Virus record (IMG/VR): IMGVR_UViG_3300032334_002567
Location: 124,001 to 188,000 of that record
DNA: 64,000 nucleotides
Reading direction: 5' to 3' (one strand)
The notes beneath the pieces were generated by a model that saw only the letters and a program-made list of their open reading frames with translations, had not been told where the DNA came from and searched no databases. This document shows, in pieces, positions 1 through 64,000 of this stretch. How positions within the stretch are numbered: the stretch's first letter is position 1; the number at the start of each line of letters is the position of its first letter. The translations under genes and the position numbers were made by a program.

Positions 1-600
1 TAGATCTATTCCTCGAAACATTTTTTTATTTGAATCGTAAACAGCAAAACGCTTTCTTTTTTCTACCTTCTTTTTAAGACTTGCATTGCCCCCATAAAAT
101 TTTTGTGCTCGACGAGCGTTTTCTTTTTGAGTTATATATTCTAAATTTACTATTTTGTTATTGTGTTTAACATGATCTTTATGATCAACTATCAAGCCAC
201 TTGCAACCAATTCTTTAACACCACAATCAGTCGAGTCCCAAATATCCTCTGAAATATATTTGGGACATATATACTTTAAAGGACAAAAAGAGTCCATTAC
301 AAGTCGATTGGCACCTACATTAATTATTTTTCGACCAAAGTCAAAGGCTCTATATCCTTTTTTACTTAGTTTGCCTTTTAGCAACTTTGGGTATTCACAT
401 AAAGTATAAATAGACCCAGCAAATTTTCCGTCTTTTATTTTTGGGGTTTTTTTCCAAAAGCTTCTAACATTTCCAAAATTAGAAACTTGATATCCTTTTA
501 TTTTTTTATCTTCATGATAACAATCAGTCCAAATTTCTATGCCTTTTTCACAATTTGCAATTGCATCCAAATAAAGTTTTTTAGCATTTTCTTTTTTCAT
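1..600 (-). CDS. NUMOD4 + HNH homing endonuclease (runs off the left edge; not in the ORF track)
   Basis: Manual minus-strand translation from ATG at 600: MKKENAKK...EIWTDC...KGYQVSNFGNVRS (NUMOD4 motif) ... VDHKDHVKHNNKIVNLEYITQKEN (HNH motif); open to position 1. Confidence 0.85.
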   Translation of the reverse strand, partial: MKKENAKKLYLDAIANCEKGIEIWTDCYHEDKKIKGYQVSNFGNVRSFWKKTPKIKDGKFAGSIYTLCEYPKLLKGKLSKKGYRAFDFGRKIINVGANRLVMDSFCPLKYICPKYISEDIWDSTDCGVKELVASGLIVDHKDHVKHNNKIVNLEYITQKENARRAQKFYGGNASLKKKVEKRKRFAVYDSNKKMFRGIDL

Positions 601-704
601 TCCTTAAGATAGTATCACCACACCAAAATCTATTAACGCAACCCTTGCTTGCTTTCTTTTTTTGCTGTACACTACTATTAACCATTAACTTAAGGTAAAA
701 ACTT

Positions 705-1559
705 ATGTCAAATAAAATTTCTTTAGAAAAAGATGTTCATTATAAAGAGTCCGAAGGTTATTTGAAAGTGCCAAAAGTTGGCATAATAAGACAGCCTTAT
801 ATTCAAGCTGGCGAAAACATTTCGGTTAAAAGAATTGGTGAGGAGGAATTTGAGTTTCAAATAGATGGATTAAGACCTTTCATTATAAATCCGCAGACAG
901 ACTTATCTAATTTAAGTGACATAACTATAGAACAACTAGCAGAAGAAATGTATCTTTGTGGAGAGTCTTCTGATGATAACTATAGATTTGCTAAATTTTC
1001 TAAAACTCGTAAGCATTTGAAAAACTATCAAAGACCAAAGATCAATACAAGGAAGGCAAATACTGATTATCATGTTTCCAATCTGACAAGTTTGCTTAGA
1101 TGCAAAAATTGCAAAAAATCTTCAAATGAAGCAACAAAAGATCAGCAAAAGGGTCGCCATGAGATGTTGTCTATTCCGTCTTTAAAGAGTTTTGTTAGTG
1201 AATTTACTCATCCTACTAATTATAAAGGTAAGTCTAAAATACCTAGTTTATTTTATCCGCCTCATGGCTCTTTGTTTGGTATTGGATTCATTTATGATGA
1301 AGACTTTGATGATAGAATATTAGTAGCCGTTACTAAGCTTCTTAGAGCACATTACAAGTCGATTATAGCTGCCAGCGAGCATGAAGGAGTTTTAAAGGTA
1401 TATTCTGTTGTTCCTTTTGCCTTAGATCGTCTAAAATCATGGGAAGATTTAACCAGTGATATGGAACTTAAAGTTTGTGGGGATGCCTGGTATATAGAAC
1501 AGTATGTTGTATGCGGAAATGAATGGGTAGATCCTAACAAACTTATTGACTCTTTGTAG
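705..1559 (+). CDS. hypothetical protein
   Basis: 284-aa ORF with an aaggt RBS-like sequence upstream; no recognisable family. Confidence 0.6.
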   Translation: MSNKISLEKDVHYKESEGYLKVPKVGIIRQPYIQAGENISVKRIGEEEFEFQIDGLRPFIINPQTDLSNLSDITIEQLAEEMYLCGESSDDNYRFAKFSKTRKHLKNYQRPKINTRKANTDYHVSNLTSLLRCKNCKKSSNEATKDQQKGRHEMLSIPSLKSFVSEFTHPTNYKGKSKIPSLFYPPHGSLFGIGFIYDEDFDDRILVAVTKLLRAHYKSIIAASEHEGVLKVYSVVPFALDRLKSWEDLTSDMELKVCGDAWYIEQYVVCGNEWVDPNKLIDSL

Positions 1560-1568
1560 TATTACAAA

Positions 1569-2975
1569 ATGAAAACCTGCGAAATCGTCGGCTTTGAACA
1601 TCTTCATCTTCATACGGATTTTTCATTATTAGATGGCTTCGGCCTCGTAGAGGAATACGCCCAACGTGCTCCTCAAATTAATCAGAAATTTCTTACTGTG
1701 AGCGATCACGGTATGCTTGGTGCTGTACCAAGACAAATAAAAGCATGTGAAAGAATAAATGAAAAGAAGGGTAAAGATACTCTATCCCCGATCTTTGCCG
1801 CAGAACTGTACATTAACCGCCTTCAACCAGAATCAAACTGTTTAGAAGACGTTCAAAAATTTGTTGCAGATTTAAATGAAGAAGAAAAAAATGAGATTAA
1901 AGCTAGTCCACATCTTTTAGCAATTGCTTACAACGATATTGGCTATAAGAACCTCGTCAGGCTCACTAGCTGGGGATGGACTAAAGGATTCTATAGAAAG
2001 CCAAGAGTCAATTATGAACAGCTTTTAAAGCATAAAGAAGGCTTGTTCTTCACTAGTTGCTGTTACAACAGTGAAGTAGGCAGGGCCTTTGATAAAGGCG
2101 GCGAAGAAGCAGCATATGCCGCTATTGAACGATATATAGAAATGGTTGGTAAAGACCATTATTTCTTGGAATTAATGCTTCTAGACTTTAAGAAGCAAAA
2201 GCCTTATGACGCTTTTATAATTAAAGCCCATGAAAAGTATGGTTTACCATTGATTTTGACTAATGATTGCCATTATTGCAATCAGGAAGACAGTAAGTTC
2301 CAAAGACTTATGTTGATGGTTCAAACAAATAGGACCGTTCAAGAAATACAAAGAGCTATAGCAGCAGATGATACTCAAGACTTTTTTGAGCTTCAGGATG
2401 CTAGCTTGTGGATGAAAAGCGAAGAAGAACTAAATCAAAAGTGGTTAGATCATTATTCTGACACAATACCCTATGAATTGTTCTGTGAAGCTAAGAAGAA
2501 CACTGTAAAGCTTTGTGAAAAAGCCAAAGGCGTTCAGCTAGATAGAAGCTTGAAACTTCCTAATCTTCCAGATGCAGATGAAGTTCTTAAAGACGAAGTT
2601 ATGAAGGGCTTCATTTCTAGAAATCTTCCAAAAACTAAAGAATATTTGGAAAGATTGAAAGAAGAATACTCCCTCATAACAAGGAAAGGCTTTTCTAGTT
2701 ACTTCTTAATACAAAAGAAGATGACAGATGAAGCAAGAAGAGTTTGTGCTAGCTTGTTAGGTTGGGGGGATGGTAGTCAAGCCGTGGGGCCTGGGCGGGG
2801 GAGTGCTGCTGGAGCTTTGACTTGTTATTGTTTAGGAATAACCAACGTAGACCCAGTAGCAGAAGGTCTTCTATTTAGTCGTTTTATGAGTGAGGCAAGA
2901 GGTGGAAGATCTATATCTTTAGAATTTAAGAATATGGATCCTTTGCCTGCTAACGAAGTTTTTGATGGAAACTGA
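1569..2975 (+). CDS. dnaE: DNA polymerase III alpha, N-terminal part (PHP domain plus start of palm)
   Basis: HLHLHTDFSLLDG, SDHG, GFYRKPR, TNDCHY, VGPGRGSAAG, LGITNVDP, LLFSRF; ends before the PDID catalytic motif. Confidence 0.92.
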   Translation: MKTCEIVGFEHLHLHTDFSLLDGFGLVEEYAQRAPQINQKFLTVSDHGMLGAVPRQIKACERINEKKGKDTLSPIFAAELYINRLQPESNCLEDVQKFVADLNEEEKNEIKASPHLLAIAYNDIGYKNLVRLTSWGWTKGFYRKPRVNYEQLLKHKEGLFFTSCCYNSEVGRAFDKGGEEAAYAAIERYIEMVGKDHYFLELMLLDFKKQKPYDAFIIKAHEKYGLPLILTNDCHYCNQEDSKFQRLMLMVQTNRTVQEIQRAIAADDTQDFFELQDASLWMKSEEELNQKWLDHYSDTIPYELFCEAKKNTVKLCEKAKGVQLDRSLKLPNLPDADEVLKDEVMKGFISRNLPKTKEYLERLKEEYSLITRKGFSSYFLIQKKMTDEARRVCASLLGWGDGSQAVGPGRGSAAGALTCYCLGITNVDPVAEGLLFSRFMSEARGGRSISLEFKNMDPLPANEVFDGN

Positions 2976-3690
2976 TAAGATTTATAATGAAAACTGCTTG
3001 GATACTATGTCTAGAATGCCAGATGGCTTCGTAGACTTGTCTTTAACTTCTCCTCCTTACAATATGAACCTAAGGATCAGAAACGGTTCTTATTGTTCTA
3101 GACAAATTATAAAGGAAGAGTTTAGTACAAAGTATTCTGAGTTCTCTGACAATATACCTATAGAAGAGTTTTATTCTAATCATAAAGCTATTTTAGCTGA
3201 GCTTCTTAGGGTTTCTAAAATAGTATTTTATAATATATCAATTGTTACTGGCTCGAAACGTGCTTTTTTTAAAATTATGGGCGACTTTTCTGATAACATA
3301 AAAGATATGATTGTATGGGATAAAGGACATGCTCAGCCAGCAATGAAATATAATGTATTAAATAGGCAGTATGAATTAATTCTAGTTCTAGAGAAGCAGG
3401 AAAGTGCAATATCTAGAATGTTTGATAAGTGCAATTTTGCCAGAGGAACCTTGAATGATATTTGGCTGGTAAAGAAGCCTAAAAAAATATCAAAGGATCA
3501 CGCTGCGATATTTCCCGAAGAATTAGCATCAAAAATAATATCAAACTTTACTGATATTAACGACCTAGTTTATGATCCTTTTATGGGAAGTGGAACTACT
3601 GCGGTTGTGGCTAAAAACTTAAAGAGAAGGTATATCGGTAGCGAGATTAGTGAAAAATATTGTAATATAGCAAACGAAAGATTACTATAA
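2965..3690 (+). CDS. DNA methyltransferase (N4-C/N6-A, beta class)
   Basis: TSPPY catalytic motif followed by HAAIFP and DPFMGSGTT SAM-binding motif. Confidence 0.9.
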   Translation: METDKIYNENCLDTMSRMPDGFVDLSLTSPPYNMNLRIRNGSYCSRQIIKEEFSTKYSEFSDNIPIEEFYSNHKAILAELLRVSKIVFYNISIVTGSKRAFFKIMGDFSDNIKDMIVWDKGHAQPAMKYNVLNRQYELILVLEKQESAISRMFDKCNFARGTLNDIWLVKKPKKISKDHAAIFPEELASKIISNFTDINDLVYDPFMGSGTTAVVAKNLKRRYIGSEISEKYCNIANERLL

Positions 3691-3696
3691 ACTTTT

Positions 3697-4611
3697 TTAG
3701 TACTTGGGCATAAATGGGTTTCTAGGCATACGGTTTTCGCCACCCATATCTTCGTCTGAATAATCTTCATCGCCCATATCTTCTTCTTCATCGCCCATGT
3801 CTTCGTCGCCCATATCATCTTCTGAAGGTTCTTCGTCGCCCATGTCTTCATCGCCCATATCGTCTTCATCTTCGTCTGAGTAATCTTCATCGCCCATATC
3901 TTCATCGTTAGAGGCTGAGCAACCTTCGCTACCCTCTTCGTCCTCTTCATCGCCGTACTTTTCGCTTTCTTCATCGCTGTCCATACCAATAGGAGAGGCT
4001 ACCATTTCATTTAAAGCCTTGTCTATTTTTCTTGCATAGGATTCATCGCTTTCAATGAGCTTGGCTAAGACCGTAAATGACTCATTGTGGTTTAGCATTT
4101 CTACCAAGAAAGCTTCTAGCATTTTGTTTCTTTTAACATCTCTAACAAAGTTGGTAATGCTCTTTTCGCTGCACTTGCAAGCTTCGATCATATTTCTAGT
4201 TGCTTCTAATGCAAATGACTGACATTCTGAAGATTCATTTTTGATCATATTCTTGGTGAACTCAGCAAGAGAGAGTTTCTTTGTTTGCTTAACCCATTCT
4301 TCTACTGTGGTTTTTGGCCAAGACTTCTTCTCTTCTGGGTCGGCATCGACGTTTGGTTCATATCTTAGATTCTTGTCGCCCTTATAGACCAAGCCAGACT
4401 CATCTTCTTTATTTGGGTCTTTTGCATTGTCTCCACCAACATAAGGAGCGGGTTCCCCTACCGTTCCTTTTCCACCTGCATCTTTTGGCATTTCTGCTTT
4501 GCCTGGCTTTGTAACTCTGTTGCCTTCGTAGTCTGCTACCTTTGCAACCTTAGCCTTGGTTTGTACATTGCCATTTTGATCGATGTATTCTTGGAAAGTC
4601 TTAAACTTCAT
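3697..4611 (-). CDS. acidic-tailed hypothetical protein with CTS-like N-terminus (possible head core/internal protein)
   Basis: Starts MKFKTFQEYI; C-terminal DMGDE repeats; AGGAG RBS and ATATATA box upstream. Confidence 0.6.
   Translation of the reverse strand: MKFKTFQEYIDQNGNVQTKAKVAKVADYEGNRVTKPGKAEMPKDAGGKGTVGEPAPYVGGDNAKDPNKEDESGLVYKGDKNLRYEPNVDADPEEKKSWPKTTVEEWVKQTKKLSLAEFTKNMIKNESSECQSFALEATRNMIEACKCSEKSITNFVRDVKRNKMLEAFLVEMLNHNESFTVLAKLIESDESYARKIDKALNEMVASPIGMDSDEESEKYGDEEDEEGSEGCSASNDEDMGDEDYSDEDEDDMGDEDMGDEEPSEDDMGDEDMGDEEEDMGDEDYSDEDMGGENRMPRNPFMPKY
3737..3905 (-). repeat. imperfect coding repeats encoding (E)DMGDE
   Basis: Repeated TTC(A/G)TCGCCCAT(A/G)TC units on the plus strand. 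Confidence 0.75.
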
Positions 4612-4691
4612 GGGGAGTCTCCTTTTTCTGTATATATTGTGTACTAATTAATTTTTTTAGTTAAAAACGTTTTATTTTGATATATAAAATC

Positions 4692-5186
4692 ATGATATCT
4701 TTTAAAAGCTGGCTATTTGAAAACGATGCAGAGCACACAGAGACTTTAAAAAAAACGGGTTTCTGGGGCAAACAAGGAGCTGGCTGCATTATATTATCAA
4801 AAAGTACAGGTAGAATATTGTTGCCACATAGATCAAACAAAACCCTTGAGCCTAATACTTGGGGAGTTTGGGGTGGTGCTATAGACGGTGCAGAAAACCC
4901 ACAGATAGCAGCAAAAAGAGAGGTTGAAGAAGAGGCAGGATACTCTGGTCATGCCGCTATGGTGCCATTGTCTATTTTTCAGAAAAACGATTTTAAGTAT
5001 CACAACTTCTTAGCGATTGTGGATGAAGAATTCGTTCCACAACTTAACTGGGAAACACAAAACTATGTCTGGACAACTTTAGATGAACTTCCAAGTCCTC
5101 TCCATTTCGGTTTACAGTGGGTTTTATCTAGAGACAAAGGTAAAATTCAGAGTATTATAGATTCATTCAATTTAGTGCCCGCTTAA
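4692..5186 (+). CDS. Nudix hydrolase with CTS-like N-terminus
   Basis: Nudix box GGAIDGAENPQIAAKREVEEEAG; likely start MISFKSWLFE at 4692. Confidence 0.88.
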   Translation: MISFKSWLFENDAEHTETLKKTGFWGKQGAGCIILSKSTGRILLPHRSNKTLEPNTWGVWGGAIDGAENPQIAAKREVEEEAGYSGHAAMVPLSIFQKNDFKYHNFLAIVDEEFVPQLNWETQNYVWTTLDELPSPLHFGLQWVLSRDKGKIQSIIDSFNLVPA

Positions 5187-5215
5187 TATTTTATATTTGG
5201 CACTCTATTGGAGGT

Positions 5216-5440
5216 ATGCAAAAATATAATTGTACTATACCTGTAACTGGTGGTCCTATGTGTGGAGAGTCACTAGCCGTAAAAGATGGTAGAATTCCCA
5301 ATCATTTGCCTTTATTCTTTGAAGGCAAATTTTACTCATACAATCTGGTCATAGAGTCCACAGAAGATTGGACTAACATCTATTATCAATATTCTAATGA
5401 AGTTTTAGGAATTAATGTGGATAAAAGAAATCAATTATAA
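5216..5440 (+). CDS. hypothetical protein
   Basis: 74-aa ORF, GGAGG RBS. Confidence 0.55.
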   Translation: MQKYNCTIPVTGGPMCGESLAVKDGRIPNHLPLFFEGKFYSYNLVIESTEDWTNIYYQYSNEVLGINVDKRNQL

Positions 5441-5676
5441 GTTATTACTTTCATGGAATTAGACTTTACATTTGAGTAATCTGGCCCACCGAATGGGTTA
5501 GATTTTGCATTTGAGTAATCTGGCCCACCGAATGGGTTAGATTTCGCATTTGAGTAATTTGGTCCACCGAATGGATTATTGTTTACATGGTTTTTTGTTG
5601 TAATTTTTTTGCTACACATAACGTAGCTAATTAATATAACAAAAATGATAAGCATTACTATTTTTATTTTTTTCAT
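5431..5676 (-). CDS. small membrane-anchored protein with 13-aa tandem repeats
   Basis: N-terminal hydrophobic helix; three copies of NPFGGP(N/D)YSN(A/V)KS. Confidence 0.65.
   Translation of the reverse strand: MKKIKIVMLIIFVILISYVMCSKKITTKNHVNNNPFGGPNYSNAKSNPFGGPDYSNAKSNPFGGPDYSNVKSNSMKVITYN
5469..5578. repeat. 39-bp tandem repeat x3 (coding)
   Basis: CATTTGAGTAATCTGGCCCACCGAATGGGTTAGATTT units at about 5469, 5508 and 5547. Confidence 0.9.
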
Positions 5677-5708
5677 ATTTTATTTAGTTTGTAGCTTAAA
5701 TAATTATT

Positions 5709-6512
5709 ATGTTTAAATTGTGGCTTGAAAATGAAGAAAGTACTTGCACTTTAAAGATAAGCAAGCCTAATGCTAAAATACCTCATTATAACTTTAATTT
5801 GCCAGCAGGATTTACTTGTCCTTTTGCATCAAAATGTTTATCAAAAGCTGATCCAACAACTGGCAAGTTAACAGATGGACCTAATATAGATTTTAGGTGT
5901 TCTGCCGCTGGAGAAGAAGCTCGTTATCCACCTACAAGAGCACAGAGATGGAGTAACTTTGAAGCCTTGAAAGCTATAGGTTTAGACAATGTACCCAAAA
6001 TGGCAGATGCTATTGTACAGGCAATAAACCATAACTTACCAAGAAGTCATCGTACATTCAGGCTACATGCTAGTGGTGACTTCTTTAATAAGAACTATTT
6101 AAAAGCTTGGATAGAAGTTGCTCGTAGAATGCCAGATATTACTTTTTATACCTATACAAAGAGTATACCTTATATTTTAGAAAATCTACCATTACCGAAT
6201 AATTTTCTTGTGACTGTTTCCAAAGGTGGACAACAAGATGCTTTAATTGATAGGAATGGACTCAAATTTTCTGTAGTTGTTTTTAGTGAAGAAGAAGCGG
6301 CAAACTATGTTTGGCATGATAAGAGCGGCAAACAGCATGTAGGATTAGAAATTGATCATGACGATAGCCATGCTTGGAAAGATGACAAACCTTTTGCTCT
6401 ATTAATTCATGGAACACAACCAGCCGGTTCGCCCGCTTCTAAGGCTAAATCTGCACTTGCTGGAAAGGGTTCCTACGGAAAATCTAGCAATAATAGTAGT
6501 AAAACTACATAA
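5709..6512 (+). CDS. phage Gp88-like protein with CTS-like N-terminus
   Basis: LPAGFTCP..C..C, FRLHASGDF and FYTYTKS motifs typical of the Gp88 family; starts MFKLWLENEE. Confidence 0.7.
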   Translation: MFKLWLENEESTCTLKISKPNAKIPHYNFNLPAGFTCPFASKCLSKADPTTGKLTDGPNIDFRCSAAGEEARYPPTRAQRWSNFEALKAIGLDNVPKMADAIVQAINHNLPRSHRTFRLHASGDFFNKNYLKAWIEVARRMPDITFYTYTKSIPYILENLPLPNNFLVTVSKGGQQDALIDRNGLKFSVVVFSEEEAANYVWHDKSGKQHVGLEIDHDDSHAWKDDKPFALLIHGTQPAGSPASKAKSALAGKGSYGKSSNNSSKTT

Positions 6513-6996
6513 CTACTGTTTTAGGTTTGCTATTTTGAATTGCTGCCATAATATTTTGAGATTTGGTTGTCAAAATCTGGTTTGCAACTTGCTGTGAGAA
6601 GCCAGGTGAAATTGAATTCTGATTAACAGCATTCGTTGATTGTTGAGATATGTTTTCTTTTTCTTCTTCGCTCAAGTATTGCAATGTTTGATCTGAAACA
6701 TCAAAGTATGACATTACCGTTCTGTCTACTAAAGAAGGATCTCTATTTTGCGCTTTAGAAAGCATATTTTTTTTCGCCATTTCTGCCGCTTGTTTGATTG
6801 ATGATCTGCCAAACCATGCTTTTTTTGCTTGTGACGCACCCCTCAATAGTGCTGAGCCTAAAGTAAAGGCTGTGCTCATCCCAGAGGCATCAAGAGCAAG
6901 TTGACCAGCAGCACCAGCAATGGTTTTTACTGCACCCTGAGCGTCTTTTCTATATTGTAAAATATTAGACTCTATATATTCAGCAAAACTTTTCAT
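6505..6996 (-). CDS. hypothetical protein with CTS-like N-terminus
   Basis: Likely start MKSFAEYIES at 6996 (the longer ORF would overlap tmRNA); TAAATA box 5 nt upstream. Confidence 0.6.
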   Translation of the reverse strand: MKSFAEYIESNILQYRKDAQGAVKTIAGAAGQLALDASGMSTAFTLGSALLRGASQAKKAWFGRSSIKQAAEMAKKNMLSKAQNRDPSLVDRTVMSYFDVSDQTLQYLSEEEKENISQQSTNAVNQNSISPGFSQQVANQILTTKSQNIMAAIQNSKPKTVVM

Positions 6997-7054
6997 ATTC
7001 GTATTTATCCTTGGTTGGATAAAAATTGGCTGGAAAGACACCGCAAATTTAAAC

Positions 7055-7082
7055 TTTACAAGTGATTTTTTTGTGCTATACT
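7055..7082 (+). promoter_or_regulatory. sigma70-like promoter for tmRNA
   Basis: TTTACA-N16-TATACT with TGn extended -10, 12 nt before the tmRNA 5' end. Confidence 0.7.
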
Positions 7083-7094
7083 CATTTATTGTTA

Positions 7095-7444
7095 GGGGTC
7101 GCACTGGTATCGACGTAGTACAAGGAGATATTGGTGGCACGCCGAGGTTGATCGAAAGGCCTCGTAAAAATTCGATCACGTCTTAACTGACGAAGTTTCT
7201 TACGCAATGGCTGCCTGAGAAGGCAACCACAAACTTAGGAAGCCACGCAAGAAGCGTCCAAAAGTTTGTCGCAAAATCTTGCTGGTTTCAATTGGTCAAC
7301 TTAGTTGAAACGAGATTAATAGGTTGAAAAGATTCTTAGACTTTTGTTCGTTGTAGTCGAAAGAATCTTATGAACAACGAAACAAGCGTGTAGAGGCCAT
7401 ATTGAGTTTGCTTACGGACAGGGGTTCGACTCCCCTCGACTCCA
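7095..7444 (+). ncRNA. ssrA: tmRNA, tag peptide (A)DEVSYAMAA
   Basis: Acceptor stem GGGGTCG/CGACTCC with G3.U; T arm AGGGG-TTCGACT-CCCCT; pk1-like region then TAACT resume context; tag frame 7189-7218 ends MAA-TGA; 3' end reads CTA, so CCA is not encoded. Confidence 0.95.
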
Positions 7445-7446
7445 CT

Positions 7447-7482
7447 AAAAGGAGGACTACGAAAGTGGTCCTCCTTTTTTTT
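7447..7482 (+). terminator. rho-independent terminator after tmRNA
   Basis: AAAAGGAGGACTAC-GAAA-GTGGTCCTCCTTTT followed by a T run. Confidence 0.85.
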
Positions 7483-7566
7483 CCATTTACTTCTCAATAT
7501 ACCCCTTTATTTTCATATATAATATAGGTGCAATGAATGCACTGCTTTTTAAAAAGGAGTTTAATT

Positions 7567-8208
7567 ATGGCAGCTACAACAACAGAAGGAACCGGTGCCG
7601 GTTCAGCAGGTAAATATAATCCATTAATCATTAATGGAAAAGTTAAGGATGTAAACGTTTCTCGTAATGCTCTAGATATGTATAGAGGTTATTTGAGTGT
7701 CGATGGTCTTGATCTAATGAATCCTATTGCTACTATTACAGGTGATTTGGATGTTACGGGCGACATTGAAGCCACAGGTTATGTTCGTGGGCACTTAGCA
7801 GGTCAATTGTTAAATACTGCTTTCTGGACATTCGATAATGGTGTTATAGTATGCTCAAACACTTCTTTTACAGATGTTGCTAGCGTATCATACACACCAG
7901 TATCAGCAACATCAAAGTTGTTAATTGAATATCATGCTATGTATACTGTTAGTGGTAGTTTGGGAGACAGCTTTAGATCAAGACTAACACTTGATGGAAA
8001 TCAACTTACTTGGAGGGACCAAGCATTCTATAATGGTGCAGGCGGCGGAACTAGAAGCGGTGTTTTATTCCCAATTTCTATGGTTTATACAAACAGCAAT
8101 GTTGCTCTCAAGACTATAAGAGCACAGGCTGCAAGAGTTAGTGCTGATGATAGCGTATCTCTTGATACAACATCTGCTTACTTAAGAATATCTGAATATG
8201 CTCGCTAA
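7567..8208 (+). CDS. putative virion structural / fibre-like protein
   Basis: Start MAATTTEGTGAGS after AGGAG; G/T/S-rich, beta-rich C-terminal domain ending LRISEY; TATATA box upstream. Confidence 0.5.
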   Translation: MAATTTEGTGAGSAGKYNPLIINGKVKDVNVSRNALDMYRGYLSVDGLDLMNPIATITGDLDVTGDIEATGYVRGHLAGQLLNTAFWTFDNGVIVCSNTSFTDVASVSYTPVSATSKLLIEYHAMYTVSGSLGDSFRSRLTLDGNQLTWRDQAFYNGAGGGTRSGVLFPISMVYTNSNVALKTIRAQAARVSADDSVSLDTTSAYLRISEYAR

Positions 8209-8232
8209 AAAATCTTAGTTTTTAAGAATTTT

Positions 8233-8266
8233 AAACACCCGGCCCAAAAGGTCGGGTGTTTTTTTG
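8233..8266 (+). terminator. rho-independent terminator
   Basis: AAACACCCGGCC-CAAAA-GGTCGGGTGTTT followed by a T run. Confidence 0.8.
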
Positions 8267-8316
8267 TAGCTGATCTTAAAAGTGTAAAGTATTTACTATT
8301 AATATTTTGTAAATAA

Positions 8317-8388
8317 TGCGAGGTAGCATAACGGTAATGCAGCAAACTGTTAATTTGTAAAATGTCAGTTCGACTCTGACCTTCGCAG
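8317..8388 (+). tRNA. tRNA-Asn(GTT)
   Basis: Acceptor TGCGAGG/CTTCGCA; anticodon arm GCAAA-CTGTTAA-TTTGT; T arm GTCAG-TTCGACT-CTGAC; no encoded CCA. Confidence 0.92.
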
Positions 8389-8435
8389 TAATTTTTTAAA
8401 TATTGGCACGAATTAATATAATATGGAAGGACACG

Positions 8436-9011
8436 ATGCGACATAGCTCTTTGGAAAAAGCATATAAAGACATACAAACAACCAGTTTAGATTCAACGCC
8501 GATTGTCAGCAATATTTACGGCGTTGAAGTGCGAAGACCAACAGTTCATAACGATCACCGTGGTCGGTTATTTGAAGTCTTTCCTGGCACCAACACCACA
8601 GATATTTTTTGGGATAAACCTGTAGTCTATTGTTACATGTTTAGTATTCGGGCAAACCAAATTAAAGGATGGGGTTTACACGAGCATAAAGATGACCGCT
8701 ACACTTTAATCAAAGGAGAAGTACTTAATGTGCTTTTTGATGCTCGTCCTGATTCGCCCACCTACTTAAAGACACAAAATGTATACCTCAGCGAACAGGG
8801 AAACCGTTCGTTAAAAATACCAACAGGAGTTTGGCATTGTAATATAAATATTTCTGATACCGAAACCCTGTTGGTGAACCATCCTACCGAAGTTTACAAA
8901 CATGAGGCGCCAGATAGATTGCTATTACCTTGGAATTCACCTGAAATACCAGTTGATTTAAAAAAATATTTTCCTATCCAACAAATGCAGCATGAACAAT
9001 GTTCGTGTTAA
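8436..9011 (+). CDS. rmlC: dTDP-4-dehydrorhamnose 3,5-epimerase-like cupin
   Basis: DHRGRLFE, KGWGLH, DARPDSPTY and IPTGVWH motifs. Confidence 0.75.
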   Translation: MRHSSLEKAYKDIQTTSLDSTPIVSNIYGVEVRRPTVHNDHRGRLFEVFPGTNTTDIFWDKPVVYCYMFSIRANQIKGWGLHEHKDDRYTLIKGEVLNVLFDARPDSPTYLKTQNVYLSEQGNRSLKIPTGVWHCNINISDTETLLVNHPTEVYKHEAPDRLLLPWNSPEIPVDLKKYFPIQQMQHEQCSC

Positions 9012-9022
9012 AGAGAATAAGC

Positions 9023-9712
9023 ATGGTAATTGCATCTATATTAATTCCGACTCATAACCATGGTGAACTCATCAATTTCGCTGTACAGTCAGTTCTAGAA
9101 CAAACTGTACAAGACTTTGAATTGTTTATTATTGGGGACGGTCCAACAAAAGAAACACGTGTCGCTGCTCAAGCTCTGGTAAACGATAAGGTTAAATACG
9201 AAGAATTTCCTAAAGCAGGACGAACCGGCGAACCACATCGTCATCATGTAATAACAAAAAAAACGACGGGCAAATATATTTTCTATTTAAGCGATGATGA
9301 TATTTGGACCAAACGACACCTTGAAACAATGCTACAAGCTCTTCAGTCGGGAAACTTTTGTCACTCAAAATATATTGAAGTCATGGGAAAACCTCGCCAT
9401 GAACACTTGTTACCAAATGACAAGAAGCTGTTAATTAAACAAAATTTCAACTTCATTCCACTTTCTTGTGGTGCACATAGTAGAGGTTTATACGCTAAAC
9501 TTAAAGAAGGATGGACTGAGACACCAGAAAAATACCATACCGATCATTATATGTGGAAAAAACTGGTTTCTCACCCTGATTGCCTTTCGACAAGTTCAAA
9601 ACATACAACTGTTATAAATTTTCCTAGCAAAAACAGGATGAATGAGAGTATTGATTCACGCAAGCAAGAGATAGAAAAGTGGTTAGCAGAAAATACCCAA
9701 ACAATTGCGTGA
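9023..9712 (+). CDS. glycosyltransferase family 2
   Basis: SILIPTHN, SVLEQT, IGDG, YLSDDD. Confidence 0.85.
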   Translation: MVIASILIPTHNHGELINFAVQSVLEQTVQDFELFIIGDGPTKETRVAAQALVNDKVKYEEFPKAGRTGEPHRHHVITKKTTGKYIFYLSDDDIWTKRHLETMLQALQSGNFCHSKYIEVMGKPRHEHLLPNDKKLLIKQNFNFIPLSCGAHSRGLYAKLKEGWTETPEKYHTDHYMWKKLVSHPDCLSTSSKHTTVINFPSKNRMNESIDSRKQEIEKWLAENTQTIA

Positions 9713-9794
9713 AATGCTCATCAATTTGCTATTATTGGCATTGATTTTTTAATTTTATTTCATTAGAATATATCGTTCGGAGGCTGACGCAAGT

Positions 9795-9865
9795 GCGGAA
9801 ATAGTTTAATGGTAGAACTACCGTCTCCAAAGCGGTTGGTGAGGGTTCGATTCCTTCTTTCCGTG
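9795..9865 (+). tRNA. tRNA-Trp(CCA)
   Basis: Acceptor GCGGAAA/TTTCCGT; anticodon arm ACCGT-CTCCAAA-GCGGT; T arm GAGGG-TTCGATT-CCTTC. Confidence 0.92.
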
Positions 9866-9997
9866 CTTTTGGTGATTTTCCTGAGCGGTCAAAAATCACT
9901 CACTACTTTTAAAACACAGGTTAAAAGGAGAAAAAGAAAAAACAAAAAAGTTTTAATCTCTATATAATATAGGTTCTTTTACATGGAGGTTTAGATC

Positions 9998-10192
9998 ATG
10001 ATTCACAGATTTTTTTTAGTGCTTGCTAGAACAATAGATCACAGGGTGGGAAAAACAGATTCAGATAAGCCAGACATACCTGTTTTAACAATGCAAGAGG
10101 CATTGATATCTTTTTTCATTAAGTTTTTTATTGTTTTAGTTAATCTTATTACTTGTAGCTTTGTAATAGCAAATATCATACGTCACTGGTAA
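9998..10192 (+). CDS. small membrane protein
   Basis: GGAGG RBS, C-terminal hydrophobic helix, TATATA box upstream. Confidence 0.55.
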   Translation: MIHRFFLVLARTIDHRVGKTDSDKPDIPVLTMQEALISFFIKFFIVLVNLITCSFVIANIIRHW

Positions 10193-10922
10193 GATATTTA
10201 ATTAATTCTTCTCTTGATTTGATGCCTTTATATTTTAATTCTGGCTCTTTCATTTTCATCAAGGAGGAGCACAGAGATTTTTTCTTTATATCTTTTTCGT
10301 CTATAAGGTATTGTCTTAATATGAATAAGCAAAAATGTTGCTCTGGAAAAGCCACCGTTACTTGACGTTCTATTTTAACAAAGACACATGGGTTTGATGC
10401 ATCAAATTCTTTTGTTTTAAACCTAGGATGAAAATTGTATTTTTTTTCGTGTACTATGCTCCATACAAATCTTTCAAAAATTCCTTTGTATATCATTGCT
10501 TCCACAACTTTTCTACTATTGTGTAGGCTCATGGGAACAGGAGCGTGTATTTCATCAAAGTTTTTACCAACTTTTTCTGATGGTAGCCAACCACTTGGAA
10601 AGCAAACATGTGCACTCGCCATCCAATCTTTTTCGCCATCTAGCCTGTGTATAATTAGATCTTCGTCTATTTCTTTTGCTAGGCTCAGATAATCCGCAGA
10701 CTTAGTTTCTACTGGGTAGTTTAGCTTTATAAAATTAAAGCAAGTATCGTATATTTCTTTTGTGACATTAGATTCAAAAAAATATTCTTGATTGTTAAGA
10801 GCTTCTTTTTTTTCTTTATGCAGCTCAAAGCAGTCAGATTTATTTTTTTCAAATATTTCTTCTGTTTTAATTTTTTTTAGATCTGGAAGTGTGCTGAATC
10901 CATGTTCATAAGCATGATACAT
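10176..10922 (-). CDS. DUF3445 / heme-dependent oxidative N-demethylase alpha-like protein
   Basis: VCFPSGW...EKVG...IHAPVP, R.VW and KIERQ motifs. Confidence 0.7.
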   Translation of the reverse strand: MYHAYEHGFSTLPDLKKIKTEEIFEKNKSDCFELHKEKKEALNNQEYFFESNVTKEIYDTCFNFIKLNYPVETKSADYLSLAKEIDEDLIIHRLDGEKDWMASAHVCFPSGWLPSEKVGKNFDEIHAPVPMSLHNSRKVVEAMIYKGIFERFVWSIVHEKKYNFHPRFKTKEFDASNPCVFVKIERQVTVAFPEQHFCLFILRQYLIDEKDIKKKSLCSSLMKMKEPELKYKGIKSREELIKYLTSDV

Positions 10923-10923
10923 G

Positions 10924-11742
10924 TCAACTTACTCCGATTTGCCTGTACCATTTTGTTAGTATCCACTTTTCTCCCTCTATCACGGGATCGCCGGAGTGTA
11001 GTGTTGCTTCGTCTAATTCGCCCTTTGAGTTGCAATATTCAAAATAAATAGCGGAGCCTTTCTTTGGATAGAAGGTGGAGCCTACTCTTGGGAAAGAAGT
11101 TGTACCACCAGACTCTAGATCTGTTAAATAAACAATTAAGGTTGCAACTCTGTTTCTTTTATCTTTTTTGAGCACAGGGTCATGGAAGTAATCAGTGTGT
11201 GGTTTATATTCTTGTCCTGTTTGATAACGAAGTATTTGTAGCGGCTCAGTATCTTCTGGTTTATAATCTATAATTTCACATAATCTATCGTCTATTTGTC
11301 TTAAAAATTCACTTTCATTTCTATCGAAGTGTGTGCTTGAGCTTGTTCTAAATTCTGATACGTCTGGTTCGCCTTGTTGGTTAAATACTTTTGATTGTTG
11401 AACTTTATTTGCTGATATTTTTATTAATTCGTCGCATTGTCTGGTTGTTAGTACATCTTCTAAATAGCATATAAATGGTTTATTCATTTTGGAGACGATC
11501 CTGATTTCTCCATCTTTCAGTTTGACGAAGTTCTTAGACACATCTAATCTTGGTTTTTCATTTTCAAATGAATCATAGGTTACAACATCTTTTAAAAGTC
11601 TAGAGGCAGTATCTTTATCTAAGCCAGCATTCGTCATTGCAGTGACAACATTGCCCACATGCTCTCTGATCCACTGCATCCATTTTAGCTTTGCTTCTAA
11701 TTGTTCTTTTGGTTCCATTTTATTCTCCATTTTATTCTCCAT
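10924..11742 (-). CDS. 2OG-Fe(II) oxygenase, prolyl 4-hydroxylase-like
   Basis: RTSSS, EPLQILRY..GQEYKPHTDYF, YL.D...GG.T.FP, TLHSG.PV..GEKW. Confidence 0.9.
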   Translation of the reverse strand: MENKMENKMEPKEQLEAKLKWMQWIREHVGNVVTAMTNAGLDKDTASRLLKDVVTYDSFENEKPRLDVSKNFVKLKDGEIRIVSKMNKPFICYLEDVLTTRQCDELIKISANKVQQSKVFNQQGEPDVSEFRTSSSTHFDRNESEFLRQIDDRLCEIIDYKPEDTEPLQILRYQTGQEYKPHTDYFHDPVLKKDKRNRVATLIVYLTDLESGGTTSFPRVGSTFYPKKGSAIYFEYCNSKGELDEATLHSGDPVIEGEKWILTKWYRQIGVS

Positions 11743-11802
11743 TTGCTATATTATAGCAACTTTTGTTCTACAATAAAATAGCGAGATATACGTAAATACT
11801 AC

Positions 11803-11934
11803 ATGGAACCAGATCTATCTAAAAAAGATTATATTGCTATGATAATTTTATCAATAGTTATTAGCTCAATTGTGACGTTTATTCCATTTATTGTTCGTAT
11901 TTTGATCAATAAAATTTTTGATTTTCTTTTTTGA
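11803..11934 (+). CDS. 43-aa single-TM protein (not in the ORF track)
   Basis: MEPDLSKKDYIAMIILSIVISSIVTFIPFIVRILINKIFDFLF; TAAATA box 4 nt upstream. Confidence 0.55.
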   Translation: MEPDLSKKDYIAMIILSIVISSIVTFIPFIVRILINKIFDFLF

Positions 11935-11989
11935 TATTGCTGTTTTAACTTCTCAAGATATAATGCAAGAAAATTATATCTGGTGAAAT

Positions 11990-14710
11990 ATGCAATTGTC
12001 TGATATTTGCATCCAAAAATTGTCTGAGAAAAAACTAAATGATTTTGAACATAAAAAGCGTTTAAAGTGGGAGCTAGAAGAAGTCGCAGCAAAAGATAAA
12101 GAATCTTATTTCCTTAATCTTTACAAAAATAAAACCAGATATTCAAAGAATCAAAATAATCTTCTAATTTGCTGGTTGCTAGGAATAGCACCAGATTTTG
12201 ATATAAAGAATGATCCAAATTGTTTTTATGGTGAATATCCTGATATTGATGTAGATTTTATTCCTCAAATAAGAAATTACATAAAAGAAGATTGGGCTCC
12301 CAAGTTTTTTGGTGAAGAATACGTATGCAATATAGGAAATTATACTACTTTTGGCATTAAGTCTGCACTTATAGACATGGCTAGAGTCCACGGAGAAAGC
12401 AGAGAAGAAGTTTTGGGTTTAACCAAAAACCTTGATGCAAAGGATGACGAAGGTAAGGCGATGACTTGGGACGCAGCGATGAAGCTGTATCCTGAATTGA
12501 AAAAATATTGTGAAACTCATCCAGAAATCGCTGAGTCTGCTAAGAAATTATTAAATAGAAATCGTGGAATGGGCGTTCACGCCGGAGGTTTGATTATATC
12601 AAAAACTCCACTTCCTGATTTGGTTCCTCTTGTAAAAAGGAAAGACAATCCACAGGCTTCATCTTGGGTAGAAGGATTGCATGGGCAAGATTTACAGCCC
12701 GTAGGCCTTGTTAAGTTTGATTTACTTGTTGTATCTAACTTGTTGCAGATTGCCAAGTGTTGCGAGTTGGTCAAGAAGAGGCATAAAGTAAATAACATAT
12801 GTGCCTTAGAAGGACAATCAGATTGGAGTGACGTTGAAGCTTGGCGTAATGATTCTTTAGCTTTAGAAATGGCAAACTCTGGCGATCTTAAGGGGATATT
12901 CCAGTTTGATAGTGAAACTGTACGCAGCATGTGTCGTTCTGGTGGTGTGGATAGGTTTGAAGATCTTGTAGCTTATACAAGCTTAAATAGACCTGGCCCA
13001 CTGAACATGAAGATGCAAGAAAGATACATTGAACGCAAAAGAGGAAGAGAAAACTTTTTCCTGCATCCAATACTTCAGCCAATCTTAGGTAAGACTTATG
13101 GCGTTATTCTCTATCAAGAACAGGTAATGAGAATATTAAATGCTGTTGGTGAAATACCCTTGAAAGATTGTGAGTTGGTTCGTAAAGCTATTTCCAAAAA
13201 GAAGATTGAAAGCTTTATCAAATATAAAGAAATATTCATAATTAATGGTCAAAAGAATCTAGAGGTTAGCGAGAAAGAAATAGAACATCTTTGGAACCAA
13301 ATTGAAGCTTTTGCTGAATATGGATTTAACTTAAGCCATGCCGTTGCTTATACATACATTTCTGCTTATTTACTTTACCTAAAATCTCATTATCCGCATG
13401 AGTTCTATACAAGCATATTAAGTTGTGAGAATTTAAGCGACAAGATAAAAGATTATAAGATGGAAGCTAAAATTCATGGTGTTAATGTGGTTAGAGTTGA
13501 CGTCAATAATTCTAGAGTAGACTTTGATCTTCAAGGTGATGAAATATATTTTGGTCTTTCAAATGTAAAGGGGATTGGCGAGGGTCCTTCTCAAAGGATA
13601 GTTGACCAACAGCCTTATAAAAACTTTGAAGATTTTCTCGACAGATTCGGCACAGACGCCAGCGTTCTTAAGCCTTTGATTGGATTGAGATGTTTCCAAG
13701 AAAGAGATCCCATAACTCTTTGGAAGTTCTCTGAAGTTTATAAAAACTTTGTAAAGAAGAACGAAGACAAGAAAAAAAGATTTTTGCTTTCTTTGGAAAG
13801 GTATGAGAGTGAGTTTAAGGATTTATTCCCAGATGAAACTATGTCTTTGGCTGAGGTAGAAGAGGCGATTGGTTCTGGCCATTGGTCAAGATATGACGTT
13901 GATGAAGAGCGTTATGTTGAAACAAATACAGAATGCTCTGCTGATGAAGAAGGAGCAGTTTCAAAAACAGTTAACGGCACAGTTGAATTAGATTGTGGAC
14001 TTACGATAGAAAAAGAAGTTATTAAGTACTACAAAAAGACGAAGATTAAAAAGTCTTTTAATAAGCTGAATGAGCTTAAAAAGCTTATCCAAAAAAGAAA
14101 AAGAACTATAGAGAAGCACAAAAAGGTAGAAGGCGACAAGCCAACTTTGAATAACTTTAATCCTCATGAACAGTTCGTGAATGAGGATTTAGAGTTAGAA
14201 CTGCAAGATATTATTGCCTGTGAAAATAAGTATTACGGTTTTTCATGGATACATCCCTTAGAAAATAGTCCAGATTATAGTGGTAATTTGACTTTTGATA
14301 ACCTTAGAAATTCTACGGATGTATCAGTTGGCCCAGTTGAAATTCGTGTAATAAAAGCGAATAAAACAAAAAGCAAAAAAGGCACTGTATACTTCCAAGT
14401 GTCAGCTGAAGACGTCACGGGCCAAGAAAACAAGATAATAGCTTGGCAGGATGATTGGGATCGTTGGTCTGAAGAATTGTCACAGGATAACTTACTTAGG
14501 ATACGGCTTCAGCCACCTTCTAATGGCTTTTCTACTTTTACTTTAGAAAGTAACAGGGGGAGTGCTAAGTGGAAAAACATTAAGAAGTATGAAGACAAAA
14601 AAGATGACATAAGAGTTGTTGTTTTGAGAAAAGGCGAGACTCAAAATAAGATTGTCTCTGATGTTGATTTGATTGAACAGTTTGAAGAATGTATTATGGA
14701 GAAAAAATGA
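11990..14710 (+). CDS. dnaE: DNA polymerase III alpha, C-terminal part (catalytic palm, fingers, HhH, OB)
   Basis: YPDIDVDF, HAGG, GLVKFDLL, GIFQF, RPGP, YQEQVM, YGFNLSHAVAY, GLSNVKGIG. Confidence 0.93.
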   Translation: MQLSDICIQKLSEKKLNDFEHKKRLKWELEEVAAKDKESYFLNLYKNKTRYSKNQNNLLICWLLGIAPDFDIKNDPNCFYGEYPDIDVDFIPQIRNYIKEDWAPKFFGEEYVCNIGNYTTFGIKSALIDMARVHGESREEVLGLTKNLDAKDDEGKAMTWDAAMKLYPELKKYCETHPEIAESAKKLLNRNRGMGVHAGGLIISKTPLPDLVPLVKRKDNPQASSWVEGLHGQDLQPVGLVKFDLLVVSNLLQIAKCCELVKKRHKVNNICALEGQSDWSDVEAWRNDSLALEMANSGDLKGIFQFDSETVRSMCRSGGVDRFEDLVAYTSLNRPGPLNMKMQERYIERKRGRENFFLHPILQPILGKTYGVILYQEQVMRILNAVGEIPLKDCELVRKAISKKKIESFIKYKEIFIINGQKNLEVSEKEIEHLWNQIEAFAEYGFNLSHAVAYTYISAYLLYLKSHYPHEFYTSILSCENLSDKIKDYKMEAKIHGVNVVRVDVNNSRVDFDLQGDEIYFGLSNVKGIGEGPSQRIVDQQPYKNFEDFLDRFGTDASVLKPLIGLRCFQERDPITLWKFSEVYKNFVKKNEDKKKRFLLSLERYESEFKDLFPDETMSLAEVEEAIGSGHWSRYDVDEERYVETNTECSADEEGAVSKTVNGTVELDCGLTIEKEVIKYYKKTKIKKSFNKLNELKKLIQKRKRTIEKHKKVEGDKPTLNNFNPHEQFVNEDLELELQDIIACENKYYGFSWIHPLENSPDYSGNLTFDNLRNSTDVSVGPVEIRVIKANKTKSKKGTVYFQVSAEDVTGQENKIIAWQDDWDRWSEELSQDNLLRIRLQPPSNGFSTFTLESNRGSAKWKNIKKYEDKKDDIRVVVLRKGETQNKIVSDVDLIEQFEECIMEKK

Positions 14711-15201
14711 ACGAAAGTAATGAATTAATAATTGATCAAACAAATTTTGATCAATACTTTAGAGATTGTAGACTCAGTCGTCCTTCTCGTGGCGACGTTA
14801 TGGCTAGGTTTACAGCCATGGCTGATTTTGTAGATGGTCGAATGAAGAAAGATATAATAGATCTTCTTTTTTATAAGCGAGATAAGGTCAATGCCGCTGT
14901 GCAGGTTATGATAAAGTTGGGTGGTGCTACTGAAAGAGAAGCTCTTAGAATTTGTAAAGAGATTTGTTTAGACCTTGCAAATGGAATGAATCCTGAAGAA
15001 GTTGAAACTAAGACTTATACATATCAAATGGAGATCTTTTATTACACAAAAAAGGAGTATGTGCCAATAAATGATCCGCATTGGTCGATAATTAGCATAG
15101 CTAATTTGGACGAGTTTTTAGACAAGTCCGGCCAAAGGCTAAGAATGGAATCAAAGCTTAAGATAGATGATAAAGGAGAAGATGAGGAGAAAATTCGGTG
15201 A
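14707..15201 (+). CDS. hypothetical protein
   Basis: ATGA overlap with the dnaE stop; GGAG RBS. Confidence 0.6.
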   Translation: MNESNELIIDQTNFDQYFRDCRLSRPSRGDVMARFTAMADFVDGRMKKDIIDLLFYKRDKVNAAVQVMIKLGGATEREALRICKEICLDLANGMNPEEVETKTYTYQMEIFYYTKKEYVPINDPHWSIISIANLDEFLDKSGQRLRMESKLKIDDKGEDEEKIR

Positions 15202-15742
15202 AACTTTACACATAAGCACACCCTATCGACCGGAGACAGGAAGCTTCGCAAAACATAAGACTTTTAATGGCGAAAAATACAAAGTACTACAATGGCATTA
15301 TTGTCGTGATATTTTTCACCCACAACTCTATAATTTAGATTTATTTTTCTTTTCTCATTATTCCAATAGGGGTCACTGTGTTGCGGCTTTTATGGAAAAG
15401 ATAGAAAAGAAGTTGGATGTAGATATACCGTCAGAGTTTGGTCCCACGCAAAAAAATTCAATAATGTGGATAAGACCTTCAAGGTGGTGGACCATTAGAT
15501 CTATGCGTAGATCTTTATTTACAATACTTTTAAGAAGTGCAAATAATTTTTCACCATCAAAAAATAACTTTAAGGAAGCTCTTTTAAGTGATCCTTACGC
15601 CATGGCCACTAGCTATGCTATAAACCGCTTTTTAAAGGGCTTTACGTTTTATACTGGTAAGAAAAAAGGATGGCTAGATCAGTTTTATGAAACAAAAATT
15701 GATAAAAAGACAATAGATTCTTTGTTGGTCGAGCCTATATAG
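15182..15742 (+). CDS. hypothetical protein (paralog of 40679-41323)
   Basis: Shares GSFA, W..CR..F, FFFSH, W..PS..W, RSL.TILLRS, AI.RF..GFT and GW...F with the paralog. Confidence 0.65.
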   Translation: MRRKFGETLHISTPYRPETGSFAKHKTFNGEKYKVLQWHYCRDIFHPQLYNLDLFFFSHYSNRGHCVAAFMEKIEKKLDVDIPSEFGPTQKNSIMWIRPSRWWTIRSMRRSLFTILLRSANNFSPSKNNFKEALLSDPYAMATSYAINRFLKGFTFYTGKKKGWLDQFYETKIDKKTIDSLLVEPI

Positions 15743-15765
15743 TTTAACAGCAGTGGAGGTAAATT

Positions 15766-16302
15766 ATGGGTGATATGCAATCTGATTTAAATAAATACGC
15801 AAAAATTTGGGATGATGCTCTACAAAAAGGTATTTTTGATGACATGCCCAAGGACGATCCATCTAAGAATTCCACTGATTTCTTCGGTCAGTATCTTACT
15901 GGTGAGTACGATATGGATAAACCTTTAAATGAGGTGGATACAAAATATTGGGCAATTCTTTCAAGAAGAGCCGATCCCTTATTCGTTGAAGGTAAAAAGG
16001 AAGAAGATGAGGCTAAGGCAAACACAGCCGCATTGGCCAACGTACACAATCCAATACACCCAAATACTGCGGGCAAAGATCAAGAATCACCAAAAAGTTT
16101 TGTATTAGATGATGAGGATATAAATAAGCTTGAAGAATTAAAAAATAAACTTCATAATCTTGAAAACGATCTCAATTCATTAAAGGCAAAAAGTCCCGAG
16201 AAGTCTGAAGCCACCACTCAGTCAAAAATAGATTCTCTTAAAAAACAAATTGATGATTTGAGTGACTCTTTGACCGGCAATCGCTTTACAAGAGGCGGCT
16301 GA
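15766..16302 (+). CDS. coiled-coil hypothetical protein
   Basis: GGAGG RBS, TATATA box, C-terminal heptad repeats. Confidence 0.6.
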   Translation: MGDMQSDLNKYAKIWDDALQKGIFDDMPKDDPSKNSTDFFGQYLTGEYDMDKPLNEVDTKYWAILSRRADPLFVEGKKEEDEAKANTAALANVHNPIHPNTAGKDQESPKSFVLDDEDINKLEELKNKLHNLENDLNSLKAKSPEKSEATTQSKIDSLKKQIDDLSDSLTGNRFTRGG

Positions 16303-16333
16303 TTCTATAGAATATTGTCAACGGAACGTAAAG

Positions 16334-16759
16334 ATGAACAATAAAAGGCTGTTCGATCTTATAGTTCTAGGCTTATGGTTATTAATGGCTTCAGTTTTTT
16401 ATGTTCAAAATGGAATAAGAACGCAAGACAGAATACCCATACCAGAAAAATCATCTTTCGTATTGCAGCCCAACAAAGAATTAGAGATCAAAAAAATATC
16501 TGTTATAACTGGTGATCTTTTTGAGCTTACTCTTAAGGATCAAAGCTCCAGTAGAATTTTTGCCAAACTTCCTATTGATGCTGCCGATAATTCAAAGGGA
16601 AGAGTCGTCAAAATTCTTAGAGAGGTTGTCTCACCAAGAGTTTTTTTGGTTGAAAAAAAGCAAGATGGTAAGTGGATCGCAAATATTTTTTTTCTTTTAG
16701 AAAATCAAGAATCGAACCTAGTTAATTGGTTAGAACAAAACAATTTGGTATCTGAATGA
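16334..16759 (+). CDS. membrane-anchored hypothetical protein
   Basis: N-terminal TM helix. Confidence 0.55.
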   Translation: MNNKRLFDLIVLGLWLLMASVFYVQNGIRTQDRIPIPEKSSFVLQPNKELEIKKISVITGDLFELTLKDQSSSRIFAKLPIDAADNSKGRVVKILREVVSPRVFLVEKKQDGKWIANIFFLLENQESNLVNWLEQNNLVSE

Positions 16760-17883
16760 GAGCTGAAGAACTGATGGAAATTGAAAAAAAAAGACAAAGT
16801 AGAAGAATAAAAGAAACAACAGTTTCAAGGTGTCAAAAGTTTTTGAATGATAAGATACAAAAAGCTATTTGTGAAAAAGGTCTCGCTAGGATTGCAATAT
16901 TTACGCACCCATCGCCAGACCCAGACGCCGTTGGAAGTCAAATGGCATTGGCATGGATGCTGAGGAAAGCCTATGAAAATATAGAGGTAGATTGTTTTTA
17001 TGATGGATGCATATCACATCCACAGAACCAAAGGATGGTCAACCTCTTAGACCCAGACTTAAAACTTTGCTCAGATTGCCACGTAGAGCAGTATGACATT
17101 AAAATTTCTGTTGACGTTATTCCCTCTCATGCTTTTTGTCCAAGTAATACTTCTTTTGATTTGGTAATAGATCATCACAAAGAGCCTCCGAATGGAACCT
17201 TCAAGGGCTTATACCTTAATTTGAAAGCGGGTAGTTCTTGTGCCACTGTCTACCAGCTTATTAAACAGCATGGGGTAGTTTTTGAAGAAGATAACGATAA
17301 TGATTCAAAGGTTGCTACCGCTTTGTTAGTGGGGATCATAACAGACACTGAGTATCAAACTTCAGACGATACAACAGAGATAGAACATAGAACTTACGCA
17401 GAAATTTTCAATTTTAGAAACCCCACTGCCTTAAAGCAAATAACTAAATATAAGCAACCAAGGGACTGGGTTCAAGCAAAAGCAAGTGTTGCAGAAAAAG
17501 CTAATGACAGAATAAAAGATGGTGTTTTAATTCATGGTATAGGCTTGATAACTATTAACAATAGAGACTTAATATCTGCGGTTGCCGATGAGATGTTATC
17601 TTGGGAAAACGTTGAGACTTCTGTTGCTTTTGCGATAGTTGATGGCTCTAGAGTAGAGGGATCTATTAGAAGCACAAACGCTGCTCTTGCTGTTCCTGCC
17701 CTGTGTAAAGAACTTGGTGGACAATATGGTGGTGGTGGTGGCAAGCTAGGAAAGGGTGCCTATCATTTTAATCTCGGCAGTCTTTCTTTGGAGAGTGATG
17801 TAGAAGAATCCTCTAAAGAAAAGTTATGGGAATGCATTAATGATAGAGAATTAAAGAGACTTTTTAGGATTATTAAGAAATAA
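16756..17883 (+). CDS. DHH/DHHA1 phosphoesterase (NrnA/GdpP-like)
   Basis: HPSPDPDAVGS, IDHH, GIITDT, GSIRS and GGGGG motifs. Confidence 0.88.
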   Translation: MRAEELMEIEKKRQSRRIKETTVSRCQKFLNDKIQKAICEKGLARIAIFTHPSPDPDAVGSQMALAWMLRKAYENIEVDCFYDGCISHPQNQRMVNLLDPDLKLCSDCHVEQYDIKISVDVIPSHAFCPSNTSFDLVIDHHKEPPNGTFKGLYLNLKAGSSCATVYQLIKQHGVVFEEDNDNDSKVATALLVGIITDTEYQTSDDTTEIEHRTYAEIFNFRNPTALKQITKYKQPRDWVQAKASVAEKANDRIKDGVLIHGIGLITINNRDLISAVADEMLSWENVETSVAFAIVDGSRVEGSIRSTNAALAVPALCKELGGQYGGGGGKLGKGAYHFNLGSLSLESDVEESSKEKLWECINDRELKRLFRIIKK

Positions 17884-17907
17884 TCAATTTTTTACTATTA
17901 TGTTTTT

Positions 17908-18090
17908 GTGGAAAAGTCTTTTGTTTTAAAATGTTTATCTTGTAAATGGTTCAAAAGAACCAACGGTCGATCTGAAGATTTGACCGATTTAAGGGAGATC
18001 AAGAGGTGTGCCAAGTGTGGTAGGCCAAGGGAATTCTCTTGTCCTAAATGTGGCAAACCCATAAAAATGCTTCGTGAGATTAAAAAATGA
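17908..18090 (+). CDS. small Cys-rich zinc-ribbon protein
   Basis: Three CxxC motifs. Confidence 0.6.
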   Translation: MEKSFVLKCLSCKWFKRTNGRSEDLTDLREIKRCAKCGRPREFSCPKCGKPIKMLREIKK

Positions 18091-19229
18091 ACTCAGTAGT
18101 GGATTTTTTAAAAAGAACATCTGAGAGGAACGGATTTAGCAGGGATCGTTTTGAAGAGAGAAAGATACCTACTGACTTTTCTAACGTTTGTATTTTACCT
18201 TTTTTTGGGGATATTAGGTCTACTTGTATACTTTCTAGCTTTATACTTCATAGATACCGACAAGAAGTTAAATCATCAAGATATTTTATTTTAGCTTCTT
18301 GGCCAGGATTTCAAGGTTTGTTTCCTTATGTAGATGAATATTGGTCTATAACTGATAATGCACATATTAAAAGCTTCTACGAAAAATCAGAAGGTTTTTT
18401 AAATAAGTCTGATTTAAATACTGTCTATACAAGGAATTTAAATGAATTTTTTAGGGATGTAATAAATGTCACAGACTTATCTGCCTATTATGATGATGGG
18501 CTTACATCTAAATTTTTTGATAAGTTCAAAGACGTTAAAAGATTCCTTCCTTTTATATCTTCTTCTGCAAACTTGAGTAGAGATTTTAACAAAGATTTGG
18601 CTAGTATGCCGGGTTTTAAAGTTTTTGTCACGCCTTCGGTCTTCATTAAAACTTGGAATAATGGTCGATCTAAGAACATTAAAACAAATATAGATTTTTG
18701 GAAAAATTTAGTTGATTATCTATTAGAGAAAAACCACACCCCAGTAATCTGGAATAACTATTTAACTCATGATTTATCACAAGAAAAGTACATAGGAAAA
18801 TGTCTTTTTTTGAATGAGATCGACATTTCACGGGTTTTATCAGCAATGAGAGCAACAGGCTTTGTATTAGACGTTTTCAATAATGTTTCTAAGTTGTCAC
18901 TTCTGGCTAGGTGTCCTTATTTGTGTGTAGATGAAAGATCTAGATATTCCAATCAAAAAGAATACGAAATAGATGATTTGTTTCCGTATATCCCAAAAAA
19001 TTATATTTATACATTTTCTACTATACTAAATGAGGGTACGAAGAACTCTTGGAATAATGATATTTTTAATTCTATCGGAAATAGAATAGAAGAAATTATT
19101 CCAGTCTTAGATAGAGACAAGTGGCCTTCTACCGGTGAATCTTTTGATAATGTTTCTTATAAGGACAGCGTCAGAAAGATAAAATCAAAAAAAATGGGAA
19201 CTAAGTTTATTCAAGTAATTAGGGATTAA
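18087..19229 (+). CDS. hypothetical protein, possibly GT-B/GT9-like glycosyltransferase
   Basis: FGD near the N-terminus and an overall layout loosely like heptosyltransferases; weak. Confidence 0.35.
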   Translation: MNSVVDFLKRTSERNGFSRDRFEERKIPTDFSNVCILPFFGDIRSTCILSSFILHRYRQEVKSSRYFILASWPGFQGLFPYVDEYWSITDNAHIKSFYEKSEGFLNKSDLNTVYTRNLNEFFRDVINVTDLSAYYDDGLTSKFFDKFKDVKRFLPFISSSANLSRDFNKDLASMPGFKVFVTPSVFIKTWNNGRSKNIKTNIDFWKNLVDYLLEKNHTPVIWNNYLTHDLSQEKYIGKCLFLNEIDISRVLSAMRATGFVLDVFNNVSKLSLLARCPYLCVDERSRYSNQKEYEIDDLFPYIPKNYIYTFSTILNEGTKNSWNNDIFNSIGNRIEEIIPVLDRDKWPSTGESFDNVSYKDSVRKIKSKKMGTKFIQVIRD

Positions 19230-19230
19230 A

Positions 19231-19479
19231 ATGGTAAAAGTCTTCCAAAAAAACCTCTCGCCAAATGCAAGTATGGCAGAAAAAGAAATAGCCTTTAAAA
19301 AAATGTTTTCTATATTTAAAAAGGCAGTAGTAGATTCAGGAATTCTACAAGAATATAAAAAGAGGGAATTCTACGAAAGTCCGGGCGAAAAAAGAAGAAG
19401 AAAGAAAAAAGAGTCAAAAAATCAACTGCTAAAGGCTAAACTAAGAGAAAATTTTCCAGAAAGATACGGTGATGCATGA
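19231..19479 (+). CDS. rpsU: ribosomal protein bS21
   Basis: FKKAVVDSGILQEYKKREFYESPGEKRRRKK. Confidence 0.88.
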   Translation: MVKVFQKNLSPNASMAEKEIAFKKMFSIFKKAVVDSGILQEYKKREFYESPGEKRRRKKKESKNQLLKAKLRENFPERYGDA

Positions 19480-19745
19480 GTGCAAATAAAATATTAAGTT
19501 TATCTATAGATACTGAATTTCAAGAGAGAGTAAAAAAAGAAGCCAAAAGAAAGAATGTGTCTGTTTCCAAATTAATCAGAGATATAGTTGAAAAAAGTTT
19601 GCCCACAGACGCAGAAGATGGCCCCGTACATGACACGGTTATTTTGAGAATTCCAAATGAAATGAAAGAGAGCAGGGAAAAGCTTGAATCTTGGTTAAAA
19701 CCAAGATTTGATAGTATAATAAAAAATCTTACTAGCTCTGTTTGA
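19476..19745 (+). CDS. ribbon-helix-helix (CopG-like) DNA-binding protein
   Basis: ILSLSID...VKKEAKRKNVSVSKLIRDIV. Confidence 0.7.
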   Translation: MSANKILSLSIDTEFQERVKKEAKRKNVSVSKLIRDIVEKSLPTDAEDGPVHDTVILRIPNEMKESREKLESWLKPRFDSIIKNLTSSV

Positions 19746-19804
19746 TATTGTTTTTCTTTTTTTCTTTTATATGATAGCAGAAACAGAAATGGTTTCTTTG
19801 TCAT

Positions 19805-20293
19805 ATGCAAAATAAATATTCTATAATATCGATAAAAGAAGCACCAAAATCAGTTTCAACTCCTACTAAAGATCTTGTTCTTCTTTTTAAGACATGCAAT
19901 CAAATGGAGAAGCTGTGCAGAGAGAATGGTGGAGTTGGTCTACATGCCATACAAGTTGGCCTTCCTTGGGACCTATTCATTATTAATAGAAATGAAAATT
20001 ATGAGTTTTATTTTGATTGTTCTTATGAAGGCATAGGGAATACTTCTATAGCGATAGAAGGATGCCTTTCTATAAAAGATGAAACACATTTAAAACTTAG
20101 AAGATTTCAAGTTGCAAGATACTCAGAGGTGCTAGTAAAAGGCTTTAGGCTTTTATTTAGTGATGTTATAAAGTCCGAACCTTTTCAGTCTGTAGAAAAG
20201 GGTACTCAAGCAGTAATATTCCAGCATGAGATAGATCATTCTTCGGGAATTTCAATTGCGGATTTTGGAAAAGAAATTCAACTTATTACTTAG
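19805..20293 (+). CDS. def: peptide deformylase
   Basis: GVGLHAIQVG, EGCLS, QHEIDH. Confidence 0.92.
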   Translation: MQNKYSIISIKEAPKSVSTPTKDLVLLFKTCNQMEKLCRENGGVGLHAIQVGLPWDLFIINRNENYEFYFDCSYEGIGNTSIAIEGCLSIKDETHLKLRRFQVARYSEVLVKGFRLLFSDVIKSEPFQSVEKGTQAVIFQHEIDHSSGISIADFGKEIQLIT

Positions 20294-20299
20294 GAGATT

Positions 20300-20584
20300 A
20301 TGCAAATGTTGAGTGCAAAACATCTTAAAGACGTTTGTTTGGTTGGAAGCAATTCAAGCGAAAAATGCAGGTATTTAGCAGAAGATGAAACTGAAACTTC
20401 AAAGTATTATTGTCTAAAGAAGTCTTCTAGGGCGAAAGATGTTGACATAGAATTAGAAGATTTTATAAACGAAATGAGAAAAAGAGGAAAAGATCCTTCT
20501 AAAGAAAACGTTCCTATGGGCAACAACTGTTCCGGCTATCCTATTCTTCGTCATAAAGAGCAAGGTTACGATAAAAAAAGTTAA
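20300..20584 (+). CDS. Cys-containing hypothetical protein
   Basis: AGGAG RBS; 94 aa. Confidence 0.55.
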   Translation: MQMLSAKHLKDVCLVGSNSSEKCRYLAEDETETSKYYCLKKSSRAKDVDIELEDFINEMRKRGKDPSKENVPMGNNCSGYPILRHKEQGYDKKS

Positions 20585-21076
20585 TTATTCTAGATTTGAT
20601 TCAAGAGTACCAAGCACTTGTTTTGCAATTCCTTTTTTTGCTGCTTCACGTAATATCCGATCATTTATTTCTGCGTCGTTGATATTCGTCACTTCTTTTG
20701 CAAGTATTGATATTGTTTTTTCTTTTTCTGCAATTTTATTTCTATGCCATAGAATCATTGCAATCGTAGCTATTGCGAATACAAGCATTAGGGCTCCATC
20801 TCCTTGTAGTATTTGTACCCCACTATTTTCATTGTCTGAAAGTTTTGAGCTTATGTTTATTAGTCCATTTTGTACTTCTTTTAATTGACTTCCAAGTATG
20901 TCTGTGTTTTGCTTTAATTTTCCAATCTCTGCAATTATCCCATTTTGATTAGACTTTATTTCTTCTATTTTGCCATTAGGGTTGTTGATTCTCTGTTGGC
21001 TTCTAGGGCTGAAGTTGGAACAACCGGAAATCATTAGTACAAGACAAAATATTGTTAATATCTTTATGGTTTTCAT
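20585..21076 (-). CDS. lipoprotein with coiled coil and downstream TM helix
   Basis: Start MKTIKILT after GAGG; lipobox ISGC; coiled coil; hydrophobic ALMLVFAIATIAMILW. Confidence 0.6.
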   Translation of the reverse strand: MKTIKILTIFCLVLMISGCSNFSPRSQQRINNPNGKIEEIKSNQNGIIAEIGKLKQNTDILGSQLKEVQNGLINISSKLSDNENSGVQILQGDGALMLVFAIATIAMILWHRNKIAEKEKTISILAKEVTNINDAEINDRILREAAKKGIAKQVLGTLESNLE

Positions 21077-21159
21077 TTTTACCTCTATGGTATGTATTGA
21101 CAAACAGTAAAAATTATTGTATAAAGATATTCTTATTTGGTTGATAACTTGGAGGCTTT

Positions 21160-21600
21160 ATGAGCTCTTTAATGGAAATTAGTTGTGATTTTGATGATTA
21201 TGAAGAAGAATCAGAATATTCTCAAGAACAAGAAAAAGAGATGCTTTTTTTTGCAACAGCTTTTTACGGTGATGCAAAATACCTAGCAAAACAGTACATT
21301 GCCCAGTTTTTTCAAGATAAAAGACTGTTTTGTGGCGGTAAAATTCCTAGTAAACTTCTTTTAGAAGATAATAATATTTCAATAGTACTAGATTATGATA
21401 TAATAAATAGTGTAAAAAGAGCTTATAATAGTTTAAAGGACCATTCTGTTTCTTCGGAGTCTTTGGGAGAGGTTACGGGTGATATACGTTTGGTAAGTGG
21501 CATACTAGGGGATCTTGCCAAGTCTAATGTGCCACAGCAATTCGCAGGGGGAATGATGCTCCTTTATTTAAAATTGGTTGAGGGAATTAATATTGGTTAG
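21160..21600 (+). CDS. hypothetical protein
   Basis: GGAGG RBS; TTGACA upstream. Confidence 0.55.
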   Translation: MSSLMEISCDFDDYEEESEYSQEQEKEMLFFATAFYGDAKYLAKQYIAQFFQDKRLFCGGKIPSKLLLEDNNISIVLDYDIINSVKRAYNSLKDHSVSSESLGEVTGDIRLVSGILGDLAKSNVPQQFAGGMMLLYLKLVEGINIG

Positions 21601-21895
21601 TAAAAAGGATTTGGACTTCTTATCGAGAGAATTTGAGAACTTTGAAGTTCCAAAAGAAAAAAGATTTTTATTAAAATACTTTAAACAAGAAGTACAGCAG
21701 GCTTTTCTGCGGTACTATTTGGTTTTTGGTAGTTATAATAATTTCGTTGACCATACTGGATTTTATTGTCAAGAAAGGTGGTTGAAGGTTCTACATAAGA
21801 AGCTTGTCGAACTTGAAAGGGTGCACAAACTCTTTAAGTCTAACATAGATTTAGAGTCATTATTACTTGTAGAATCAGGAAATTATAAACTTTAA
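21578..21895 (+). CDS. hypothetical protein
   Basis: ORF within the co-directional cluster; start uncertain. Confidence 0.5.
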   Translation: MRELILVSKKDLDFLSREFENFEVPKEKRFLLKYFKQEVQQAFLRYYLVFGSYNNFVDHTGFYCQERWLKVLHKKLVELERVHKLFKSNIDLESLLLVESGNYKL

Positions 21896-21904
21896 GGAGG
21901 CCAT

Positions 21905-22270
21905 ATGGATCCAATATTTGAATCAAAATCTTCTGTGCCGAATCACCAAATAGATGCTTGGCTCGCAGCGGTTGATAAGCTCCACAAAGCAGTTGCTGAA
22001 CTACAGGCTGCTAAGGAGAAAGCCAAGAGAAAGTTAGGAACTAAAATATCTGTTCCTTCCAAAAGAAAAGAAGAAAATATGCCGCAGGATAAGAATAAGG
22101 AGAACAAGGGTAAAGATAAAGAAAAACCCGATACAGATGATTCTGAAATTGAAAAGTCATCAAAGCCTTCCAAGACTAAGAAGAAACCAGTTGAAAAAAT
22201 AGAAAAAGCAGAAAAGAAGCCCTCAACAAGGGGCAGGAAACCTAAAGTAAACAAAGAAGAAGAGGTTTAG
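21905..22270 (+). CDS. Lys/Glu-rich hypothetical protein
   Basis: AAGGAGG RBS; charged low-complexity tail with RGRKPK. Confidence 0.55.
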   Translation: MDPIFESKSSVPNHQIDAWLAAVDKLHKAVAELQAAKEKAKRKLGTKISVPSKRKEENMPQDKNKENKGKDKEKPDTDDSEIEKSSKPSKTKKKPVEKIEKAEKKPSTRGRKPKVNKEEEV

Positions 22271-22492
22271 TTGAACATGAGCGAATATACAATTTCTTCA
22301 ATTATTAGTCGTGTCTACGGTGAATTTAAAAGCATCATAGATAAAGAAAAGAATACACCAATTGATAGCTCTAATAGTTTGTATCCTTATAGTGTAACCA
22401 CGACTACGACCACAACGTATTATACAAAGTCAAAAAAACGTGATCCCGCAAGAAGGCATAATAAAAATTATCTATCTTAAAGTTTTTGTTAT

Positions 22493-22912
22493 ATGACAAA
22501 ACAAAGTTCTGAAGATAAAATTGTTCGTGGAGTTAAGAACTCTTTTGTTTTTGAGGTGTCTCAAGAACGTACTGGTATTATTTTAGTGGTCGCCAATAGG
22601 AATGAATCTTACAATAAAACAACTAAAATAAGTTGCTACCAAGGATGTGCTTTAGGGGGGTATGCATACGATACACAGTCTGATTGCTATATAATTAGTT
22701 GTGCTGACTATATTTATTTGGGAGATATACCCTTTTCTTTAAAAATGTTCGTAGAAGAAGATACAAATTGGAGCTGTAGGGTGCCTGTTCCTTCTTCAAA
22801 GATTAAAAAGTATCTTTCAAATTCTCAAAAAAGAGATGTAAAAACTTTTGTTAGTAAGTTTGACAATGAAGATTATCGTTTTTACTATATACAAGTTATT
22901 AATCCTAATTAG
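22493..22912 (+). CDS. hypothetical protein
   Basis: 139-aa ORF. Confidence 0.5.
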   Translation: MTKQSSEDKIVRGVKNSFVFEVSQERTGIILVVANRNESYNKTTKISCYQGCALGGYAYDTQSDCYIISCADYIYLGDIPFSLKMFVEEDTNWSCRVPVPSSKIKKYLSNSQKRDVKTFVSKFDNEDYRFYYIQVINPN

Positions 22913-22949
22913 CTGCCTATTTTTATTCACTTTACGCATAAATACAATC

Positions 22950-23657
22950 ATGGGATGCAACAACACAAATATCAATAATAGCGGGTATATTCCAAATTCA
23001 GGCTACAATTGCGTTGATGAATATGGTTGCTCGGCTGCTTGTCCAGATTTTTCAATACGCAGGAATGACACCAAGCCAGATTTCAGGCTCCAAATGCAAG
23101 ATTGTGATGGTCCTATGGACTTAACAGATCTTGTTCTGGAAAGCAGTATGTGGGCAAGGGGTAAATTAAAGTCTACGATTGAGGACGACTCTACTCAAAT
23201 ATCTTTTGCAGACAATGTTGGATTTTACCAAGTTGCTATTAATGACGTAATTATAATGGACAGACCAAGAAGCCCAGAGAAAATGTTGGTAACTGGAATA
23301 GATGAAGTTTCTAAAATTATAACGGTAGAAAGAGCCCACGACAGCACTGATGCTCAACCTTGGAAAAAAGGTTCTCCTTTAAGAATAATTAAATTTTTGA
23401 ATGCTGATGCACAAACTGAAATGCTTTATGAGGATGTAACGGAGCTTGACGGCACAGTAAACCAGAATGTTTTAATTGAAAGTTACTTTGTTTATAACTG
23501 GGACATTGCTGACACCTTACTTCCGGGTTGCTATTACTTTGAATTTAAGTTAATAAAGTTAAATGAATCTTCTGAAGTCGAATGGATGAGAAGATTTCCA
23601 ACAGACCGAGAAGGTTTTTTAATAAAGATAAATGACACAATTCCTAGCGAAGCTTAG
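22950..23657 (+). CDS. putative virion structural protein (BppU-like Ig domain)
   Basis: Likely start MGCNN after a TAAATA box; FSIRRNDTKP ... YNW..DT..PG.Y..EF pattern of baseplate-upper-type domains. Confidence 0.5.
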   Translation: MGCNNTNINNSGYIPNSGYNCVDEYGCSAACPDFSIRRNDTKPDFRLQMQDCDGPMDLTDLVLESSMWARGKLKSTIEDDSTQISFADNVGFYQVAINDVIIMDRPRSPEKMLVTGIDEVSKIITVERAHDSTDAQPWKKGSPLRIIKFLNADAQTEMLYEDVTELDGTVNQNVLIESYFVYNWDIADTLLPGCYYFEFKLIKLNESSEVEWMRRFPTDREGFLIKINDTIPSEA

Positions 23658-23670
23658 GTTGGAGACATAG

Positions 23671-25278
23671 ATGCCGTCAGTTGCCGAATTTCTGATTGAA
23701 AGACTGGGTAACTTTGGTGTAAAGCACATATTCGGAGTTCCCGGAGATTATCTAGTGGACTTCATCAATAGTGCAAATCAAAGCGAAAAAGTTGTTTTTG
23801 TAAACAATACTGATGAGAATCATTCTGGATTTGCAGCGGATGCTTATGCAAGAGCACATGGTATAGGTTGTGTTTGTGCCACCTACAGTGTTGGAGCATT
23901 AAAATTATGTAATGCCGTGGCAGGAGCATACGCAGAGAAGTCCCCAATAATAGTTATAAGTGGTTCTCCTGGAATTAAAGAGCGTAACGAGGACTTTCTT
24001 TTGCATCATGTTGTTGAAAGCTTTGATAATCAACAAAAAATATTTAAACATATTACATGCCATAGTGTTGTTCTAGACGATGCCACTACGGCTGGCTGGA
24101 AGATTGATAATGCCTTAGAAATTATAAAACAAAATAAGCAACCAATTTATATTGAGTTACCCAGAGACATTGCAACACAGCCGATTAAATATGATGTCTA
24201 CAGACAAGGCACACCAGAAAGCCAAAAGAGCGATGAAGATTCCCTGAAAGATTCTATACAAGAAACCGCTGAGTGGTTGGTTTTATCAAAGAATCCTGTG
24301 ATTATGGTTGGGGTTCAAATCACTAGATTTGGCTTAAATGAACAGCTAATTAGGTTTGCAGAAAAACATAATATTCCGATGGTCACGACACTTTTGAGTA
24401 AGTCATCTGTGAATGAAGACCATCCTCTTTTTGCCGGTGTTTATTGCGGAAATCAAACTAGCCAAGATCATGTTAGAAATATTGTAGACGGATCAGACTG
24501 TCTACTAATATTGGGTGAAATGCTTACTGATATGATTGCTGGGTTCGAAACGCCAAAGTTTACTAAAAAACAAATTATATTTTGCTCAACAGAAGGGTTA
24601 AAAATTAAGAATCATGTTTTTAAAGACGTAAAATTTTTAGATTTCTGTAGAGGGTTTTTTAAGTTAGAGCTTGGCAAAAAAGAAGCCCCATGCATAAAAA
24701 AACCAGAAATTCTAGAATTTGTTCCTTCTAACAATACGATAACTGTTGAAAGATTCTTTCAAAAAATAAACAGTATTTTAAATGAAAAAGTTGCTGTTGT
24801 AGCTGATATAGGTGAATGTCTATTAGGTGCATCTAGTTTGAAAGTTTGTCAACATCATTTTATAAGCCCTGCTTTTTATTGCAGTATGGGCTTAGCGATT
24901 CCCGGAGCACTTGGGCTTCAATTGGCAAAGCCCAATATTCGTCCCATAGTTTTAGTTGGTGACGGAGCTTTCCAGATGTCGCTATCAGAATTAAGTACAA
25001 TACTCCAACATAAATTAAATCCGATTGTATTTGTTTTAAATAATAAAGGATATGCAACAGAAAAATTACTTGAAAAAAATATTTCTATAAGAGACTGGAA
25101 TTACCATAAAGTATTTGATATGATGGTTGGTGGTTTTGGATATAAAGCAGTAACAGAAGAAGAACTAGAAAGTTCTATAAAATTGGCTTTAAATTCAGTT
25201 GAACTTTCTGTTATTAATGTATGTCTAGAAACCGGTTCTTCTTTACTAAAAGGTATCAATAGTTCTCCAAAGGCATAA
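23671..25278 (+). CDS. TPP-dependent alpha-keto-acid decarboxylase (pyruvate/indolepyruvate decarboxylase family)
   Basis: FGVPGDY, E..GFAADAYAR, LLHH, GDGAFQM...NNKGY. Confidence 0.9.
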   Translation: MPSVAEFLIERLGNFGVKHIFGVPGDYLVDFINSANQSEKVVFVNNTDENHSGFAADAYARAHGIGCVCATYSVGALKLCNAVAGAYAEKSPIIVISGSPGIKERNEDFLLHHVVESFDNQQKIFKHITCHSVVLDDATTAGWKIDNALEIIKQNKQPIYIELPRDIATQPIKYDVYRQGTPESQKSDEDSLKDSIQETAEWLVLSKNPVIMVGVQITRFGLNEQLIRFAEKHNIPMVTTLLSKSSVNEDHPLFAGVYCGNQTSQDHVRNIVDGSDCLLILGEMLTDMIAGFETPKFTKKQIIFCSTEGLKIKNHVFKDVKFLDFCRGFFKLELGKKEAPCIKKPEILEFVPSNNTITVERFFQKINSILNEKVAVVADIGECLLGASSLKVCQHHFISPAFYCSMGLAIPGALGLQLAKPNIRPIVLVGDGAFQMSLSELSTILQHKLNPIVFVLNNKGYATEKLLEKNISIRDWNYHKVFDMMVGGFGYKAVTEEELESSIKLALNSVELSVINVCLETGSSLLKGINSSPKA

Positions 25279-25284
25279 AAAATA

Positions 25285-25815
25285 ATGTCGATAGATCCAG
25301 AAGATTTTAGAATTAATTGGAAGATTAAATCTTTTCAAGTTCGTGTTGTCATGGATGACAAACAACTTGGTGTAATGAATACAGATAAGGCAAGAAGGAT
25401 TGCCGAAGAAGCTGGGCTCGACTTGGTTGAAGTCGCCCCAGCAGCAAAGCCACCTGTTTGTAAAATAATTGATTATGGACGCTTTAAATACGAACAACAA
25501 CTTAAGAAAAAAGAGCAGGCTAAAAAACAAAAAGAATCTAAGGTTCAAATAAAGGAATTAAGATTAAGGCCTACTATAGCTGACAACGATATAGCCGTTA
25601 AAATTTCACAAGCCAAGGATTTTTTGGAAGACAGGATGAAAGTTCAGTTTAATCTGATGTTTAAGGGTCAAAGAGAACTGATACATAAAGAAAAAGGTTT
25701 TACAGTTATAAATCATATTATTTCAAGTTTATCTGAGGTTTCTCTTTTAGATAGGCCTCCAAAGCTTGATGGAAATAAAATAATTTGTTGTTTAAGTCCT
25801 AAAGTATCATCATGA
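25285..25815 (+). CDS. infC: translation initiation factor IF-3
   Basis: RIN..I...VRV, LDLVEVAPAAKPPVCKIIDYGRFKYE, KELRLRP. Confidence 0.95.
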   Translation: MSIDPEDFRINWKIKSFQVRVVMDDKQLGVMNTDKARRIAEEAGLDLVEVAPAAKPPVCKIIDYGRFKYEQQLKKKEQAKKQKESKVQIKELRLRPTIADNDIAVKISQAKDFLEDRMKVQFNLMFKGQRELIHKEKGFTVINHIISSLSEVSLLDRPPKLDGNKIICCLSPKVSS

Positions 25816-26822
25816 AGTTCAAAAGTAGTGTTCCAAAAACTCAAGAAGTTTGTTTTTCTCTTTTGAGTAAGTCTGACAAAGGAATATACATTTCTGGACG
25901 CAGAGATATATTGGCCTCATTGTCGCTAAAAAAAGTAAGACAATTACTTAAAGAATTTACTGATACTGTATTTGAAGGTAAAGTAGATGAGACTCATCCT
26001 GATATTTTAGAGATTTTTTATTCTTTGATAGAAGGAAATTTCTCAGAAGAGAAGATAATTTCTTCAATTTCTAAAGTAACTTCTTTTTCTTCTTTTAAAA
26101 CAAGGCTTATAAAAAACAAATCACTTAGAGAAGAAATAAGATCTTTAAAAAATGTTCAAAATATTGATCTATATTCTTTCTGCAAAAATCTACAAAGTAA
26201 TTGGGAGTCATCTCCTGATTCTTTTGATAAATTTATGAGGTTTGATGAGTCTTACAAAAATGATATTAAGCTGGCGAATAAGAAGGCAAAAAGATACGAA
26301 GAAATAGGGTGCATGTTTCTAGCAGATGAAGTTAAGAATTCTATTGGTCTTATAGAAGAGACAAACAAGTTGTATTACGGTTTTCACCCTATCAGTATAC
26401 TTTCAACTTCAACTATTTTAGCTAAGATAATGGGGTTTCACATATCAGAAAACTTGATTGTAGGGCATATTGCTCCGTACGGTGAGGTTCTTTATGAGCC
26501 AAGAGTTTACCCTCTTCGTGCTTTTTTTGATATAGCTTCTAAAAGAACAAAGAAGGCATTAAAGATTTTAGAAAAATTTCCACAAGCAAACGAAAAACCC
26601 ATATTCGACAATTTTTGTGTGGTTGTGCCAAGTATACAGATAATACAACAAAGTGATGAGAACTATTGTTTCTTGGACTGTGAAAATATTTTCCAAACTT
26701 ACAAATCAAAGCATGAAGCATTGAATGCTTTCGACCGTAGCTTAATTAGAAACAAACTCATTCATGCCGTATTGCTCGGTGAAAAAGACGAAAAATGTTA
26801 TTTTTTGAACTTTTTTGATTGA
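25812..26822 (+). CDS. hypothetical protein
   Basis: 336-aa ORF overlapping the infC stop (ATGA). Confidence 0.6.
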   Translation: MKFKSSVPKTQEVCFSLLSKSDKGIYISGRRDILASLSLKKVRQLLKEFTDTVFEGKVDETHPDILEIFYSLIEGNFSEEKIISSISKVTSFSSFKTRLIKNKSLREEIRSLKNVQNIDLYSFCKNLQSNWESSPDSFDKFMRFDESYKNDIKLANKKAKRYEEIGCMFLADEVKNSIGLIEETNKLYYGFHPISILSTSTILAKIMGFHISENLIVGHIAPYGEVLYEPRVYPLRAFFDIASKRTKKALKILEKFPQANEKPIFDNFCVVVPSIQIIQQSDENYCFLDCENIFQTYKSKHEALNAFDRSLIRNKLIHAVLLGEKDEKCYFLNFFD

Positions 26823-26850
26823 TTGCATAAAATATTTAAATGGAGGCTTT

Positions 26851-28335
26851 GTGGAAAAGTATATTGGCAAAAACTTTGTAGATGGTAGTTGGATAGCACA
26901 AAGAGAAGACTTTTTGAGTTACAATCCATCCACAGAAGAAATTATTGGCGGATTTCCTCAGACTAATTCTGAAGAGATAACTCATTCCTTGAAAGTAGCC
27001 AGAAAAGGTTTTGATGTTTGGCGAAAGATTTCAAAAGTAAAAAGAGCAGATTACTTTTGGTCCCTTTGCAAAATTCTAGAGCAGAGAGTTGGCGACGTAG
27101 CTAAAGCAATTTCTTTGGAAACTGGTAAAAACCTTAATGAAAGTAAGGCCGAAGTTATTGAGGCTTTACATATGGCTCAGTATTGTTTTGGAAAAGGGAG
27201 AGAAACTTCTGGAGATATTGTTCCCTCTGAAATTGCAGAAAAAGATTGTTATATTGTTCGAAAACCTAAGGGTGTAGTTGCAATAATAGCACCATGGAAT
27301 TTTCCCTTTGCTATTGGTGGTTTTTGGTGTGCTGGCCCTTCTCTTATTGAAGGAAATACCGTTGTTTTTAAGCCTAGTGAATTAACACCCATGGTCGGAC
27401 AGATAACCGCAGAACTTTTTGATCAAGCGGGATTTCCCAAAGGCGTATTTAACTTAATTCATGGAGATGGTGAGGTTGGGGCCAAAATAGTCAATAGCGA
27501 TTTAGTGGATCATATATGCTTTACAGGCAGTGCAGAAGTAGGCAGGTCAATAAGAGTTGCTTGTGCAAATAGTTGGCACAAAACATGTAGTTGTGAAATG
27601 GGCAGTAAGTCTGCTGTGGTTGTTTTAAACGACGCAGATATTGACTTAGCTGTTTCCGCTTGCATAAATAGTGCTTTTAAACTAAGCGGACAGAGATGTG
27701 TTTCGGCTGGAAGACTATTGATACAAAGAGATATTCTTCCTGAATTTAAGCAAAGATTTTTAAGTGAATTACATTTATCTGGCTATGGCGATCCTTTTAA
27801 TATGGATAAGTCTAAAAATTATTCTGTTTATTTTGGTCCTCTAATTAGTAAAGATCAAAAAGAAAGGGTATCTTGTTTTAATCAAAAGGCGAGAGAAGAT
27901 AAAGATGTGACCATACTTTACGACATAATCAGCCCAGAGCCTAAGGGAAATTACTTAGCACCTTTTGTTTACCAGTGTGAGTGGGGCGATAAAGAATTTC
28001 TAAAAAATGAGGTATTTGGGCCACATCTAGCAATTATACCTTTTGATACGGTAGAACAAGCAATTGAGATTTATAATGATACCGAGTATGGTTTATCTTT
28101 GGGGTTGATAACTAATGACTTTAAAAAAGCACGACAGTTTAGAGACAACTGTGACTTTGGTTTGGGCTATTGGAACGGAGGCAGTATTGCGGCAGAGTCA
28201 CACCTTCCTTTTGGCGGCGTCAAAAAATCTGGCAATGGCAGCCCTTCTGCTGCTGGTTTATTTGATGGTGTTGTTCACAAGGTTACATGGACTGTTAACC
28301 ATGGAGCCTTATCATTTCCACAGGGCTTAAAATAA
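26851..28335 (+). CDS. NAD(P)-dependent aldehyde dehydrogenase
   Basis: PWNFP, KPSE, FTGS, EMGSK, GQRC, EVFGP, PFGG; GTG start after GGAGG (TTG at 26815 is an alternative). Confidence 0.92.
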   Translation: MEKYIGKNFVDGSWIAQREDFLSYNPSTEEIIGGFPQTNSEEITHSLKVARKGFDVWRKISKVKRADYFWSLCKILEQRVGDVAKAISLETGKNLNESKAEVIEALHMAQYCFGKGRETSGDIVPSEIAEKDCYIVRKPKGVVAIIAPWNFPFAIGGFWCAGPSLIEGNTVVFKPSELTPMVGQITAELFDQAGFPKGVFNLIHGDGEVGAKIVNSDLVDHICFTGSAEVGRSIRVACANSWHKTCSCEMGSKSAVVVLNDADIDLAVSACINSAFKLSGQRCVSAGRLLIQRDILPEFKQRFLSELHLSGYGDPFNMDKSKNYSVYFGPLISKDQKERVSCFNQKAREDKDVTILYDIISPEPKGNYLAPFVYQCEWGDKEFLKNEVFGPHLAIIPFDTVEQAIEIYNDTEYGLSLGLITNDFKKARQFRDNCDFGLGYWNGGSIAAESHLPFGGVKKSGNGSPSAAGLFDGVVHKVTWTVNHGALSFPQGLK

Positions 28336-28344
28336 GGAGTTAAT

Positions 28345-28755
28345 ATGAGCACCCCAGAAACCTTAATTCTTTCAAGACAGGAATTAATTGATTTTGCTAA
28401 AGAAATATATTCTGATTCGTGTGCAGGTTACATGGATTTAAAAGATACAACGTGTCAGAGTAAAGTCGATAAATTATTTGACCAAAAAAAGTCTTTTATA
28501 AAAAGAGATTATCAACAATCTCAATTTAATTGGGAGACCGGAGGCAACAATTCTATGTATAATACAGTCACATTTAGCACAAGCCACTATGGACTGGATA
28601 TGTCGGGCTATACCTTGGACACGTCTAATTTGAGCGTAATCGTACCAAACGATCTACAGCTAGTTCCTAGTACTGTTTTGGCTAATGAAACTAATATTAC
28701 AAATTTTTTAAACCCACACTCTATTGAGGGTGAAGATTCAAACACTAGTTTTTAA
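28345..28755 (+). CDS. hypothetical protein
   Basis: AAGGAG RBS. Confidence 0.55.
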   Translation: MSTPETLILSRQELIDFAKEIYSDSCAGYMDLKDTTCQSKVDKLFDQKKSFIKRDYQQSQFNWETGGNNSMYNTVTFSTSHYGLDMSGYTLDTSNLSVIVPNDLQLVPSTVLANETNITNFLNPHSIEGEDSNTSF

Positions 28756-28763
28756 GGAAAAAA

Positions 28764-29159
28764 ATGAATAAGATATTAAACTCAGATGGTTCACCAATGC
28801 TTACCCCTATTCCAAAGATTTCAGCTGTAAAGCCAGCGGGTTCACAGGTTCTAGTGGAGATTTTAACTGCACAAGAATTGATGGGAACAACTTTAACATT
28901 AGCAGAGAACACAGACCTAAAGGTACCTTTGCAGGGTTATATTAGAGGCGTTGGCCCATCCTTTAATCAAGATGCTTGGGGTTTTAACTTAGGTGATAGA
29001 GTGCTCATCTCTGGTGGTGGTGTTCTAGCTCCAAACTATGACGATACTCATAGAGATCGATTTTTTATGGAGCCACACGCTATAAAGAGTGTATTAATCG
29101 AAGAAAGTGACCCAGTCGAGGAAGTTGATCAATCAGGCAGCTATAATGAATCCCTATAA
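28764..29159 (+). CDS. GroES-like co-chaperonin
   Basis: VKPAGSQVLVE...G.IRGVG...LGDRVL. Confidence 0.65.
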   Translation: MNKILNSDGSPMLTPIPKISAVKPAGSQVLVEILTAQELMGTTLTLAENTDLKVPLQGYIRGVGPSFNQDAWGFNLGDRVLISGGGVLAPNYDDTHRDRFFMEPHAIKSVLIEESDPVEEVDQSGSYNESL

Positions 29160-30165
29160 TGCATTAGGAGTAGAATCTAATTCTACCCTTGATGATATAA
29201 AAAAAGCTTATAGAGACTTAGTTAAGAAGTATCATCCTGATTTAAATCCTGATGATATTGAGTCGGCTAAGAGATTTAAAGAGATTCAACATGCCTATGA
29301 AATCTTGACAGGTCAATCTAGGAGAACAAACACAGAAAGGTCAAGTCCTAAGCATAATCCTTTTGATTTTGACTTTTCTGCTGATTTGTTTGGCTCTAGT
29401 ACATTCAAGGGCAAAAACGTTATTGTAAGGTTAGAGATTGATTTATTAGAATCTATCAGTGGTTGTAAGAAATTTGTAAAAGCAAAAAAAAGAAAAAGGT
29501 GCGACGATTGCGATGGACAAGGTTGCACAGATTTTTTGATTTGCGAGCAATGCTCTGGTAATGGTTTTATACAAGCTCCTAGTGTTCCGTTCACTATAAA
29601 ACAGTCTTGTCCAAATTGTGCTGGCTTAGGCAAGATAAAATTAAAAAAATGTGACAAGTGTGCAGCAACAGGTTTTTCTTCTTATGAAGAAAAGGATATA
29701 GAAGTAGAAATACCATCAGGCATACAAAACAATGCTCAGCTTAGTTTTGCTGGTGATGGAGAAGAGTCTGTTAGGGGTGGCAGGCAAGGCGATTTAATAA
29801 TTATAGTTAAGGTTAAAGATGATCCTTTATTTAAAAGAGAAGGATCTAATTTACATATAGAGGTTCCAGTTTCATATACCCAGCTTGCACTTGGTTGTGA
29901 ACTGCTTGTACCCTCTATATTTAAAGAAAGATTAATTGTTAAAATTCCTCAAGGATGTCAGCCGCAAACAAAATTTAAGGTTAAGGGAAAAGGTGTATTA
30001 ACTAAAGCTCATATAGGTGATATGATAGTGTCTTTAAAGCTCGAAATACCAAGACAGACCGACGATGAGTATAAGTCTACTTTAAAGGAACTTTCTGCTT
30101 TTGAACAAAAAAATGTTACACCACAAAGGCAAAATTGGCTTAATAATTTGGAAACTCAACAGTAA
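29146..30165 (+). CDS. dnaJ: chaperone DnaJ
   Basis: J domain with HPD; four CxxCxGxG-type repeats; C-terminal GDL/LALG domain. Confidence 0.92.
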   Translation: MNPYNALGVESNSTLDDIKKAYRDLVKKYHPDLNPDDIESAKRFKEIQHAYEILTGQSRRTNTERSSPKHNPFDFDFSADLFGSSTFKGKNVIVRLEIDLLESISGCKKFVKAKKRKRCDDCDGQGCTDFLICEQCSGNGFIQAPSVPFTIKQSCPNCAGLGKIKLKKCDKCAATGFSSYEEKDIEVEIPSGIQNNAQLSFAGDGEESVRGGRQGDLIIIVKVKDDPLFKREGSNLHIEVPVSYTQLALGCELLVPSIFKERLIVKIPQGCQPQTKFKVKGKGVLTKAHIGDMIVSLKLEIPRQTDDEYKSTLKELSAFEQKNVTPQRQNWLNNLETQQ

Positions 30166-30186
30166 ATAAAATTAATAGGAGGGAAC

Positions 30187-30384
30187 ATGAACAATAATAA
30201 ATTAGTTTACTTATTTGTGGCGTTAACGGTCTTACTTTTAGTTTTTGGCATTGGGACCAAGGTTTTTGTTGATAAAGTAGCCGATAGAGTTATCTACAAG
30301 CTTCAAAAGGACTATTCTCCCTCTCCATATGGCCCCGGAATAGACCCGGACAAAATAGATTTGGATAAAGTTAAGTCTAAATAA
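30187..30384 (+). CDS. small membrane protein
   Basis: N-terminal TM, GGAGG RBS, TAAATA box. Confidence 0.55.
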   Translation: MNNNKLVYLFVALTVLLLVFGIGTKVFVDKVADRVIYKLQKDYSPSPYGPGIDPDKIDLDKVKSK

Positions 30385-30724
30385 CCTTGCACATGGTTAT
30401 TTTAGAGGGATAAATTGAACTATCCTGTGGTAGCCTTTGCATCTTCCAAATCAAAGTTTTACCAATAACAGGCACCCCAGATATCCTCTTAAATTCGTCA
30501 TATGTAAAAAATAGTTTAGATCCATCTTTTAGTTGAATATAGATAGGATTTACTTTATCCATCACCGTCATAATTATTGATTTTCTTTCAACGGACGGTA
30601 ACTCCAAATCAGTCTGAGGCAGAATAAAATCTTTGACCCAATCGAAATTTTCAGGAACATATAAATTGCCGTGTTTTTCAATTGTTTCTTGAAATTCTAT
30701 GTATTTTTTGAACTGATTTTTCAT
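30377..30724 (-). CDS. hypothetical protein with CTS-like N-terminus
   Basis: MKNQFKKYIEFQE; ATAAATA box upstream. Confidence 0.6.
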   Translation of the reverse strand: MKNQFKKYIEFQETIEKHGNLYVPENFDWVKDFILPQTDLELPSVERKSIIMTVMDKVNPIYIQLKDGSKLFFTYDEFKRISGVPVIGKTLIWKMQRLPQDSSIYPSKITMCKVI

Positions 30725-30779
30725 GTTATTACTACTTTAACTTCGTAAGAATATTTATTATCAAGGGTCTTATATTTAA

Positions 30780-31106
30780 ATGAATAATTACAAAATTTTA
30801 TCTTATACAACCATATTTCCAATGATAATTTCTTTTAAAGAGGTTAAAGAAGACCAAGATGTGAACGAGGATACAGAATCAACGCCAGTTAGCACAAGTG
30901 TAAAGGTAGACTACTTTAATAGAAAAGTTCATTTCGATGAGCAGGAAAAATTATCTGAGTTTGGTTTTGACCTAGAGTTACTTGAGAGTAACATTCTTGA
31001 CTCTCTTGTGCCCCAAAATATAGAAAATCCAGAAATACCAAAAGAAATACTTGACAGGATTTCGCAGGTTAAGAGTGGAAATTATGAATCGTTTAGCAAA
31101 ATTTAG
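30780..31106 (+). CDS. hypothetical protein
   Basis: 108-aa ORF. Confidence 0.5.
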   Translation: MNNYKILSYTTIFPMIISFKEVKEDQDVNEDTESTPVSTSVKVDYFNRKVHFDEQEKLSEFGFDLELLESNILDSLVPQNIENPEIPKEILDRISQVKSGNYESFSKI

Positions 31107-31114
31107 GAGGAAAA

Positions 31115-31471
31115 ATGACAGTAGGTAATCCAGAGGGATACAAATTTAAAATTAGTGTGGGCAATGAAGAATCTAAGACCCCCTGTGACTTTAGTAACTT
31201 AACTCTGCATAAATTAATTAAATGGATTGACCAACAATCAGTTTCCAAGCAAGTAAAAGAAGAACTGAAAAAGAGTGCATCTAGATTCCCGCATCAGGCC
31301 CTTCCAAAATGGAGAGCTGGCTACCTAAAACATCTTTCTAAAGCACAAGCTAAAGTTAGAGAAAAAAACGGGAGAATTGTTGACCGTGTTGTAGAAGAGT
31401 TGGGTTCCGATGATGCTTCTTCAAGAGGCATTTCAATTGCGGATGTCGAAATACAGGAGGAATTTGAATGA
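31115..31471 (+). CDS. hypothetical protein
   Basis: AGGAGG RBS. Confidence 0.55.
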   Translation: MTVGNPEGYKFKISVGNEESKTPCDFSNLTLHKLIKWIDQQSVSKQVKEELKKSASRFPHQALPKWRAGYLKHLSKAQAKVREKNGRIVDRVVEELGSDDASSRGISIADVEIQEEFE

Positions 31472-31677
31472 AGATTTTTGCTATTATTTCTGTAGCAAGG
31501 CAGGTAGACGGTGAATATTGCGTAGTTAAGGTAGAAAAAGGCTTTAAAACAGGAACCTTGGCAGAACAATATGCAAAAAGTTTAGTTTCCAAATATGCAG
31601 AAAATATTCAAACTCCAACCGGATTAATTGAGTGCGTTTGTGAAAGAGGAATATTTGAGATTGATATTGACGAGTGA
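31468..31677 (+). CDS. hypothetical protein
   Basis: AGGAGG RBS; ATGA overlap. Confidence 0.55.
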   Translation: MKIFAIISVARQVDGEYCVVKVEKGFKTGTLAEQYAKSLVSKYAENIQTPTGLIECVCERGIFEIDIDE

Positions 31678-31720
31678 CTTTAATAAGTTTATATTTTAAC
31701 GAACCAAAAGGAGAATCATC

Positions 31721-32452
31721 ATGGCCGAAATGCCCCACAACCCTTTAGAAGGCGAAAGACCAGAGCTAAGCGTAAAGTTGCATGACACAACTGATGAACA
31801 TTTGTCAATTGTTGTAGTGCATAAAGACAGACCAGAATATCTGAATATTTGTCTTCAGTCTATTGCTGTGACATCTTTTAACAACAACTATGAAATTATA
31901 GTCGTAGATAATAACAGCGGCAAAGAATCACAAGACTTCTTGAGCGAGATAGAAGGTGAAGTAAAAGTTGTAAGAAGCGATAAAAATTTGTACTGGGCCG
32001 CTGCTTGCAACAAAGGAGCAGCAGCAGCAGATAAAAATTCAAAATACATAGTTTTTTTGCATTGCGATGTTGTTGTTCTGAATCCAGCTTGGATAGATTT
32101 ATTGATAAATGTTTCCGAGGGTCAACAATCTGGCATGGTGGGTGTAGAAAGTCAATCTTATATGGTTGGCACACAAAGAATGGAATTTTTACAAGACTAC
32201 ACTTTGCTCTTTACTAGAGAAGCTTGGAGCAACATCGGACCATGGCCAGAAGAATTACCTCAAATTGGTGGCTCTTTCATATTAACAGTAAGGGCACAGT
32301 CTGCAGGCTATAAGCCTCAGATTATGAAGAATCCAATAGTTCACCACTACAAGGTGTTCAGTTTGGAGACAAGTGAATTTGAAAGAATGACTGAACAAGC
32401 TATGGTAACAATTCCAAAGTTAATGACAGACTTACAGTCTAGGCCTGTTTAA
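31721..32452 (+). CDS. glycosyltransferase family 2
   Basis: LSIVVV, YEIIVVDNNS, N.GA, FLHCD. Confidence 0.8.
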   Translation: MAEMPHNPLEGERPELSVKLHDTTDEHLSIVVVHKDRPEYLNICLQSIAVTSFNNNYEIIVVDNNSGKESQDFLSEIEGEVKVVRSDKNLYWAAACNKGAAAADKNSKYIVFLHCDVVVLNPAWIDLLINVSEGQQSGMVGVESQSYMVGTQRMEFLQDYTLLFTREAWSNIGPWPEELPQIGGSFILTVRAQSAGYKPQIMKNPIVHHYKVFSLETSEFERMTEQAMVTIPKLMTDLQSRPV

Positions 32453-32466
32453 TTGGAGAAAAAACA

Positions 32467-32832
32467 ATGCCATATATTAGCAAAGAAAACAGGCAAGAGC
32501 TGGATGAGGCAATAGAGTCTCTTCGTTGGGCAATTGTTAGACTGATTGCCCCAAAAGATCGTGACTATAAGATTTTTGACATATCTTCTCATAATCTTCT
32601 AGACTCTGCTGGTAATTTAAACTATGTGATAACAAGACTCTGCGCAGGTCTAATTTGTGAACCTAGTTATTCTAAGATAGCAATTATAACTGGTGTGCTT
32701 GAAAACGTTAAACAAGAGCTTTATAGGCGTGGTGCTTCTGAGTACGAGGATCTCAAGTCTAAGGAAAATGGCGACATACCAGAGTACGTTTATATGTCCA
32801 AACTTATAAAAAATTCCTCTAATTCAATTTAA
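32467..32832 (+). CDS. conserved phage protein (DUF6899-like)
   Basis: MPYI..R, G.LNY, G.LE..K.E.YRR...YED.K...NGD. Confidence 0.6.
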   Translation: MPYISKENRQELDEAIESLRWAIVRLIAPKDRDYKIFDISSHNLLDSAGNLNYVITRLCAGLICEPSYSKIAIITGVLENVKQELYRRGASEYEDLKSKENGDIPEYVYMSKLIKNSSNSI

Positions 32833-33267
32833 TTTCTTTATAAAGTTCATCCATGCTTCATGATCGTGGATTCTAGGACAATGGTCTCCAGAGTAGTAGC
32901 AAGCATACGCCATGCAAAAAAGTTCTTCAGGTGGTTGATCTTGTTTTTTTTCTTCTGTGGAATCTAGCACTTTTTTCCATGATTTTCTCATGTTTTCATC
33001 GATAAGATGCTCCCACACTAAGTGTGCTATTTCATGTAATGTTGTGAATTTTCTAGAATAGTTCCAAGGTGCGGCTACTACTATTTTGTCTTTATGTATA
33101 TAACCGATATGTTGTTCATCACCTTTTAAAGTATTGTTTGGCGTATAAGTAAACTTGTACTTATGCAACATCCTTTTGTGATTTTTTGGAAGATTTGCTA
33201 TAAGAACTTTTACGTTCCTCTCTTCCTCAGATTCGGTCTCTTCTAAAAATTTTTTAAAACTTTCCAT
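32824..33267 (-). CDS. HEXXH zincin-like metallopeptidase with CTS-like N-terminus
   Basis: LHEIAH and PEELFC; starts MESFKKFLEE; exact TATAAATA 4 nt upstream. Confidence 0.65.
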   Translation of the reverse strand: MESFKKFLEETESEEERNVKVLIANLPKNHKRMLHKYKFTYTPNNTLKGDEQHIGYIHKDKIVVAAPWNYSRKFTTLHEIAHLVWEHLIDENMRKSWKKVLDSTEEKKQDQPPEELFCMAYACYYSGDHCPRIHDHEAWMNFIKKLN

Positions 33268-33324
33268 TCTTTATTTATATTTGCTACAATGAAAATTTAA
33301 AATAATTTAGCTATTATAATTTGT

Positions 33325-33540
33325 TCACGGCCCTAAAGGGAGGCTTCGAAGGCCTTAATTTCGATAGCTGATTGCTTCGGCTATAAAACCTTTGCAACGA
33401 ATTAATCCTACGACAAAGGAATGGAAATCTATGGTTCCACCAGTTCATAGACGCTGTTGTGCTGCGCAAGCATAAAAAAGTGACGAAATCTCTTTAAAAA
33501 AACGGAAAGCCCAAAAGAGCAGACAATCTTTTAACCGTGA
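33325..33540 (+). ncRNA. putative structured ncRNA (unassigned)
   Basis: 444-nt intergenic gap; TATAAT at 33315; closing stem TCACGG/CCGTGA with nested stems and several hairpins; terminator downstream. Confidence 0.6.
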
Positions 33541-33627
33541 TTCAAAAAAGGATAATTTCGTAAGTTTCATGATTTATCTTGAAACTTAGTTTTTAAAAAA
33601 GCCAAGTTTGCGAATCTACTTCTTTTT

Positions 33628-33660
33628 AAAGACCCAATATCTAATATTGGGTCTTTTTTT
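33628..33660 (+). terminator. rho-independent terminator
   Basis: AAAGACCCAATAT-CTA-ATATTGGGTCTTT followed by a T run. Confidence 0.85.
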
Positions 33661-33710
33661 GTTCCTTTTCTGTGTAAATATAGATAGGCTCTCAATAAAG
33701 GACAAAATGT

Positions 33711-34586
33711 ATGAATTTCAAAGACTGGATTTTACTAGAAGACAGCAAGTCTTTAGCTAAAGCTTACGTAGATTTATTGAAAGATGTCCCGCAGGATCCA
33801 ACCCATCATCCAGAGGGCAACGCTTTAGTACACATACAATTGGTAAGAAAAGCAGTGCCCAAAGCAATTGCTACGTTAAAAGTTCTAAAAAATAGAGAGC
33901 CATTCACACATATTCTTTCCGATATAAGTTTTGATGTCACACCTTTAGAGAAACAAATTCTTTATTTGGCTGCTTGGCTTCATGACATAGGTAAATCAAC
34001 TGCTACTACAGTTGGAGGCATTAATTTTAATTATCTCCGTCAAATGGATGTTATGTACCAAATGGATAGTGGGAAAATAAAATCAATTGGGCATGATGAG
34101 CCAAGGCACTATATGCCACAAATTAATAGGTTGAAGGACTTAGCGCCTGAATCAACCAAAGACCTATACATTAAGAATAAGGATCTTATAAATTTTTTAA
34201 TTGACCACCATATGGATTTGATGAATTCTGATGGTTTTTCTAATGCATTCGTTAAAGAACATTTTGTTGATGGCAAGGTAATTAATAGTCAAAAAATTAA
34301 ATTGTTATTGATCCTAATGTGGTCTGACAAGATGGGAAGAACTGAGGAGACAATACCGAAATCAATTAGAAACAATGAAGAAAGATTGGTTGCGTCATCA
34401 AATAGGTCTGTTGAACAAAGAAAAAAAGCCGAACTCGAACAGCAGAAGGCCAAGGCAAAAGATTTCAGCTCACCAGAACAAATGATCGATATGTTAACAA
34501 GAAGAGGCTTAACGCCACAGCAAATACAAATTGCTGTTCAGAATAAATTTCCAGGTTATCAACAAATTACTAAAGGAACAGAATGA
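33711..34586 (+). CDS. HD-domain phosphohydrolase (CCA-enzyme HD-like) with CTS-like N-terminus
   Basis: QDPTHHPEG...H, AAWLHDIGK, GHD, HH and SD motifs; starts MNFKDWILLE. Confidence 0.8.
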   Translation: MNFKDWILLEDSKSLAKAYVDLLKDVPQDPTHHPEGNALVHIQLVRKAVPKAIATLKVLKNREPFTHILSDISFDVTPLEKQILYLAAWLHDIGKSTATTVGGINFNYLRQMDVMYQMDSGKIKSIGHDEPRHYMPQINRLKDLAPESTKDLYIKNKDLINFLIDHHMDLMNSDGFSNAFVKEHFVDGKVINSQKIKLLLILMWSDKMGRTEETIPKSIRNNEERLVASSNRSVEQRKKAELEQQKAKAKDFSSPEQMIDMLTRRGLTPQQIQIAVQNKFPGYQQITKGTE

Positions 34587-35287
34587 GAAAAAAGCAAAGA
34601 CACAATAGATCTAAACAAAGAACTGAGGTTAAGCAAGAGCAGCCTCTAAAAAAGCAGCCACAGACTTTCCATTTTGAATTTTTTAACCAAGCACAAAAAC
34701 TTGCTTGGAGTATGTTTGATCAATACGATGTACTTTTTTTATTGGGCCCAGCTGGGGTTGGCAAGACTCAACTGGCCTGTGCATTCAGTATAAGTGAGGT
34801 TCTTGCTAAGAAAAAAGAAAGAATAATTTTGACTAGGCCGATAGTAGAAGCAGGGGAATCTTTGGGTTATCTTCCTGGTTCTTTTGAGGAAAAAGTAAGT
34901 CCTTACATGATGCCTATGTACGACTGTATAGACAGGTGTTTGGGAAAAGATGGTCCACAAAGAGAAATTATAAATAAATCAATTGAAGTTGCACCACTGG
35001 CTTACCTCAGAGGAAGAACTTTTCACAATTCTATTTGTATATTTGATGAGGCGCAAAATGCAACTTTATCACAAATTAAACTCTTTATAACCAGATTTGG
35101 CAAGAACAGTAAGGTAATTATTACTGGGGATCCCAACCAAAGTGATATTCCTGAGAGGCAACAAGGATTAATGCATGTGGTCAAAAAGCTAGAGACTTTA
35201 AATGGAGTTGGAGTCGTTTACTTTAAATCTAGTTCAATAGTTAGACATCCTTTAATAGCTTCTATTTTGGAAAAGCTAGAAGGGTAA
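34583..35287 (+). CDS. phoH: PhoH-family ATPase
   Basis: GPAGVGKT, LGYLPG, LAYLRGRTF, DEAQN, GDPNQSD, VRHPL. Confidence 0.95.
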   Translation: MRKKQRHNRSKQRTEVKQEQPLKKQPQTFHFEFFNQAQKLAWSMFDQYDVLFLLGPAGVGKTQLACAFSISEVLAKKKERIILTRPIVEAGESLGYLPGSFEEKVSPYMMPMYDCIDRCLGKDGPQREIINKSIEVAPLAYLRGRTFHNSICIFDEAQNATLSQIKLFITRFGKNSKVIITGDPNQSDIPERQQGLMHVVKKLETLNGVGVVYFKSSSIVRHPLIASILEKLEG

Positions 35288-35288
35288 A

Positions 35289-37088
35289 ATGTCTAGTAGT
35301 CTTGTAACAGAATTAGATGATTTGATATTATTTGACTCGCCTTCAGTTAGCGGTCAAATAATATTGAATGAACCTGTCTACTTACAAGACCCAATTACAT
35401 TAGAAACAACGGAGTTTCTTCTCACAGAAACAGGCGAAATAATTGCTGGAGTAGAAGATAACATTCTGCTCACTGCTACAAGTAGTTCTGAAGCTTTTGG
35501 CAATCTTGTAGTGCAATCCAATACAGCTCTTGTTTACTTAGAAGGAGTGCCTTCTCAACAAAGTTTTGGATCACAAAAACTCAAAACAAGTGTTTCTTTA
35601 AGCGGCATAGAATCTGGAGAAGCTCTTGGAGATGTTGTAGTTAATTACATATCTTTTGAGCAAGATATTTTATGGAATGTTTCTGCAAATGTTCTGATAT
35701 CATCAAACTTTAATTGGAATGTTGGTCAAGGAGTTCTGAGATGGTATAGAGTACAAGGTTGTTGCAAGTGGCCAACCGCAATTGGATCAGGCTCTTTGTC
35801 TGAGCCTTTTCCTGGTGGTTGTGATATTATAGGTCTTCAGACAGATGACCAAAAATGTGTAGGAGGACTGGGAAAGCAGCAATTTATACAAAACATACTT
35901 GCAAGAAGCCTTAGTGAAGTTTGTGTGATCTTAAAAGAAAGCGGAATGAAGTGGCAAATTTGTAGTATTAAGGTCTTTAGCAAGCCCGCAGATCCAACAC
36001 TCGTCACCGATGAATGCAATACGCTCACATCGGTGCCTTTTGCAGACTTGCCAGAATGTATTGAGATTGCTCTTAAGGATGACTTATTGGTTAAAACCAA
36101 AATGGGCGTTTCAATATATGAATCCACGGCAGGTCAAATTTATCAATACGTTGGTGGTTTAGATGAACTTGGAGAACTACAGGTTTCTGACACTGTTGGT
36201 GGTGAAGCTGTAATAAATACAGATTTTGAAATACCAAGTAAGGCAGAATATCACTATATTGCTATTTCAAACATGGAGTTTGGACTAGCAGGACTAAACG
36301 CACAAGAATATATTGAAGATCAAATTATATCAGCATCTATAAGATCTGTAAATACAACAGGTGGATCTGCTGCGGTGACTTCTGATTGGTCTAGAGATTT
36401 GTCGGTATCTATGTATTCAAAGGTCACAGTCGAAAAATTAGATGCCATACTATCTTCTAAATCACTTCCTGAGCTTGTGCCTGTCACACCCACAGTTAGA
36501 ACATTCTGTGGTTCTTGCACGGCTATGCCTTCAATACTTTATACTTATCACAACTTGTCCGATATAGGTGTTTTATCTACCTTCTTAGTTGGAAATAAGC
36601 TAACTCTGCCTACTTATTTGACAATGCACTATAGTAAGAACTTATCCTCATGGTCCGCTAATCAGCATTTAGTGGGTCTTGGAATGGTCAATAAAGAAAG
36701 ATGGAACATCGTTTTAACTTGGTCTTGCACAAATAAGGAAGCTGACTTCGTTACAAATCCATTTTGGAAATTTGCCTTGCTCTTATCGAAGACTGATCTT
36801 GTTACCGGGGTGACTTTGGATTCAAGAATTTGTATCACTTTTTCTTCTTCTATATTATGTGAAAAAATTAATAATATGAGTATAGATTTTCCATTCACTT
36901 TAAACACAGTTACCAAGAATGTATTTGATAAATTTAAGAGTGTTTCTAGTGAGATAATTCTATATGATGAAATTGGTTTATTTAAACCTTCTAAATGGCG
37001 AGCAAAGCCAAGTCTTAAGTTTAGGCTCTCTAAAAATTCAAATCTAACTGCTACCAATAGAAAAGATATTTCTTCTATTTTTGGATAG
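35289..37088 (+). CDS. large hypothetical, probably virion structural protein
   Basis: 599 aa, S/T/V-rich with repeated S.E.FG units. Confidence 0.5.
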   Translation: MSSSLVTELDDLILFDSPSVSGQIILNEPVYLQDPITLETTEFLLTETGEIIAGVEDNILLTATSSSEAFGNLVVQSNTALVYLEGVPSQQSFGSQKLKTSVSLSGIESGEALGDVVVNYISFEQDILWNVSANVLISSNFNWNVGQGVLRWYRVQGCCKWPTAIGSGSLSEPFPGGCDIIGLQTDDQKCVGGLGKQQFIQNILARSLSEVCVILKESGMKWQICSIKVFSKPADPTLVTDECNTLTSVPFADLPECIEIALKDDLLVKTKMGVSIYESTAGQIYQYVGGLDELGELQVSDTVGGEAVINTDFEIPSKAEYHYIAISNMEFGLAGLNAQEYIEDQIISASIRSVNTTGGSAAVTSDWSRDLSVSMYSKVTVEKLDAILSSKSLPELVPVTPTVRTFCGSCTAMPSILYTYHNLSDIGVLSTFLVGNKLTLPTYLTMHYSKNLSSWSANQHLVGLGMVNKERWNIVLTWSCTNKEADFVTNPFWKFALLLSKTDLVTGVTLDSRICITFSSSILCEKINNMSIDFPFTLNTVTKNVFDKFKSVSSEIILYDEIGLFKPSKWRAKPSLKFRLSKNSNLTATNRKDISSIFG

Positions 37089-37117
37089 TTTTTAATAGTT
37101 CTTTTCTATAATAGAAT

Positions 37118-37402
37118 ATGGAAACCCAGCTTGATAAAAACATGAATATTATTTACATTTTATTTGCTTCAAATTTAGTTTTAATTATAATTAATCTAGT
37201 TCTTACTTTTTACATGGGCGCATTTTTAGTTAGATTCCGAAGGGATTTAACTGAATTAATCTCTAGTTTATTAGAAATCAACATAGAACCTCCAGATCAG
37301 AAACAACCAGTTGAAGAATACCCTAAAACTTGGGATCAGAAGTACGAAGAAGAAATACAAGAAGCGTCTCGTCGGTTGGCACAGCAACAAGGCGATTTTT
37401 AA
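37118..37402 (+). CDS. membrane protein
   Basis: Long hydrophobic helix; TATAAT 5 nt upstream of ATG. Confidence 0.55.
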   Translation: METQLDKNMNIIYILFASNLVLIIINLVLTFYMGAFLVRFRRDLTELISSLLEINIEPPDQKQPVEEYPKTWDQKYEEEIQEASRRLAQQQGDF

Positions 37403-38346
37403 TGAATGAAAAAGTTAATGTAGCTTACAAAAAATTTGATATTGAAAGAAATTTTGGCGTAGAGTTAGAAATGGGTAGTTTTATTCCCAAGAATAAAATA
37501 AAAAATTTGATTAAGGTAGCTTCAAAAGTTCCCGTTGAGGTTACAAAATATCAATTAAGCTCAAACAATAATTTTTGGCATGTCAAAGATGATGCTACTT
37601 GCGGCATTCTAGGTAGGAGAGGTCCCAAGGGAGTAGAGGTTGCATCTTATGTTGCCCAAGGTAGCAAGGACATCAATCACATAGCAGGTATAGCTAGTTT
37701 TTTATACGATGCTGGATGTAGGTCAAATCAAAATTGTGGCACACACATTCATGCTGATGTTAAAGATCTAGATATAAAAGCCATTGGCACAATATTATCT
37801 TATTGGCTTAAGATTGAGACTTGGATAGAAAATTCACTACCCAGCTCCAGAATAAATAATAAATACTGTAGAAGATTGTCAGGCACTATAGGCCTTGATC
37901 GTGATAAAAAAAGAAAACCAGAAGATGTTTTTTCTTTTCTTGCACCATCCAATTTGAATGTTTATGAGAACGAAGAGAGAAGGGTCTCTTTGAATTTAGT
38001 AAATTATATGCGTTCTATAGTCGGCATTGCAAAAAGAAAAACTATAGAACTTAGATATCCTGAAGGCACACTAGATTCAAGGGACATAAAATCATGGATC
38101 TATTTATTTTTAACTTTTATAGAAAACTGTAAAGATAAAGATATTCCTGACAATTTATTGGATTGTGAGTCAATTGATGAGGTTCTTTGTTTTTTAGGCT
38201 TAGGCCATACCCCAGAAACTTTTTTTATTTTTTCAAGTGATTTACATGATACAAGAATTTGGTTCTTACAGAGATTAATCAGATATGGAGGTAAAAAACA
38301 CAAGGAACAAGCAGAAAAAAAGCTTGAATTTTTAACAAAAAATTAG
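37402..38346 (+). CDS. putative amidoligase (amidoligase_2 / COOH-NH2 ligase-like)
   Basis: FGVELE, W..KDDAT, EVAS, CGTHIH, TIELR..EGT. Confidence 0.8.
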   Translation: MNEKVNVAYKKFDIERNFGVELEMGSFIPKNKIKNLIKVASKVPVEVTKYQLSSNNNFWHVKDDATCGILGRRGPKGVEVASYVAQGSKDINHIAGIASFLYDAGCRSNQNCGTHIHADVKDLDIKAIGTILSYWLKIETWIENSLPSSRINNKYCRRLSGTIGLDRDKKRKPEDVFSFLAPSNLNVYENEERRVSLNLVNYMRSIVGIAKRKTIELRYPEGTLDSRDIKSWIYLFLTFIENCKDKDIPDNLLDCESIDEVLCFLGLGHTPETFFIFSSDLHDTRIWFLQRLIRYGGKKHKEQAEKKLEFLTKN

Positions 38347-38411
38347 AGTTTAAAACGATAAATACATTAACTAAATTTTAACTATTTAACTAACTATAAG
38401 GAATTTTAACT

Positions 38412-38702
38412 ATGACTGAAGAACTTAAAAAACAACTAATTTTATCTAATCTAGAATTTGCAAATAGAGTAGCATTGAGTAAAAAGAGATTTTTATCGCA
38501 TATACATTATGAGGATCTTCAATCCGCTGCTTATTTTGGATTAGTGCAAGCAGCAAATAAATATGACTTTAAAAAAAATGACTGTTTTCAGGCGTTCGCA
38601 TTCTGTAGAATAAAGGGTGCAGTGCAAGATTACTTACGAGAAATCAATTGGGGCTCTAGAAGAAATCCTATACACATGGAAAGCTTGCAAAACTTAATTT
38701 GA
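38412..38702 (+). CDS. short sigma factor containing only region 2 (FliA/WhiG-like)
   Basis: EDLQSAAYFGLVQAANKYD...F..FA..RIKGAVQDYLRE..W; stops at 96 aa with no region 4. Confidence 0.8.
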   Translation: MTEELKKQLILSNLEFANRVALSKKRFLSHIHYEDLQSAAYFGLVQAANKYDFKKNDCFQAFAFCRIKGAVQDYLREINWGSRRNPIHMESLQNLI

Positions 38703-38709
38703 GGATATT

Positions 38710-39624
38710 ATGTTCAAAATTACATTTTTAATATTTTGTTTTATTGTCAGTTCTTCTTTTTTATTTGCTGACGATTTGATATTTCCAGCAGATGTTCCTG
38801 TAACGACTGCGGAAACTTCTGATCCTGAATTACGTTCTTTAGAGTGGAATAGATACGTCAATAAAAACTTTGTAATTTTGAGCATAGATGACTCTCAAGG
38901 CCTCTGGCTTTGTAAAAATGTACCAAATTTGAATGAATGGTGCGTTTCAAGATGGGGATTCACACCAAAAAAATTATCAAAAGAATGCAGGATATTTTGT
39001 GTCCCAAACAATTCTCTTCTTAAAAAGTTATTTGGTTTAGATTCGCCAAAGGTAGAAATAAGAAAAGACAAAGATGGCAAGACGGAGATAATGGCCATGT
39101 GGTTTGTTTTAGATGAAACACGAACCACTCCTTTTTTGCCGCAGTCTCTTACGAGGGTGGGTTTTTCTGATTTTTCAGAGCAGAGTAGCTATGTCATACC
39201 TTTCTGGTTTTTAAGATCAGCGGAACTTATAAATTCTTCCTCTAAAAGCAGTTTTAAAAATGCAGCAGAAGTTTTTGAAAAGAATGAATATAAAAATGTT
39301 TCGCTTCTTAGTTGCAAAGAATTACTTAGCACCGATATTAAAGGGTATCAAGCTATGCCGAGCAGCAAGAAAGATTGTTTTGATTCACAATCTATTGTTC
39401 TTTGCATGATGCTGAGAAAAGAATTTGGTGAATCTAAACTTCACTATTTTTTAAGTCTTTTGCAAAGTAAAGATCTCTCTTTAGCTCTAAAGGATTCTTA
39501 TGGCTATGAAAATTTAGAAGATTTTGAAAAAAAGTACTTAATGTATTATAGAGATTTTTCAAAAGACTTATTTCAAGATAAAGTTCCCAATTCATATTTC
39601 GAAGTTAAAAGTGTCAAGAATTAA
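38710..39624 (+). CDS. secreted hypothetical protein
   Basis: Signal-peptide-like N-terminus ending LFA-DD. Confidence 0.55.
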   Translation: MFKITFLIFCFIVSSSFLFADDLIFPADVPVTTAETSDPELRSLEWNRYVNKNFVILSIDDSQGLWLCKNVPNLNEWCVSRWGFTPKKLSKECRIFCVPNNSLLKKLFGLDSPKVEIRKDKDGKTEIMAMWFVLDETRTTPFLPQSLTRVGFSDFSEQSSYVIPFWFLRSAELINSSSKSSFKNAAEVFEKNEYKNVSLLSCKELLSTDIKGYQAMPSSKKDCFDSQSIVLCMMLRKEFGESKLHYFLSLLQSKDLSLALKDSYGYENLEDFEKKYLMYYRDFSKDLFQDKVPNSYFEVKSVKN

Positions 39625-39635
39625 AAGGAGATTTT

Positions 39636-39887
39636 ATGTTTCACTTATTGGGTTGGATAATATTTGGTTTAATAGTTGGTTTAGTAGCAAAATACACACA
39701 TCCCGGCGAAGAATCACTTGGTTTTGCATCGACGCTCTTAGTTGGCATTGCTGGTTCTTTTTTAGGTGGATTTATAAACTATTTATTGTCGAGTGGAGAT
39801 GTCGTAAGACCGGCTGGTTTTTTGATGTCAATTATTGGTGGGGTGATTTTTTGTGCCCTATGGCGTTATTATAAATTACATAACTAA
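39636..39887 (+). CDS. GlsB/YeaQ/YmgE (transglycosylase-associated) membrane protein
   Basis: WIIFGLIVGLVAK...PG...GIAGSFLGG...SIIGGVI. Confidence 0.85.
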   Translation: MFHLLGWIIFGLIVGLVAKYTHPGEESLGFASTLLVGIAGSFLGGFINYLLSSGDVVRPAGFLMSIIGGVIFCALWRYYKLHN

Positions 39888-39889
39888 AA

Positions 39890-40108
39890 ATGATATCAAA
39901 AAGTATAGTTAAAAGTTTAAAGGAAAGATATTATACACTTCATCCTTTAATTTTCCATAGATCTGTCGAGAGAGCAAAAAATGATGTTGAACTATTTGAC
40001 ATACTTGATTGCGTCCCGAGACTTTTTCCTATAGTTTGGTGTGATACCGAAAGAAAATGGGTAACATCACAGGACATCTACCAAACAGAACAAGAATTTT
40101 CTAAATGA
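39890..40108 (+). CDS. hypothetical protein
   Basis: 72-aa ORF in a co-directional run. Confidence 0.5.
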   Translation: MISKSIVKSLKERYYTLHPLIFHRSVERAKNDVELFDILDCVPRLFPIVWCDTERKWVTSQDIYQTEQEFSK

Positions 40109-40674
40109 ATATTATAGATGAGTATCTACTTAGACATGGATTGTCTTTTCCTATTGTTCGTCATTCTGATGGAGTAGTTATTTTGAGAGAGTTGGGAACT
40201 CAAAAGCTTTTTGTCCTTTCAACAAAATGGATTACAAATAACCACCATCCGGGTCATCATTTAATTGAATTGAGACATACTTCTTGCTCTGCTTCTAAGC
40301 AAAGTTTATCAAATCTTTTTGAGTGTCGATTTTCTTATGAAAAAAATTGGTCTGAATATGAGGATTTCTTTTTTAGCTGGACAAGAAATATGAACTTCAC
40401 TCCAGTCTTAGAAAGAAAAAACGTTATTATTTCTGCGTGGGAAATTTTTGTTTGTTGTTATGAGTTTTGGTTTTTAAATGGTTCTGATTTTTTCAAAAAA
40501 AAACTATTTGACACCCTAGACCCAGAACAAAGTTTAGAAGATAGGTTTTTTTCTTGCGAATATTTTTTTAATCAAAAAGAGTTCAAAGCTTCTGAGCTTT
40601 CAAAAATTTGGGAAGACAAATTTCTGAGTGAAACAAATAATTATTTAGATTGGTTTAAGTCCTTGAATAAGTAG
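40105..40674 (+). CDS. hypothetical protein
   Basis: 189-aa ORF. Confidence 0.5.
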   Translation: MNIIDEYLLRHGLSFPIVRHSDGVVILRELGTQKLFVLSTKWITNNHHPGHHLIELRHTSCSASKQSLSNLFECRFSYEKNWSEYEDFFFSWTRNMNFTPVLERKNVIISAWEIFVCCYEFWFLNGSDFFKKKLFDTLDPEQSLEDRFFSCEYFFNQKEFKASELSKIWEDKFLSETNNYLDWFKSLNK

Positions 40675-40678
40675 AATT

Positions 40679-41323
40679 ATGAAATCTAGTTCCATAAAAG
40701 AGCTAAAACAATATTATGGTGTGCCACCCATCGGCAGCTTTGCTTTAGAGGCAGAGTTTCCGTCACTCGTAAAATGGGATCATTGTCGGGAGCAGTTTGC
40801 TGTAAAGTTCACAGAAAAATTAAAAGGATTCTTTTTCTCTCATGCGGCAAATAAGGGCGAATCTGTCTGTGAATTTTTTCACACCTTTGAAGATATTGTT
40901 TTTGATGTTTATGAAAAGAAAAGAAAAAAAACACAATTTATCAAAACAAATAATCCAAGTGTTTTATGGGTTCAACCTTCAAAGTTTTGGAAAAAATGTA
41001 GAATTAAACGTTCTTTGTTGACAATACTTCTAAGGTCTGGTGCCAACTATTGCATAGATAAAAAGAACTTTGATGATTGTTTATTTTTTAGTGACTACAA
41101 AGAAAATCAGTATATTAGGAATACAAAAAATGCTATAATGCGTTTTATGTTTGGTTTTACTGAGTTTGTTGGTAAAATGCCTGTTACGAGTGTTTCTATA
41201 GAAAAACATGGTTGGTTCGAAGAATTTAAAAATTGTGACCAAAAAAAAGTTTGTGAGTTGTTGCGTTTTCCTGAAAAAGAGCCAAAGCAGAAAATTTTTG
41301 GGGTAAATTGTTTGTGGAACTAA
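40679..41323 (+). CDS. hypothetical protein (paralog of 15182-15742)
   Basis: Shares motifs with the 15182-15742 protein. Confidence 0.65.
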   Translation: MKSSSIKELKQYYGVPPIGSFALEAEFPSLVKWDHCREQFAVKFTEKLKGFFFSHAANKGESVCEFFHTFEDIVFDVYEKKRKKTQFIKTNNPSVLWVQPSKFWKKCRIKRSLLTILLRSGANYCIDKKNFDDCLFFSDYKENQYIRNTKNAIMRFMFGFTEFVGKMPVTSVSIEKHGWFEEFKNCDQKKVCELLRFPEKEPKQKIFGVNCLWN

Positions 41324-41613
41324 AATCTTTTGACGAATCATCTTTTTTGACAGATCAAGAAGGCGGTATCTTGGTTTTGCTGCAATTTTGGTCATCTTGG
41401 TGTGGCCCATGTTTTGATGTAAAACATTTAGAAGAGTTTCAAGAAGAGAACCCTTCAATAAAGGTGTACAGGGTCAACACAGAAGAGAACCAAACCTTTT
41501 GTAAAAGTTATTCTATAGTTGTTCTTCCAACTTATCTTTTCTTGAAGAACTCTAAAGAATTAGCTAGATTTGTTGGACTTCAAACAAAGGATTCTCTAAA
41601 GGGTGCATTGTAA
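41308..41613 (+). CDS. trxA: thioredoxin
   Basis: WCGPC active site; LPT cis-Pro motif. Confidence 0.85.
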   Translation: MFVELKSFDESSFLTDQEGGILVLLQFWSSWCGPCFDVKHLEEFQEENPSIKVYRVNTEENQTFCKSYSIVVLPTYLFLKNSKELARFVGLQTKDSLKGAL

Positions 41614-42656
41614 TGAAACGTGTTTTGCTCACAGGTGCTAGTGGTTTTATAGGTGCACATTGTGTTAAATACTTTTTAGAAAAAACAGATTGGTTTATTG
41701 TCGCATTAGATTCATTTCGACATAAAGGCACCTACTCAAGGCTTAACGAATTAGATATAGATCCAAATCGCTTTTTGCTAATTAAGCATGACTTGTCTGT
41801 GCCCATTGACGAAGTTTTAGAGAACAGAATTCTAAGCAGAACAATAGACCAAAGAGGTTATCTAAGACAACAAAGAATCGATTATATAATTAATATGGCT
41901 TCTGATTCTGCCGTTGAACGTTCTATAACAAATCCAAAAGATTGCTGGACAAATAATTGCGAAATAGCAATTAACATGCTTGAATTAGCAAGAAAAATAA
42001 AACCAAGTATATTTTTTCAAGTATCTACGGATGAAGTTTATGGCGATTGCCCCGATAGCTATTCTCATCCTGAGTGGGACGTTATAGTTCCATCGAATCC
42101 TTACGCTGCTTCAAAAGCCGCTCAAGAAGCACTTGCTATATCTTATTGGAGAACTTATGACGTTCCTGTTGTGTTGACAAATTGCATGAACACTATTGGT
42201 GTATGGCAAGATAAAGAAAAGTTTCTTCCTAAGATTATTTGGAAAATTGCAACGAACCAAGAGTTGGAAATTTACGCTGATAATGTGGGAAACGGCCAAT
42301 ACAAAATTGGTAGTCGATTTTACCTCCATGCTGAAAATCATGCGGACATCTTTATTTGGCTGGCAAATAGAGCTATTTCAAAATATGAAAATGGTGACAC
42401 CCTCCCAGATAGATACAACGTGGTGGGAGATATTGAGCTCAATAATTTGGAATTAGCTTTTTTGGTTTCAAAAATCATGGATAAGCCCTTGAAATACCGT
42501 TTAACCCCCTCAGAGTCCGTTAGAAGAGGCTATGATAGAAGATATGCCCTAGATGGGTCAAAGTTAAAAAAGGCTGGTTGGGAGCCTCCCATAGAGTTCC
42601 AAGAAGGTCTTGAGAAGATAGTTTCTTGGACATTGCAAAATTCTTGGTGGGTTTGA
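41613..42656 (+). CDS. rmlB: dTDP-glucose 4,6-dehydratase-like
   Basis: TGASGFIG, S.V.RSI, STDEVYG, NPYAASKAA, EKFLP, DRRYA. Confidence 0.85.
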   Translation: MKRVLLTGASGFIGAHCVKYFLEKTDWFIVALDSFRHKGTYSRLNELDIDPNRFLLIKHDLSVPIDEVLENRILSRTIDQRGYLRQQRIDYIINMASDSAVERSITNPKDCWTNNCEIAINMLELARKIKPSIFFQVSTDEVYGDCPDSYSHPEWDVIVPSNPYAASKAAQEALAISYWRTYDVPVVLTNCMNTIGVWQDKEKFLPKIIWKIATNQELEIYADNVGNGQYKIGSRFYLHAENHADIFIWLANRAISKYENGDTLPDRYNVVGDIELNNLELAFLVSKIMDKPLKYRLTPSESVRRGYDRRYALDGSKLKKAGWEPPIEFQEGLEKIVSWTLQNSWWV

Positions 42657-42684
42657 TTTACAATCCAGCTTTTTAGGCTATACT
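42657..42684 (+). promoter_or_regulatory. sigma70-like promoter
   Basis: TTTACA-N16-TATACT. Confidence 0.6.
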
Positions 42685-42697
42685 CAGAAAGGCACCC

Positions 42698-43438
42698 ATG
42701 TGGCACTTTACATCAGATTGGCACCTAAACCACCATAACATTCTAAAATACTGCGATAGACCCTTTCTGAACAAAGAAGAGCAAGAGTTATTGGATCTTT
42801 CTAAAAGTGGCTCTTTGCCAATAAAAAGTATAGAAATAAGCCAAGAATCTGTTCAAAGAATGAATCAATGTATTATTGATTCCACTAACTCTGTGGTTTC
42901 TGAGGACGATAGCCTAGTTATTTTGGGCGACTTTTGCTGGACATCTACCCCTAGAGATCAAGTAGCACATTTTATTGACTCATTGAGATGCAAAAATATT
43001 TACTTAATTTGGGGAAATCACGACAATAGACAAATCCTACAGCCTTTTTTTAAGGCAACATACGACCAGTATGTTTTTTATGTAGAAAAACAACATATTT
43101 TTGTTAGCCACTATCCTTGTAGGTCTTGGTATTTGTCTAACTATGGAAGCTGGATGCTATATGGTCATGTTCACAATAATTTTTGGCACCAAGACAACCA
43201 CCGACCAACAGATTTGCAAAAAGAGTCTTTAAAAGTTAGTTTGAAGGAACACTTCAACTTAGATCCAGACCAGTTTGATTTTGAAAATTTTGCTAATTCT
43301 ACAATTTCTTTATTCAACAAAAATTTACGGACTCTAGATGTGGGCGTAGATAATGTTCGTGAAAATGTACCTTTTGGTACACCTTGGAGTTTAAACGATA
43401 TTCGTTTTTATATGGAAAATAAGGAACTTAATAAATGA
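42698..43438 (+). CDS. calcineurin-like metallophosphoesterase
   Basis: SDWH..H, LGD, GNHD, HYP, GHVH, DVGVD. Confidence 0.88.
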   Translation: MWHFTSDWHLNHHNILKYCDRPFLNKEEQELLDLSKSGSLPIKSIEISQESVQRMNQCIIDSTNSVVSEDDSLVILGDFCWTSTPRDQVAHFIDSLRCKNIYLIWGNHDNRQILQPFFKATYDQYVFYVEKQHIFVSHYPCRSWYLSNYGSWMLYGHVHNNFWHQDNHRPTDLQKESLKVSLKEHFNLDPDQFDFENFANSTISLFNKNLRTLDVGVDNVRENVPFGTPWSLNDIRFYMENKELNK

Positions 43439-44580
43439 AAACCTACCCAGTTCTGTATACAAAAGATACAATTGGTAATGTCCGTGTTTGGTACATGGAA
43501 CAGGAAAACAACAAGCATAGAACAGTTTCTGGACTTTTAGACGGTGAACGAGTAACATCTGAGTGGACGATTACTGAGGCCAAGAACTTTGGCAAGAAAA
43601 ACGCTACGACTGCTGTTGAGCAGGCTAGTGCGGAAATCGACTCCAGATACAAGAAGCAGAGAAAAACGGGTTATTTTGATGACATTGGAGACGTTGGATC
43701 TACTTCTTACGTGGAGCCAATGCTTGCCAAGCTATATAAAGACTATGCTCACAAAATCGACCTTTCAGGTGGAGAGTGGCTTCTTCAATGTAAATTCAAT
43801 GGGATGCGTTGTGTGGCTACCAAAGATGGTCTTTTTACACGCAAGGGTGAAAAGTACCTAAGTGTCCCACATGTTGAGGATTCTCTAAAGCCATTTTTTA
43901 AGAAGCATCCCAATGCTGTTCTTGACGGCGAATTGTTCAATAACGAACTGCGACAGCAACTTAACGAGATAAGCAAGTTAATCCGAAAAACAGTTCATAT
44001 TTCTAAAGAAGATTTAGAGCGTAGTGAAGAGCTGGTTAGATATTATATCTATGACGGTTATGGTTTTGGCCTCAAAACCAATCCCATGAGCCAGAATGAA
44101 CCATACAAGTCTAGAAAAGAATGGATTGATAATCAAGTTATTGGCGAGTATGATTATGCGGTTCATGTCACAGACATCAATATTCTTAGTCAAATCAATC
44201 TAGACGAGGCTTACCAATCTTTGATAGATGATGGACAAGAGGGTGGAATACTTCGTCACAAGAACATGAAATATGAAAACAAAAGAAGCAAGCATTTGCT
44301 AAAGGTTAAGCCTGAGGATGATGACGAAGGTGAGATCGTTGAAATAACGGAAGGTGCCGGTAATTGGCGAGGAACTGGCAAAATTATTACGTTGAATTGG
44401 AATGGTAAAATCTTTGATGCTACTTTTAAGGGTACTTTTGAACAAGCCACTGAATTCTTGAATAAAAAGAAAAAATGGATTGGAAAGAAAGTAACTTTCC
44501 TCTACAATGGACTCACAGGGTTAGGCACACCAAATTATGCCCGTGTAGACATAAACAACTGTCTTAAAGGTGATAGATAG
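43435..44580 (+). CDS. lig: ATP-dependent DNA ligase
   Basis: PMLA, KFNGMRC, LDGEL, YD, EGGILR, YENKRSKHLLKVK, C-terminal OB fold. Confidence 0.9.
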   Translation: MKTYPVLYTKDTIGNVRVWYMEQENNKHRTVSGLLDGERVTSEWTITEAKNFGKKNATTAVEQASAEIDSRYKKQRKTGYFDDIGDVGSTSYVEPMLAKLYKDYAHKIDLSGGEWLLQCKFNGMRCVATKDGLFTRKGEKYLSVPHVEDSLKPFFKKHPNAVLDGELFNNELRQQLNEISKLIRKTVHISKEDLERSEELVRYYIYDGYGFGLKTNPMSQNEPYKSRKEWIDNQVIGEYDYAVHVTDINILSQINLDEAYQSLIDDGQEGGILRHKNMKYENKRSKHLLKVKPEDDDEGEIVEITEGAGNWRGTGKIITLNWNGKIFDATFKGTFEQATEFLNKKKKWIGKKVTFLYNGLTGLGTPNYARVDINNCLKGDR

Positions 44581-44691
44581 TGATTTTTGAAATTCGAAAG
44601 GAGAGTTGAGTGTACTAAAACCTTACGGTTATTGGTTAGATGGTTGGTTGTAGTTTTTATTTTTAAACCTTGGAAAATTTGGAGTAATAAG

Positions 44692-45096
44692 ATGTATTTT
44701 GAGAGAAAGCCTATTGTTGATAAGAAGCCCGCAACCCCCTTTGACATCGATCTCAGATGCAATATCAACATTGAAACTCATGTTGCAATGAGGCTTGGAG
44801 AGTTGATCTTGGTTTCTGGAACTGAGGATAAACAACTTTTGGCTTTAGGACATAGGTTGTCTAAGTCAATGTCTCATCTTGTGGACCAGCTTGATGACCG
44901 ACAGTGGCACAAGGTGAAAGAATATATCATGGAACAAACTTTTGAGGATGATAACGAAGAGCCTCAAAGTGATTCTAGGCCCAATGACTTTTATTCTACG
45001 AGGGCCAGAAGAGTAGTTGAAGAAGCTAACGTTCCTATCAACTCCATGAAAAATTTTGTGAGGGCTAAGGTCACTCATGACAAAATGAGTAAATGA
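44692..45096 (+). CDS. hypothetical protein
   Basis: GGAG RBS before MYFERK. Confidence 0.55.
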   Translation: MYFERKPIVDKKPATPFDIDLRCNINIETHVAMRLGELILVSGTEDKQLLALGHRLSKSMSHLVDQLDDRQWHKVKEYIMEQTFEDDNEEPQSDSRPNDFYSTRARRVVEEANVPINSMKNFVRAKVTHDKMSK

Positions 45097-45124
45097 GTTT
45101 CTTTTTTTATTTAAAATCAAAACG

Positions 45125-45154
45125 AAAAACCCCTGCCAAAAGCGGGGGTTTTTT
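45125..45154 (+). terminator. rho-independent terminator
   Basis: AAAAACCCC-TGCCAAAAGCG-GGGGTTTTT. Confidence 0.7.
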
Positions 45155-45156
45155 GT

Positions 45157-45185
45157 TTGACAGCATAAGCTTGTTTTGTTAAGAT
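45157..45185 (+). promoter_or_regulatory. sigma70-like promoter
   Basis: TTGACA-N17-TAAGAT. Confidence 0.65.
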
Positions 45186-45209
45186 ATACTTTTATCTTGG
45201 AGGATATTT

Positions 45210-45482
45210 ATGTCTTTTCGTTTAAGTGAAAAAGTTACTTTAAACGAAGGGGATAAGGTACGGATTTCATCTGGACCTTATTATATTTCATCTTCTGGTG
45301 CAAAGATAACTATGGGGGAAAAGGGCGTAGGTACTTTCGTATCCGTCACAGAAGATAGAACGGCGATATATGTAAAATTTAAAAACGAAACGCCCAAATA
45401 TGTCTACATAGGCCCAGAAAAAGTAGCTTCTAATACTGGAACTATTATGAGGCCACACAAAGTCACAAAAGTAAGGAGATAA
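45210..45482 (+). CDS. small beta-barrel (KOW/SH3-like) hypothetical protein
   Basis: LNEGDKVRISSGP; GGAGG RBS. Confidence 0.5.
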   Translation: MSFRLSEKVTLNEGDKVRISSGPYYISSSGAKITMGEKGVGTFVSVTEDRTAIYVKFKNETPKYVYIGPEKVASNTGTIMRPHKVTKVRR

Positions 45483-45483
45483 A

Positions 45484-45747
45484 GTGATAAACAACGATTT
45501 GACAAAAAAGGCGATTAAAGAAAACATCCCTATAGCTGAATTAGAGTATCTTGGTCTTCCTTTAAGGGTAATTAATGCCTTGGAAGATTCTAAGCACAAC
45601 TTAATTTATATAAAGGACTTAGTTTCTTTAAATGAGAAACAGATTTCTTCAATAGAGAACTTGGGTTCTTCTGGGGTGAAACAAATTGTTGCTGCTTTAG
45701 AAAAGTTAGGTGATTTGGATAAAGAAATAGCAAGATGGCACAGATAA
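45484..45747 (+). CDS. stand-alone RNA polymerase alpha-CTD-like protein
   Basis: IPIAEL..GLPLRVINALE...IYIKDLV...IENLGSSGVKQI..AL. Confidence 0.8.
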   Translation: MINNDLTKKAIKENIPIAELEYLGLPLRVINALEDSKHNLIYIKDLVSLNEKQISSIENLGSSGVKQIVAALEKLGDLDKEIARWHR

Positions 45748-45873
45748 ATTTTAGTAATTTTTATTTTGATGCTATTGATTTTTGAAAATATCGTGCTATC
45801 ATAATAACGGCAGTCATAAGTTTGGTTGCTGTTTCGGTCGGTCGGTTTGTTACCTTTTGAAAGGAGTTTAGAA

Positions 45874-46395
45874 ATGAGATTTTTAAACGTTGTTTTTTTC
45901 TTTGTTGCAGTTTGTCCCATTTTTGTTTTTGGGGCAGATCAACAGTCACCTACTCTTGCTGATAACACGGTCAGTATCTTATCTTCTAAGGAAGCACAGG
46001 CCACGGCCCCAGCATCCTCGACTTATGACTCTGCCGTGATTACTTCGACTGCTGCGATTGTTTCACCCACTTGCAGTGGTCCCAACTGTGGTTGCAATAG
46101 CTGCGGCAACGAGCCCAAGGTTACCTATAGGCACAAGAGAAACATTGCACCTAACGCTGTGCCGGATACGGCAACGCTATGTGTGTGCAAGAGAGACCCT
46201 TGCACTTGCAGCAAGGTCGCTACGGAGCTTAATGTTCCCATCTGTGTTCCTCCTTGCGCTTGCAAGGACACCACCACCGTTAGCCGAGATGGCAACAGAG
46301 TTGTCAAGGACTACGGTCGGTATGAGGTTGTTGTCACCAATAGAAAGAGTGGCAACATCGATGTTAAGTACAGAAAGCGTCTCTTGAATCGCTAA
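45874..46395 (+). CDS. secreted Cys-rich protein
   Basis: Signal peptide after AAGGAG; many Cys; visibly higher GC than flanks. Confidence 0.65.
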   Translation: MRFLNVVFFFVAVCPIFVFGADQQSPTLADNTVSILSSKEAQATAPASSTYDSAVITSTAAIVSPTCSGPNCGCNSCGNEPKVTYRHKRNIAPNAVPDTATLCVCKRDPCTCSKVATELNVPICVPPCACKDTTTVSRDGNRVVKDYGRYEVVVTNRKSGNIDVKYRKRLLNR

Positions 46396-46410
46396 TACTT
46401 TTAGACCAAA

Positions 46411-46456
46411 AAGAATCGGCCACCAAATAAAATAAATAAGTTTGGTGGCCGATTCT
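46411..46456. terminator. long hairpin / bidirectional terminator
   Basis: AAGAATCGGCCACCAAA ... TTTGGTGGCCGATTCTT. Confidence 0.75.
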
Positions 46457-46475
46457 TGGTCTTTGGTGTATAAAA

Positions 46476-46721
46476 ATGAACGTTTGGCTTAAATTTGGTC
46501 GCGCAAGAAAGATCGCAAAAGAGTTACAGTATAAATATTTTAATCTAGACTATTACTGTCAAGATGAAGAGCTTCTTGAGTTTAAAATACTAGAGGATTT
46601 ATGGTCTCATCCACTTTATACCAATGATATGCTTCTTAATATAGTCTGGGACGAGTATGATAGGCTTTTGTGGCTACAAGTCGGGTTAAATGGCATAGAC
46701 GCAGGATTAGTACCCAGATAG
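46476..46721 (+). CDS. hypothetical protein
   Basis: 81-aa ORF. Confidence 0.5.
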   Translation: MNVWLKFGRARKIAKELQYKYFNLDYYCQDEELLEFKILEDLWSHPLYTNDMLLNIVWDEYDRLLWLQVGLNGIDAGLVPR

Positions 46722-46756
46722 CAAAATTTGAAATTAGCAAAATCTTTTTAGGTCTC

Positions 46757-46784
46757 TTTACAAGTCAAAACCTAGTGCTATACT
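46757..46784 (+). promoter_or_regulatory. sigma70-like promoter nearly identical to the tmRNA promoter
   Basis: TTTACAAGT-N9-GTGCTATACT in both. Confidence 0.7.
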
Positions 46785-46794
46785 AATTTTTGTA

Positions 46795-46924
46795 GGAAGT
46801 ATTAAGAAGGTGCCGAAAGGCACTGGCAACCGAGCAAAAGCCACGGTGCCACCAGCTATCTTTGCTGGGATACGCACAGGAGTGTTTCCTGTGAAAAAGC
46901 GGATTATCCGCCTTCTTGATCTCC
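46795..46924 (+). ncRNA. putative structured ncRNA or 5' leader (unassigned)
   Basis: ATTAAGAAGG/CCTTCTTGAT closing stem enclosing five GC-rich hairpins. Confidence 0.65.
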
Positions 46925-46946
46925 CTTTAACAGAGAGAGAGTAACC

Positions 46947-47153
46947 ATGTTTTTTAGTGCTGCTGTTTTACAAGGACTCAACGATCTTAGGAATAAGAAC
47001 CCTAAGATTGTAGAGGTAACCAAAGAAGAGCTAATTGCTTCTATGAAAAGGCAAGGCTCTGCTGATTGGGAAATAAATATGACTTTGTCTTTCTTGAAAG
47101 GAGGTGCTGCATTAGGCGGTTCCAATGGAGAAAGAATTGTCTTAAAAGAGTAA
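46947..47153 (+). CDS. hypothetical protein
   Basis: 68-aa ORF directly after the structured RNA. Confidence 0.5.
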   Translation: MFFSAAVLQGLNDLRNKNPKIVEVTKEELIASMKRQGSADWEINMTLSFLKGGAALGGSNGERIVLKE

Positions 47154-47165
47154 GATAAAAAGATG

Positions 47166-47202
47166 ATAAACCGGGAGAGGACAACCAACTCTCCCGGTTT
47201 AT
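47166..47202. terminator. perfect 14-bp hairpin
   Basis: ATAAACCGGGAGAG-N9-CTCTCCCGGTTTAT. Confidence 0.7.
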
Positions 47203-47291
47203 AAAACCATATGACGCTAACAAGATATCAACAGAAGTACCGAGTGAACCAAAAGCAAAGATTTAACATCACCACCGAGTGAACCATAAAA

Positions 47292-47600
47292 ATGTTTGAA
47301 CTAGAAAATTTAAAAAAACAGTTGTGCGAAAATTGTTGGTTTGATGCCTGGCTAGTTTTATGTTTTCGTCAAAACGCTAGAACACAAGAAGAACAAATTG
47401 AGATAGCAAAAGAAATGTTGTCCCCGAGTACAAAGTATTGGCTACCCAGAACTATTGCAGGGTTTATGATTTGGAGTATGAAAGCTTATGAAGCAAAAGC
47501 TACTGACTGGTTAAGGTGTCATTTAAGTGAAACAGATTTATCGGCAGAAGAATATCAAAAGCTTAACGAAAATTACAAAAAAAACACTGTTACTTTGTAA
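47292..47600 (+). CDS. hypothetical protein
   Basis: 102-aa ORF. Confidence 0.5.
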   Translation: MFELENLKKQLCENCWFDAWLVLCFRQNARTQEEQIEIAKEMLSPSTKYWLPRTIAGFMIWSMKAYEAKATDWLRCHLSETDLSAEEYQKLNENYKKNTVTL

Positions 47601-47615
47601 AAAAATCAACTACAC

Positions 47616-47643
47616 TTTACAAACTGTTTTGTTGTGGTACAAT
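47616..47643 (+). promoter_or_regulatory. sigma70-like promoter
   Basis: TTTACA-N16-TACAAT with TGn extension. Confidence 0.65.
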
Positions 47644-47661
47644 TATTTTGGAGGCACAAAC

Positions 47662-47913
47662 ATGCAAGCGTCGAGATACTTTTTTGTTTTTGAATACGGA
47701 TTCGGTAGTTTTGGAGCAGCAGCAGATACCGTACAAGAAGCTAGAGAAGTTTTTCGCAAACGTATGAATGGAGAACTGGAATTATCATGTGGATTTCCAA
47801 AAGAAGAAAACTGGAAAAAACTAGCTAGACAGCAAAGACATCTTGAGAGATTCAAAAATTCTGGTTTAGATATTGACTTAATTGAACCTGCGGTTTATTC
47901 TGAACAAAAATAA
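47662..47913 (+). CDS. hypothetical protein
   Basis: GGAGG RBS before MQASRY. Confidence 0.55.
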   Translation: MQASRYFFVFEYGFGSFGAAADTVQEAREVFRKRMNGELELSCGFPKEENWKKLARQQRHLERFKNSGLDIDLIEPAVYSEQK

Positions 47914-47972
47914 CAGGAGATAATTATGTCTTGGCCTTGAGCAAAAGACTTTAGCGGGTTAATTATAATATC

Positions 47973-48187
47973 TTGGGCTGGCATTACTCTGAGAACTTTA
48001 GAATAAGTTGTAGTGTTTCCAAAACCCCGTTTGAGTCAAGCGGACCCTTTTGCGAATGTACCTGCCATTTGTGTATGAGGGTGAATCTTCTTTTATATTC
48101 TGGCTACCGAAAGGGTTCAGAAATAATGGATGGTTTCTTGGCTTCGGTAAGTAGATACCGTGATTGGGGACTTAACAAATAGCCTAA
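47973..48187 (+). ncRNA. putative structured ncRNA (unassigned)
   Basis: TATAAT at 47964; TTGGGCTG/TAGCCTAA closing stem; inner stem and a four-hairpin junction. Confidence 0.6.
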
Positions 48188-48221
48188 ATAAAAAATAGGG
48201 CGAATAGAGTTAAGCGAGACC

Positions 48222-48509
48222 ATGAACTGCGACTCATCAAAAGAATTGCTGGATCAATACATTCGTAGAGTTGCCTATGGAAACTCTATAAAAAATTTTG
48301 ATTCAAAGGGCTTACACGCTGGTAATTCTTTTTATGTTTATTGTGTCCATTGTGGAATCCCGACAGAGGCCTTTCCTGAGAAGCCTCTGGTCGAGACAAA
48401 TTCCATTTGTTCTCAATGCAACTTTTTGTTAAAACAATCACTGTTGGAAATAGCAAAAAATGCCGCCAATAAATTTTTTGGAAATGAACCAAAAAACACA
48501 ACCAGATGA
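48222..48509 (+). CDS. zinc-finger hypothetical protein
   Basis: CVHC and CSQC. Confidence 0.55.
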   Translation: MNCDSSKELLDQYIRRVAYGNSIKNFDSKGLHAGNSFYVYCVHCGIPTEAFPEKPLVETNSICSQCNFLLKQSLLEIAKNAANKFFGNEPKNTTR

Positions 48510-48693
48510 AGTCGTTAAAGTTTCTACAAATCTTTTGTCTGTTTTGATTGTTGTTTTAGTTTTAGCTTTTCCTAATTCTTACTTATGGAAAAAACTTTTA
48601 GTCCCCGTATTCAACCTACCCAGCCTATCTTATTGGCAGATGGTTGGTTTTGAAATTTTTGTTTTTTTATTCTCTAGAATTGCGAGGCTTTAG
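48484..48693 (+). CDS. small membrane protein
   Basis: Two hydrophobic segments; LW...VP.F.LP.LSYWQ. Confidence 0.55.
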   Translation: MNQKTQPDEVVKVSTNLLSVLIVVLVLAFPNSYLWKKLLVPVFNLPSLSYWQMVGFEIFVFLFSRIARL

Positions 48694-48699
48694 TTGACA

Positions 48700-48960
48700 A
48701 TGGAAAGTTTTTTTGGTAAACTGAATCCCTTCCAATGGTCTTTTAATAACAACAAGGAAAGTTCAACAATGAATAATCAGACTGTTTCTTTAGAAATGCC
48801 AACATCTTGTGGTGGAATTAGAAATATTGAAGAAAATATTTGTGAAAAGAACCAAGAAGAAAAAATTAGAGAACTTGCTTATTATCTTTGGGAAGAAGCA
48901 GGTCGTCCCGACTGTGATGGATCTTCTTTTTGGATAGAAGCTGAAAAACAATTTTCTTGA
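48700..48960 (+). CDS. DUF2934-domain protein
   Basis: KIRELAYYLWEEAGRP...FWIEAE. Confidence 0.8.
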   Translation: MESFFGKLNPFQWSFNNNKESSTMNNQTVSLEMPTSCGGIRNIEENICEKNQEEKIRELAYYLWEEAGRPDCDGSSFWIEAEKQFS

Positions 48961-49094
48961 TTTAAAAAGGCCAGACTCTTTTCGTATAGAAGAGTCTGGC
49001 CTTTTTTATGTTTAGGCCAATAGGGGCAGTTTGTGCATTTGCATCCACAACAAACTCCTCTTTCGATAAGAAATTTTTTACTTAAAGGCTCCAT
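48882..49094 (-). CDS. DUF5522-like Cys-rich small protein
   Basis: LSKKFLIERGVCCGCKCTNCPY. Confidence 0.6.
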   Translation of the reverse strand: MEPLSKKFLIERGVCCGCKCTNCPYWPKHKKGQTLLYEKSLAFLNQENCFSASIQKEDPSQSGRPASSQR

Positions 49095-50222
49095 ATGGAT
49101 TTTTCTCCTAGAGTAGATTCGTCGTTTAGACCCTACGCTGCCAAAACTGCTGATCATACAACTTATTTTAATTACTTCTATTATTATTTATATAAATTCT
49201 CTCAACAACCTAATTATTATTCAAATACATCTTTAATAAGTACTTCTATCCTTGATAAACTTATAGGCATTGGTGCAAAACAAATATTTAAATACACTTC
49301 TGATAAACTTGATAAGGGTGAGCTTTCCTTTGGAACAGAAGCAAACGATTCAGAGGTAGCTTTTGAGTTTGAGGATGCAGTAATTTGTGTTTTAAAGCAA
49401 CCAAGACTGTCTAGTTTTTCTCGTGCTTATGGGGAAACATATCAGGATTGTCCTGATGATGGCAACTATTGCAGAGTTTTTTATTCACAAGAAGAAACTC
49501 TTTTTAAAATAAAGTCTCTATTTGATTACGTAAAAGAAAAAAACACTAAAAGCATTCACCTTATGTGTAAGGTGGAAGGTGTGCTAGATGTCCAAAGGTT
49601 TGATATTGTCTTGCCAACTGAAGATGATTTAGACATAGAACTTAATTATGGCGAGGAGCTTGCAGGCAAGGAAGCAAAAATAATAGACATATTAGAAAAA
49701 AAGAAATCTGGTTTGATTTTATTTTCTGGAAAGCCTGGAACAGGAAAAAGCACATTTATTAAATATCTTTCTTCTAAGGTAGACAGAAAGATTATTTATC
49801 TTCCTTCTGCATTCACTGAAGAAATAACCAGCCCTTCTTTTCTAAGCTTTATGACAGACTATAAAGATTCTATATTTCTTTTGGAAGACGCAGAGAAAGT
49901 TTTAAAAAGCAGAGAAGAACAAGAAAATTCAGCAATTTCAAACATATTAAATATCACAGATGGTTTGTTGGGCGATTGTCTTAATATATTCGTTATAGCA
50001 ACCTTTAATACATCTAGAGATAAAATAGATTCTGCTTTGCTTAGAAAAGGTCGTTTAATGCTAGAACACGAATTCAAGGAACTGCCAGCAGATAATTGTA
50101 ATAAAATATTTGAAAAAATAAATTCGGATAGAAAAACTGATATTCCCTTAACGCTTGCAGATATTTATAATGCAGAAGACAATTATAAGAAAGAAATTGA
50201 TAAGAAAAAAATAGGATTTTAG
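49095..50222 (+). CDS. AAA+ ATPase
   Basis: GKPGTGKS, LLEDAE, LN.TDG, TFN, DSALLRKGR, KIGF tail. Confidence 0.88.
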   Translation: MDFSPRVDSSFRPYAAKTADHTTYFNYFYYYLYKFSQQPNYYSNTSLISTSILDKLIGIGAKQIFKYTSDKLDKGELSFGTEANDSEVAFEFEDAVICVLKQPRLSSFSRAYGETYQDCPDDGNYCRVFYSQEETLFKIKSLFDYVKEKNTKSIHLMCKVEGVLDVQRFDIVLPTEDDLDIELNYGEELAGKEAKIIDILEKKKSGLILFSGKPGTGKSTFIKYLSSKVDRKIIYLPSAFTEEITSPSFLSFMTDYKDSIFLLEDAEKVLKSREEQENSAISNILNITDGLLGDCLNIFVIATFNTSRDKIDSALLRKGRLMLEHEFKELPADNCNKIFEKINSDRKTDIPLTLADIYNAEDNYKKEIDKKKIGF

Positions 50223-50233
50223 GAGCAAATAAA

Positions 50234-51316
50234 ATGGAACTTAAAGTCTGGCAGATGCACTCAAATTGTGCAAGAATAGAAAAAGCAGAGAAAACTTGCC
50301 TTGGCCTCGCCAACAAAGACGGTGTTAAATGGTGTGGCCCGTATTCCTCTGTAAATAAGTTGGGGTTTTGGCTTTACCCTCCCGTCAGTTTTGAATTTAC
50401 TTATTCTAACGGTAAGATTGAATACAAAGTCTTAGAAGATTACAGCGGTGAAGACGGCAAAAGAGTTGTTGACTTAATGAGTCAACCCGGAAAAGAAAAT
50501 CTCAGACACGAAACAGATAAGCTTTTTTGGTGTGCCGATGGTAGGACTAAGTTTACATGGGGAACCGTAGAACCCAACGTAATACAAATATGGACAGGAT
50601 TAATATTCCAGACTCCAAAAAATATTTGTTTACACATAAGAGAACCAATTAATTTTCCAAGACGTGATTTTCATGTTATGGAAGGTCTTTTGGAAACAGA
50701 TTGGATGCAATATGATATTTGGGTTAACATTATTGTTGACGCAGAAAACAAAAAAGTTGTTGTTAAAAAAGATGTTCCTCTGGCACATTTAACACTAGTA
50801 GATCGAGCTTTAATAGAAGATAACTGGACGATCTGCCCAGAGATGATTAATAGAGATTCAAAGGAAGCCGATGAGGTTTTTACCTATTGGATAGATTATA
50901 ATAAGAAGAAGTTTGAAAGCGGTGGCAAACAACTACTAACGCCAGATGGTTCTTACATGAAAGATTCTACTACTTTCTTCAAGGAACGGTCTAAAGCTTT
51001 AGGTATAGGGCGAAATTCAATGTTTAATGATGCAGATGAATCTATAAGAAAAATTGTTGAAGGCCAAGATGCAGCACAACAAGAGGCCATCAAGAAGTGC
51101 CCATATGCAGCTATGTTTGGTTCTGTTAAACCACAGAACAATATTGAGGAAACAAAACCATCCTTGCCTAAAAGTGTTCTGTATGAAGGTGCAATGGTTA
51201 AAGAAAAGGAACCTACTAAAAAAGAAGAATGCAAGGTTTTAAGCAAAATCTGTAGAAAAATCCATAAGCCACTAAAGAGAGCCTTGGTTGGCAAGATGTT
51301 TAGAAAGAATAATTAA
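50234..51316 (+). CDS. hypothetical protein (DUF6065-like)
   Basis: G..F.TP....L...P.N ... G.LETDW pattern. Confidence 0.45.
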   Translation: MELKVWQMHSNCARIEKAEKTCLGLANKDGVKWCGPYSSVNKLGFWLYPPVSFEFTYSNGKIEYKVLEDYSGEDGKRVVDLMSQPGKENLRHETDKLFWCADGRTKFTWGTVEPNVIQIWTGLIFQTPKNICLHIREPINFPRRDFHVMEGLLETDWMQYDIWVNIIVDAENKKVVVKKDVPLAHLTLVDRALIEDNWTICPEMINRDSKEADEVFTYWIDYNKKKFESGGKQLLTPDGSYMKDSTTFFKERSKALGIGRNSMFNDADESIRKIVEGQDAAQQEAIKKCPYAAMFGSVKPQNNIEETKPSLPKSVLYEGAMVKEKEPTKKEECKVLSKICRKIHKPLKRALVGKMFRKNN

Positions 51317-51723
51317 TGTCTGATCTTGGGCCAATGGGTAGATACTACAAGTTAATTCGGCAATGTGGATGCGGCAGTGGACTAGTATCTAGCTGGTATA
51401 AAGACCCCAAGAATGTTGACGTTAAAGCCTGTGATGGATGTAAGCCTAAGTTACTTTATAGTATTTTCGATGAAAGATATATGGACTTGTTCGAAGGATG
51501 GCTTTTAAGTTTGTTTTGTGAAAAAGCAGAAGATGGCTATGAGTGGGTTTGGCAAGATTTACTAAAAGAAAAGGGATGTGAACAAGTTATGGGTGTAGAG
51601 CAAGCTAAAAAAAAGCAATCACAAAATCAGATTTTAATTTCTTGTCCTCATAATAAAGAATATTATATTTTAGTTCCAAAAGAGTATGCGGAATCGGTTT
51701 TGGAAAATGGAAGAATGGTTTAA
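51316..51723 (+). CDS. Cys-containing hypothetical protein
   Basis: CGCGSG and CDGC. Confidence 0.5.
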   Translation: MSDLGPMGRYYKLIRQCGCGSGLVSSWYKDPKNVDVKACDGCKPKLLYSIFDERYMDLFEGWLLSLFCEKAEDGYEWVWQDLLKEKGCEQVMGVEQAKKKQSQNQILISCPHNKEYYILVPKEYAESVLENGRMV

Positions 51724-51727
51724 GAGT

Positions 51728-52012
51728 TTACTTGGCAAACCATATTGTATATTTTATTTCGTCTTTATTTTCGCTGAATGTCCATAAAAACTTTTCACAT
51801 TCGCTAATATGAGATGAAAAGTTTAATACGAATAATGTGGTATCATCACTTATAGCATCTTTTCTATTAACCTCTCTATTATTTTTAATTAATTCAATAT
51901 TAGCTTTTTTATAATTCATATTATGACTGGTTCTATTTTCTCCAAATTCATATAAAAAATATATGTTTAGTAGTAAACTTAATAAGCACAATATTGGGTA
52001 GATTTTTTTCAT
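51728..52012 (-). CDS. small membrane-anchored protein
   Basis: N-terminal TM. Confidence 0.5.
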   Translation of the reverse strand: MKKIYPILCLLSLLLNIYFLYEFGENRTSHNMNYKKANIELIKNNREVNRKDAISDDTTLFVLNFSSHISECEKFLWTFSENKDEIKYTIWFAK

Positions 52013-52021
52013 TTATTTTTC

Positions 52022-52456
52022 CTATACATTCTTTATATTCCAAATGCCGCCTTCACCTTCATCCGGCACAAAATCTTTATGCTTTGTATAAGTTGGTTTG
52101 CCGGGGATGTGTGTAATTTTCCATGGTGCTCCTTCTCCATTATTTGCTGCAAAATTGCTGTTCTTTTTTAGGTGGCTTGGTTTTCCTTTTATGTGTGTTA
52201 TATCCCATAGTCCACCATCTCCACTGTTCATCTTTTCGTTGCTTTCACCAGGAATGTGTGTAATGTCAAATTGACCACCATCTTTTCCTTTGTAGATTCG
52301 GTCGTCAATTGATAAGTAAAAGATTGCGTCTGCACTTCTTGTGGTGTACCACTGAGGTGGGTACAGACCTATACCCCCATAACTAAGAGGATATAGACCA
52401 GTTTTAGATCCAGGATTGCTTCCTTCATTTAATAACCAGTTTTTAAAGTTTAACAT
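52022..52456 (-). CDS. repeat protein with CTS-like N-terminus
   Basis: MLNFKNWLLNE; four G.G..(W/F).I(T/K)(H/N)(I/V) repeats. Confidence 0.6.
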   Translation of the reverse strand: MLNFKNWLLNEGSNPGSKTGLYPLSYGGIGLYPPQWYTTRSADAIFYLSIDDRIYKGKDGGQFDITHIPGESNEKMNSGDGGLWDITHIKGKPSHLKKNSNFAANNGEGAPWKITHIPGKPTYTKHKDFVPDEGEGGIWNIKNV

Positions 52457-52503
52457 TGTTTTGACTCACTTTAATGTATATATAATTAAAAGAAAGGAAA
52501 ATT

Positions 52504-52866
52504 ATGAATGAATGGCTTAAATTATCTGGAATAAATGAATCCATAGAATCTGATTTCGTAACATTTGCAGGCAAGAGATATCAAGGAGCAGAAAAGATAG
52601 TAAATATGGCTGACAAAAAAGGTGGCCCAGCCCTTTTAACTAGAGATCATTTTTCTGTAAAATTGCCATATTATGAAAAGGCAAAAGAAGGTAAATTTGA
52701 TAGAGTAGAAATGAAAAAGGAATATCAAGAATTATGTACACGTCTACACTCAAAAATGAACTCGATAGAAAAAGTAAATCAGATAGAGTTTCAAAAGTTA
52801 TTGGGGAGAATAGAGGTAGTAGGGGAGCTTCTGATAAAGACGCAGGATCTCCAAGGAGCAGGATGA
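52504..52866 (+). CDS. hypothetical protein with variant tag
   Basis: MNEWLKLSGINE; shares the TATATATA box with the divergent gene. Confidence 0.55.
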   Translation: MNEWLKLSGINESIESDFVTFAGKRYQGAEKIVNMADKKGGPALLTRDHFSVKLPYYEKAKEGKFDRVEMKKEYQELCTRLHSKMNSIEKVNQIEFQKLLGRIEVVGELLIKTQDLQGAG

Positions 52867-53462
52867 TACAAAACAGGAGAGTTTTAGTATTAAATAAATC
52901 TTGGCTTGCAATAGGCACAACTACTTTAGAAAATGCAATAATAAAACTAACATCTCCTTACAAAGATGGATTTCCAAAAGCAAAAATCGTTGATTGTTTA
53001 AATGATTTTAAGTCTTTCGATTGGTCTGATTGGACAAAAATGCAACCTTCTCATGACGAAGAGGGCATAAGAACCGTAAATTCTATACTAAGGATACCAG
53101 AAGTAATTCAGTTTACTCGTTATGATAAAGTTCCACAAAAAGAAATTCATTATAATAGAAGAACGATATTTTTGAGGGACGAAAACCAGTGCCAATACTG
53201 TATGTCTAAAGAAGATTTATCATTAGATCATGTTCTCCCAAGGTGCCAAGGCGGGTTAACAAATTGGGAAAATGTTGTAGTAGCTTGTGTAAAATGCAAC
53301 CTAAAAAAGGCTGGAAGAACCCCACAACAAGCTGGAATGAAACTTCTTAAAAAGCCTGTTAAGCCTAAATGTAATTTTTTTATTGGGGATCAGAGGGTCA
53401 GGTCTTGGAGCCAATTTATAGGAGAAGCTTACTGGCTAACAGAGCTAGAGCACGACAAATAA
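52863..53462 (+). CDS. HNH endonuclease (McrA-like)
   Basis: VLVLN, RD...CQYC, DHVLPRCQGG...WENVVVACVKCN.KK. Confidence 0.9.
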   Translation: MIQNRRVLVLNKSWLAIGTTTLENAIIKLTSPYKDGFPKAKIVDCLNDFKSFDWSDWTKMQPSHDEEGIRTVNSILRIPEVIQFTRYDKVPQKEIHYNRRTIFLRDENQCQYCMSKEDLSLDHVLPRCQGGLTNWENVVVACVKCNLKKAGRTPQQAGMKLLKKPVKPKCNFFIGDQRVRSWSQFIGEAYWLTELEHDK

Positions 53463-53502
53463 TTAGTATCGTTAATATATAATTAAAGTTTGGGAGGAAT
53501 AT

Positions 53503-54168
53503 ATGAATTTTAGTGAATGGTTAATGAACGAAGAAAAAGATGCTTGTTATTATAAAGTAAAAGCTACAGCATCTGTGTGGCCCTCTGCCTATGCTAGCGG
53601 ACGGGTTGTCCAATGTAGGAAAAAAGGTGCCAAAAATTATGGTAACTCCAAAAAGAAAAAACATAAAAAGAAAAAACACATGCAAGAAGAGGGTGTGCAA
53701 ATAGACGAAGTTCTAGCAAATAAGCAGCAATACGACGATGCAGCAAGTGCCCTTAATGCTTTAATGTATCAAGACATGGACGTAGCCAATATGTCAGGCC
53801 CAGAGATCATCAATGCTTTAGCTGCCATGAGAAAATATCCACCAGAAGGCGTGAAACCCAGCACATTTGCTGGAAGGATAAAGGCTGTCGCAAGTGGCAG
53901 TGTGGACAAAAAAGATTTTCGGGAAGGAACATTTGATCTTGAAAAAGAAAAAGGCCTTCATGGTTGGTTTTCTAGAAATAAAGGCAAAGGATGGATCGAT
54001 TGCAAGGCTAGCACTAAGACTAAAAAGGTTCCATGTGGTAGAAGTAAAGCAGGAAAAGGAGCAGAAAGAAAGTATCCTGCTTGTAGGCCAACTTTTTCGG
54101 CCTGCAATGCCACTGGTAAAAGGAGGAAAAAAAGTTCAAAACCTGTATCTTGGAAGAAAGAAGAATAA
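53503..54168 (+). CDS. basic Cys-containing protein with CTS-like N-terminus
   Basis: MNFSEWLMNEE; DACYYKVK..VWPSAYASG..V.CRK and GL..WF..W.D..PCGR..KYP.CRP modules, which I recall from T4-like phage proteins. Confidence 0.6.
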   Translation: MNFSEWLMNEEKDACYYKVKATASVWPSAYASGRVVQCRKKGAKNYGNSKKKKHKKKKHMQEEGVQIDEVLANKQQYDDAASALNALMYQDMDVANMSGPEIINALAAMRKYPPEGVKPSTFAGRIKAVASGSVDKKDFREGTFDLEKEKGLHGWFSRNKGKGWIDCKASTKTKKVPCGRSKAGKGAERKYPACRPTFSACNATGKRRKKSSKPVSWKKEE

Positions 54169-54420
54169 ATGCCTCTAACTCCTCCAATTTATACTTTTGT
54201 AGTTAATAACATTGATTACACAGAAATATATTCTAGGCCTATGACGGAGAACATAGAAAATGTAATCTTAAATTTAAACAATCAGGCTGTTTATGTTCCT
54301 TATATAAATAAGCCTTTAAAAAATGGCGATATTTTCACATTAAACGGAAAAAAAGCGGAACATGTGTACAATATATACATTGGAAAAAGCCCAAAGATTC
54401 TAGAGCTTTTGGAAGGATAA
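54169..54420 (+). CDS. hypothetical protein
   Basis: 83-aa ORF. Confidence 0.5.
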   Translation: MPLTPPIYTFVVNNIDYTEIYSRPMTENIENVILNLNNQAVYVPYINKPLKNGDIFTLNGKKAEHVYNIYIGKSPKILELLEG

Positions 54421-54422
54421 AT

Positions 54423-54662
54423 ATGAAGTTTTCATTATGGTTGGAAAGAAGAGAAAAAAGAAATCAAAAATCAGCAACTAAACAACCAAGAATTAAGAGT
54501 AACCAAGAGCTTGCCTTAAGAACAAGTAAATCACGTATACACGACATGGCCGGTCAAGGTGATTCAAAAACATATGGACGTTCTGGAAGCTCAGATTCAA
54601 ATATTTATAAAGGTTCAAGATCTAAAAAGAATAGGGACGCAATCAGATCTTTTGATCACTGA
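54423..54662 (+). CDS. small basic protein with CTS-like N-terminus
   Basis: MKFSLWLERRE; K/R/S-rich. Confidence 0.55.
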   Translation: MKFSLWLERREKRNQKSATKQPRIKSNQELALRTSKSRIHDMAGQGDSKTYGRSGSSDSNIYKGSRSKKNRDAIRSFDH

Positions 54663-54665
54663 TAA

Positions 54666-55397
54666 TTAGCCCAAATTTGCCTTAGCATCTATCACAGCTT
54701 TATATATTCTTTGATACATTTTACGCTTTTGTTGCGATGATCCGTGTGCGAAGTATATGTGATAATACTTCCAGTACTCGGGATCACCAATAACTCCGTA
54801 AATTTTTTCGGCTTTAGATTTCTCAGGATTAGATATAAATCTTAATGTGTCATCTAACTGTTTTTTTAATATCGGTTCTTTATCAGTACCTTTTAGTCTA
54901 TCCGCAGCAGTTGTTATTGAGTAGGCTAGCTGTCCTGTATATGCATCGAATTCGAATGGATGAGTGTAGTAATCGATTCCACCTTTGTTATCGTAGTTTT
55001 TGACGTTTTTAAAAGTATTAAAGTTACTCATTTTTGGGTCCATAGAGTGTATTAATTCATGGGCTACTACTCTTTCAATCCACCTAGGAGTTAGTTCTTC
55101 TTCTTCAACATGAGCAACATTGATTTGTATGCCGTATCCTATTCTAAATGACCCATTATTGTTTTCATAGCTATTGTTTACAACGTGTATGTTTATTTCA
55201 CGTTGCCTATCTTTAAAGTATGGATCGTTATACTTTATTATTGCTACATCAAAAACCTCTCCCTCGGGCTCTTTTTTAATAGCTTTTGCTGTTTGATAAA
55301 TTTTGTCGATAGACGATTTAATTTGGGACACGATTTCATCGGTTAACCGTATACCTTTACTCTCAGATATTTGAAACCATTCTTTAAATTTAATCAT
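54666..55397 (-). CDS. HEXXH zincin-like protein with CTS-like N-terminus
   Basis: Start MIKFKEWFQISE; VAHELIH ... YY..P.E..A. Confidence 0.65.
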   Translation of the reverse strand: MIKFKEWFQISESKGIRLTDEIVSQIKSSIDKIYQTAKAIKKEPEGEVFDVAIIKYNDPYFKDRQREINIHVVNNSYENNNGSFRIGYGIQINVAHVEEEELTPRWIERVVAHELIHSMDPKMSNFNTFKNVKNYDNKGGIDYYTHPFEFDAYTGQLAYSITTAADRLKGTDKEPILKKQLDDTLRFISNPEKSKAEKIYGVIGDPEYWKYYHIYFAHGSSQQKRKMYQRIYKAVIDAKANLG

Positions 55398-55511
55398 ATT
55401 GCTTCCATTTAAACTATTTCTAAATATATATGTAATTTCTTTTCGGTATTGACTAAATCGAACCCCAGAACTAAATTGCTTTTTTTGGTGACCCCTCAAT
55501 AAGAAGATTTT

Positions 55512-56690
55512 ATGTGGTCAACGGTTTTTACTCTTCTTGCATCTTTTGTAGGGATTTGGGCTGTTTTTAAGTATGTTCTATTGATAGAAACCCGAATAGA
55601 CACTAATACTTTTAAAACTCTGTACGAGCTTTGTAAAGAAGAGAAAAAGATAATTATTCACGAAGAATTTGTAACTGAAAACCGTCATCCCGTTATTTTT
55701 TCTGCTTTTTGTTTTTTTAATGGTTCTCCTTGGTTTTACATAGATCGAACAGAAAGATTGATGCAAGCAGGATATCACGGCAAAGACCATTTGACTTTTA
55801 TTTTTTGTTTTCGTTGGCAATATTCTAAATTAAAAAAGTATCTACATGGCAGAATAAAAGAAATGCAGTTTTATACTTTGGGAGTTCCTGTAGAACTTAT
55901 GCTACCCTACGGTGCTGATAAAATCGGTTCTTTAAAGAAGACTTTTCCAGCTCCTATTGTTGATGATTCTCTTTGGGTTGATTTTGATAGAGAGGTTGAA
56001 GAGGTATCTCAACTTAAAAGATCAACCACTAGTGCCCTTTTTTATGGGCCACCTGGAAACGGGAAAACTTCATTTATAAAGTATCTTTCTACAAAGCACA
56101 AATTGCCCATAATGATCTTTACGCTAGATCCTGATTGGAACAATCAGGATTTGCTTCTTATGTTTTCGCAGATTCCAAAAAAGTGCATAGTTTTATTTGA
56201 AGACTTTGATAATTATTTTCATGGAAGAAAATGTATAATGGGTGGTGAAGGAAACCGTACAATCAAATTTACTTATGACATAATCTTGAACGGATTAGAT
56301 GGAGTTTATACCACTTATGAAAACGTAGTTTTTATAATGACTGTAAACGACATTTCAAAAGTAGATTCAGCCTTGAGAAACAGACCTTCCAGATTTAAGT
56401 ACACAAGGTGCTTTTCAAACCCAAATTTATCTATAAGAAAAAAGATTTTAGTTCAAGACTGGGCGGAAAAATCTGATGGCTTGAATCTAGATCAAATCTT
56501 TAGACTCAAAGAGTATTTTGAACAAGGTAATGACTTCGAAGAGGCAATAGCTAGATTAGAGAAAAACTTCAGTCACTCGGATATAGAATTTGCTGCATTT
56601 GAAAGGTTTAAAGAAAGACAAGAACTAAGTATACAAGGAGGTGCACAGGATGATTGGAATCACGCAATAAATCATCTTAGATCAAAGTAA
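55512..56690 (+). CDS. membrane-anchored AAA+ ATPase (BCS1-like) with DUF2934-like tail
   Basis: N-terminal TM; GPPGNGKT, FEDFD, LNGLDG, DSALRNRPSR; C-terminal DIEFAAF...R...G.A.DDW..A. Confidence 0.8.
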   Translation: MWSTVFTLLASFVGIWAVFKYVLLIETRIDTNTFKTLYELCKEEKKIIIHEEFVTENRHPVIFSAFCFFNGSPWFYIDRTERLMQAGYHGKDHLTFIFCFRWQYSKLKKYLHGRIKEMQFYTLGVPVELMLPYGADKIGSLKKTFPAPIVDDSLWVDFDREVEEVSQLKRSTTSALFYGPPGNGKTSFIKYLSTKHKLPIMIFTLDPDWNNQDLLLMFSQIPKKCIVLFEDFDNYFHGRKCIMGGEGNRTIKFTYDIILNGLDGVYTTYENVVFIMTVNDISKVDSALRNRPSRFKYTRCFSNPNLSIRKKILVQDWAEKSDGLNLDQIFRLKEYFEQGNDFEEAIARLEKNFSHSDIEFAAFERFKERQELSIQGGAQDDWNHAINHLRSK

Positions 56691-57594
56691 AGTCTATAAA
56701 CTGTATTTCTAATATTTCTCTTGGAAACAACTCACCAGAAGCTAATTTTGGTTCGTCGCTATTTCTCCAATTGGATTTTATTCTTCGAAGTACTTCTGGG
56801 GTGTGGGTGAAGAACAACTCTACTGGTTGAGTTACCACACTTTCTTTGAGTATTGTAAACCCTGCATCTTTGATGAATCTTTTATATGTTTTGATTGGGT
56901 TTATTATTCTTAAAATTTCTGGAGGTTCTAGCCCCATTGCATACAGCTCATCTTTTGTAAAAACTAAATGTAGATAGGCTTTATTTAATTGTTTATAAAG
57001 ATGTGATCCATGGCGACTTGTCCAAGGGTGTATTCTTAGAAAAACTTGCCCATCGATAGGCTTTTTGACTTCTTGGATCATTTGTAGTGTAGAAGCTGGA
57101 TCTTTGCAGTGATCAAGCACATCGTTTATTAAAATAATATCATATGGTCCTTTTCTTCTAACATCTTCCCATTCTGTCGTGAATTTTAATTCATCGTGTG
57201 GGTCAAGAGCTGCCCAGTCTTGGTTTTTTATATCATATCCAACAACATTTTTAGATTCATATAGAGTGGCAGCAACGTATGGAACGTGGCCTTCTCCACA
57301 TCCAAAGTCCAAGAATGATTTTTCTTTTAGATCCATTGCTATGAAGTCTTGAACAATGCCAGCGGCTCTTGACATTTTTTCTTCTTCTATATCGTTGCAT
57401 ATTAGTTCTGGCGGCACCGCCTCAGGCCAAACATCTGATTTAGCCAACATCCTTAGTTCTGTTATTTCTGATAGCCTGTCCCTTTCACCTTTTTGAAAAG
57501 GTACAATTTTATTCTCTTCTTCTAGAAGAGTTTTCAGAAAACTACTAATGTGATCTAATGCTCTTATGTACTCTTTAATGCTTTTTTGATTCAT
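56677..57594 (-). CDS. class I SAM-dependent methyltransferase
   Basis: FLDFGCGEG, VGYDI, YDII...VLDH. Confidence 0.85.
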   Translation of the reverse strand: MNQKSIKEYIRALDHISSFLKTLLEEENKIVPFQKGERDRLSEITELRMLAKSDVWPEAVPPELICNDIEEEKMSRAAGIVQDFIAMDLKEKSFLDFGCGEGHVPYVAATLYESKNVVGYDIKNQDWAALDPHDELKFTTEWEDVRRKGPYDIILINDVLDHCKDPASTLQMIQEVKKPIDGQVFLRIHPWTSRHGSHLYKQLNKAYLHLVFTKDELYAMGLEPPEILRIINPIKTYKRFIKDAGFTILKESVVTQPVELFFTHTPEVLRRIKSNWRNSDEPKLASGELFPREILEIQFIDFTLI

Positions 57595-57658
57595 TTTTCT
57601 TTCCCATATAACTCTAATATATAACAGTCATTTTCTTTTAAATTTAGTAGGAGCCTTG

Positions 57659-58459
57659 ATGGCGGAAGAAAACAAAATAATGATCAATAGGACAATAAGG
57701 ACCGAGTTATTCGCCAAAAAAGAGGTCGAAATAATAATTCCTTTTTATGGAAAGCACTCGTTTGTAAGCAATTTAGTTCAGGACATTTTTAATACCGTTT
57801 ATTCTAATAGGTACCTTGTTACTTTGGTTGATGACGGTTCTTCCAACAACGAATTTCACACACAAATACAAAAATCTAAGGTTCCTGGCTTACGGTGCTT
57901 AAGACAAAGACAAAATAAAGGTTTTGGATCCTCAATAAACTTTGCTTTGTCAAATCCTTGGATATTTGAAAATAATTCAACAAAAGAAATACCATATGTT
58001 TTATTAATGCACTCTGACGTTTCGCTGGATAGCAAAGATTGGCTTTTAAATTTAGGCAATTTTTTGGAGTCGTTCAAAAAAGATAATGTGAAAATGGTTT
58101 CCCCAAAAACAGATAATCCAGTAGTAGATTTCGATGTCTTAAAAAGCAAAAGGTCTTTTAGTGGAGAAAATTACATTTTAAAAAATGAGTTTTTGCCTCT
58201 TTACTGTGCACTTGCTCACAGAGATCTATTTAAACATGTTGGTTTATTTAAAGAATACCCTTATGCTGGTTGCGAAGCAGAAGAGTTTGCCAAGAGAATG
58301 AATTCTAAAGGTTTTAAGCAAGGAGTTTGTGGTTCTAGCTGGGTTTCTCACATCGGCAGAGGCACACTACAACAATTTGATAAGAATAGAAAAGTCAAGG
58401 AAATATTGCGAAAAGCTAGAGAACAACATGACAAAGATATGCAGAAAACTAATATATAA
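57659..58459 (+). CDS. glycosyltransferase family 2
   Basis: IIIPFY, LVDDGS, NKGF...N, HSD, VGLF, V.H.G. Confidence 0.85.
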   Translation: MAEENKIMINRTIRTELFAKKEVEIIIPFYGKHSFVSNLVQDIFNTVYSNRYLVTLVDDGSSNNEFHTQIQKSKVPGLRCLRQRQNKGFGSSINFALSNPWIFENNSTKEIPYVLLMHSDVSLDSKDWLLNLGNFLESFKKDNVKMVSPKTDNPVVDFDVLKSKRSFSGENYILKNEFLPLYCALAHRDLFKHVGLFKEYPYAGCEAEEFAKRMNSKGFKQGVCGSSWVSHIGRGTLQQFDKNRKVKEILRKAREQHDKDMQKTNI

Positions 58460-58504
58460 TTATGTTGGAGTATAGCTTCAAACATTTATTAAGGAGGATA
58501 TCTC

Positions 58505-58660
58505 ATGAGATGCTTAAAACCAAATGGAACCTACACAACTGCTTCTTGGAAATACTTTTATCCACGTTGCAGCAGAATTGCTCAGGCTCTTGGAATTTGC
58601 AACGGCAAGGCCGGAGCTTGGGTCGCAGCTGTAACAGTCTGTGGCCAAAGATTATTCTAA
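58505..58660 (+). CDS. 51-aa Cys-containing protein (not in the ORF track)
   Basis: AAGGAGG RBS; MRCLKPNGTYTTASWKYFYPRCSRIAQALGICNGKAGAWVAAVTVCGQRLF; TATATA box upstream and terminator downstream. Confidence 0.65.
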   Translation: MRCLKPNGTYTTASWKYFYPRCSRIAQALGICNGKAGAWVAAVTVCGQRLF

Positions 58661-58684
58661 GTTGAAATAAAACTATTCGTAAAT

Positions 58685-58717
58685 AAAACCACTGGGGGAA
58701 ACCTCAGTGGTTTTTTT
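58685..58717 (+). terminator. rho-independent terminator
   Basis: AAAACCACTGGGG-GAAA-CCTCAGTGGTTTT followed by a T run. Confidence 0.85.
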
Positions 58718-58788
58718 GTCTTGATTTTTCTTGTGAATGTGTTATCATTCCTTGGGTTTGTTTTTTTCCATCGAAAAAGGAATTTCTG

Positions 58789-58980
58789 ATGTTAGTTTTA
58801 AGCAGGAAAAAGGATGAAAGTGTTGTTATTGGCGACAATGTCAGAATTTTTATCGTAGACATTAGGGGTGACACCGTTAGATTAGGCATAGAAGCTCCAG
58901 ATCGCATACCAGTGCATAGGAGCGAAGTTTATGAAGCAATAAAGGAAGCTGAAAGAAAAAAGAGCTATGAAAGAACCTGA
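58789..58980 (+). CDS. csrA: carbon storage regulator CsrA/RsmA
   Basis: [15 protein letters not shown]...VRLGIEAP...VHRSEVY. Confidence 0.95.
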
Positions 58981-59602
58981 TTTATTGGTTCAAATAGAAA
59001 ACTTATTTTCTTCAATCAATAAATCTTTTTTCTCAGGAAGAATCCAAAAGGTTCCTCTTTGTATTCTTCCACAAGAAAATTTTTTATTTTCTTGGAAAGA
59101 TAATCATTTAAGGCTAGGTTCTGGTGCAAGGTACACTACTAAAGAAGATTTTTTTATTAGTATGTGCCATGAAATGATTCATATTTTTAACCATCAACAA
59201 AGAATCGTTGATGTTGGAAGAAATTTTTATCATAAAAACGCTTTTGCTGACTGTGCTTTGAGTATCGGCTTCATTGTTGTTAAACACAAGGCACAAGGAT
59301 GGTCTGTTCTCAGCACAGAAGTTCCTAGGAACGCCTTACTCCCGCAGTTTATCAGAATTCCATTCACAGAAAATAATTCTAAAATTCTTTGTGAATTAAA
59401 TGCTTTTCAATGGGAAAAAATAGACAGAGGCACCTTAGTCTCAAATTCAAAAAATAAAAAAGCATTTTTTCTAAAATACGAATGTGATTGCCCAAGTCCC
59501 TACAACTCGGTTAGATGTGGAAGGGGCATTAAAAGTTCTAATCCTCTCCGTGCTAAATGCTTGGTCTGTGGGAGCATTTTTAAAATTTGCGATAGCAATT
59601 AG
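58967..59602 (+). CDS. SprT-like metalloprotease with zinc ribbon
   Basis: N..FF.G, HEMIH, YH...F, YECDC ... CLVCG. Confidence 0.7.
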
Positions 59603-59773
59603 AATCTGGGCTGTTTGGGGTTTATGCGGCAGATTAGAGGCAAAAAATCTCAGTATTTTTCGGGAAAAATGGACTTAACAAGCTAAAAATCTGTGCTATC
59701 ATATTCCCCCAGCCAACCAAAGGATTTCAAGGTGGTAGGCTACCTTAAACTGGGGAGGGAGGGTTAAATCACT

Positions 59774-60409
59774 ATGAAGATTATTTTCCCGCCCAGACCC
59801 AAAGGCAAAATGCTTCCTACGGATCTTCGTTACTATGAAGAAACTGGAGATTGGGTAGCACAAAGAAAGTTTAGGGGCAGCAGAATAGTTCTGCATATTT
59901 CTTGCAATAAAGAAGTTACTGTTGGGACTAGACACGGCACTGCTTTTTCAAAATTCCAGTTTGAAAGCAAAAGGCGGGATGAGCTATTAGATAGCTTGAA
60001 TCTTGAGCAAAACAAAGAATATTGGCTTGATGGTGAATTAATGAACAAAGACATTAATGCCACCAATGAAATAATTTTCTTTGATGTGTTGCAAGCTGGC
60101 AGATACTTGTTTTTTAAGCCAACGCAAGTTGAGCGACTTGAAATTTTGAATTCAATTTGTGGAAGCCCCACAAAAAAGAGTAGGTCAGGAATCGCATTAG
60201 AGATATCGCCATCTCACTGGATGGCTGAAACTTTCTATGACAACTTTTCTTCTAGATTTGATGAATCTTTAGACAACCCACAGCTAGAAGGATTATTGTT
60301 AAGAAAAAAGAATGTCGGTATTGAGAGTTTGGGTGAAAAGGAGTATGAAACAACCAACTTGATACGCTGCCGCAAACCCTTTTCAAAAACCAAGGGATAC
60401 GAATTTTGA
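59774..60409 (+). CDS. stand-alone ATP-dependent ligase-type nucleotidyltransferase domain
   Basis: QRKFRGSR, LDGEL, FFD, EGLLLRKK, RCRK; no OB domain. Confidence 0.7.
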   Translation: MKIIFPPRPKGKMLPTDLRYYEETGDWVAQRKFRGSRIVLHISCNKEVTVGTRHGTAFSKFQFESKRRDELLDSLNLEQNKEYWLDGELMNKDINATNEIIFFDVLQAGRYLFFKPTQVERLEILNSICGSPTKKSRSGIALEISPSHWMAETFYDNFSSRFDESLDNPQLEGLLLRKKNVGIESLGEKEYETTNLIRCRKPFSKTKGYEF

Positions 60410-60451
60410 TTTTTTGATTTCTTCAACCTTTACAGAAAAAAGGACTTTTCG

Positions 60452-61984
60452 ATGAAAAAGGCAAATTCTTTCGGTTTAATTGACGGTATTGAACATCTCC
60501 ACGGTTCCCTCTTCAAAGTTAAATTTTCAAAAATTATAACCACCGACAAAGTGGAAGAATCTTCGGATTATGTATTTTCTAACCCAAGACTTTTAACGCA
60601 GAACGGCACCGAAACCCTTACAGATAGGTCTTTGTCTGCGGACCTAAGGGAAAACATTAAGCACAGAACGCTTTTGAATCCCTTGATTTGCCGTTGGGTT
60701 GGCGATAGTGAAAATGCACACCCCCAGCTTGTTGGTGGTGATCGTAGGTATAGAGCCTTGGACTATCTCATCTCTAAAAAAGAGATGGTAATTGATCCAA
60801 GAGAAAGCAAATTTGGAGAAACTACTTCTGAAAGAGAAATGGTTTCTGCTGACATTGCATACGAATACGTTGTCTGCCAGATATTTAGCTGTGCAAGCGA
60901 TCTTGAAGCTGCAACGCTCGCATGGGCAGAAAATAAGAATCGCATCAACCTGACGGACGGTCATGAAGTGGCTGCTGTGCGGGAATTCCGTTTGTATGGA
61001 GCCAGTGACGATCAGATTCTTGAAATCCTGCAAAGAGATTCAAAATGGCTTCATGAAACAGATGAACTTCTTGAAAAAATTGACGAAGATACGTTGTCTC
61101 AGCTTTGTGAAGACAAAATCAAGAGAAGCGTAGCCTCCCAACTTTTAAAGATTGACGATCTTGAAAAGAGATCGGAAGTTTTAAGTGCTGCTATTGTCAA
61201 TGCACAGGAAAGCCATAAGGCTAAAACCTCAAAGTTGGACAAACAGCTAGACGCAATTAAAAATAAAAGAGGTAGGGCTGAGACAAAAAAAGTTATTGCA
61301 GAAAGTAATAACGATGAAACCTTGCTTCGACAGTCAAAGAAGGTCATTGACAGGACTGAAGAACGAGAAAAAGAGATTCAGAATAAGAAATCGAAGACAA
61401 AGCCAATCGCTTCTTCCAAAAATTTGAAGCAAGCTATGGCCGAAGTTGGTGTTGAAGAAAATTCAAACGCCAGAGCCGGTATCAAGAGTATTAAGAAAGT
61501 TTTGGCCACTATCCAGTCAATTATCGATAAGGATGGTGTTGTTGATATTCTTGGTGAAGACGTCTCTTTTCAGCTTGATCCAGTTTACTTGGAATTATTG
61601 AAGCTTGTTTTAGAAAACCATGCGCTCAAAGATTCTGATAGTCTAAAGGATACTCTGGATCAGTGGCGGGAAGAATTTCCAGAAGCTGTTGATGCCCATA
61701 GTGCTGTTGTAGAGCAAGAAATTGTAATTGTAGATGAGGATGAGGATGAGGATGAGGATGAGGATGAGGATGAGGATGAGGATGAGGATGAGGATGAGGA
61801 TGAGGATGAGGATGAGGATGAGGATGAGGATGTAGAAGACGAAGACGAAGACGAAGACGAAGACGAAGACGAAGACGAAGACGAAGACGAAGAACTGATC
61901 AGCAGCGAATCAGACGATGAATTTTATGATGATTCTTCTGAAGAGCTTGAAAGCCTTGTACAAGATGAAGAAGACGAGGACTAA
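60452..61984 (+). CDS. ParB/Srx N-terminal-domain protein with coiled coil and long Asp/Glu tail
   Basis: NPR, LLNPL, LVGGDRRYRA, AEN..R..L. Confidence 0.7.
   Translation: MKKANSFGLIDGIEHLHGSLFKVKFSKIITTDKVEESSDYVFSNPRLLTQNGTETLTDRSLSADLRENIKHRTLLNPLICRWVGDSENAHPQLVGGDRRYRALDYLISKKEMVIDPRESKFGETTSEREMVSADIAYEYVVCQIFSCASDLEAATLAWAENKNRINLTDGHEVAAVREFRLYGASDDQILEILQRDSKWLHETDELLEKIDEDTLSQLCEDKIKRSVASQLLKIDDLEKRSEVLSAAIVNAQESHKAKTSKLDKQLDAIKNKRGRAETKKVIAESNNDETLLRQSKKVIDRTEEREKEIQNKKSKTKPIASSKNLKQAMAEVGVEENSNARAGIKSIKKVLATIQSIIDKDGVVDILGEDVSFQLDPVYLELLKLVLENHALKDSDSLKDTLDQWREEFPEAVDAHSAVVEQEIVIVDEDEDEDEDEDEDEDEDEDEDEDEDEDEDEDEDVEDEDEDEDEDEDEDEDEDEELISSESDDEFYDDSSEELESLVQDEEDED
61733..61891 (+). 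repeat. perfect hexamer repeats (GATGAG)16.5 then (GACGAA)9 encoding poly-DE
   Basis: Directly visible in the sequence. Confidence 0.95.
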
Positions 61985-61986
61985 AG

Positions 61987-62580
61987 GTGTTTGAGCCCAA
62001 AATTATTGATGACGTTTTGTCTTCTGAGGAATTAGAATTAATTTCTCTGTTTCTATCCAACTTAGGCCACTGGTCCCAGTCGAATGGGGGTGGCCTAAGT
62101 TGGCAGGGAAGGATCATTCATGACTACAACGTATTCGAAGTAAACAATCAGTTGGGTCTTTTGTTGGCAAGTTTTAGAAATAGATTCCAGAAAGCTATTT
62201 CTGAAGCATACCAACTCAAGGACTTGATTTATCCTGATACATTTGAAATTGTTCGTTGGGATGTTGGGTCTGAACAATCGCCTCATTGGGATGATATGGT
62301 CGGGACTACCGCATCGGAGGAACACCTTCAATGGTGCAAGCACAGGGCTTATGGCTCTGTGCTTTATTTAAACGACGATTATACAGGTGGAGAAACTTAT
62401 TATTCAAATTATGATTTCCAAATAACACCAAAAGCTGGTCGTTTGGCTGTGCATCCGGGTGATAAGAACCATGCACACGGAGTTCGTAAGGTATTAGGAA
62501 AAACTAGATATACTATTGCATCTTTTTGGACTTTCGATAAAAATTTTGAAGATATATGGATTCCAAATATAAATTCTTGA
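61987..62580 (+). CDS. 2OG-Fe(II) oxygenase
   Basis: PHWD, YLNDDYTGGE, HGV..V..RYT..FW. Confidence 0.88.
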   Translation: MFEPKIIDDVLSSEELELISLFLSNLGHWSQSNGGGLSWQGRIIHDYNVFEVNNQLGLLLASFRNRFQKAISEAYQLKDLIYPDTFEIVRWDVGSEQSPHWDDMVGTTASEEHLQWCKHRAYGSVLYLNDDYTGGETYYSNYDFQITPKAGRLAVHPGDKNHAHGVRKVLGKTRYTIASFWTFDKNFEDIWIPNINS

Positions 62581-62638
62581 CTATTTGCTGCCATTTATTT
62601 ATTTTTCATTTTATTTAATATATATCTGCGGAGGGATC

Positions 62639-62911
62639 ATGAAAACATTTAGAGAATGGCAATTAAAAACAAACGAATCTGCGGATTATTCCGATTTGTT
62701 TGATGCCGTCACCAAAGAAGGTGCGAAGCAGCAAATAAGCCAGATACTAGATGAGCACCCAGAATTGGTGGATGGAATAAAGAATTTTAAGCAGAATGAA
62801 CCAGAAAAGTTCAAAAGAAGTATTAGTAATTTTAACAATAATAGCGTTGATTTAAATCTTTTGATTAAATTATCGAAGGGTAAGTTTCTCGGCTATTACG
62901 ATTGGATGTAA
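62639..62911 (+). CDS. hypothetical protein with CTS-like N-terminus
   Basis: GGAGG RBS, then MKTFREWQLKTNE; TATATA box upstream. Confidence 0.6.
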   Translation: MKTFREWQLKTNESADYSDLFDAVTKEGAKQQISQILDEHPELVDGIKNFKQNEPEKFKRSISNFNNNSVDLNLLIKLSKGKFLGYYDWM

Positions 62912-62914
62912 AGT

Positions 62915-63199
62915 GTGATAGGTGTTTGCCCTAGTTGTGGTTACAAACTAAACAACAAACTAAATGATGGTTTGTCAAATTGCATCAATTGCAATTGTGT
63001 CTTTAGTTCCACCGTTTTTAATGAGCTTTTAGCTGCCGCATGGCAGATAAGAAAAAACAATCTAACCATTGAGCAGGCACAAGAACAGATTAAAATAGAT
63101 AAAGACTTTATTGTTTTTGCTTTTTGCTTTGCTTCTCTTTTTGAATATTCGCATGATGAGTTTCTTTCTTTATTAAAAAAACTTGGTATCAAAAATTGA
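62915..63199 (+). CDS. zinc-ribbon hypothetical protein
   Basis: CPSCG and CINC. Confidence 0.55.
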   Translation: MIGVCPSCGYKLNNKLNDGLSNCINCNCVFSSTVFNELLAAAWQIRKNNLTIEQAQEQIKIDKDFIVFAFCFASLFEYSHDEFLSLLKKLGIKN

Positions 63200-63250
63200 T
63201 CGACTAGTTTGTTTCTGCTAAAATCTTCCTCGCAACCCGAGGACGCAGAA

Positions 63251-64000
63251 ATGAATGGAATAAGAATTTTTGGTCTAGGATCAAGCCTCAAATATGCAGA
63301 TAAAATTTCTGGTATTCTCGGTGTAAAAAGAACTCCACATATTGAACAATTTCACGATGACGATGAACCTTACGTTTTATCTCAGGAAAACGTAAGAGGT
63401 TGTGACGTTTTTATTGTTTCTAGTCTGCACTCATGCAATGAGGAAAGACTAGCAGACAAATTTTTAAAATTAATCTTATTTGCACGTTCTTTAAGAGATG
63501 CATCTGCAAAAAGAATAACTTTGGTGGTTCCTTATTTTGCTTTTCAAAGACAAGATAGAAAAACAGAAAGCAGAGCACCCGTATACACAAAGTATATTCC
63601 TGAAATAGTAGAAGGATTGCTAAGGCCAGATGATAGAATTTTAACTATGGATGCACACAATTTAAGTGCATACCAGAGCGGCCTCAGGATGATGTTGGAT
63701 CATCTAGAGGCAAAACCACTAATAGCAGACTGGTTTAGTCGTTCTGTTAATAGACTTTGGCCCGATCTAAATTTAGATAATTTGTGTTTTGCCTCCCCAG
63801 ATGAAGGTGGAGTTAAGCGAATAGGCTATTATCGGAAAAAAGTTCAATCAATAATGGGAATTTCAATTTCCACTGCATCTGTCTACAAAACGCACGAAGG
63901 AAGAGACATACATGCCCACGGAGTCATGGGCAACGTTGAAGGAAAAGATATTTTTCTTGGTGACGACATGATTTCTTCCGGTACCACCCTTGTAAAGGCT
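63251..64000 (+). CDS. prs: ribose-phosphate pyrophosphokinase (partial, runs off the right edge; not in the ORF track)
   Basis: Manual translation: ENVRGCDVFIV, SAKRITLVVPYFAFQRQDRK, TMDAH, SPDEGGVKR, DDMISSGTTL. Confidence 0.93.
   Translation, partial: MNGIRIFGLGSSLKYADKISGILGVKRTPHIEQFHDDDEPYVLSQENVRGCDVFIVSSLHSCNEERLADKFLKLILFARSLRDASAKRITLVVPYFAFQRQDRKTESRAPVYTKYIPEIVEGLLRPDDRILTMDAHNLSAYQSGLRMMLDHLEAKPLIADWFSRSVNRLWPDLNLDNLCFASPDEGGVKRIGYYRKKVQSIMGISISTASVYKTHEGRDIHAHGVMGNVEGKDIFLGDDMISSGTTLVKA

What the first reader, a model, noticed from the sequence alone, without database searches (positions are those of the whole stretch)
4631..62624. TA(A/T)ATA late-promoter-like box marks tagged and structural genes
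Seen: a TAAATA/TATATA box lies within about 4-50 nt upstream of nearly every tagged gene (4631, 4681, 5697, 7002, 30752, exact TATAAATA at 33272-33279, 33675, palindromic TATATATA at 52477 serving two divergent genes, 53476, about 55425, 62619). It also precedes structural-looking or small genes (7516, about 9961, 11793, about 15736, 22939, about 30163, 58453). I see no -35 element with these boxes. Known: T4 late promoters are a lone TATAAATA -10 element read by gp55. Inference: late single-gene units are interspersed among early/middle operons, which would explain the scattered minus-strand genes.
Basis: partly seen in the sequence, partly recalled or inferred. Interest (0 to 1): 0.75.

Follow-up and report, generated by a model that had tools for sequence, protein, structure and literature searches.

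The report
Lone ATAWATA promoter box, huge phage
A short TATATA/TAAATA box with no -35 partner marks the start of genes whose proteins carry a T4-like N-terminal tag in this 381-kb uncultured phage; it behaves like a T4-style late promoter, often sits 4-5 bases from the ATG as if the mRNA had no leader, and no T4 late sigma factor (gp55) was found in the record.

Summary
Observation confirmed. 17 of the 18 listed coordinates hold a sense-strand TA(A/T)ATA upstream of a plausible start; 11793 does not.

The window lies in a 381-kb IMG/VR phage record with 35% GC. There, 66% of tagged genes (N-terminus M-x-F-K-E-W-L-x-x-E, like the T4 capsid-targeting sequence) carry the box within 60 nt, against 23% of untagged genes (Fisher 4e-8). 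Dinucleotide shuffles predict 9 tagged genes with a box; 27 are seen. In the window the counts are 12/12 against 12/84.

- No -35 element accompanies the box.
- It is orientation-specific (TATATAA 12 sense, 0 antisense).
- It is 9-24 times denser in upstream spacers than in coding DNA.
- It is conserved before orthologues in related phages while the flanks diverge.
- The association recurs in a 595-kb phage with 43% GC (7/9 against 38/588).

New point: there are two layouts. One is box, 14-45 nt, Shine-Dalgarno site, ATG. The other is box-N4-5-ATG with no Shine-Dalgarno site, which suggests leaderless mRNAs.

Interpretation partly supported. It works like a T4 late promoter, but the consensus is nATAWATAw and exact TATAAATA is not enriched. 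No gp55, gp21 or gp23 homologue was found. Late timing is only circumstantial. Candidate readers are three phage sigma-like genes, one holding region 2 only.

The parts
4631..4636 (-). TATATA box, 19 nt before the ATG of tagged gene 3697-4611 (MKFKTFQEYI), followed by AAAAAGGAG
   Evidence: The box and its spacing are conserved before the orthologues in L036, L037 and L038 while the flanks differ.
4681..4686 (+). TATATA(AA) box, 5 nt before the ATG of tagged NUDIX gene 4692-5186; no Shine-Dalgarno site
5681..5686 (-). TAAATA box, 4 nt before the ATG of small membrane-like gene 5431-5676; no Shine-Dalgarno site (untagged)
5697..5702 (+). TAAATA box, 6 nt before the ATG of tagged GP88-domain gene 5709-6512; no Shine-Dalgarno site
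7002..7007 (-). TAAATA box, 5 nt before the ATG of tagged gene 6505-6996 (MKSFAEYIES)
7516..7523 (+). TATATAAT box heading a one-gene unit: terminator 7447-7478, box, Shine-Dalgarno site, gene 7567-8208 (TNF/C1q-like fibre-tip fold), terminator 8233-8261
9961..9968 (+). TATATAAT box, 31 nt before small gene 9998-10192
15736..15741 (+). TATATA box, 24 nt before coiled-coil gene 15766-16302
   Evidence: The box is present before the orthologue in all five genomes (window, L036, L037, L038, L040), also where the flanks differ.
22939..22944 (+). TAAATA box, 5 nt before the in-frame ATG at 22950 of ORF 22848-23657; no Shine-Dalgarno site
30752..30757 (-). TAAATA box, 27 nt before tagged gene 30377-30724; a second copy lies at 30773-30778
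33272..33279 (-). Exact TATAAATA, 4 nt before the ATG of tagged gene 32824-33267 (MESFKKFLEE); no Shine-Dalgarno site
33675..33680 (+). TAAATA box, 30 nt before tagged HD-like gene 33711-34586
52477..52484 (.). Palindromic TATATATA between divergent tagged genes 52022-52456 (minus) and 52504-52866 (plus)
   Evidence: TATATA is 2.7 times denser in divergent than in co-directional spacers.
53476..53483 (+). TATATAAT box, 21 nt before tagged gene 53503-54168
54372..54377 (+). TATATA box, 45 nt before tagged gene 54423-54662; it lies inside the upstream gene
55425..55430 (-). TATATA box, 27 nt before tagged gene 54666-55397
57618..57623 (.). TATATA box shared by divergent genes 56677-57594 (minus) and 57659-58459 (plus)
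58453..58460 (+). TATATAAT box before small gene 58505-58660, which is followed by terminator 58685-58714
62619..62624 (+). TATATA box, 5 nt before GGAGG and 14 nt before the ATG of tagged gene 62639-62911 (MKTFREWQLK)
38412..38702 (+). 96-aa sigma-70 region-2-only protein; a candidate, unproven, reader of a -10-only promoter
   Evidence: Pfam Sigma70_r2 at 35 bits against a cut-off of 24. It is 46% identical to the N-terminal half of a 165-aa region 2 + region 4 sigma in LR756511. It is not gp55-like.

Best explanation
The box (consensus nATAWATAw) is the only recognition element of a phage-specific promoter class that needs no -35. It works like a T4 late promoter but is not part of the T4 gp55 system.

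Inferred mechanism:
- Host core RNA polymerase carries a phage-specified sigma-like factor. The record encodes three: a 96-aa region-2-only protein in the window and two full-length sigmas elsewhere.
- The enzyme melts the box and starts about 5-6 nt downstream of its last A.
- Where a Shine-Dalgarno site follows, this gives a very short leader.
- Where the ATG follows 4-5 nt after the box and no Shine-Dalgarno site exists, it gives a leaderless mRNA that begins at AUG.
- The class drives mostly one-gene units scattered on both strands. These encode proteins with a T4-capsid-targeting-like N-terminal tag, plus some virion-type and small genes. They are probably expressed after the replication genes.

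Shown: non-random occurrence, directionality, absence of a -35, two spacing classes, conservation in relatives, replication in a second genome, absence of a detectable gp55 homologue in this incomplete record.

Inferred: promoter function, position of the transcription start, the factor involved, late timing.
For: - Enrichment and tag association.
- De novo EM on the upstream DNA of tagged genes returns nATAWATAw at 6.5 bits.
- No -35. Generic sigma-70 consensus hits in the window are at shuffle level: 41 against 39, and 43 against 41.
- Directionality and location: TATATAA 12 sense against 0 antisense in co-directional spacers. TATATA density is 0.32/kb in coding DNA, 2.9/kb in co-directional spacers and 7.7/kb in divergent spacers.
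- Spacing: TATATA and TAAATA are the two commonest of all 4096 hexamers 3-8 nt before the ATG of genes without a Shine-Dalgarno site (13 + 11, against 0 + 1 in genes with one). The mode is 4 nt. Antisense TATTTA occurs twice.
- In the tagged genes read by eye, no Shine-Dalgarno site lies closer than 5 nt to a box.
- Footprints: the box is kept before orthologues of 3697-4611 (4/4 genomes) and 15766-16302 (5/5), and before 7-8 of 11 members of the 7567-8208 family on unrelated contigs, with unconserved flanks.
- Replication: in LR756511.1 (595 kb, 43% GC), 7/9 tagged genes have TAWATA-N4-8-ATG and no Shine-Dalgarno site, against 38/588 untagged genes with any box (Fisher 3e-7). The same two hexamers rank first there.
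- Class separation: of 53 canonical TTGACA-N17-TAtAAT candidate sites (44 in the 35%-GC main part), only 2 precede tagged genes. Replication-gene units lack the box.
- Unit structure: terminator, box, gene, terminator at 7447-8261 and 58453-58714.
- T4 comparison: late promoters are an 8-bp TATA box about one helical turn upstream of the start, AT-rich just downstream, with no -35 (PMC2988020). Here AT content is 71-79% in the 5 nt after the box, against about 64% overall.
- Sigma genes.
Against: - No transcript data exist. No RNA run was listed, so the promoter function, the start site and the timing are unproven.
- A 4-nt gap is shorter than the usual sigma-70 distance between the -10 element and the start. 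Leaderless starts therefore need T4-like or tighter geometry.
- Distal TAAATA alone shows no strand bias in co-directional spacers (16 against 12). Part of the distal TAAATA hits are therefore probably noise or TAA stop codons, as at 30163.
- No gp55, gp21 or gp23 homologue was found. The 96-aa sigma may be a truncated remnant, because its relative in LR756511 has region 4.
- The record is only 79% complete, so a dedicated factor or polymerase could lie in the missing part.
Confidence: 0.6

Rival explanations
1. The box is an ordinary -10 element read by the host's primary sigma without phage help, as a weak or constitutive -10-only promoter. It would not mark a separate temporal class.
For: A subset of boxes reads TATATAAT, which contains a perfect TATAAT (window 7516, 9961, 53476, 58453). 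Some AT-rich hosts tolerate poor -35 elements (general knowledge).
Against: - The consensus ends in A where sigma-70 needs T at -7. TAAATA contains no TANNNT.
- The phage also carries canonical TTGACA-N17-TAtAAT promoters, so the host sigma appears to use a -35. These are nearly exclusive of tagged genes (2 of 53 sites).
- The box-to-ATG mode of 4-5 nt is too short for sigma-70 start geometry.
- The box recurs in a 43% GC relative.
Confidence: 0.15
2. The close boxes (TAWATA 4-7 nt before the ATG) act on RNA rather than on DNA. They would be an AU-rich substitute for the Shine-Dalgarno site, or the operator of a translational regulator (in the manner of T4 RegA), on mRNAs that start further upstream.
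For: The close box occupies exactly the position a Shine-Dalgarno site would have, and it replaces one. Phage translational repressors that bind AU-rich start regions are known (general knowledge).
Against: - The same hexamer occurs 14-45 nt upstream of other tagged genes that do have a Shine-Dalgarno site, and it is conserved there.
- It is enriched in divergent spacers and is palindromic in many cases, as expected of a DNA signal.
- Other AT-only hexamers are not enriched at that position.
Confidence: 0.12
3. The box is the binding site of a dimeric DNA-binding regulator, or a recombination or insertion boundary of mobile gene cassettes carrying tagged genes. It would not be a polymerase recognition element.
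For: TATATA is palindromic. Tagged genes behave as variable cassettes: the genes between the two halves of the split DnaE differ between relatives.
Against: - The extended motif is directional: TATATAA 12 against 0.
- The spacing to the ATG or the Shine-Dalgarno site is constrained.
- No box enrichment was seen at the 3' ends, but power is low: 0 of 2 tagged and 5 of 20 untagged convergent spacers.
- The box is conserved before stable orthologues too.
Confidence: 0.08
4. Chance occurrence of TA-rich hexamers in AT-rich spacers.
For: The genome has 35% GC. Exact TATAAATA is at control level.
Against: See the shuffle tests, the tagged-versus-untagged contrast, the equal AT content of coding and non-coding DNA, the conservation in relatives and the replication at 43% GC.
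Confidence: 0.02

Closest known systems
Bacteriophage T4 late promoters (TATAAATA, read by gp55 with gp33 and the gp45 clamp)
   Same: - A lone TATA-like box at the -10 position.
- No -35 conservation.
- An AT-rich stretch just downstream.
- Very short leaders. T4 gene e has TATAAATA 3 nt before its AGGAGG.
- Association with genes for packaged or virion proteins. The tags here resemble the T4 IPI/IPII/IPIII capsid-targeting sequences MKTFKEF and MKTYQEFIAE, read from the T4 record.
   Different: - The consensus is nATAWATAw, mostly TATATA. The exact T4 octamer is not enriched.
- No gp55 was found by sequence or profile. No gp21 or gp23 was found.
- The polymerase is a split DnaE type, not T4 gp43.
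- Many units appear leaderless. The T4 ip genes have Shine-Dalgarno sites.
Leaderless genes of Actinobacteria, Deinococcus and phage lambda cI (a -10 element directly upstream of the start codon)
   Same: No Shine-Dalgarno site. A -10-like hexamer lies at a fixed short distance from an ATG. All 36 close-box genes listed start with ATG.
   Different: The spacing is 4-5 nt rather than about 6-7 nt. The hexamer lacks the terminal T of TANNNT. No 5'-end data are available here. The statements about those organisms rest on general knowledge.
Late promoters of jumbo phages with their own multisubunit RNA polymerases (phiKZ, AR9)
   Same: Short motifs without a -35 in very large phage genomes. Distinct promoter classes occur within one genome.
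   Different: No RNA polymerase beta or beta' family hit in the record. AR9 untranslated leaders are 26-491 nt (PMC5312081), unlike the minimal leaders inferred here.

Membership tests
T4-type late transcription system | 8-bp TATAAATA consensus | tested here: not met
   The exact octamer occurs 59 times in 381 kb, against 64 for the reversed control. De novo EM gives nATAWATAw. Among the window's boxes only 33272-33279 is exact.
T4-type late transcription system | No conserved -35 element | tested here: met
   The PWM around 82 TATATA sites is flat at -35. The distribution of best TTGACA matches equals that at control positions.
T4-type late transcription system | Box about one helical turn upstream of the transcription start; AT-rich segment downstream | tested here: inconclusive
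   No start sites are available. Indirect evidence: the minimum box-to-ATG or box-to-Shine-Dalgarno distance is 4-5 nt, and AT content is 71-79% in the 5 nt after the box.
T4-type late transcription system | gp55 late sigma encoded by the phage | tested here: not met
   T4 gp55 and a 22-sequence gp55 profile find nothing at E <= 10. hhalign of the 96-aa sigma against the gp55 profile gives probability 0.2%. The record is 79% complete.
T4-type late transcription system | gp33 co-activator and gp45 sliding-clamp activator | not tested
   Not searched. AAA+ clamp-loader-like genes are present.
T4-type late transcription system | Expression late in infection, coupled to replication | not testable with these tools
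   No RNA run was listed. The only evidence is circumstantial: the box is absent from replication-gene units and present before a fibre-tip-like gene.
Canonical sigma-70 promoter | TTGACA-like -35 at 16-18 nt, and T at the last position of the -10 | tested here: not met
   (last position A at 0.90).
Leaderless mRNA genes | No Shine-Dalgarno site, and a -10-like element at a fixed short distance from the ATG | tested here: met
   27 of 36 close-box genes have no Shine-Dalgarno match. The gap mode is 4 nt here and 4-5 nt in LR756511.
Leaderless mRNA genes | mRNA 5' end at the A of AUG | not testable with these tools
   No transcript data.
T4 capsid-targeting sequence (context for 'tagged') | N-terminal MKT(Y/F)(Q/K)EF-like decapeptide on otherwise unrelated proteins | tested here: met
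   T4 IPII and IPIII read MKTYQEFIAE and IPI reads MKTFKEF in the T4 record. Examples here are MKTFREWQLK, MKSFAEYIES and MESFKKFLEE on NUDIX, GP88, HD-like and CCA-adding proteins.
T4 capsid-targeting sequence (context for 'tagged') | gp21-type prohead protease that removes the tag | tested here: not met
   PF03420 has no hit in the record. The head module may lie in the missing 21%.
phiKZ/AR9-type phage RNA polymerase promoters | Phage-encoded multisubunit RNA polymerase | tested here: not met
   PF00562 and PF00623 have no hit. No polymerase pieces appear among proteins over 400 aa.

The most novel reading that the evidence does not exclude
A clade of uncultured huge phages (this 381-kb record, its IMG/VR relatives and the 595-kb LR756511.1) shares one expression module. 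Proteins with a T4-capsid-targeting-like N-terminal tag would be made from leaderless or near-leaderless mRNAs. These would start 5-6 nt downstream of a lone ATAWATA box, read by a factor unrelated to gp55. That factor might be a minimal or split sigma: the 96-aa region-2-only protein in the window, plus a 94-aa region-4-like protein at genome 28636-28920. On this reading, T4-style late promoter logic and T4-style capsid targeting exist together outside the T4 lineage.
Probability: 0.3. Interest if true: 0.7.

Novelty: new variant of a known kind. Interest (0 to 1): 0.5.

Why it matters
Huge phages known only from metagenomes have almost no mapped regulatory signals. A simple and portable rule (ATAWATA, no -35, start about 5 nt downstream) would allow several things:
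- Transcription units and a probable temporal class could be annotated from sequence alone in this clade.
- A set of about 40 diverse enzymes per genome could be flagged as candidates for packaging and injection.
- A concrete question would be raised: how is a T4-like late promoter read without gp55?

The coupling of tag, box and missing Shine-Dalgarno site in two genomes of different GC content is the part a specialist would not have predicted.

Tried and rejected
- Megablast of 12 kb of the window against the phage collection: no match.
- RNA evidence: only DNA metagenome runs hold the sequence, and no RNA run was listed.
- T4 membership: gp55 as a single sequence and as a profile, gp21 protease, gp23 capsid and sheath families were all negative.
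- Phage-encoded polymerases: no beta or beta' hit. A 12-bit T7-like hit (PF00940, E 0.011) inside the 4404-aa protein was confirmed neither by a Pfam scan of the whole protein nor by a PDB sequence search. The idea of an N4-like virion polymerase was dropped.
- The TGTACCCTA block was considered as the true late class. It was rejected because it encodes ATPases, a ligase-like protein, an endonuclease and a transposase-like protein, not virion proteins.
- Protein-atlas look-ups for 7567-8208 and 15766-16302 gave no function.
- The search for related loci with the 96-aa sigma found no relative.
- The cassette-boundary idea: 3'-end counts are too few to decide.
- Chimeric assembly was considered for the 270-325 kb high-GC block. 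It became less likely because LR756511 has an analogous TGTAC-type motif.

Full report
**Context.** The window is bases 124001-188000 of a 381,443-bp IMG/VR virus record that CheckV estimates as 79% complete. GC is about 35%, and no close relative exists in the phage collection. I called 549 genes with a hexamer and Shine-Dalgarno (SD) based caller trained on the record itself. PHROGs and Pfam annotation gave the following:
- a large terminase at 4.2 kb;
- replication and recombination genes (SbcC, ribonucleotide reductase, DnaB, UvsX, helicases, ligase);
- a DnaE-type polymerase split into two genes in the window (1569-2975 and 11990-14710);
- a tail and baseplate module at 348-378 kb.

No multisubunit or T7-like RNA polymerase was confirmed.

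**What 'tagged' means.** A regular expression for the tag finds 41 such genes in the 35%-GC main part of the record. Their bodies are unrelated: NUDIX, GP88, HD-like, CCA-adding enzyme, and many of unknown function. Read from the T4 record, internal proteins IPII and IPIII start MKTYQEFIAE and IPI starts MKTFKEF. This is the capsid-targeting sequence shared by otherwise diverse T-even internal proteins (PMC3012670). The tag therefore resembles the T4 capsid-targeting sequence. No gp21-type prohead protease was found in the record.

**The observation.** I read all listed coordinates. Seventeen of eighteen hold a sense-strand TA(A/T)ATA upstream of a plausible start.
- The box at 30752 serves the minus-strand tagged gene 30377-30724, not the plus-strand gene 30780.
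- The box at 30163 overlaps the stop codon of the gene before it.
- 11793 has no gene behind it.

In the window, 12 of 12 regex-defined tagged genes have the box within 60 nt, against 12 of 84 untagged genes.

**Is it more than chance?** Several independent tests say yes.
- *Composition.* Non-coding and coding DNA have the same AT content (63% and 63.5%). TATATA is nevertheless the second most enriched hexamer in the 60 nt before starts (83 observed, 13 expected), just behind the SD word AAGGAG.
- *Position.* TAWATA counts rise from about 5 per 10-nt bin inside genes to 20-36 per bin between -60 and -1.
- *Tag association.* In the main part of the genome, 27/41 tagged and 92/403 untagged genes have the box (Fisher 4e-8). 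Restricted to genes with an upstream spacer of at least 30 nt, the figures are 88% against 35% (1e-6). Dinucleotide shuffles of the same upstream regions give 9.2 +/- 2.3 for tagged and 53 +/- 6.5 for untagged genes.
- *Unbiased discovery.* EM on the 41 tagged upstream regions returns nATAWATAw at 6.5 bits.
- *Direction.* In co-directional spacers the extended word TATATAA occurs 12 times in sense and never in antisense.
- *Density.* TATATA density is 0.32/kb in coding DNA, 2.9/kb in co-directional spacers and 7.7/kb in divergent spacers.

**No -35.** The position matrix around 82 TATATA sites shows nothing at -35. The best TTGACA match at 16-18 nt is distributed as at control positions. The generic sigma-70 scan of two window segments is at shuffle level, 41 against 39 and 43 against 41. 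The genome does, however, hold 53 good TTGACA-N17-TAtAAT candidates, 44 of them in the main part. Examples lie before one phage sigma gene, before ligase, and between 20585-21076 and 21160-21600, where the element is conserved in relatives. Only 2 of the 53 precede tagged genes. Replication-gene units carry such sigma-70-like signals, or none, and almost never the box.

*Distal class.* The box lies 14-45 nt from the ATG with an SD site in between. In the tagged genes I read by eye, no SD site lies closer than 5 nt to a box; 62619 reads TATATAtctgcGGAGG.

*Close class.* The layout is TAWATA-N4-7-ATG with no SD site. Of 36 genes with a box within 10 nt of the ATG, 27 have no SD match.
- TATATA and TAAATA are the two commonest of all 4096 hexamers 3-8 nt before the ATG of SD-less genes (13 and 11). 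They occur 0 and 1 times in genes with an SD site.
- The gap has a sharp mode at 4 nt, and antisense TATTTA occurs twice.
- Thirteen of 16 SD-less tagged genes with a spacer have the close box, against 11 of 50 untagged genes.
- Window examples are 4681, 5681(-), 5697, 7002(-), 22939 and 33272(-).

A single model fits both classes: transcription starts about 5-6 nt after the last A of the box. That geometry is tighter than sigma-70 and close to T4's box 'about one helical turn upstream of the start' (PMC2988020). In T4, gene e has TATAAATA only 3 nt before its AGGAGG. The close class would then be leaderless.

**Conservation.** Five related IMG/VR contigs share the split DnaE (59-78% amino-acid identity) and much of the gene order.
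- Before orthologues of the tagged gene 3697-4611, the box sits 18-22 nt from the ATG in all four genomes, with unrelated flanks.
- Before orthologues of 15766-16302, TATATA is present in all five genomes.
- The 7567-8208 family has 56 homologues. It carries the box 29-45 nt upstream in 7-8 of 11 loci taken from unrelated contigs, and it is usually followed by a strong terminator.

**Independent replication.** The 96-aa sigma-like protein led to LR756511.1, a 595-kb uncultured phage with 43% GC. In its first 300 kb, 7 of 9 tagged genes have TAWATA 4-8 nt before the ATG and no SD site. Among 588 untagged genes, 38 have any box (Fisher 3e-7). TAAATA and TATATA again rank first at that position, with a gap mode of 4-5 nt.

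**What the units encode, and timing.**
- Box-headed units are 70% monocistronic, against 55% for other unit heads.
- Minus-strand genes carry the box more often than plus-strand genes: 39% against 22% (p 6e-4), and 8/13 against 16/83 in the window.
- Gene 7567-8208 is framed by terminators at 7447-7478 and 8233-8261. Its AlphaFold model has a mean pLDDT of 76. Its C-terminal domain has a TNF/C1q-like jelly-roll fold, which matches lectins and phage tail-fibre tips (Foldseek PDB 9e-6, BFVD 3e-15). At least this 'structural-looking' call is supported.
- The other small genes remain unassigned.
- 'Late' therefore rests on three indirect points: the box is absent before replication genes, it is present before a fibre-type gene, and the tags look like a capsid-targeting sequence. 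No RNA run holds the sequence.

**Who reads it?** gp55 is absent by sequence and by profile. The record encodes three sigma-70-family proteins:
- window 38412-38702, 96 aa, region 2 only;
- genome 197511-198389, 292 aa, regions 2 and 4;
- genome 330421-331320 on the minus strand, 299 aa, regions 2 and 4, itself behind a canonical promoter.

The 96-aa protein is 46% identical to the first half of a 165-aa region 2 + region 4 sigma in LR756511. It is not gp55-like. A 94-aa protein at genome 28636-28920 weakly resembles the missing region-4 half. A region-2-only sigma would suit a -10-only promoter, but the gene may simply be truncated. This step is inference.

**Verdict.** The mechanism 'lone -10-type promoter that works like a T4 late promoter' is the best-supported reading (0.6). 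Membership in the T4 gp55 system is not met. Late timing and leaderless starts are testable predictions. I rate it a new variant of a known kind, of moderate interest.

Noticed in passing
Genome 272-323 kb (outside the window; loci L020-L023): The strongest strand-specific upstream motif of the genome is (A/T)AAATAATTGTACCCTA-N5-TGT. About 75 copies lie almost all on the plus strand, 25-65 nt before starts. They are confined to a block with 41-48% GC that holds small plus-strand genes and almost no TATATA (2 copies in 270-320 kb). The block encodes AAA ATPases and ligase-like, endonuclease and transposase-like proteins. LR756511 has an analogous AGCTGTACTAA motif. This looks like a second phage-specific promoter class, perhaps early or host-takeover.
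   Followed up: partly
Window 1569-2975 and 11990-14710: The DnaE-type DNA polymerase is split into two genes about 9 kb apart. The split is conserved in related contigs. The genes in between differ from genome to genome and include four tagged genes here, so the spacer is a hot spot for cassettes.
   Followed up: partly
Window 38412-38702; genome 28636-28920 (L010:10636-10920): A 96-aa sigma-70 region-2-only ORF. Its relative in LR756511 is 165 aa and has region 4. A separate 94-aa protein with a region-4-like helix-turn-helix exists elsewhere. This is either a split or minimal sigma, or a truncated gene.
   Followed up: partly
Window 38366-38400: Three copies of TTAACTA lie directly upstream of the region-2-only sigma gene (ttaactaaattttaactatttaactaacta). 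Meaning unknown.
   Followed up: no
Window 7567-8208; genome 328395 and 328973: A family of about 200-aa proteins with an invariant N-terminal ATTTEGTG-G-S motif and a TNF/C1q-like C-terminal domain. There are three paralogues in this genome and 56 homologues in metagenomes, all unnamed. Each paralogue has its own box, and two of the three are followed directly by a strong terminator. Probably an abundant fibre or decoration protein.
   Followed up: partly
Window 21077-21159 (between 20585-21076 minus and 21160-21600 plus): A canonical TTGACA-N17-TATAAA promoter with a TTGTCAA/TTGACAA core is conserved in three relatives. It is a good example of the host-type promoter class, which is distinct from the box.
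   Followed up: partly
Genome 348024-361238 (L025:24-13238): A 4404-aa protein heads the tail and baseplate operon, preceded by TAAATA-N10-ATG without a Shine-Dalgarno site. A weak T7-like RNA polymerase hit (PF00940, 12 bits) was not confirmed.
   Followed up: yes
Genome 266-269.6 kb and 379-381 kb: Two tandem paralogue families: five small genes starting M(T/V)Y(N/D)-DGPIYS, and glycine-rich MLIGD-GDTGGIGG genes with GGTGGTAT-type DNA repeats at the end of the record.
   Followed up: no
L038:9700-9780: A tRNA-like sequence lies directly upstream of the orthologue of window gene 9998-10192 in a related contig, where the window has the TATATAAT box.
   Followed up: no

What the first reader, a model, noticed from the sequence alone, without database searches (positions are those of the whole stretch)
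33315..33660. Unassigned ~215-nt multi-branched ncRNA with five ANGGA motifs
Seen: an intergenic gap without a long ORF, with TATAAT (33315) and a terminator (33628-33660). Pairings by eye are TCACGG/CCGTGA (33325/33535), TAAAGGGA/TCTCTTTA, side hairpin AGGCT/GGCCT, and ATTTCG/CGAAAT closing a junction of four arms (ATAGCTGA/TCGGCTAT, CCTTTG/CAAAGG, TCTATG/CATAGA, TTGTGCT/AGCATAA). ANGGA occurs at 33337, 33416, 33421, 33502 and 33548. Known: CsrA binds ANGGA and is titrated by CsrB/RsmZ-type sRNAs; csrA is in this window. Inference: a novel phage ncRNA, possibly a CsrA sponge, although some GGAs fall within predicted stems.
Basis: partly seen in the sequence, partly recalled or inferred. Interest (0 to 1): 0.75.

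Follow-up and report, generated by a model that had tools for sequence, protein, structure and literature searches.

The report
Orphan structured RNA in huge phage
A 381-kb freshwater phage carries a strongly conserved, well-folding RNA cassette of about 340 bases that matches no known RNA family, is missing from related phages, and does not look like a classical CsrA sponge.

Summary
The gap 33268-33710 has no conserved ORF.

The element is longer than 215 nt. A second folded domain (33545-33627) leads into the terminator, giving about 335-340 nt (fold z = -4.1; minus-strand core z = -0.4).

Against a 92%-identical relative, the gap differs at 5% of positions, while third codon positions of the flanking genes differ at 24%. 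Substitutions in four haplotypes mostly fall in loops or keep pairs (P = 0.014). Single-base indels rule out coding.

No Rfam family matches. No homolog was found in any collection searched. Eight syntenic relatives have only 43-127 nt at this site, so this is a lineage-specific inserted cassette.

The sponge idea is weak. GGA itself is not enriched, although all five GGAs are ANGGA (P = 0.004). Three or four of the five sit in helices, and none sits in a hairpin loop. Related phages that carry csrA lack the RNA.

Best reading: a new, self-contained structured phage sRNA gene, probably protein-binding. A cis-acting leader of the HD-PhoH genes is the main rival. No transcript data were available.

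The parts
33315..33320 (+). TATAAT, -10-like box; presumed promoter of the RNA (start near 33327, inferred)
   Evidence: Read. Identical in L021 and L153. There is no good -35. The upstream TGcTACAAT (33282-90) is changed to TGCAAT in L021. No transcript data were available.
33325..33540 (+). Domain 1: helix P1 (33325-30/33535-40) closes a multiloop holding two small hairpins (33331-40, 33341-55), the junction domain and a 3' hairpin (33513-18/33527-32)
   Evidence: Minimum-energy and centroid folds. P1 pair probability is 0.92-1.0. The indels at 33334, 33351 and 33523/4 fall in loops or a bulge.
33358..33489 (+). Five-way junction: closing helix 33358-63/33484-89 with four arms (33364-84, 33389-419, 33428-51, 33452-82)
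   Evidence: The 33356-33491 stretch containing it, folded alone, gives -34.3 kcal/mol, z = -3.3. Pair-preserving changes occur at 33371, 33390, 33414, 33434, 33451, 33453 and 33459. Disruptive changes occur only at helix ends (33359, 33377).
33422..33439 (+). Possible H-type pseudoknot: UGGAA 33422-26 with loop UUCCA 33435-39, across the stem 33428-33/33446-51
   Evidence: Complementarity read from the sequence. The duplex energy is -3.7 kcal/mol. UUCCA is invariant while both neighbouring positions (33434, 33440) vary. Inferred, not shown.
33545..33627 (+). Domain 2: A/U-rich closing helix 33545-54/33617-27 around a three-way junction (hairpins 33557-69/33580-86 region and 33589-602)
   Evidence: Full-length fold. 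This stretch is 97% identical to L021. Variable sites 33576 and 33579 are in a loop. At 33621, G-U becomes G-C in X5 and X6.
33628..33660 (+). Intrinsic terminator: 13-bp stem, 3-nt loop, run of seven T
   Evidence: The C>T change at 33634 in L021 keeps the pair as G-U.
33711..34586 (+). Downstream gene on the same strand: HD-superfamily phosphohydrolase, followed by PhoH (34583-35287)
   Evidence: 22 of 35 family members hit Pfam HD. H..HD..H..H..D columns are invariant. The model has pLDDT 90 with weak fold matches to an HD-GYP domain, a tRNA-processing enzyme (3wfo-3wfs) and cyclic-nucleotide phosphodiesterases. PhoH scores 8e-67. A sixth ANGGA (33696-33700) lies just upstream of the start codon.
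32824..33267 (-). Divergent upstream gene: 147-aa protein with an HEIAH motif
   Evidence: No Pfam or PHROG hit. Its orthologue flanks the gap in all syntenic relatives.
58789..58980 (+). Phage csrA (63 aa), 25 kb from the RNA. A second csrA lies just beyond the window end.
   Evidence: Pfam CsrA scores 87 and 61 bits. The sequences keep MLVLSRK and VHRSEV / VLRSEL.

Best explanation
The gap holds a self-contained RNA gene that was inserted as a unit (like a phage 'moron') between two divergently transcribed genes in one sub-lineage of freshwater huge phages. It has a -10-like box (33315) and a transcript of about 335-340 nt. The transcript has a 216-nt multi-branched domain closed by P1, an 83-nt three-way-junction domain, and a strong intrinsic terminator. 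The RNA most likely accumulates as a discrete, stable, highly structured small RNA that works through its shape and a few invariant exposed stretches: the A-rich 33496-33513 with ACGGAAAG, the 19-nt loop 33395-33413, and UUCCA 33435-39. That would make it a binding partner or decoy for a protein rather than an antisense regulator. Some read-through of the terminator may also feed the HD-PhoH genes downstream. What is shown: the sequence features, the significance of the fold, the strand, the strong selective constraint, the absence from syntenic relatives, and the lack of any known family. What is inferred: transcription, the ends of the RNA, action in trans, and protein binding.
For: Fold: z = -4.1 for 33322-33665, -3.3 for the junction, and -0.36 for the minus-strand core. 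Constraint: 21 differences in 443 nt against L021, compared with 24% at third codon positions of the flanking genes (binomial P about 6e-29). Structure-aware variation across four haplotypes (window, L021/L153, X5, X6): 13 of 25 variable sites are unpaired, 9 paired changes keep the pair, and 3 break terminal pairs. 20 of 23 substitutions are structure-neutral against 15.8 +/- 1.7 by permutation (P = 0.014). Not coding: single-base indels occur at five places, and two minus-strand ORFs carry stops in L021. Unit insertion: eight syntenic relatives (DUF6899, then the minus-strand 143-aa gene, then HD, then PhoH) have gaps of only 43-127 nt, and one has a 93-aa ORF there instead. Orphan status: no Rfam hit; no match in the phage record collection; pattern scans of IMG/VR, JGI metagenomes and GTDB genomes gave nothing; the covariance model hit only the window copy and L021. 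No antisense target stood out among 706 phage start regions, and there is no paralogue in the genome.
Against: No RNA-seq run could be listed, so neither transcription nor the RNA ends are shown. The -10 box has no -35, and a start 7 nt downstream would remove the first two pairs of P1. There are only four close haplotypes and no fully compensatory pair, so covariation is weak, and the structure tested was derived from one of the sequences. Low divergence could partly reflect recent exchange of the cassette between strains. The same-strand position 50 nt upstream of a gene, with no recognisable promoter after the terminator, fits a cis-acting leader equally well. No protein partner has been identified.
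Confidence: 0.5

Rival explanations
1. It is a cis-acting 5' leader of the HD-PhoH operon. The folded domains sense a ligand or bind a protein (possibly CsrA, given ANGGA at the ribosome-binding region) and set how often transcription stops at the terminator 50 nt upstream of the HD start.
For: The order is the classic one: promoter-like box, structured domain, terminator, then a gene on the same strand. No sigma-70-like site lies on the + strand between the terminator and the start codon. A/U-rich segments 33491-500 and 33589-99 can each pair with 33623-33, which spans the base of the terminator, so they are possible antiterminators. 33477-89 can pair with 33555-67 as an alternative to the junction-closing helix. 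A sixth ANGGA lies at 33696, 9 nt upstream of the start codon.
Against: Eight orthologous loci express HD-PhoH without any such leader. Riboswitch classes are normally widespread, but this RNA was found in one lineage only. The alternative pairings are low-complexity A/U runs that would undo only 5-6 of the 13 terminator pairs. At about 300 nt and two domains, it is larger than almost all known aptamer-plus-platform units. No Rfam riboswitch, T-box or leader matched.
Confidence: 0.25
2. It is a CsrA antagonist or partner. The phage's own or the host's CsrA dimers bind the ANGGA motifs and are titrated, as with CsrB/RsmZ.
For: All five GGAs have A two bases upstream (5 against 1.2 expected, P = 0.004). 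The gap ranks 7th of about 198 gap strands for ANGGA density and has the highest count. The phage has two csrA genes with intact RNA-binding motifs and no FliW. 33504 is single-stranded, 33423 may be, and both are invariant.
Against: GGA itself is not enriched (P = 0.27). The density is three to four times lower than my recollection of CsrB/RsmY/RsmZ (general knowledge, not measured here). No motif sits in a hairpin loop. Those at 33339, 33418 and 33550 are in helices with high pair probability or with pair-preserving variation. No Csr/Rsm Rfam family matched. Related huge phages G001 and G002 carry csrA but not the RNA. The closest CsrA relatives are from Planctomycetota, where no sRNA antagonists are known to me (the last point is general knowledge).
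Confidence: 0.1
3. It has no function of its own: a decaying remnant of an inserted element, or a spacer that happens to fold.
For: It has no homologs, no transcript evidence and a single lineage. The region is an insertion hot spot (L025 carries an unrelated ORF there).
Against: Its divergence is about one fifth of that at third codon positions in both flanking genes. The fold is significant on one strand only. Changes avoid or preserve helices (P = 0.014). The terminator is perfect and a TATAAT is conserved.
Confidence: 0.07
4. A small protein is encoded on the minus strand (33567-33695, 42 aa, TTG start).
For: This frame stays open in L021. Three of its five variable sites are third codon positions.
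Against: It has a TTG start and overlaps the terminator hairpin. Two of the five changes alter the residue, and three of five at third positions is not significant. It would explain only 129 of the 443 conserved bases. The other minus-strand ORFs carry stops in L021.
Confidence: 0.03

Closest known systems
CsrB / CsrC / RsmX-Y-Z sponge sRNAs
   Same: It is a non-coding RNA with repeated ANGGA motifs and a terminator, in a genome that encodes CsrA.
   Different: There are five motifs in about 240-340 nt rather than one per roughly 15-20 nt (general knowledge). The motifs are not displayed in hairpin loops and are mostly base-paired. The architecture is multi-branched rather than a string of short stem-loops. 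No Rfam match was found. csrA-bearing relatives lack the RNA.
Large orphan structured RNAs of phages and prophages (GOLLD, ROOL)
   Same: It is phage-borne, multi-branched, strongly conserved and of unknown function, in a genome that also carries tRNAs and a tmRNA.
   Different: It matches neither model. At about 340 nt it is well below their roughly 600-800 nt (general knowledge). It was found in a single lineage rather than many.
Transcription-attenuating riboswitches with multi-way junctions (e.g. the lysine riboswitch, a five-way junction)
   Same: A five-way junction domain is followed by an intrinsic terminator upstream of a gene on the same strand.
   Different: There is no sequence or structure match to any riboswitch family. 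There is no convincing antiterminator. Orthologous genes in relatives have no leader.
Phage morons (independently transcribed inserts with their own promoter and terminator)
   Same: A compact unit of -10 box, gene and terminator is inserted between two conserved genes and is absent from relatives.
   Different: In my understanding morons usually encode proteins (general knowledge); here the product would be a structured RNA.

Membership tests
CsrB/Rsm-type CsrA sponge | Many GGA motifs at high density (about one per 15-20 nt) | tested here: not met
   Five GGA in 239 nt (and in the full 341 nt). The GGA count is not above shuffles (P = 0.27), although ANGGA is (P = 0.004).
CsrB/Rsm-type CsrA sponge | GGA displayed in loops of short hairpins or in single-stranded linkers | tested here: not met
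   None is in a hairpin loop. 33339, 33418 and 33550 are in helices. 33423 is a linker or a pseudoknot strand. Only 33504 is clearly free.
CsrB/Rsm-type CsrA sponge | Match to a Csr/Rsm covariance model | tested here: not met
   No such hit at E<=10 over 33200-33750.
CsrB/Rsm-type CsrA sponge | Specific high-affinity binding of CsrA | not testable with these tools
   This needs a gel shift. Structure prediction with RNA gives no verdict, so it was not run.
CsrB/Rsm-type CsrA sponge | Co-occurrence with csrA | tested here: inconclusive
   csrA is present twice in this phage. It is also present in related records G001 and G002, which lack the RNA.
Riboswitch / attenuator leader | Mutually exclusive terminator and antiterminator pairings | tested here: inconclusive
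   Only A/U-rich alternatives exist (33491-500 or 33589-99 with 33623-33), and they cover 5-6 of the 13 terminator pairs.
Riboswitch / attenuator leader | Aptamer conserved upstream of related genes across lineages | tested here: not met
   It is absent upstream of the HD gene in eight syntenic relatives and in 13 IMG/VR loci.
Any Rfam 15 family | Score at or near the gathering threshold | tested here: not met
   Nothing overlaps 33322-33523. The weak hits (at most 31 bits) lie downstream, most of them on the terminator; only snoR29 (33475-33531) and SpF11 (33268-33359), both under 20 bits with E above 5, touch the domain-1 core.
Structured functional RNA (generic) | Purifying selection, a strand-specific significant fold, and variation that respects the helices | tested here: met
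   Covariation is limited to wobble-type changes because only four close haplotypes exist.

The most novel reading that the evidence does not exclude
The RNA is a CsrA-binding regulator of a new architecture, encoded by a huge phage whose CsrA is closest to those of Planctomycetota. It would have a few exposed ANGGA sites on a large folded scaffold that titrate or deliver the phage's two CsrA proteins, and possibly couple this to read-through into HD-PhoH. That would put an RNA antagonist or partner of CsrA in a virus and outside the bacterial groups where I know such RNAs to have been described.
Probability: 0.1. Interest if true: 0.8.

Novelty: new variant of a known kind. Interest (0 to 1): 0.45.

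Why it matters
Huge phages carry many translation-related and RNA-related genes. This one has a tmRNA, tRNAs, bS21, two CsrA genes and a SAM riboswitch. A 340-nt RNA held under selection as strong as that on protein-changing sites, yet without any relatives, is a concrete candidate for a new phage RNA function such as a protein decoy, a regulator or a leader. It also shows that RNA genes can be gained as compact inserts like protein 'morons'. Its reach is limited for now: it is known from one uncultivated lineage, has no transcript data and has no assigned partner.

Tried and rejected
**Searches for relatives**
- Rfam at gathering and at E<=10: only weak hits (at most 31 bits) downstream of the core, most on the terminator.
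- blastn against 50,697 phage records: no match.
- Upstream regions of 13 IMG/VR HD homologs: no similarity and no gap.
- A relative of the 147-aa gene in IMG/VR: none.
- Pattern scans. ACGGAAAGCCCAAAAGAG gave 1 hit and CACGGCCCT-N3-5-GGGAGGC gave 26 hits in IMG/VR, all chance by blastn. Two patterns in JGI metagenomes and one in GTDB genomes gave 0 hits.
- nhmmer on the whole 381-kb genome: no paralogue.
- Covariance model R1 on the phage's own genome, 5 related huge-phage records, 24 loci, 5 genomes carrying the closest CsrA, and 151 Planctomycetota genomes: only the window copy and L021, plus chance-level hits.

**Other readings tested**
- Pseudogene of the ORFs that occupy this site in other phages: tblastn negative.
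- Possible partners in the phage genome: Ro/TROVE, FliW and reverse transcriptase are all absent.
- FliW next to the closest bacterial csrA genes: no Pfam hit in six neighbouring ORFs.
- RNA-seq runs: none was listed.
- Antisense targets among 706 phage start regions: no better than shuffled segments.
- Terminal repeats or target-site duplication around the cassette: none convincing.
- Promoter motif counts (TAnnTTTG, TATAAT, TATAAATA): uninformative.
- HD protein against PDB sequences and PHROGs: no hit.
- Complex prediction of CsrA with the RNA: not run, because the tool gives no verdict for RNA and shuffled controls would only report loss of GGA.

Full report
**Setting.** The window is bases 124001-188000 of a 381,443-base IMG/VR virus record with about 36% G+C. 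DNA runs holding the region are lake-water, sediment and unspecified metagenomes. The window also carries a tmRNA, tRNA-Asn, tRNA-Trp and a SAM-I/IV riboswitch, a bS21 homolog and csrA. The finding lies in a 443-base gap (33268-33710). On one side is a minus-strand 147-aa gene with an HEIAH motif (32824-33267). On the other is a plus-strand 291-aa gene (33711-34586), followed by phoH. The 291-aa protein belongs to the HD phosphohydrolase superfamily. 22 of 35 family members hit Pfam HD, and the metal-binding H, HD, H, H and D columns are invariant. A confident model (pLDDT 90) resembles an HD-GYP domain, a tRNA-processing enzyme (3wfo-3wfs) and cyclic-nucleotide phosphodiesterases only weakly.

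**The observation.** The minimum-energy fold of 33322-33545 reproduces P1, the side hairpin, the junction-closing helix and all four arms. The one exception is TAAAGGGA/TCTCTTTA. It is complementary but 2.2 kcal/mol less favourable, with pair probability about 0.1. An extra A present in two variants would bulge that helix, but sits in the loop of the competing small hairpin CCC-UAAA-GGG.

The fold is better than chance on the plus strand only:
- Core (224 nt): z = -2.3.
- Five-way junction alone: z = -3.3.
- Full 344 nt to the terminator: z = -4.1, with 0 of 100 shuffles as stable.
- Minus-strand core: z = -0.36.

The full-length fold adds a second domain. An A/U-rich helix (33545-54/33617-27) closes a three-way junction that abuts the terminator. 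The unit is therefore about 335-340 nt, not about 215 nt.

**Selection.** One relative with a 92%-identical HD protein (L021, and the identical L153) carries the region. Across the gap it differs at 21 of 443 positions (5%). The flanking genes are 88.5-90% identical, with 24% divergence at third codon positions and 4-5% at first and second positions. The gap is therefore as constrained as protein-changing sites (binomial P about 6e-29). Domain 2 is the most conserved part, at 97%.

Logan contigs from two other runs supply two more haplotypes: X5 covers 33318-33624 and X6 covers 33391-33677. Across the four haplotypes there are 25 variable sites.
- 13 are unpaired in the predicted structure. 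These include all single-base indels (33334, 33496, 33523/4, 33543/4).
- 9 are pair-preserving changes (33371, 33390, 33414, 33434, 33451, 33453, 33459, 33621, 33634).
- 3 break terminal pairs (33351, 33359, 33377).

20 of 23 substitutions are structure-neutral, against 15.8 +/- 1.7 when the same substitutions are placed at random (P = 0.014). Caveats apply. The structure was derived from one of these sequences, all preserved pairs change through wobble intermediates, and there is no full double compensation.

Coding is excluded for the core by the scattered single-base indels and by stop codons in L021 in two minus-strand ORFs. One 42-codon TTG frame (33567-33695, minus strand) stays open, but there is no real evidence for it.

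**Origin.** Eight loci from relatives whose HD protein is 53-58% identical keep the same gene order: glycosyltransferase, DUF6899, the minus-strand 143-aa gene, HD, PhoH. Seven of them have only 43-127 bases where the window has 443. The eighth (L025) has an unrelated 93-aa ORF at the site instead. More distant IMG/VR relatives have no gap either. The roughly 370-base unit of TATAAT, RNA and terminator is therefore an insertion specific to one sub-lineage, at a site that accepts inserts.

**Identity.** No Rfam 15 family matches at E<=10. The weak hits (at most 31 bits) lie downstream of the core, and most fall on the terminator. No similar DNA was found in any of these searches:
- 50,697 phage records.
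- IMG/VR pattern scans.
- JGI metagenome scans.
- A GTDB genome scan.
- nhmmer on the rest of the phage genome.
- A covariance model of domain 1 on the phage's own genome, five related huge-phage records, 24 fetched loci, five genomes holding the closest CsrA, and 151 Planctomycetota genomes.

The search tools may hide records very close to the window, and the model was built from two near-identical sequences, so distant homologs could have been missed.

**The CsrA idea.**
In favour:
- The phage has two csrA genes with the usual RNA-binding motifs and no FliW.
- All five GGAs are ANGGA (5 against 1.2 expected, P = 0.004; only 0.8% of genome windows reach five).
- A sixth ANGGA lies 9 bases upstream of the HD start codon.

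Against:
- GGA itself is not enriched (P = 0.27).
- The density is three to four times lower than my recollection of known sponges.
- No motif is presented in a hairpin loop.
- 33339 and 33418 lie in helices with pair probability 0.7-0.96.
- 33550 lies in the closing helix of domain 2, whose 33551-33621 pair changes from G-U to G-C in two variants.
- 33423 can pair with the invariant loop pentamer UUCCA as a textbook H-type pseudoknot, which would leave only 33504 clearly free.
- Related huge phages G001 and G002 encode CsrA but lack the RNA, so the RNA is not a general partner of the phage CsrA.
- The phage CsrA is 65-77% identical to CsrA of Planctomycetota. RNA antagonists are not known to me in that phylum (general knowledge).

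I put the sponge or partner reading at about 0.1.

**Mechanism.** Two readings remain.

The first is a stand-alone structured sRNA gene, which I favour at about 0.5. The unit arrived complete with a -10 box and a terminator. Orthologous HD-PhoH genes need no leader. Lineage-restricted distribution is typical of sRNAs and not of riboswitches. No antisense target stands out among 706 phage start regions. The invariance of exposed stretches (33496-33513, the 33395-33413 loop, UUCCA) points to recognition by a protein or to tertiary contacts.

The second is a cis-acting leader or attenuator of HD-PhoH, at about 0.25. The order and spacing are classic. No sigma-70-like site follows the terminator. 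A/U-rich segments could compete with the base of the terminator. However, those alternative pairings are low-complexity and partial.

Neither reading can be settled without transcript ends, and no RNA run could be listed.

**Verdict.** This is a real, constrained, plus-strand structured RNA element of about 340 nt with no known family. It is a new orphan RNA of a familiar general kind, a phage-borne structured regulatory RNA acquired as an insert. Interest is moderate: the constraint and the complexity are striking, but the element is known from one uncultivated lineage and has no assigned function.

Noticed in passing
window 7095-7447, 8317-8388, 9795-9866: The phage encodes a tmRNA (Rfam 133.7 bits), tRNA-Asn and tRNA-Trp. 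ARAGORN reported the two tRNAs but not the tmRNA.
   Followed up: no
window 46794-46909 (+): A SAM-I/IV riboswitch aptamer scores 52.2 bits (gathering 41.1) in a phage genome. The first plus-strand ORF of at least 80 aa downstream starts only at 47292, so the regulated gene is unclear.
   Followed up: partly
window 19231-19479 (+): A ribosomal protein bS21 homolog (Pfam 46 bits). bS21-encoding huge phages of freshwater lakes have been described and assigned to Bacteroidetes hosts (PMC9723584).
   Followed up: partly
window 58789-58980 (+); G000:C1:189925-190086 (-), just beyond the window end: There are two phage csrA genes. The first is 65-77% identical to CsrA of Planctomycetota MAGs, which hints at a planctomycete host or donor and conflicts with the Bacteroidetes host expected for bS21 phages. 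Related huge-phage records G001 and G002 also carry csrA.
   Followed up: partly
L025:2652-2933 (-): In one syntenic relative the same intergenic site holds an unrelated 93-aa ORF instead of the RNA, so the site is an insertion hot spot.
   Followed up: no
window 33261-33272 and 33416-33427: The RNA segment AAGGAAUGGAAA is a same-sense near-copy (11 of 12) of the start region of the divergent 147-aa gene (AAAGAAUGGAAA on the minus strand). It may be chance, or mimicry of that translation start.
   Followed up: no
window 32824-33267 (-) and 58967-59602 (+): Two unannotated proteins carry HExxH motifs (HEIAH and HEMIH). The second lies directly after csrA. Neither has a Pfam hit.
   Followed up: no
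window 33711-33735; L011:2169-2612 (-); L015:2182-2625 (-): The HD protein starts MNFKDWIL, and otherwise unrelated 147-aa proteins next to the HD gene in distant relatives start MLNFKDWLI. This is a shared N-terminal motif of unknown meaning.
   Followed up: no
window 33268-33282 (minus strand); L022:1860-1875; L023:2980-3000: ATAAATA-like motifs sit 4-15 bases upstream of start codons of both divergent genes in several relatives. TATAAATA is 2.4-fold over-represented in non-coding DNA of this genome. This may be a phage promoter type.
   Followed up: partly
window 33195-33643: In run X2 (same study as the source sample), contigs identical to the window stop at 33194 and resume at 33644, leaving the cassette uncovered. 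This may be low depth or strain heterogeneity, and the tool warns that a hole proves nothing.
   Followed up: no

What the first reader, a model, noticed from the sequence alone, without database searches (positions are those of the whole stretch)
38358..38702. Sigma factor reduced to region 2, with TTAACTA repeats upstream
Seen: a 96-aa FliA/WhiG-like region 2 with a clean stop, immediately followed by an unrelated gene, so no region 4 follows. Upstream are an ATAAATA box and TTAACTA repeated at 38367, 38378, 38386 and 38406. Known: region 2 binds core RNAP and the -10 element, and T4 gp55 is a sigma lacking region 4 that reads a lone -10. Inference: either a minimal sigma for -10-only promoters such as the TA(A/T)ATA box, or a decoy that sequesters core RNAP or anti-sigma factors.
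Basis: partly seen in the sequence, partly recalled or inferred. Interest (0 to 1): 0.6.

Follow-up and report, generated by a model that had tools for sequence, protein, structure and literature searches.

The report
Phage sigma factor reduced to domain 2
A huge uncultured phage carries a conserved 96-residue protein that is only the RNA-polymerase-binding, -10-reading domain of a sigma factor; relatives have lost the other DNA-binding domain more than once, so it probably redirects host RNA polymerase in a minimal way.

Summary
ORF 38412-38702 (96 aa) is a complete FliA/WhiG-like sigma domain 2 with a real stop codon. An unrelated secreted protein gene starts 7 nt later.

The window lies in a 381-kb huge-phage record with no RNA polymerase gene found.

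It is not a recent pseudogene:
- At least nine other proteins of 90-120 aa, in the same gene neighbourhood where the contig shows it, also have domain 2 only.
- dN/dS among five short genes with DNA in hand is 0.07-0.35.
- The DNA-reading helix is as conserved in short forms as in long ones.
- Other relatives carry a compact 159-181-aa sigma2+sigma4 protein at the same position.
- A topology test rejects a single origin of the short forms (p 0.019), so sigma4 was probably lost repeatedly.

No relocated region 4 and no gp55 homologue were found.

The TTAACTA cluster is unique in the genome and specific to this gene. Repeats of lineage-specific sequence sit in the leader of both short and long orthologues. 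They are therefore not a promoter class read by this protein, and more likely a leader or translation element.

Best reading: a stand-alone sigma2 that binds host core polymerase and works on promoters without a -35 element. A pure competitor is the main rival. The function is untested.

The parts
38412..38702 (+). CDS of the 96-aa stand-alone sigma domain 2 (FliA/WhiG-like regions 1.2-like to 2.4, plus a WGSRR segment that aligns with the start of region 3.0 and about 10 residues of linker). TGA stop at 38700-38702.
   Evidence: Pfam Sigma70_r2 35 bits. NCBIfam FliA_WhiG is the best model. AF2 model pLDDT 85 with four helices. Foldseek TMq 0.71-0.75 to sigma28/WhiG. Nine other short family members of 90-120 aa. 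dN/dS 0.07-0.35.
38358..38364 (+). ATAAATA box, a likely -10-type promoter element. TAAATA occupies 38359-38364. No recognisable -35 lies 16-18 bp upstream in the window.
   Evidence: Read from the sequence. A TAAATA/TATAAT-type box stands at the equivalent place in most of the 17 orthologous loci. In five relatives it has a TTGAA(A/T) -35 at 16-17 bp. The sigma70 consensus scan finds no promoter in 38347-38411. TATATAA-type boxes are enriched near gene starts, 22 against 3.6 expected.
38367..38412 (+). Array of four TTAACTA copies (38367, 38378, 38386, 38406) in the presumed 5' leader. The 12-nt AATTTTAACTAT at 38374-38385 is repeated exactly at 38402-38413, so the spacer between Shine-Dalgarno and AUG is itself a repeat copy.
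   Evidence: It is the only such cluster in the 381-kb record and never appears in simulations. TTAACTA copies are conserved before the orthologues in L011, L012, L015, L016 (6 copies), L018 and L028. This is the only gene of 519 with three or more copies of its pre-start heptamer. The leader RNA is unstructured.
38398..38402 (+). Shine-Dalgarno AAGGA, 9 nt before the ATG.
   Evidence: Read from the sequence. AAGGA/AGGAG stands at the same place in the orthologues.
38710..39624 (+). Conserved downstream neighbour, not part of the sigma. It is a 304-aa secreted protein with a Peptidase_MA_2/DUF1570-like predicted fold and no HExxH motif.
   Evidence: sequence. ESM Atlas feature and structure hits. 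It is orthologous to the 287-aa gene that follows the full-length sigma in L020 (36% identity, E 3e-69). The same gene follows the sigma in L023, L025, L035-L037 and L039-L041.
37402..38346 (+). Conserved upstream neighbour, an Amidoligase_2 gene. The listed ORF starts at TTG 37330; the ATG at 37402 gives a length that matches the relatives. No terminator separates it from the sigma gene.
   Evidence: Pfam PF12224 E 8e-22. Same position in relatives. No terminator-like site found.

Best explanation
The gene encodes a functional, stand-alone sigma domain 2. It descends from a compact phage sigma (domain 2, linker, domain 4; about 160-180 aa) that lost domain 4.

Proposed mechanism:
- The protein is made from its own promoter, through an unusual repeat-bearing and unstructured leader.
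- It binds the host core RNA polymerase at the beta' clamp helices through regions 2.1-2.2. The record holds no RNA polymerase gene.
- It uses its conserved region 2.3-2.4 helix and WGSRR segment to read and melt a -10-type element on phage promoters that need no -35 contact. This is the logic of T4 gp55. An auxiliary factor may help but has not been identified.
- While bound, it necessarily excludes host sigma factors.

What is shown: domain identity, fold, age, selection, repeated loss of domain 4, and the absence of a nearby or recognisable domain-4 partner.

What is inferred: core binding (only weak in-silico support), promoter reading, and the target promoter class.

The TTAACTA repeats belong to this gene's own leader. 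They are most likely a translation or leader control element, not the factor's promoter signal.
For: Domain and fold:
- Sigma70_r2 scores above the cut-off, and FliA/WhiG is the best family and structure match.

Maintained gene:
- Nine other family members are 90-120 aa. All those with DNA in hand end in real stops, in the same neighbourhood where the contig shows it.
- dN/dS is 0.07-0.35 with synonymous sites near saturation.
- Thirty columns are invariant, including the ELQSAAY.GLV.AAN segment (core-binding region) and RI.GA..DYLRE..WG.R (DNA-reading region).
- Within-group identity of region 2.3-2.4 is 0.70 in short forms against 0.65 in long forms. For the WGSRR segment it is 0.57 against 0.37. 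There is no relaxation.

Derived state:
- The same genomic slot holds 159-181-aa sigma2+sigma4 proteins in other relatives, followed by the same downstream gene.
- The ML tree needs 6 changes of state, and the AU test rejects a single short clade (p 0.0186).

Host polymerase dependence:
- No RNAP beta and no T7-type RNAP match in the record.

Promoters without a -35:
- 47 TATATAA/TATAATA/TATAAATA boxes lie within 70 nt of gene starts, with no information content at -35.

Binding test:
- The protein against E. coli beta' residues 240-340 scored 0.41, with a best control of 0.01. The verdict was 'weak support'.
- That mark was reached by 58 of 80 solved complexes and 2 of 110 mismatched pairs, but scores of 0.60 or under by only 7 of those 80.
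- The runs agree in at least 90% of their contacts, and the partner's pLDDT is at least 67.

Precedents:
- Sigmas without their own region 4 are known: T4 gp55/gp33, SPO1 gp33/34, SigO-RsoA and Tn916 Sig7-8.
Against: - There is no expression or biochemical data. No RNA run holds the locus.
- The binding test is weak, uses a non-host beta' fragment, and may reflect memory of solved sigma-core complexes.
- The linker that acts as the sigma finger is missing, which would handicap initiation.
- The -10-only boxes could equally be read by host sigma70 or by the phage's two ~300-aa sigma-like proteins. Nothing links this protein to them.
- Conservation of the 2.3-2.4 helix may partly reflect fold stability rather than DNA reading.
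- The record is only about 79% complete, so a partner could lie in the missing part.
Confidence: 0.4

Rival explanations
1. Competitor or decoy. The sigma2-only protein occupies the beta' clamp-helix site on host core polymerase and blocks host sigma factors (host shut-off or a sigma switch). It does not direct initiation itself.
For: Domain 2 carries the main core-binding surface (established knowledge of sigma70-family factors), and that segment is the most conserved part of the family. Weak in-silico support for binding beta' 240-340. Domain 4 and the linker, both needed for normal initiation, are gone. Repeated loss of domain 4 fits a function that needs only domain 2. In five relatives a host-type TTGAA(A/T)-16/17-TA(T/A)AAT promoter precedes the gene, which fits early expression by the host holoenzyme.
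Against: The DNA-reading helix and the WGSRR segment are at least as conserved in short forms as in long ones. A mere plug would not need this, although fold constraints could explain part of it. A decoy would also compete with the phage's own two sigma-like proteins.
Confidence: 0.25
2. Half of a split (two-subunit) sigma. A separately encoded domain-4-type protein supplies the flap and -35 contacts, as in SigO-RsoA, Tn916 Sig7-Sig8 or T4 gp55+gp33.
For: Such systems exist. Single-domain sigma4 and sigma2 proteins are reported as common in phages. The record encodes small HTH proteins with sub-threshold region-4 similarity. The best is a 94-aa double-HTH protein at C1:28636-28920 (Sigma70_r4 21-22 bits against a cut-off of 24.1).
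Against: No region-4 match lies in the 64-kb window or next to the gene in any relative; known split sigmas are adjacent genes. The 94-aa HTH protein fits HTH_24 better, is widespread in huge phages, and has an orthologue in LR756511.1, which keeps the full-length sigma. It therefore does not track the loss of region 4. Searching with the C-terminal halves of two long orthologues found no relocated copy. No gp55 homologue was found.
Confidence: 0.15
3. The TTAACTA repeats (and the ATAAATA box) are the promoter signals that this minimal sigma reads, so the gene is autoregulated through them.
For: The repeats are real, non-random and conserved before the short orthologues. Alternative sigmas are often autoregulated, for example Tn916 Sig7-8. 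In L016 and L011 the repeat unit contains a TATAAA-like word.
Against: TTAACTA is not enriched anywhere else in 381 kb and is not a leader motif of other genes, so there is no regulon. Leader repeats also precede long orthologues. The repeated word differs by lineage (TTAACTA, GACTTTCA, ACTTTCA, ACTACCG) while the sigma2 reading helix is invariant. Spacing varies from 8 to 20 nt. The best-conserved copy abuts the Shine-Dalgarno sequence, and one copy overlaps the AUG. This resembles the T7 gene 10 leader enhancer TTAACTTTA.
Confidence: 0.05
4. Decaying pseudogene, assembly error, or a longer protein made by stop-codon read-through or another genetic code.
For: Orthologues with region 4 exist.
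Against: Strong purifying selection. An independent, 99% identical 96-aa copy on another contig. Ten short forms with real stops. The downstream gene lies in different frames and at different offsets in relatives: overlap ATGA, +6, +7 and +45 nt. No region-4 remnant follows the stop. All three stop codons are in normal use.
Confidence: 0.02

Closest known systems
FliA/WhiG (sigma28) group-3 sigma factors
   Same: Best sequence, profile and structure match for domain 2. The RI.GA..D..R helix and the W..R segment after region 2.4 align with FliA.
   Different: There is no region 3 and no region 4. The score is far below the family's full-length cut-off (61.9 against 189.6 bits). Even the long orthologues lack region 3. 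The gene is phage-encoded with no flagellar context.
T4 gp55 (late sigma, works with gp33 and the gp45 clamp)
   Same: A phage-encoded specificity factor for host core polymerase that lacks region 4 and acts at promoters made of a single -10-type TATAAATA box (and established knowledge). The window has an ATAAATA box, and the genome has many boxes without a -35.
   Different: No detectable sequence similarity (E 6.4). No gp55 homologue in the record. The protein is about half the size. A gp33 partner was not searched for and a gp45 partner was not examined. This is a functional analogy only.
[quoted passage not shown]
   Same: A small (about 80-100 aa) polypeptide carrying sigma region 2 functions separately from region 4.
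   Different: Those genes sit beside their region-4 partner and need it. Here no partner gene is adjacent or recognisable. This family is FliA-like and derives from a fused sigma2-sigma4 ancestor.
'Domain2Only' sigma-like proteins catalogued in phage and bacterial genomes (Tiwary and Seshasayee, bioRxiv 10.64898/2026.10.08.757525)
   Same: It meets their operational definition: a Pfam sigma2 hit and no other sigma domain. They report such proteins as common in phages, and note that some may derive from multi-domain sigmas by minimisation.
   Different: That survey gives no function, synteny or selection analysis. Here the direction of change (loss), its recurrence and the purifying selection are shown for one orthologous family.
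Group 4 (ECF-type) minimal sigma2-linker-sigma4 factors
   Same: The long orthologues have exactly this architecture (159-181 aa). The window protein scores 42.5 bits on TIGR02937 against a cut-off of 42.9.
   Different: Domain 4 and most of the linker are missing. Domain 2 is closer to FliA/WhiG than to ECF models. No anti-sigma gene follows: the downstream protein has no cytoplasmic N-terminal domain.

Membership tests
Sigma-70 family (by domain content) | A sigma domain 2 (Pfam PF04542) above the gathering score | tested here: met
   35 bits against 24. Sigma2 fold, TMq 0.71-0.75.
Sigma-70 family (by domain content) | A sigma domain 4 (PF04545 or PF08281) in the same polypeptide | tested here: not met
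   No hit in the protein. The protein ends about 10 residues into the linker. No region-4 remnant lies downstream.
FliA/WhiG subfamily (TIGR02479) | Full-length match above the curated cut-off (regions 2, 3 and 4) | tested here: not met
   61.9 bits against a cut-off of 189.6. Only profile positions 18-80 of 224 are matched.
T4 gp55 family | Sequence homology to gp55 | tested here: not met
   BLASTP E 6.4. No match to gp55 in the record. That search had no positive control and the record is about 79% complete.
T4 gp55 family | Works with a gp33-type flap-binding co-activator and the sliding clamp | not tested
   gp33 is short and divergent, and no search was run. Biochemistry would be needed.
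Two-subunit (split) sigma, SigO-RsoA / Sig7-Sig8 type | A small subunit bearing region 2 only | tested here: met
Two-subunit (split) sigma, SigO-RsoA / Sig7-Sig8 type | An adjacent, co-transcribed gene for the region-4 subunit | tested here: not met
   The neighbours are an amidoligase and a secreted MA-peptidase-like protein, in the window and in relatives. No region-4 hit at E <= 0.1 lies inside the window.
Two-subunit (split) sigma, SigO-RsoA / Sig7-Sig8 type | Physical and functional dependence on the partner | not testable with these tools
   No credible partner was identified.
Single-domain 'Domain2Only' sigma-like proteins of phages | A Pfam sigma2 hit at the trusted cut-off with no other sigma domain | tested here: met
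.
RNA polymerase core-binding sigma (functional class) | Binds the beta' clamp helices | tested here: inconclusive
   Score 0.41 against a best control of 0.01, verdict 'weak support'. E. coli beta' 240-340 was used instead of the unknown host's.

The most novel reading that the evidence does not exclude
The 96-aa protein is a self-sufficient promoter-specificity subunit, which would make it the smallest sigma known. With host core polymerase alone it would read and melt -10-only TATA(A/T)A(A/T)-type phage promoters. Domain 4 would have been discarded repeatedly in this huge-phage family because these promoters need no -35 or flap contact. A bolder variant is that it stays on the elongating enzyme and acts at the repeat-bearing leader.
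Probability: 0.15. Interest if true: 0.8.

Novelty: new variant of a known kind. Interest (0 to 1): 0.5.

Why it matters
Sigma factors are taught as needing at least domains 2 and 4. The natural exceptions (T4 gp55/gp33, SigO-RsoA, Tn916 Sig7-8) all pair the domain-2 part with a partner.

Here an orthologous family shows the transition directly. The same genomic slot holds sigma2+sigma4 in some huge phages and sigma2 alone in others. The short state arose more than once and is kept by selection.

This gives a clean natural experiment on what domain 2 can do alone: initiate, melt, or simply displace host sigma. It also gives a ready pair of constructs to compare on the bench, the 96-aa and roughly 165-aa orthologues. 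It adds a concrete, testable case to the recent survey claim that single-domain sigma proteins are common in phages.

If the protein turns out to be only a competitor, it would be a new type of phage host-takeover factor built from a sigma fragment.

Tried and rejected
- **Recent pseudogene:** rejected on selection, recurrence and real stop codons.
- **Other genetic code or read-through:** rejected. All three stops are in use, the downstream frames differ among relatives, and no region-4 remnant follows the stop.
- **Region 4 moved elsewhere in the genome:** tblastn with the C-terminal halves of P0009 and the LR756511.1 orthologue found only the region 4 of the phage's own ~300-aa sigma-like genes and a 94-aa double-HTH protein. 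That protein is a generic HTH_24 protein, is widespread in huge phages, and is present in a genome that keeps the full sigma. The other region-4-like hits are generic HTH proteins. PF08281 found nothing.
- **T4 gp55 homologue:** none found, though the search had no positive control.
- **TTAACTA as a genome-wide promoter or leader motif:** rejected.
- **Sigma70-type promoter or terminator in the intergenic region:** none found by the consensus scan.
- **Structured leader RNA:** rejected (MFE -1.3 kcal/mol, z 0.63).
- **Expression data:** no RNA run holds the locus.
- **First viral-contig scan with the single protein:** found nothing. The scan with the alignment found 7 long-form loci.
- **Megablast of 15 kb against phage records:** no match.
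- **Test of whether each lineage's repeat equals its own pre-start heptamer:** clear in the window and in L016, L035 and L037, but not general.
- **Complex prediction with beta':** returned only 'weak support'. It is cited as such and not used as proof.
- Lengths above 282 aa or below 53 aa were therefore not sampled by the two word-index searches.

Full report
**What is there**

The ORF at 38412-38702 (+) encodes 96 residues, from an ATG preceded by AAGGA (38398-38402) to a TGA stop.
- Pfam finds only Sigma70_r2: E 1.2e-8, 35 bits against a cut-off of 24, covering profile positions 14-70 of 71.
- PHROGs files it under phage sigma factors.
- The best NCBIfam model is FliA_WhiG. The best solved-structure sequences are FliA and WhiG.
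- An AlphaFold2 model built on nine family members is confident (pLDDT 85). It has the four helices of sigma domain 2 and superposes on sigma28, WhiG and sigmaA domain 2 with query TM-scores of 0.63-0.75.
- The next gene begins 7 nt after the stop. It encodes a signal-peptide protein with a Peptidase_MA_2/DUF1570-like predicted fold and no HExxH motif.

So are the coordinates of the ATAAATA box (38358-38364) and of the four TTAACTA copies.

**The genome**

The window is positions 124001-188000 of a 381,443-bp linear virus record, estimated to be 79% complete. G+C is about 35%.
- No RNA polymerase beta or single-subunit polymerase match was found, so the phage presumably uses the host enzyme.
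- The record encodes two further sigma-like proteins of about 300 aa with regions 2 and 4.
- It also encodes a stand-alone alpha-CTD-like protein at window 45484-45747.
- TAA, TGA and TAG all serve as stops, so no other genetic code is indicated.

The word-index search with the 96-aa protein found a 99% identical 96-aa copy on another contig and seven proteins of 90-96 aa at 51-70% identity. All carry region 2 only. It also found one 161-aa protein with regions 2 and 4.

A second search, with the 161-aa protein, and an alignment-based scan of IMG/VR added many 159-181-aa two-domain forms and two more short ones of 94 and 120 aa.

Every short form for which DNA was fetched ends in a real stop codon.

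The neighbourhood is the same for both forms. The order is: a large structural-type protein, a small membrane protein, the amidoligase (usually present), the sigma gene, the secreted ~290-340-aa protein, a Transgly_assoc protein, then thioredoxin and DNA ligase.

The gene after the window's sigma is orthologous to the gene after a full-length sigma (36% identity, E 3e-69). Domain 4 was therefore removed cleanly, not split off by an insertion.

**Selection and history**
- Among the five short-form genes with DNA in hand (window, L011, L015, L016, L018), dN/dS is 0.07-0.35, with synonymous sites at or near saturation.
- Thirty alignment columns are invariant. They include the region 2.1-2.2 core-binding stretch, the region 2.3-2.4 helix, and a W-G-x-R segment that aligns with the start of region 3.0 in FliA.
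- Within-group identity is not lower in the short forms in any region. For 2.3-2.4 it is 0.70 against 0.65, and for WGSRR it is 0.57 against 0.37.
- On a maximum-likelihood tree of domain 2, the window protein and four others form one short clade. Other short forms group with different long forms.
- Forcing all ten short forms into one clade costs 27.9 log-likelihood units and is rejected (AU p 0.0186).

With only 88 columns this is suggestive rather than final. It points to repeated loss of domain 4 in an ancestrally two-domain family. In the long forms, domain 4 is also the less conserved half (0.39 against 0.60).

**Search for a missing half**
- No region-4 match lies in the window.
- The C-terminal halves of two long orthologues find no relocated copy in the record.
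- The best candidate is a 94-aa double-HTH protein at C1:28636-28920. It scores below the region-4 cut-off and fits HTH_24 better. It is widespread in huge phages. It has an orthologue in LR756511.1, which keeps its 165-aa sigma. It therefore does not track the loss.
- T4 gp55 shows no similarity to the protein and has no match in the record.
- gp33 was not searched for.

**Core binding**

One complex prediction was run, using E. coli beta' residues 240-340 and the protein with its alignment. The score was 0.41 against a best control of 0.01, and the verdict was 'weak support'.
- By the tool's calibration, the mark was reached by 58 of 80 solved complexes and 2 of 110 mismatches.
- Scores of 0.60 or under were seen in only 7 of those 80.
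- The runs agreed in at least 90% of contacts, and the partner pLDDT was at least 67.

A sigma2-clamp-helix interface is well represented among solved structures. The result therefore shows likeness more than proof.

**The upstream region**

TTAACTA is not over-represented in the window or the genome. Four copies within 46 nt is unique in 381 kb and was never approached in simulations. The motif is not a general leader or promoter word in this phage.

Conservation in the orthologues:
- TTAACTA is conserved before the short orthologues of the window's clade and two others, in 1 to 6 copies. L016 carries a 12-nt tandem array.
- The leaders of long-form genes carry direct repeats too, but of other words: GACTTTCA, ACTTTCA, TTAACTTT, and ACTACCG in a G+C-rich relative.
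- Repetition is significant against shuffles in 9 of 17 loci, including two long forms.

The sigma2 reading helix is invariant across these lineages, and the short forms have no domain 4. Neither domain is therefore a likely reader of the repeats.

Features of the window's own leader:
- A 12-nt word is repeated exactly at 38374-38385 and 38402-38413, so the spacer between Shine-Dalgarno and AUG is itself a repeat copy.
- This is the only one of 519 genes with three or more copies of its pre-start heptamer.
- The leader RNA is unstructured.
- The copy abutting the Shine-Dalgarno sequence is the best conserved. It resembles the T7 gene 10 leader, whose TTAACTTTA is used as a translational enhancer.

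My best guess is a leader or translation control element. This is inference only.

The ATAAATA box corresponds to a TAAATA/TATAAT-type box in most of the 17 orthologous loci.
- In five relatives it has a TTGAA(A/T) hexamer 16-17 bp upstream, making it a host-type promoter.
- In the window no -35 is recognisable.
- Genome-wide, 47 such boxes lie within 70 nt of gene starts, with no conserved -35.

**Mechanism**

The evidence establishes a selected, stand-alone sigma2 protein derived by loss of domain 4. From established knowledge of sigma70-family factors, domain 2 holds the main core-binding surface and the determinants for reading and melting the -10 element. Both segments are conserved here.
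- I favour (0.4) a gp55-like role: the protein binds host core and acts at promoters without a -35, possibly with an unidentified helper.
- The main rival (0.25) is a pure competitor that blocks host sigma.
- A split sigma with an unlinked partner is less likely (0.15).
- A pseudogene or read-through artefact is very unlikely (0.02).

**Relation to what is known**
- Sigmas without their own region 4 are known in T4, SPO1, B. subtilis and Tn916.
- Comparative work on jumbo phages noted 'minimal' single-HTH sigmas and gp33 orthologues in phages that lack a polymerase.
- A 2026 preprint reports that sigma2-only and sigma4-only proteins are common in phages, and that some may arise by minimisation.

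This case fits that catalogue. What is new is the demonstration, within one orthologous huge-phage family, of the two-domain and one-domain states in the same genomic slot. Purifying selection acts on the short state, and the loss was probably recurrent. I rate it a new variant of a known kind, of moderate interest.

**Limits**
- There is no expression or biochemical evidence, and the host is unknown.
- The record is incomplete.
- The tree rests on 88 columns.
- The two word-index searches see only 53-282 aa.

Noticed in passing
G000:C1:272017-322631 (same record, outside the window, + strand): About 70 copies of a motif centred on ATTGTACCCTA lie upstream of short genes. The motif is usually preceded by AAATA and followed by TGT about 5 nt later. 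It is 9-10 times enriched in intergenic DNA. It looks like a phage-specific promoter class, and what reads it is unknown.
   Followed up: partly
window 45484-45747 (+): An 87-aa stand-alone protein matches the C-terminal domain of the RNA polymerase alpha subunit (PF03118, 35 bits). It is also present in relatives L016 and L017. It may be a mimic or competitor for UP-element or activator contacts.
   Followed up: partly
G000:C1:197511-198386 (+), C1:330469-330954 (-), C1:211843-212856 (+); outside the window: There are two ~300-aa sigma-like genes with regions 2 and 4. A third, divergent 338-aa sigma-like ORF is preceded by the TTGTACCCTA motif. LR756511.1 also has three region-2 hits.
   Followed up: partly
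G000:C1:28636-28920 (L007:1471-1755); outside the window: A 94-aa protein with two HTH motifs (HTH_24; region-4 similarity below threshold) is conserved in many huge-phage contigs of up to 673 kb.
   Followed up: yes
window 38710-39624 (+): This secreted 304-aa protein has a Peptidase_MA_2/DUF1570-like predicted fold but no HExxH motif. It always follows the sigma gene and is often translationally coupled to it, with start and stop overlapping as ATGA in L011.
   Followed up: partly
whole record, e.g. window 7510-7530, 9955-9975, 53470-53490: 47 TATATAA/TATAATA/TATAAATA boxes lie within 70 nt of gene starts, with no conserved -35. TATATAA is found 22 times against 3.6 expected within 40 nt of starts.
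   Followed up: partly
window 8317-8388 and 9795-9866 (+): tRNA-Asn (GTT) and tRNA-Trp (CCA) genes.
   Followed up: no
window 61733-61840; also G000:C1:28991-29375, 329662-329731, 379604-379676: Short tandem repeats. These are the only other places in the record where a 7-mer recurs four or more times within 50 nt. The one at C1:28991-29375 gives open frames rich in Gly-Val on the - strand.
   Followed up: no
L016:5920-6000: In one relative the leader repeat has expanded to six copies, five of them in a regular 12-nt tandem array (unit TTAACTATAAAT). The copy number of this element is therefore evolutionarily labile.
   Followed up: partly
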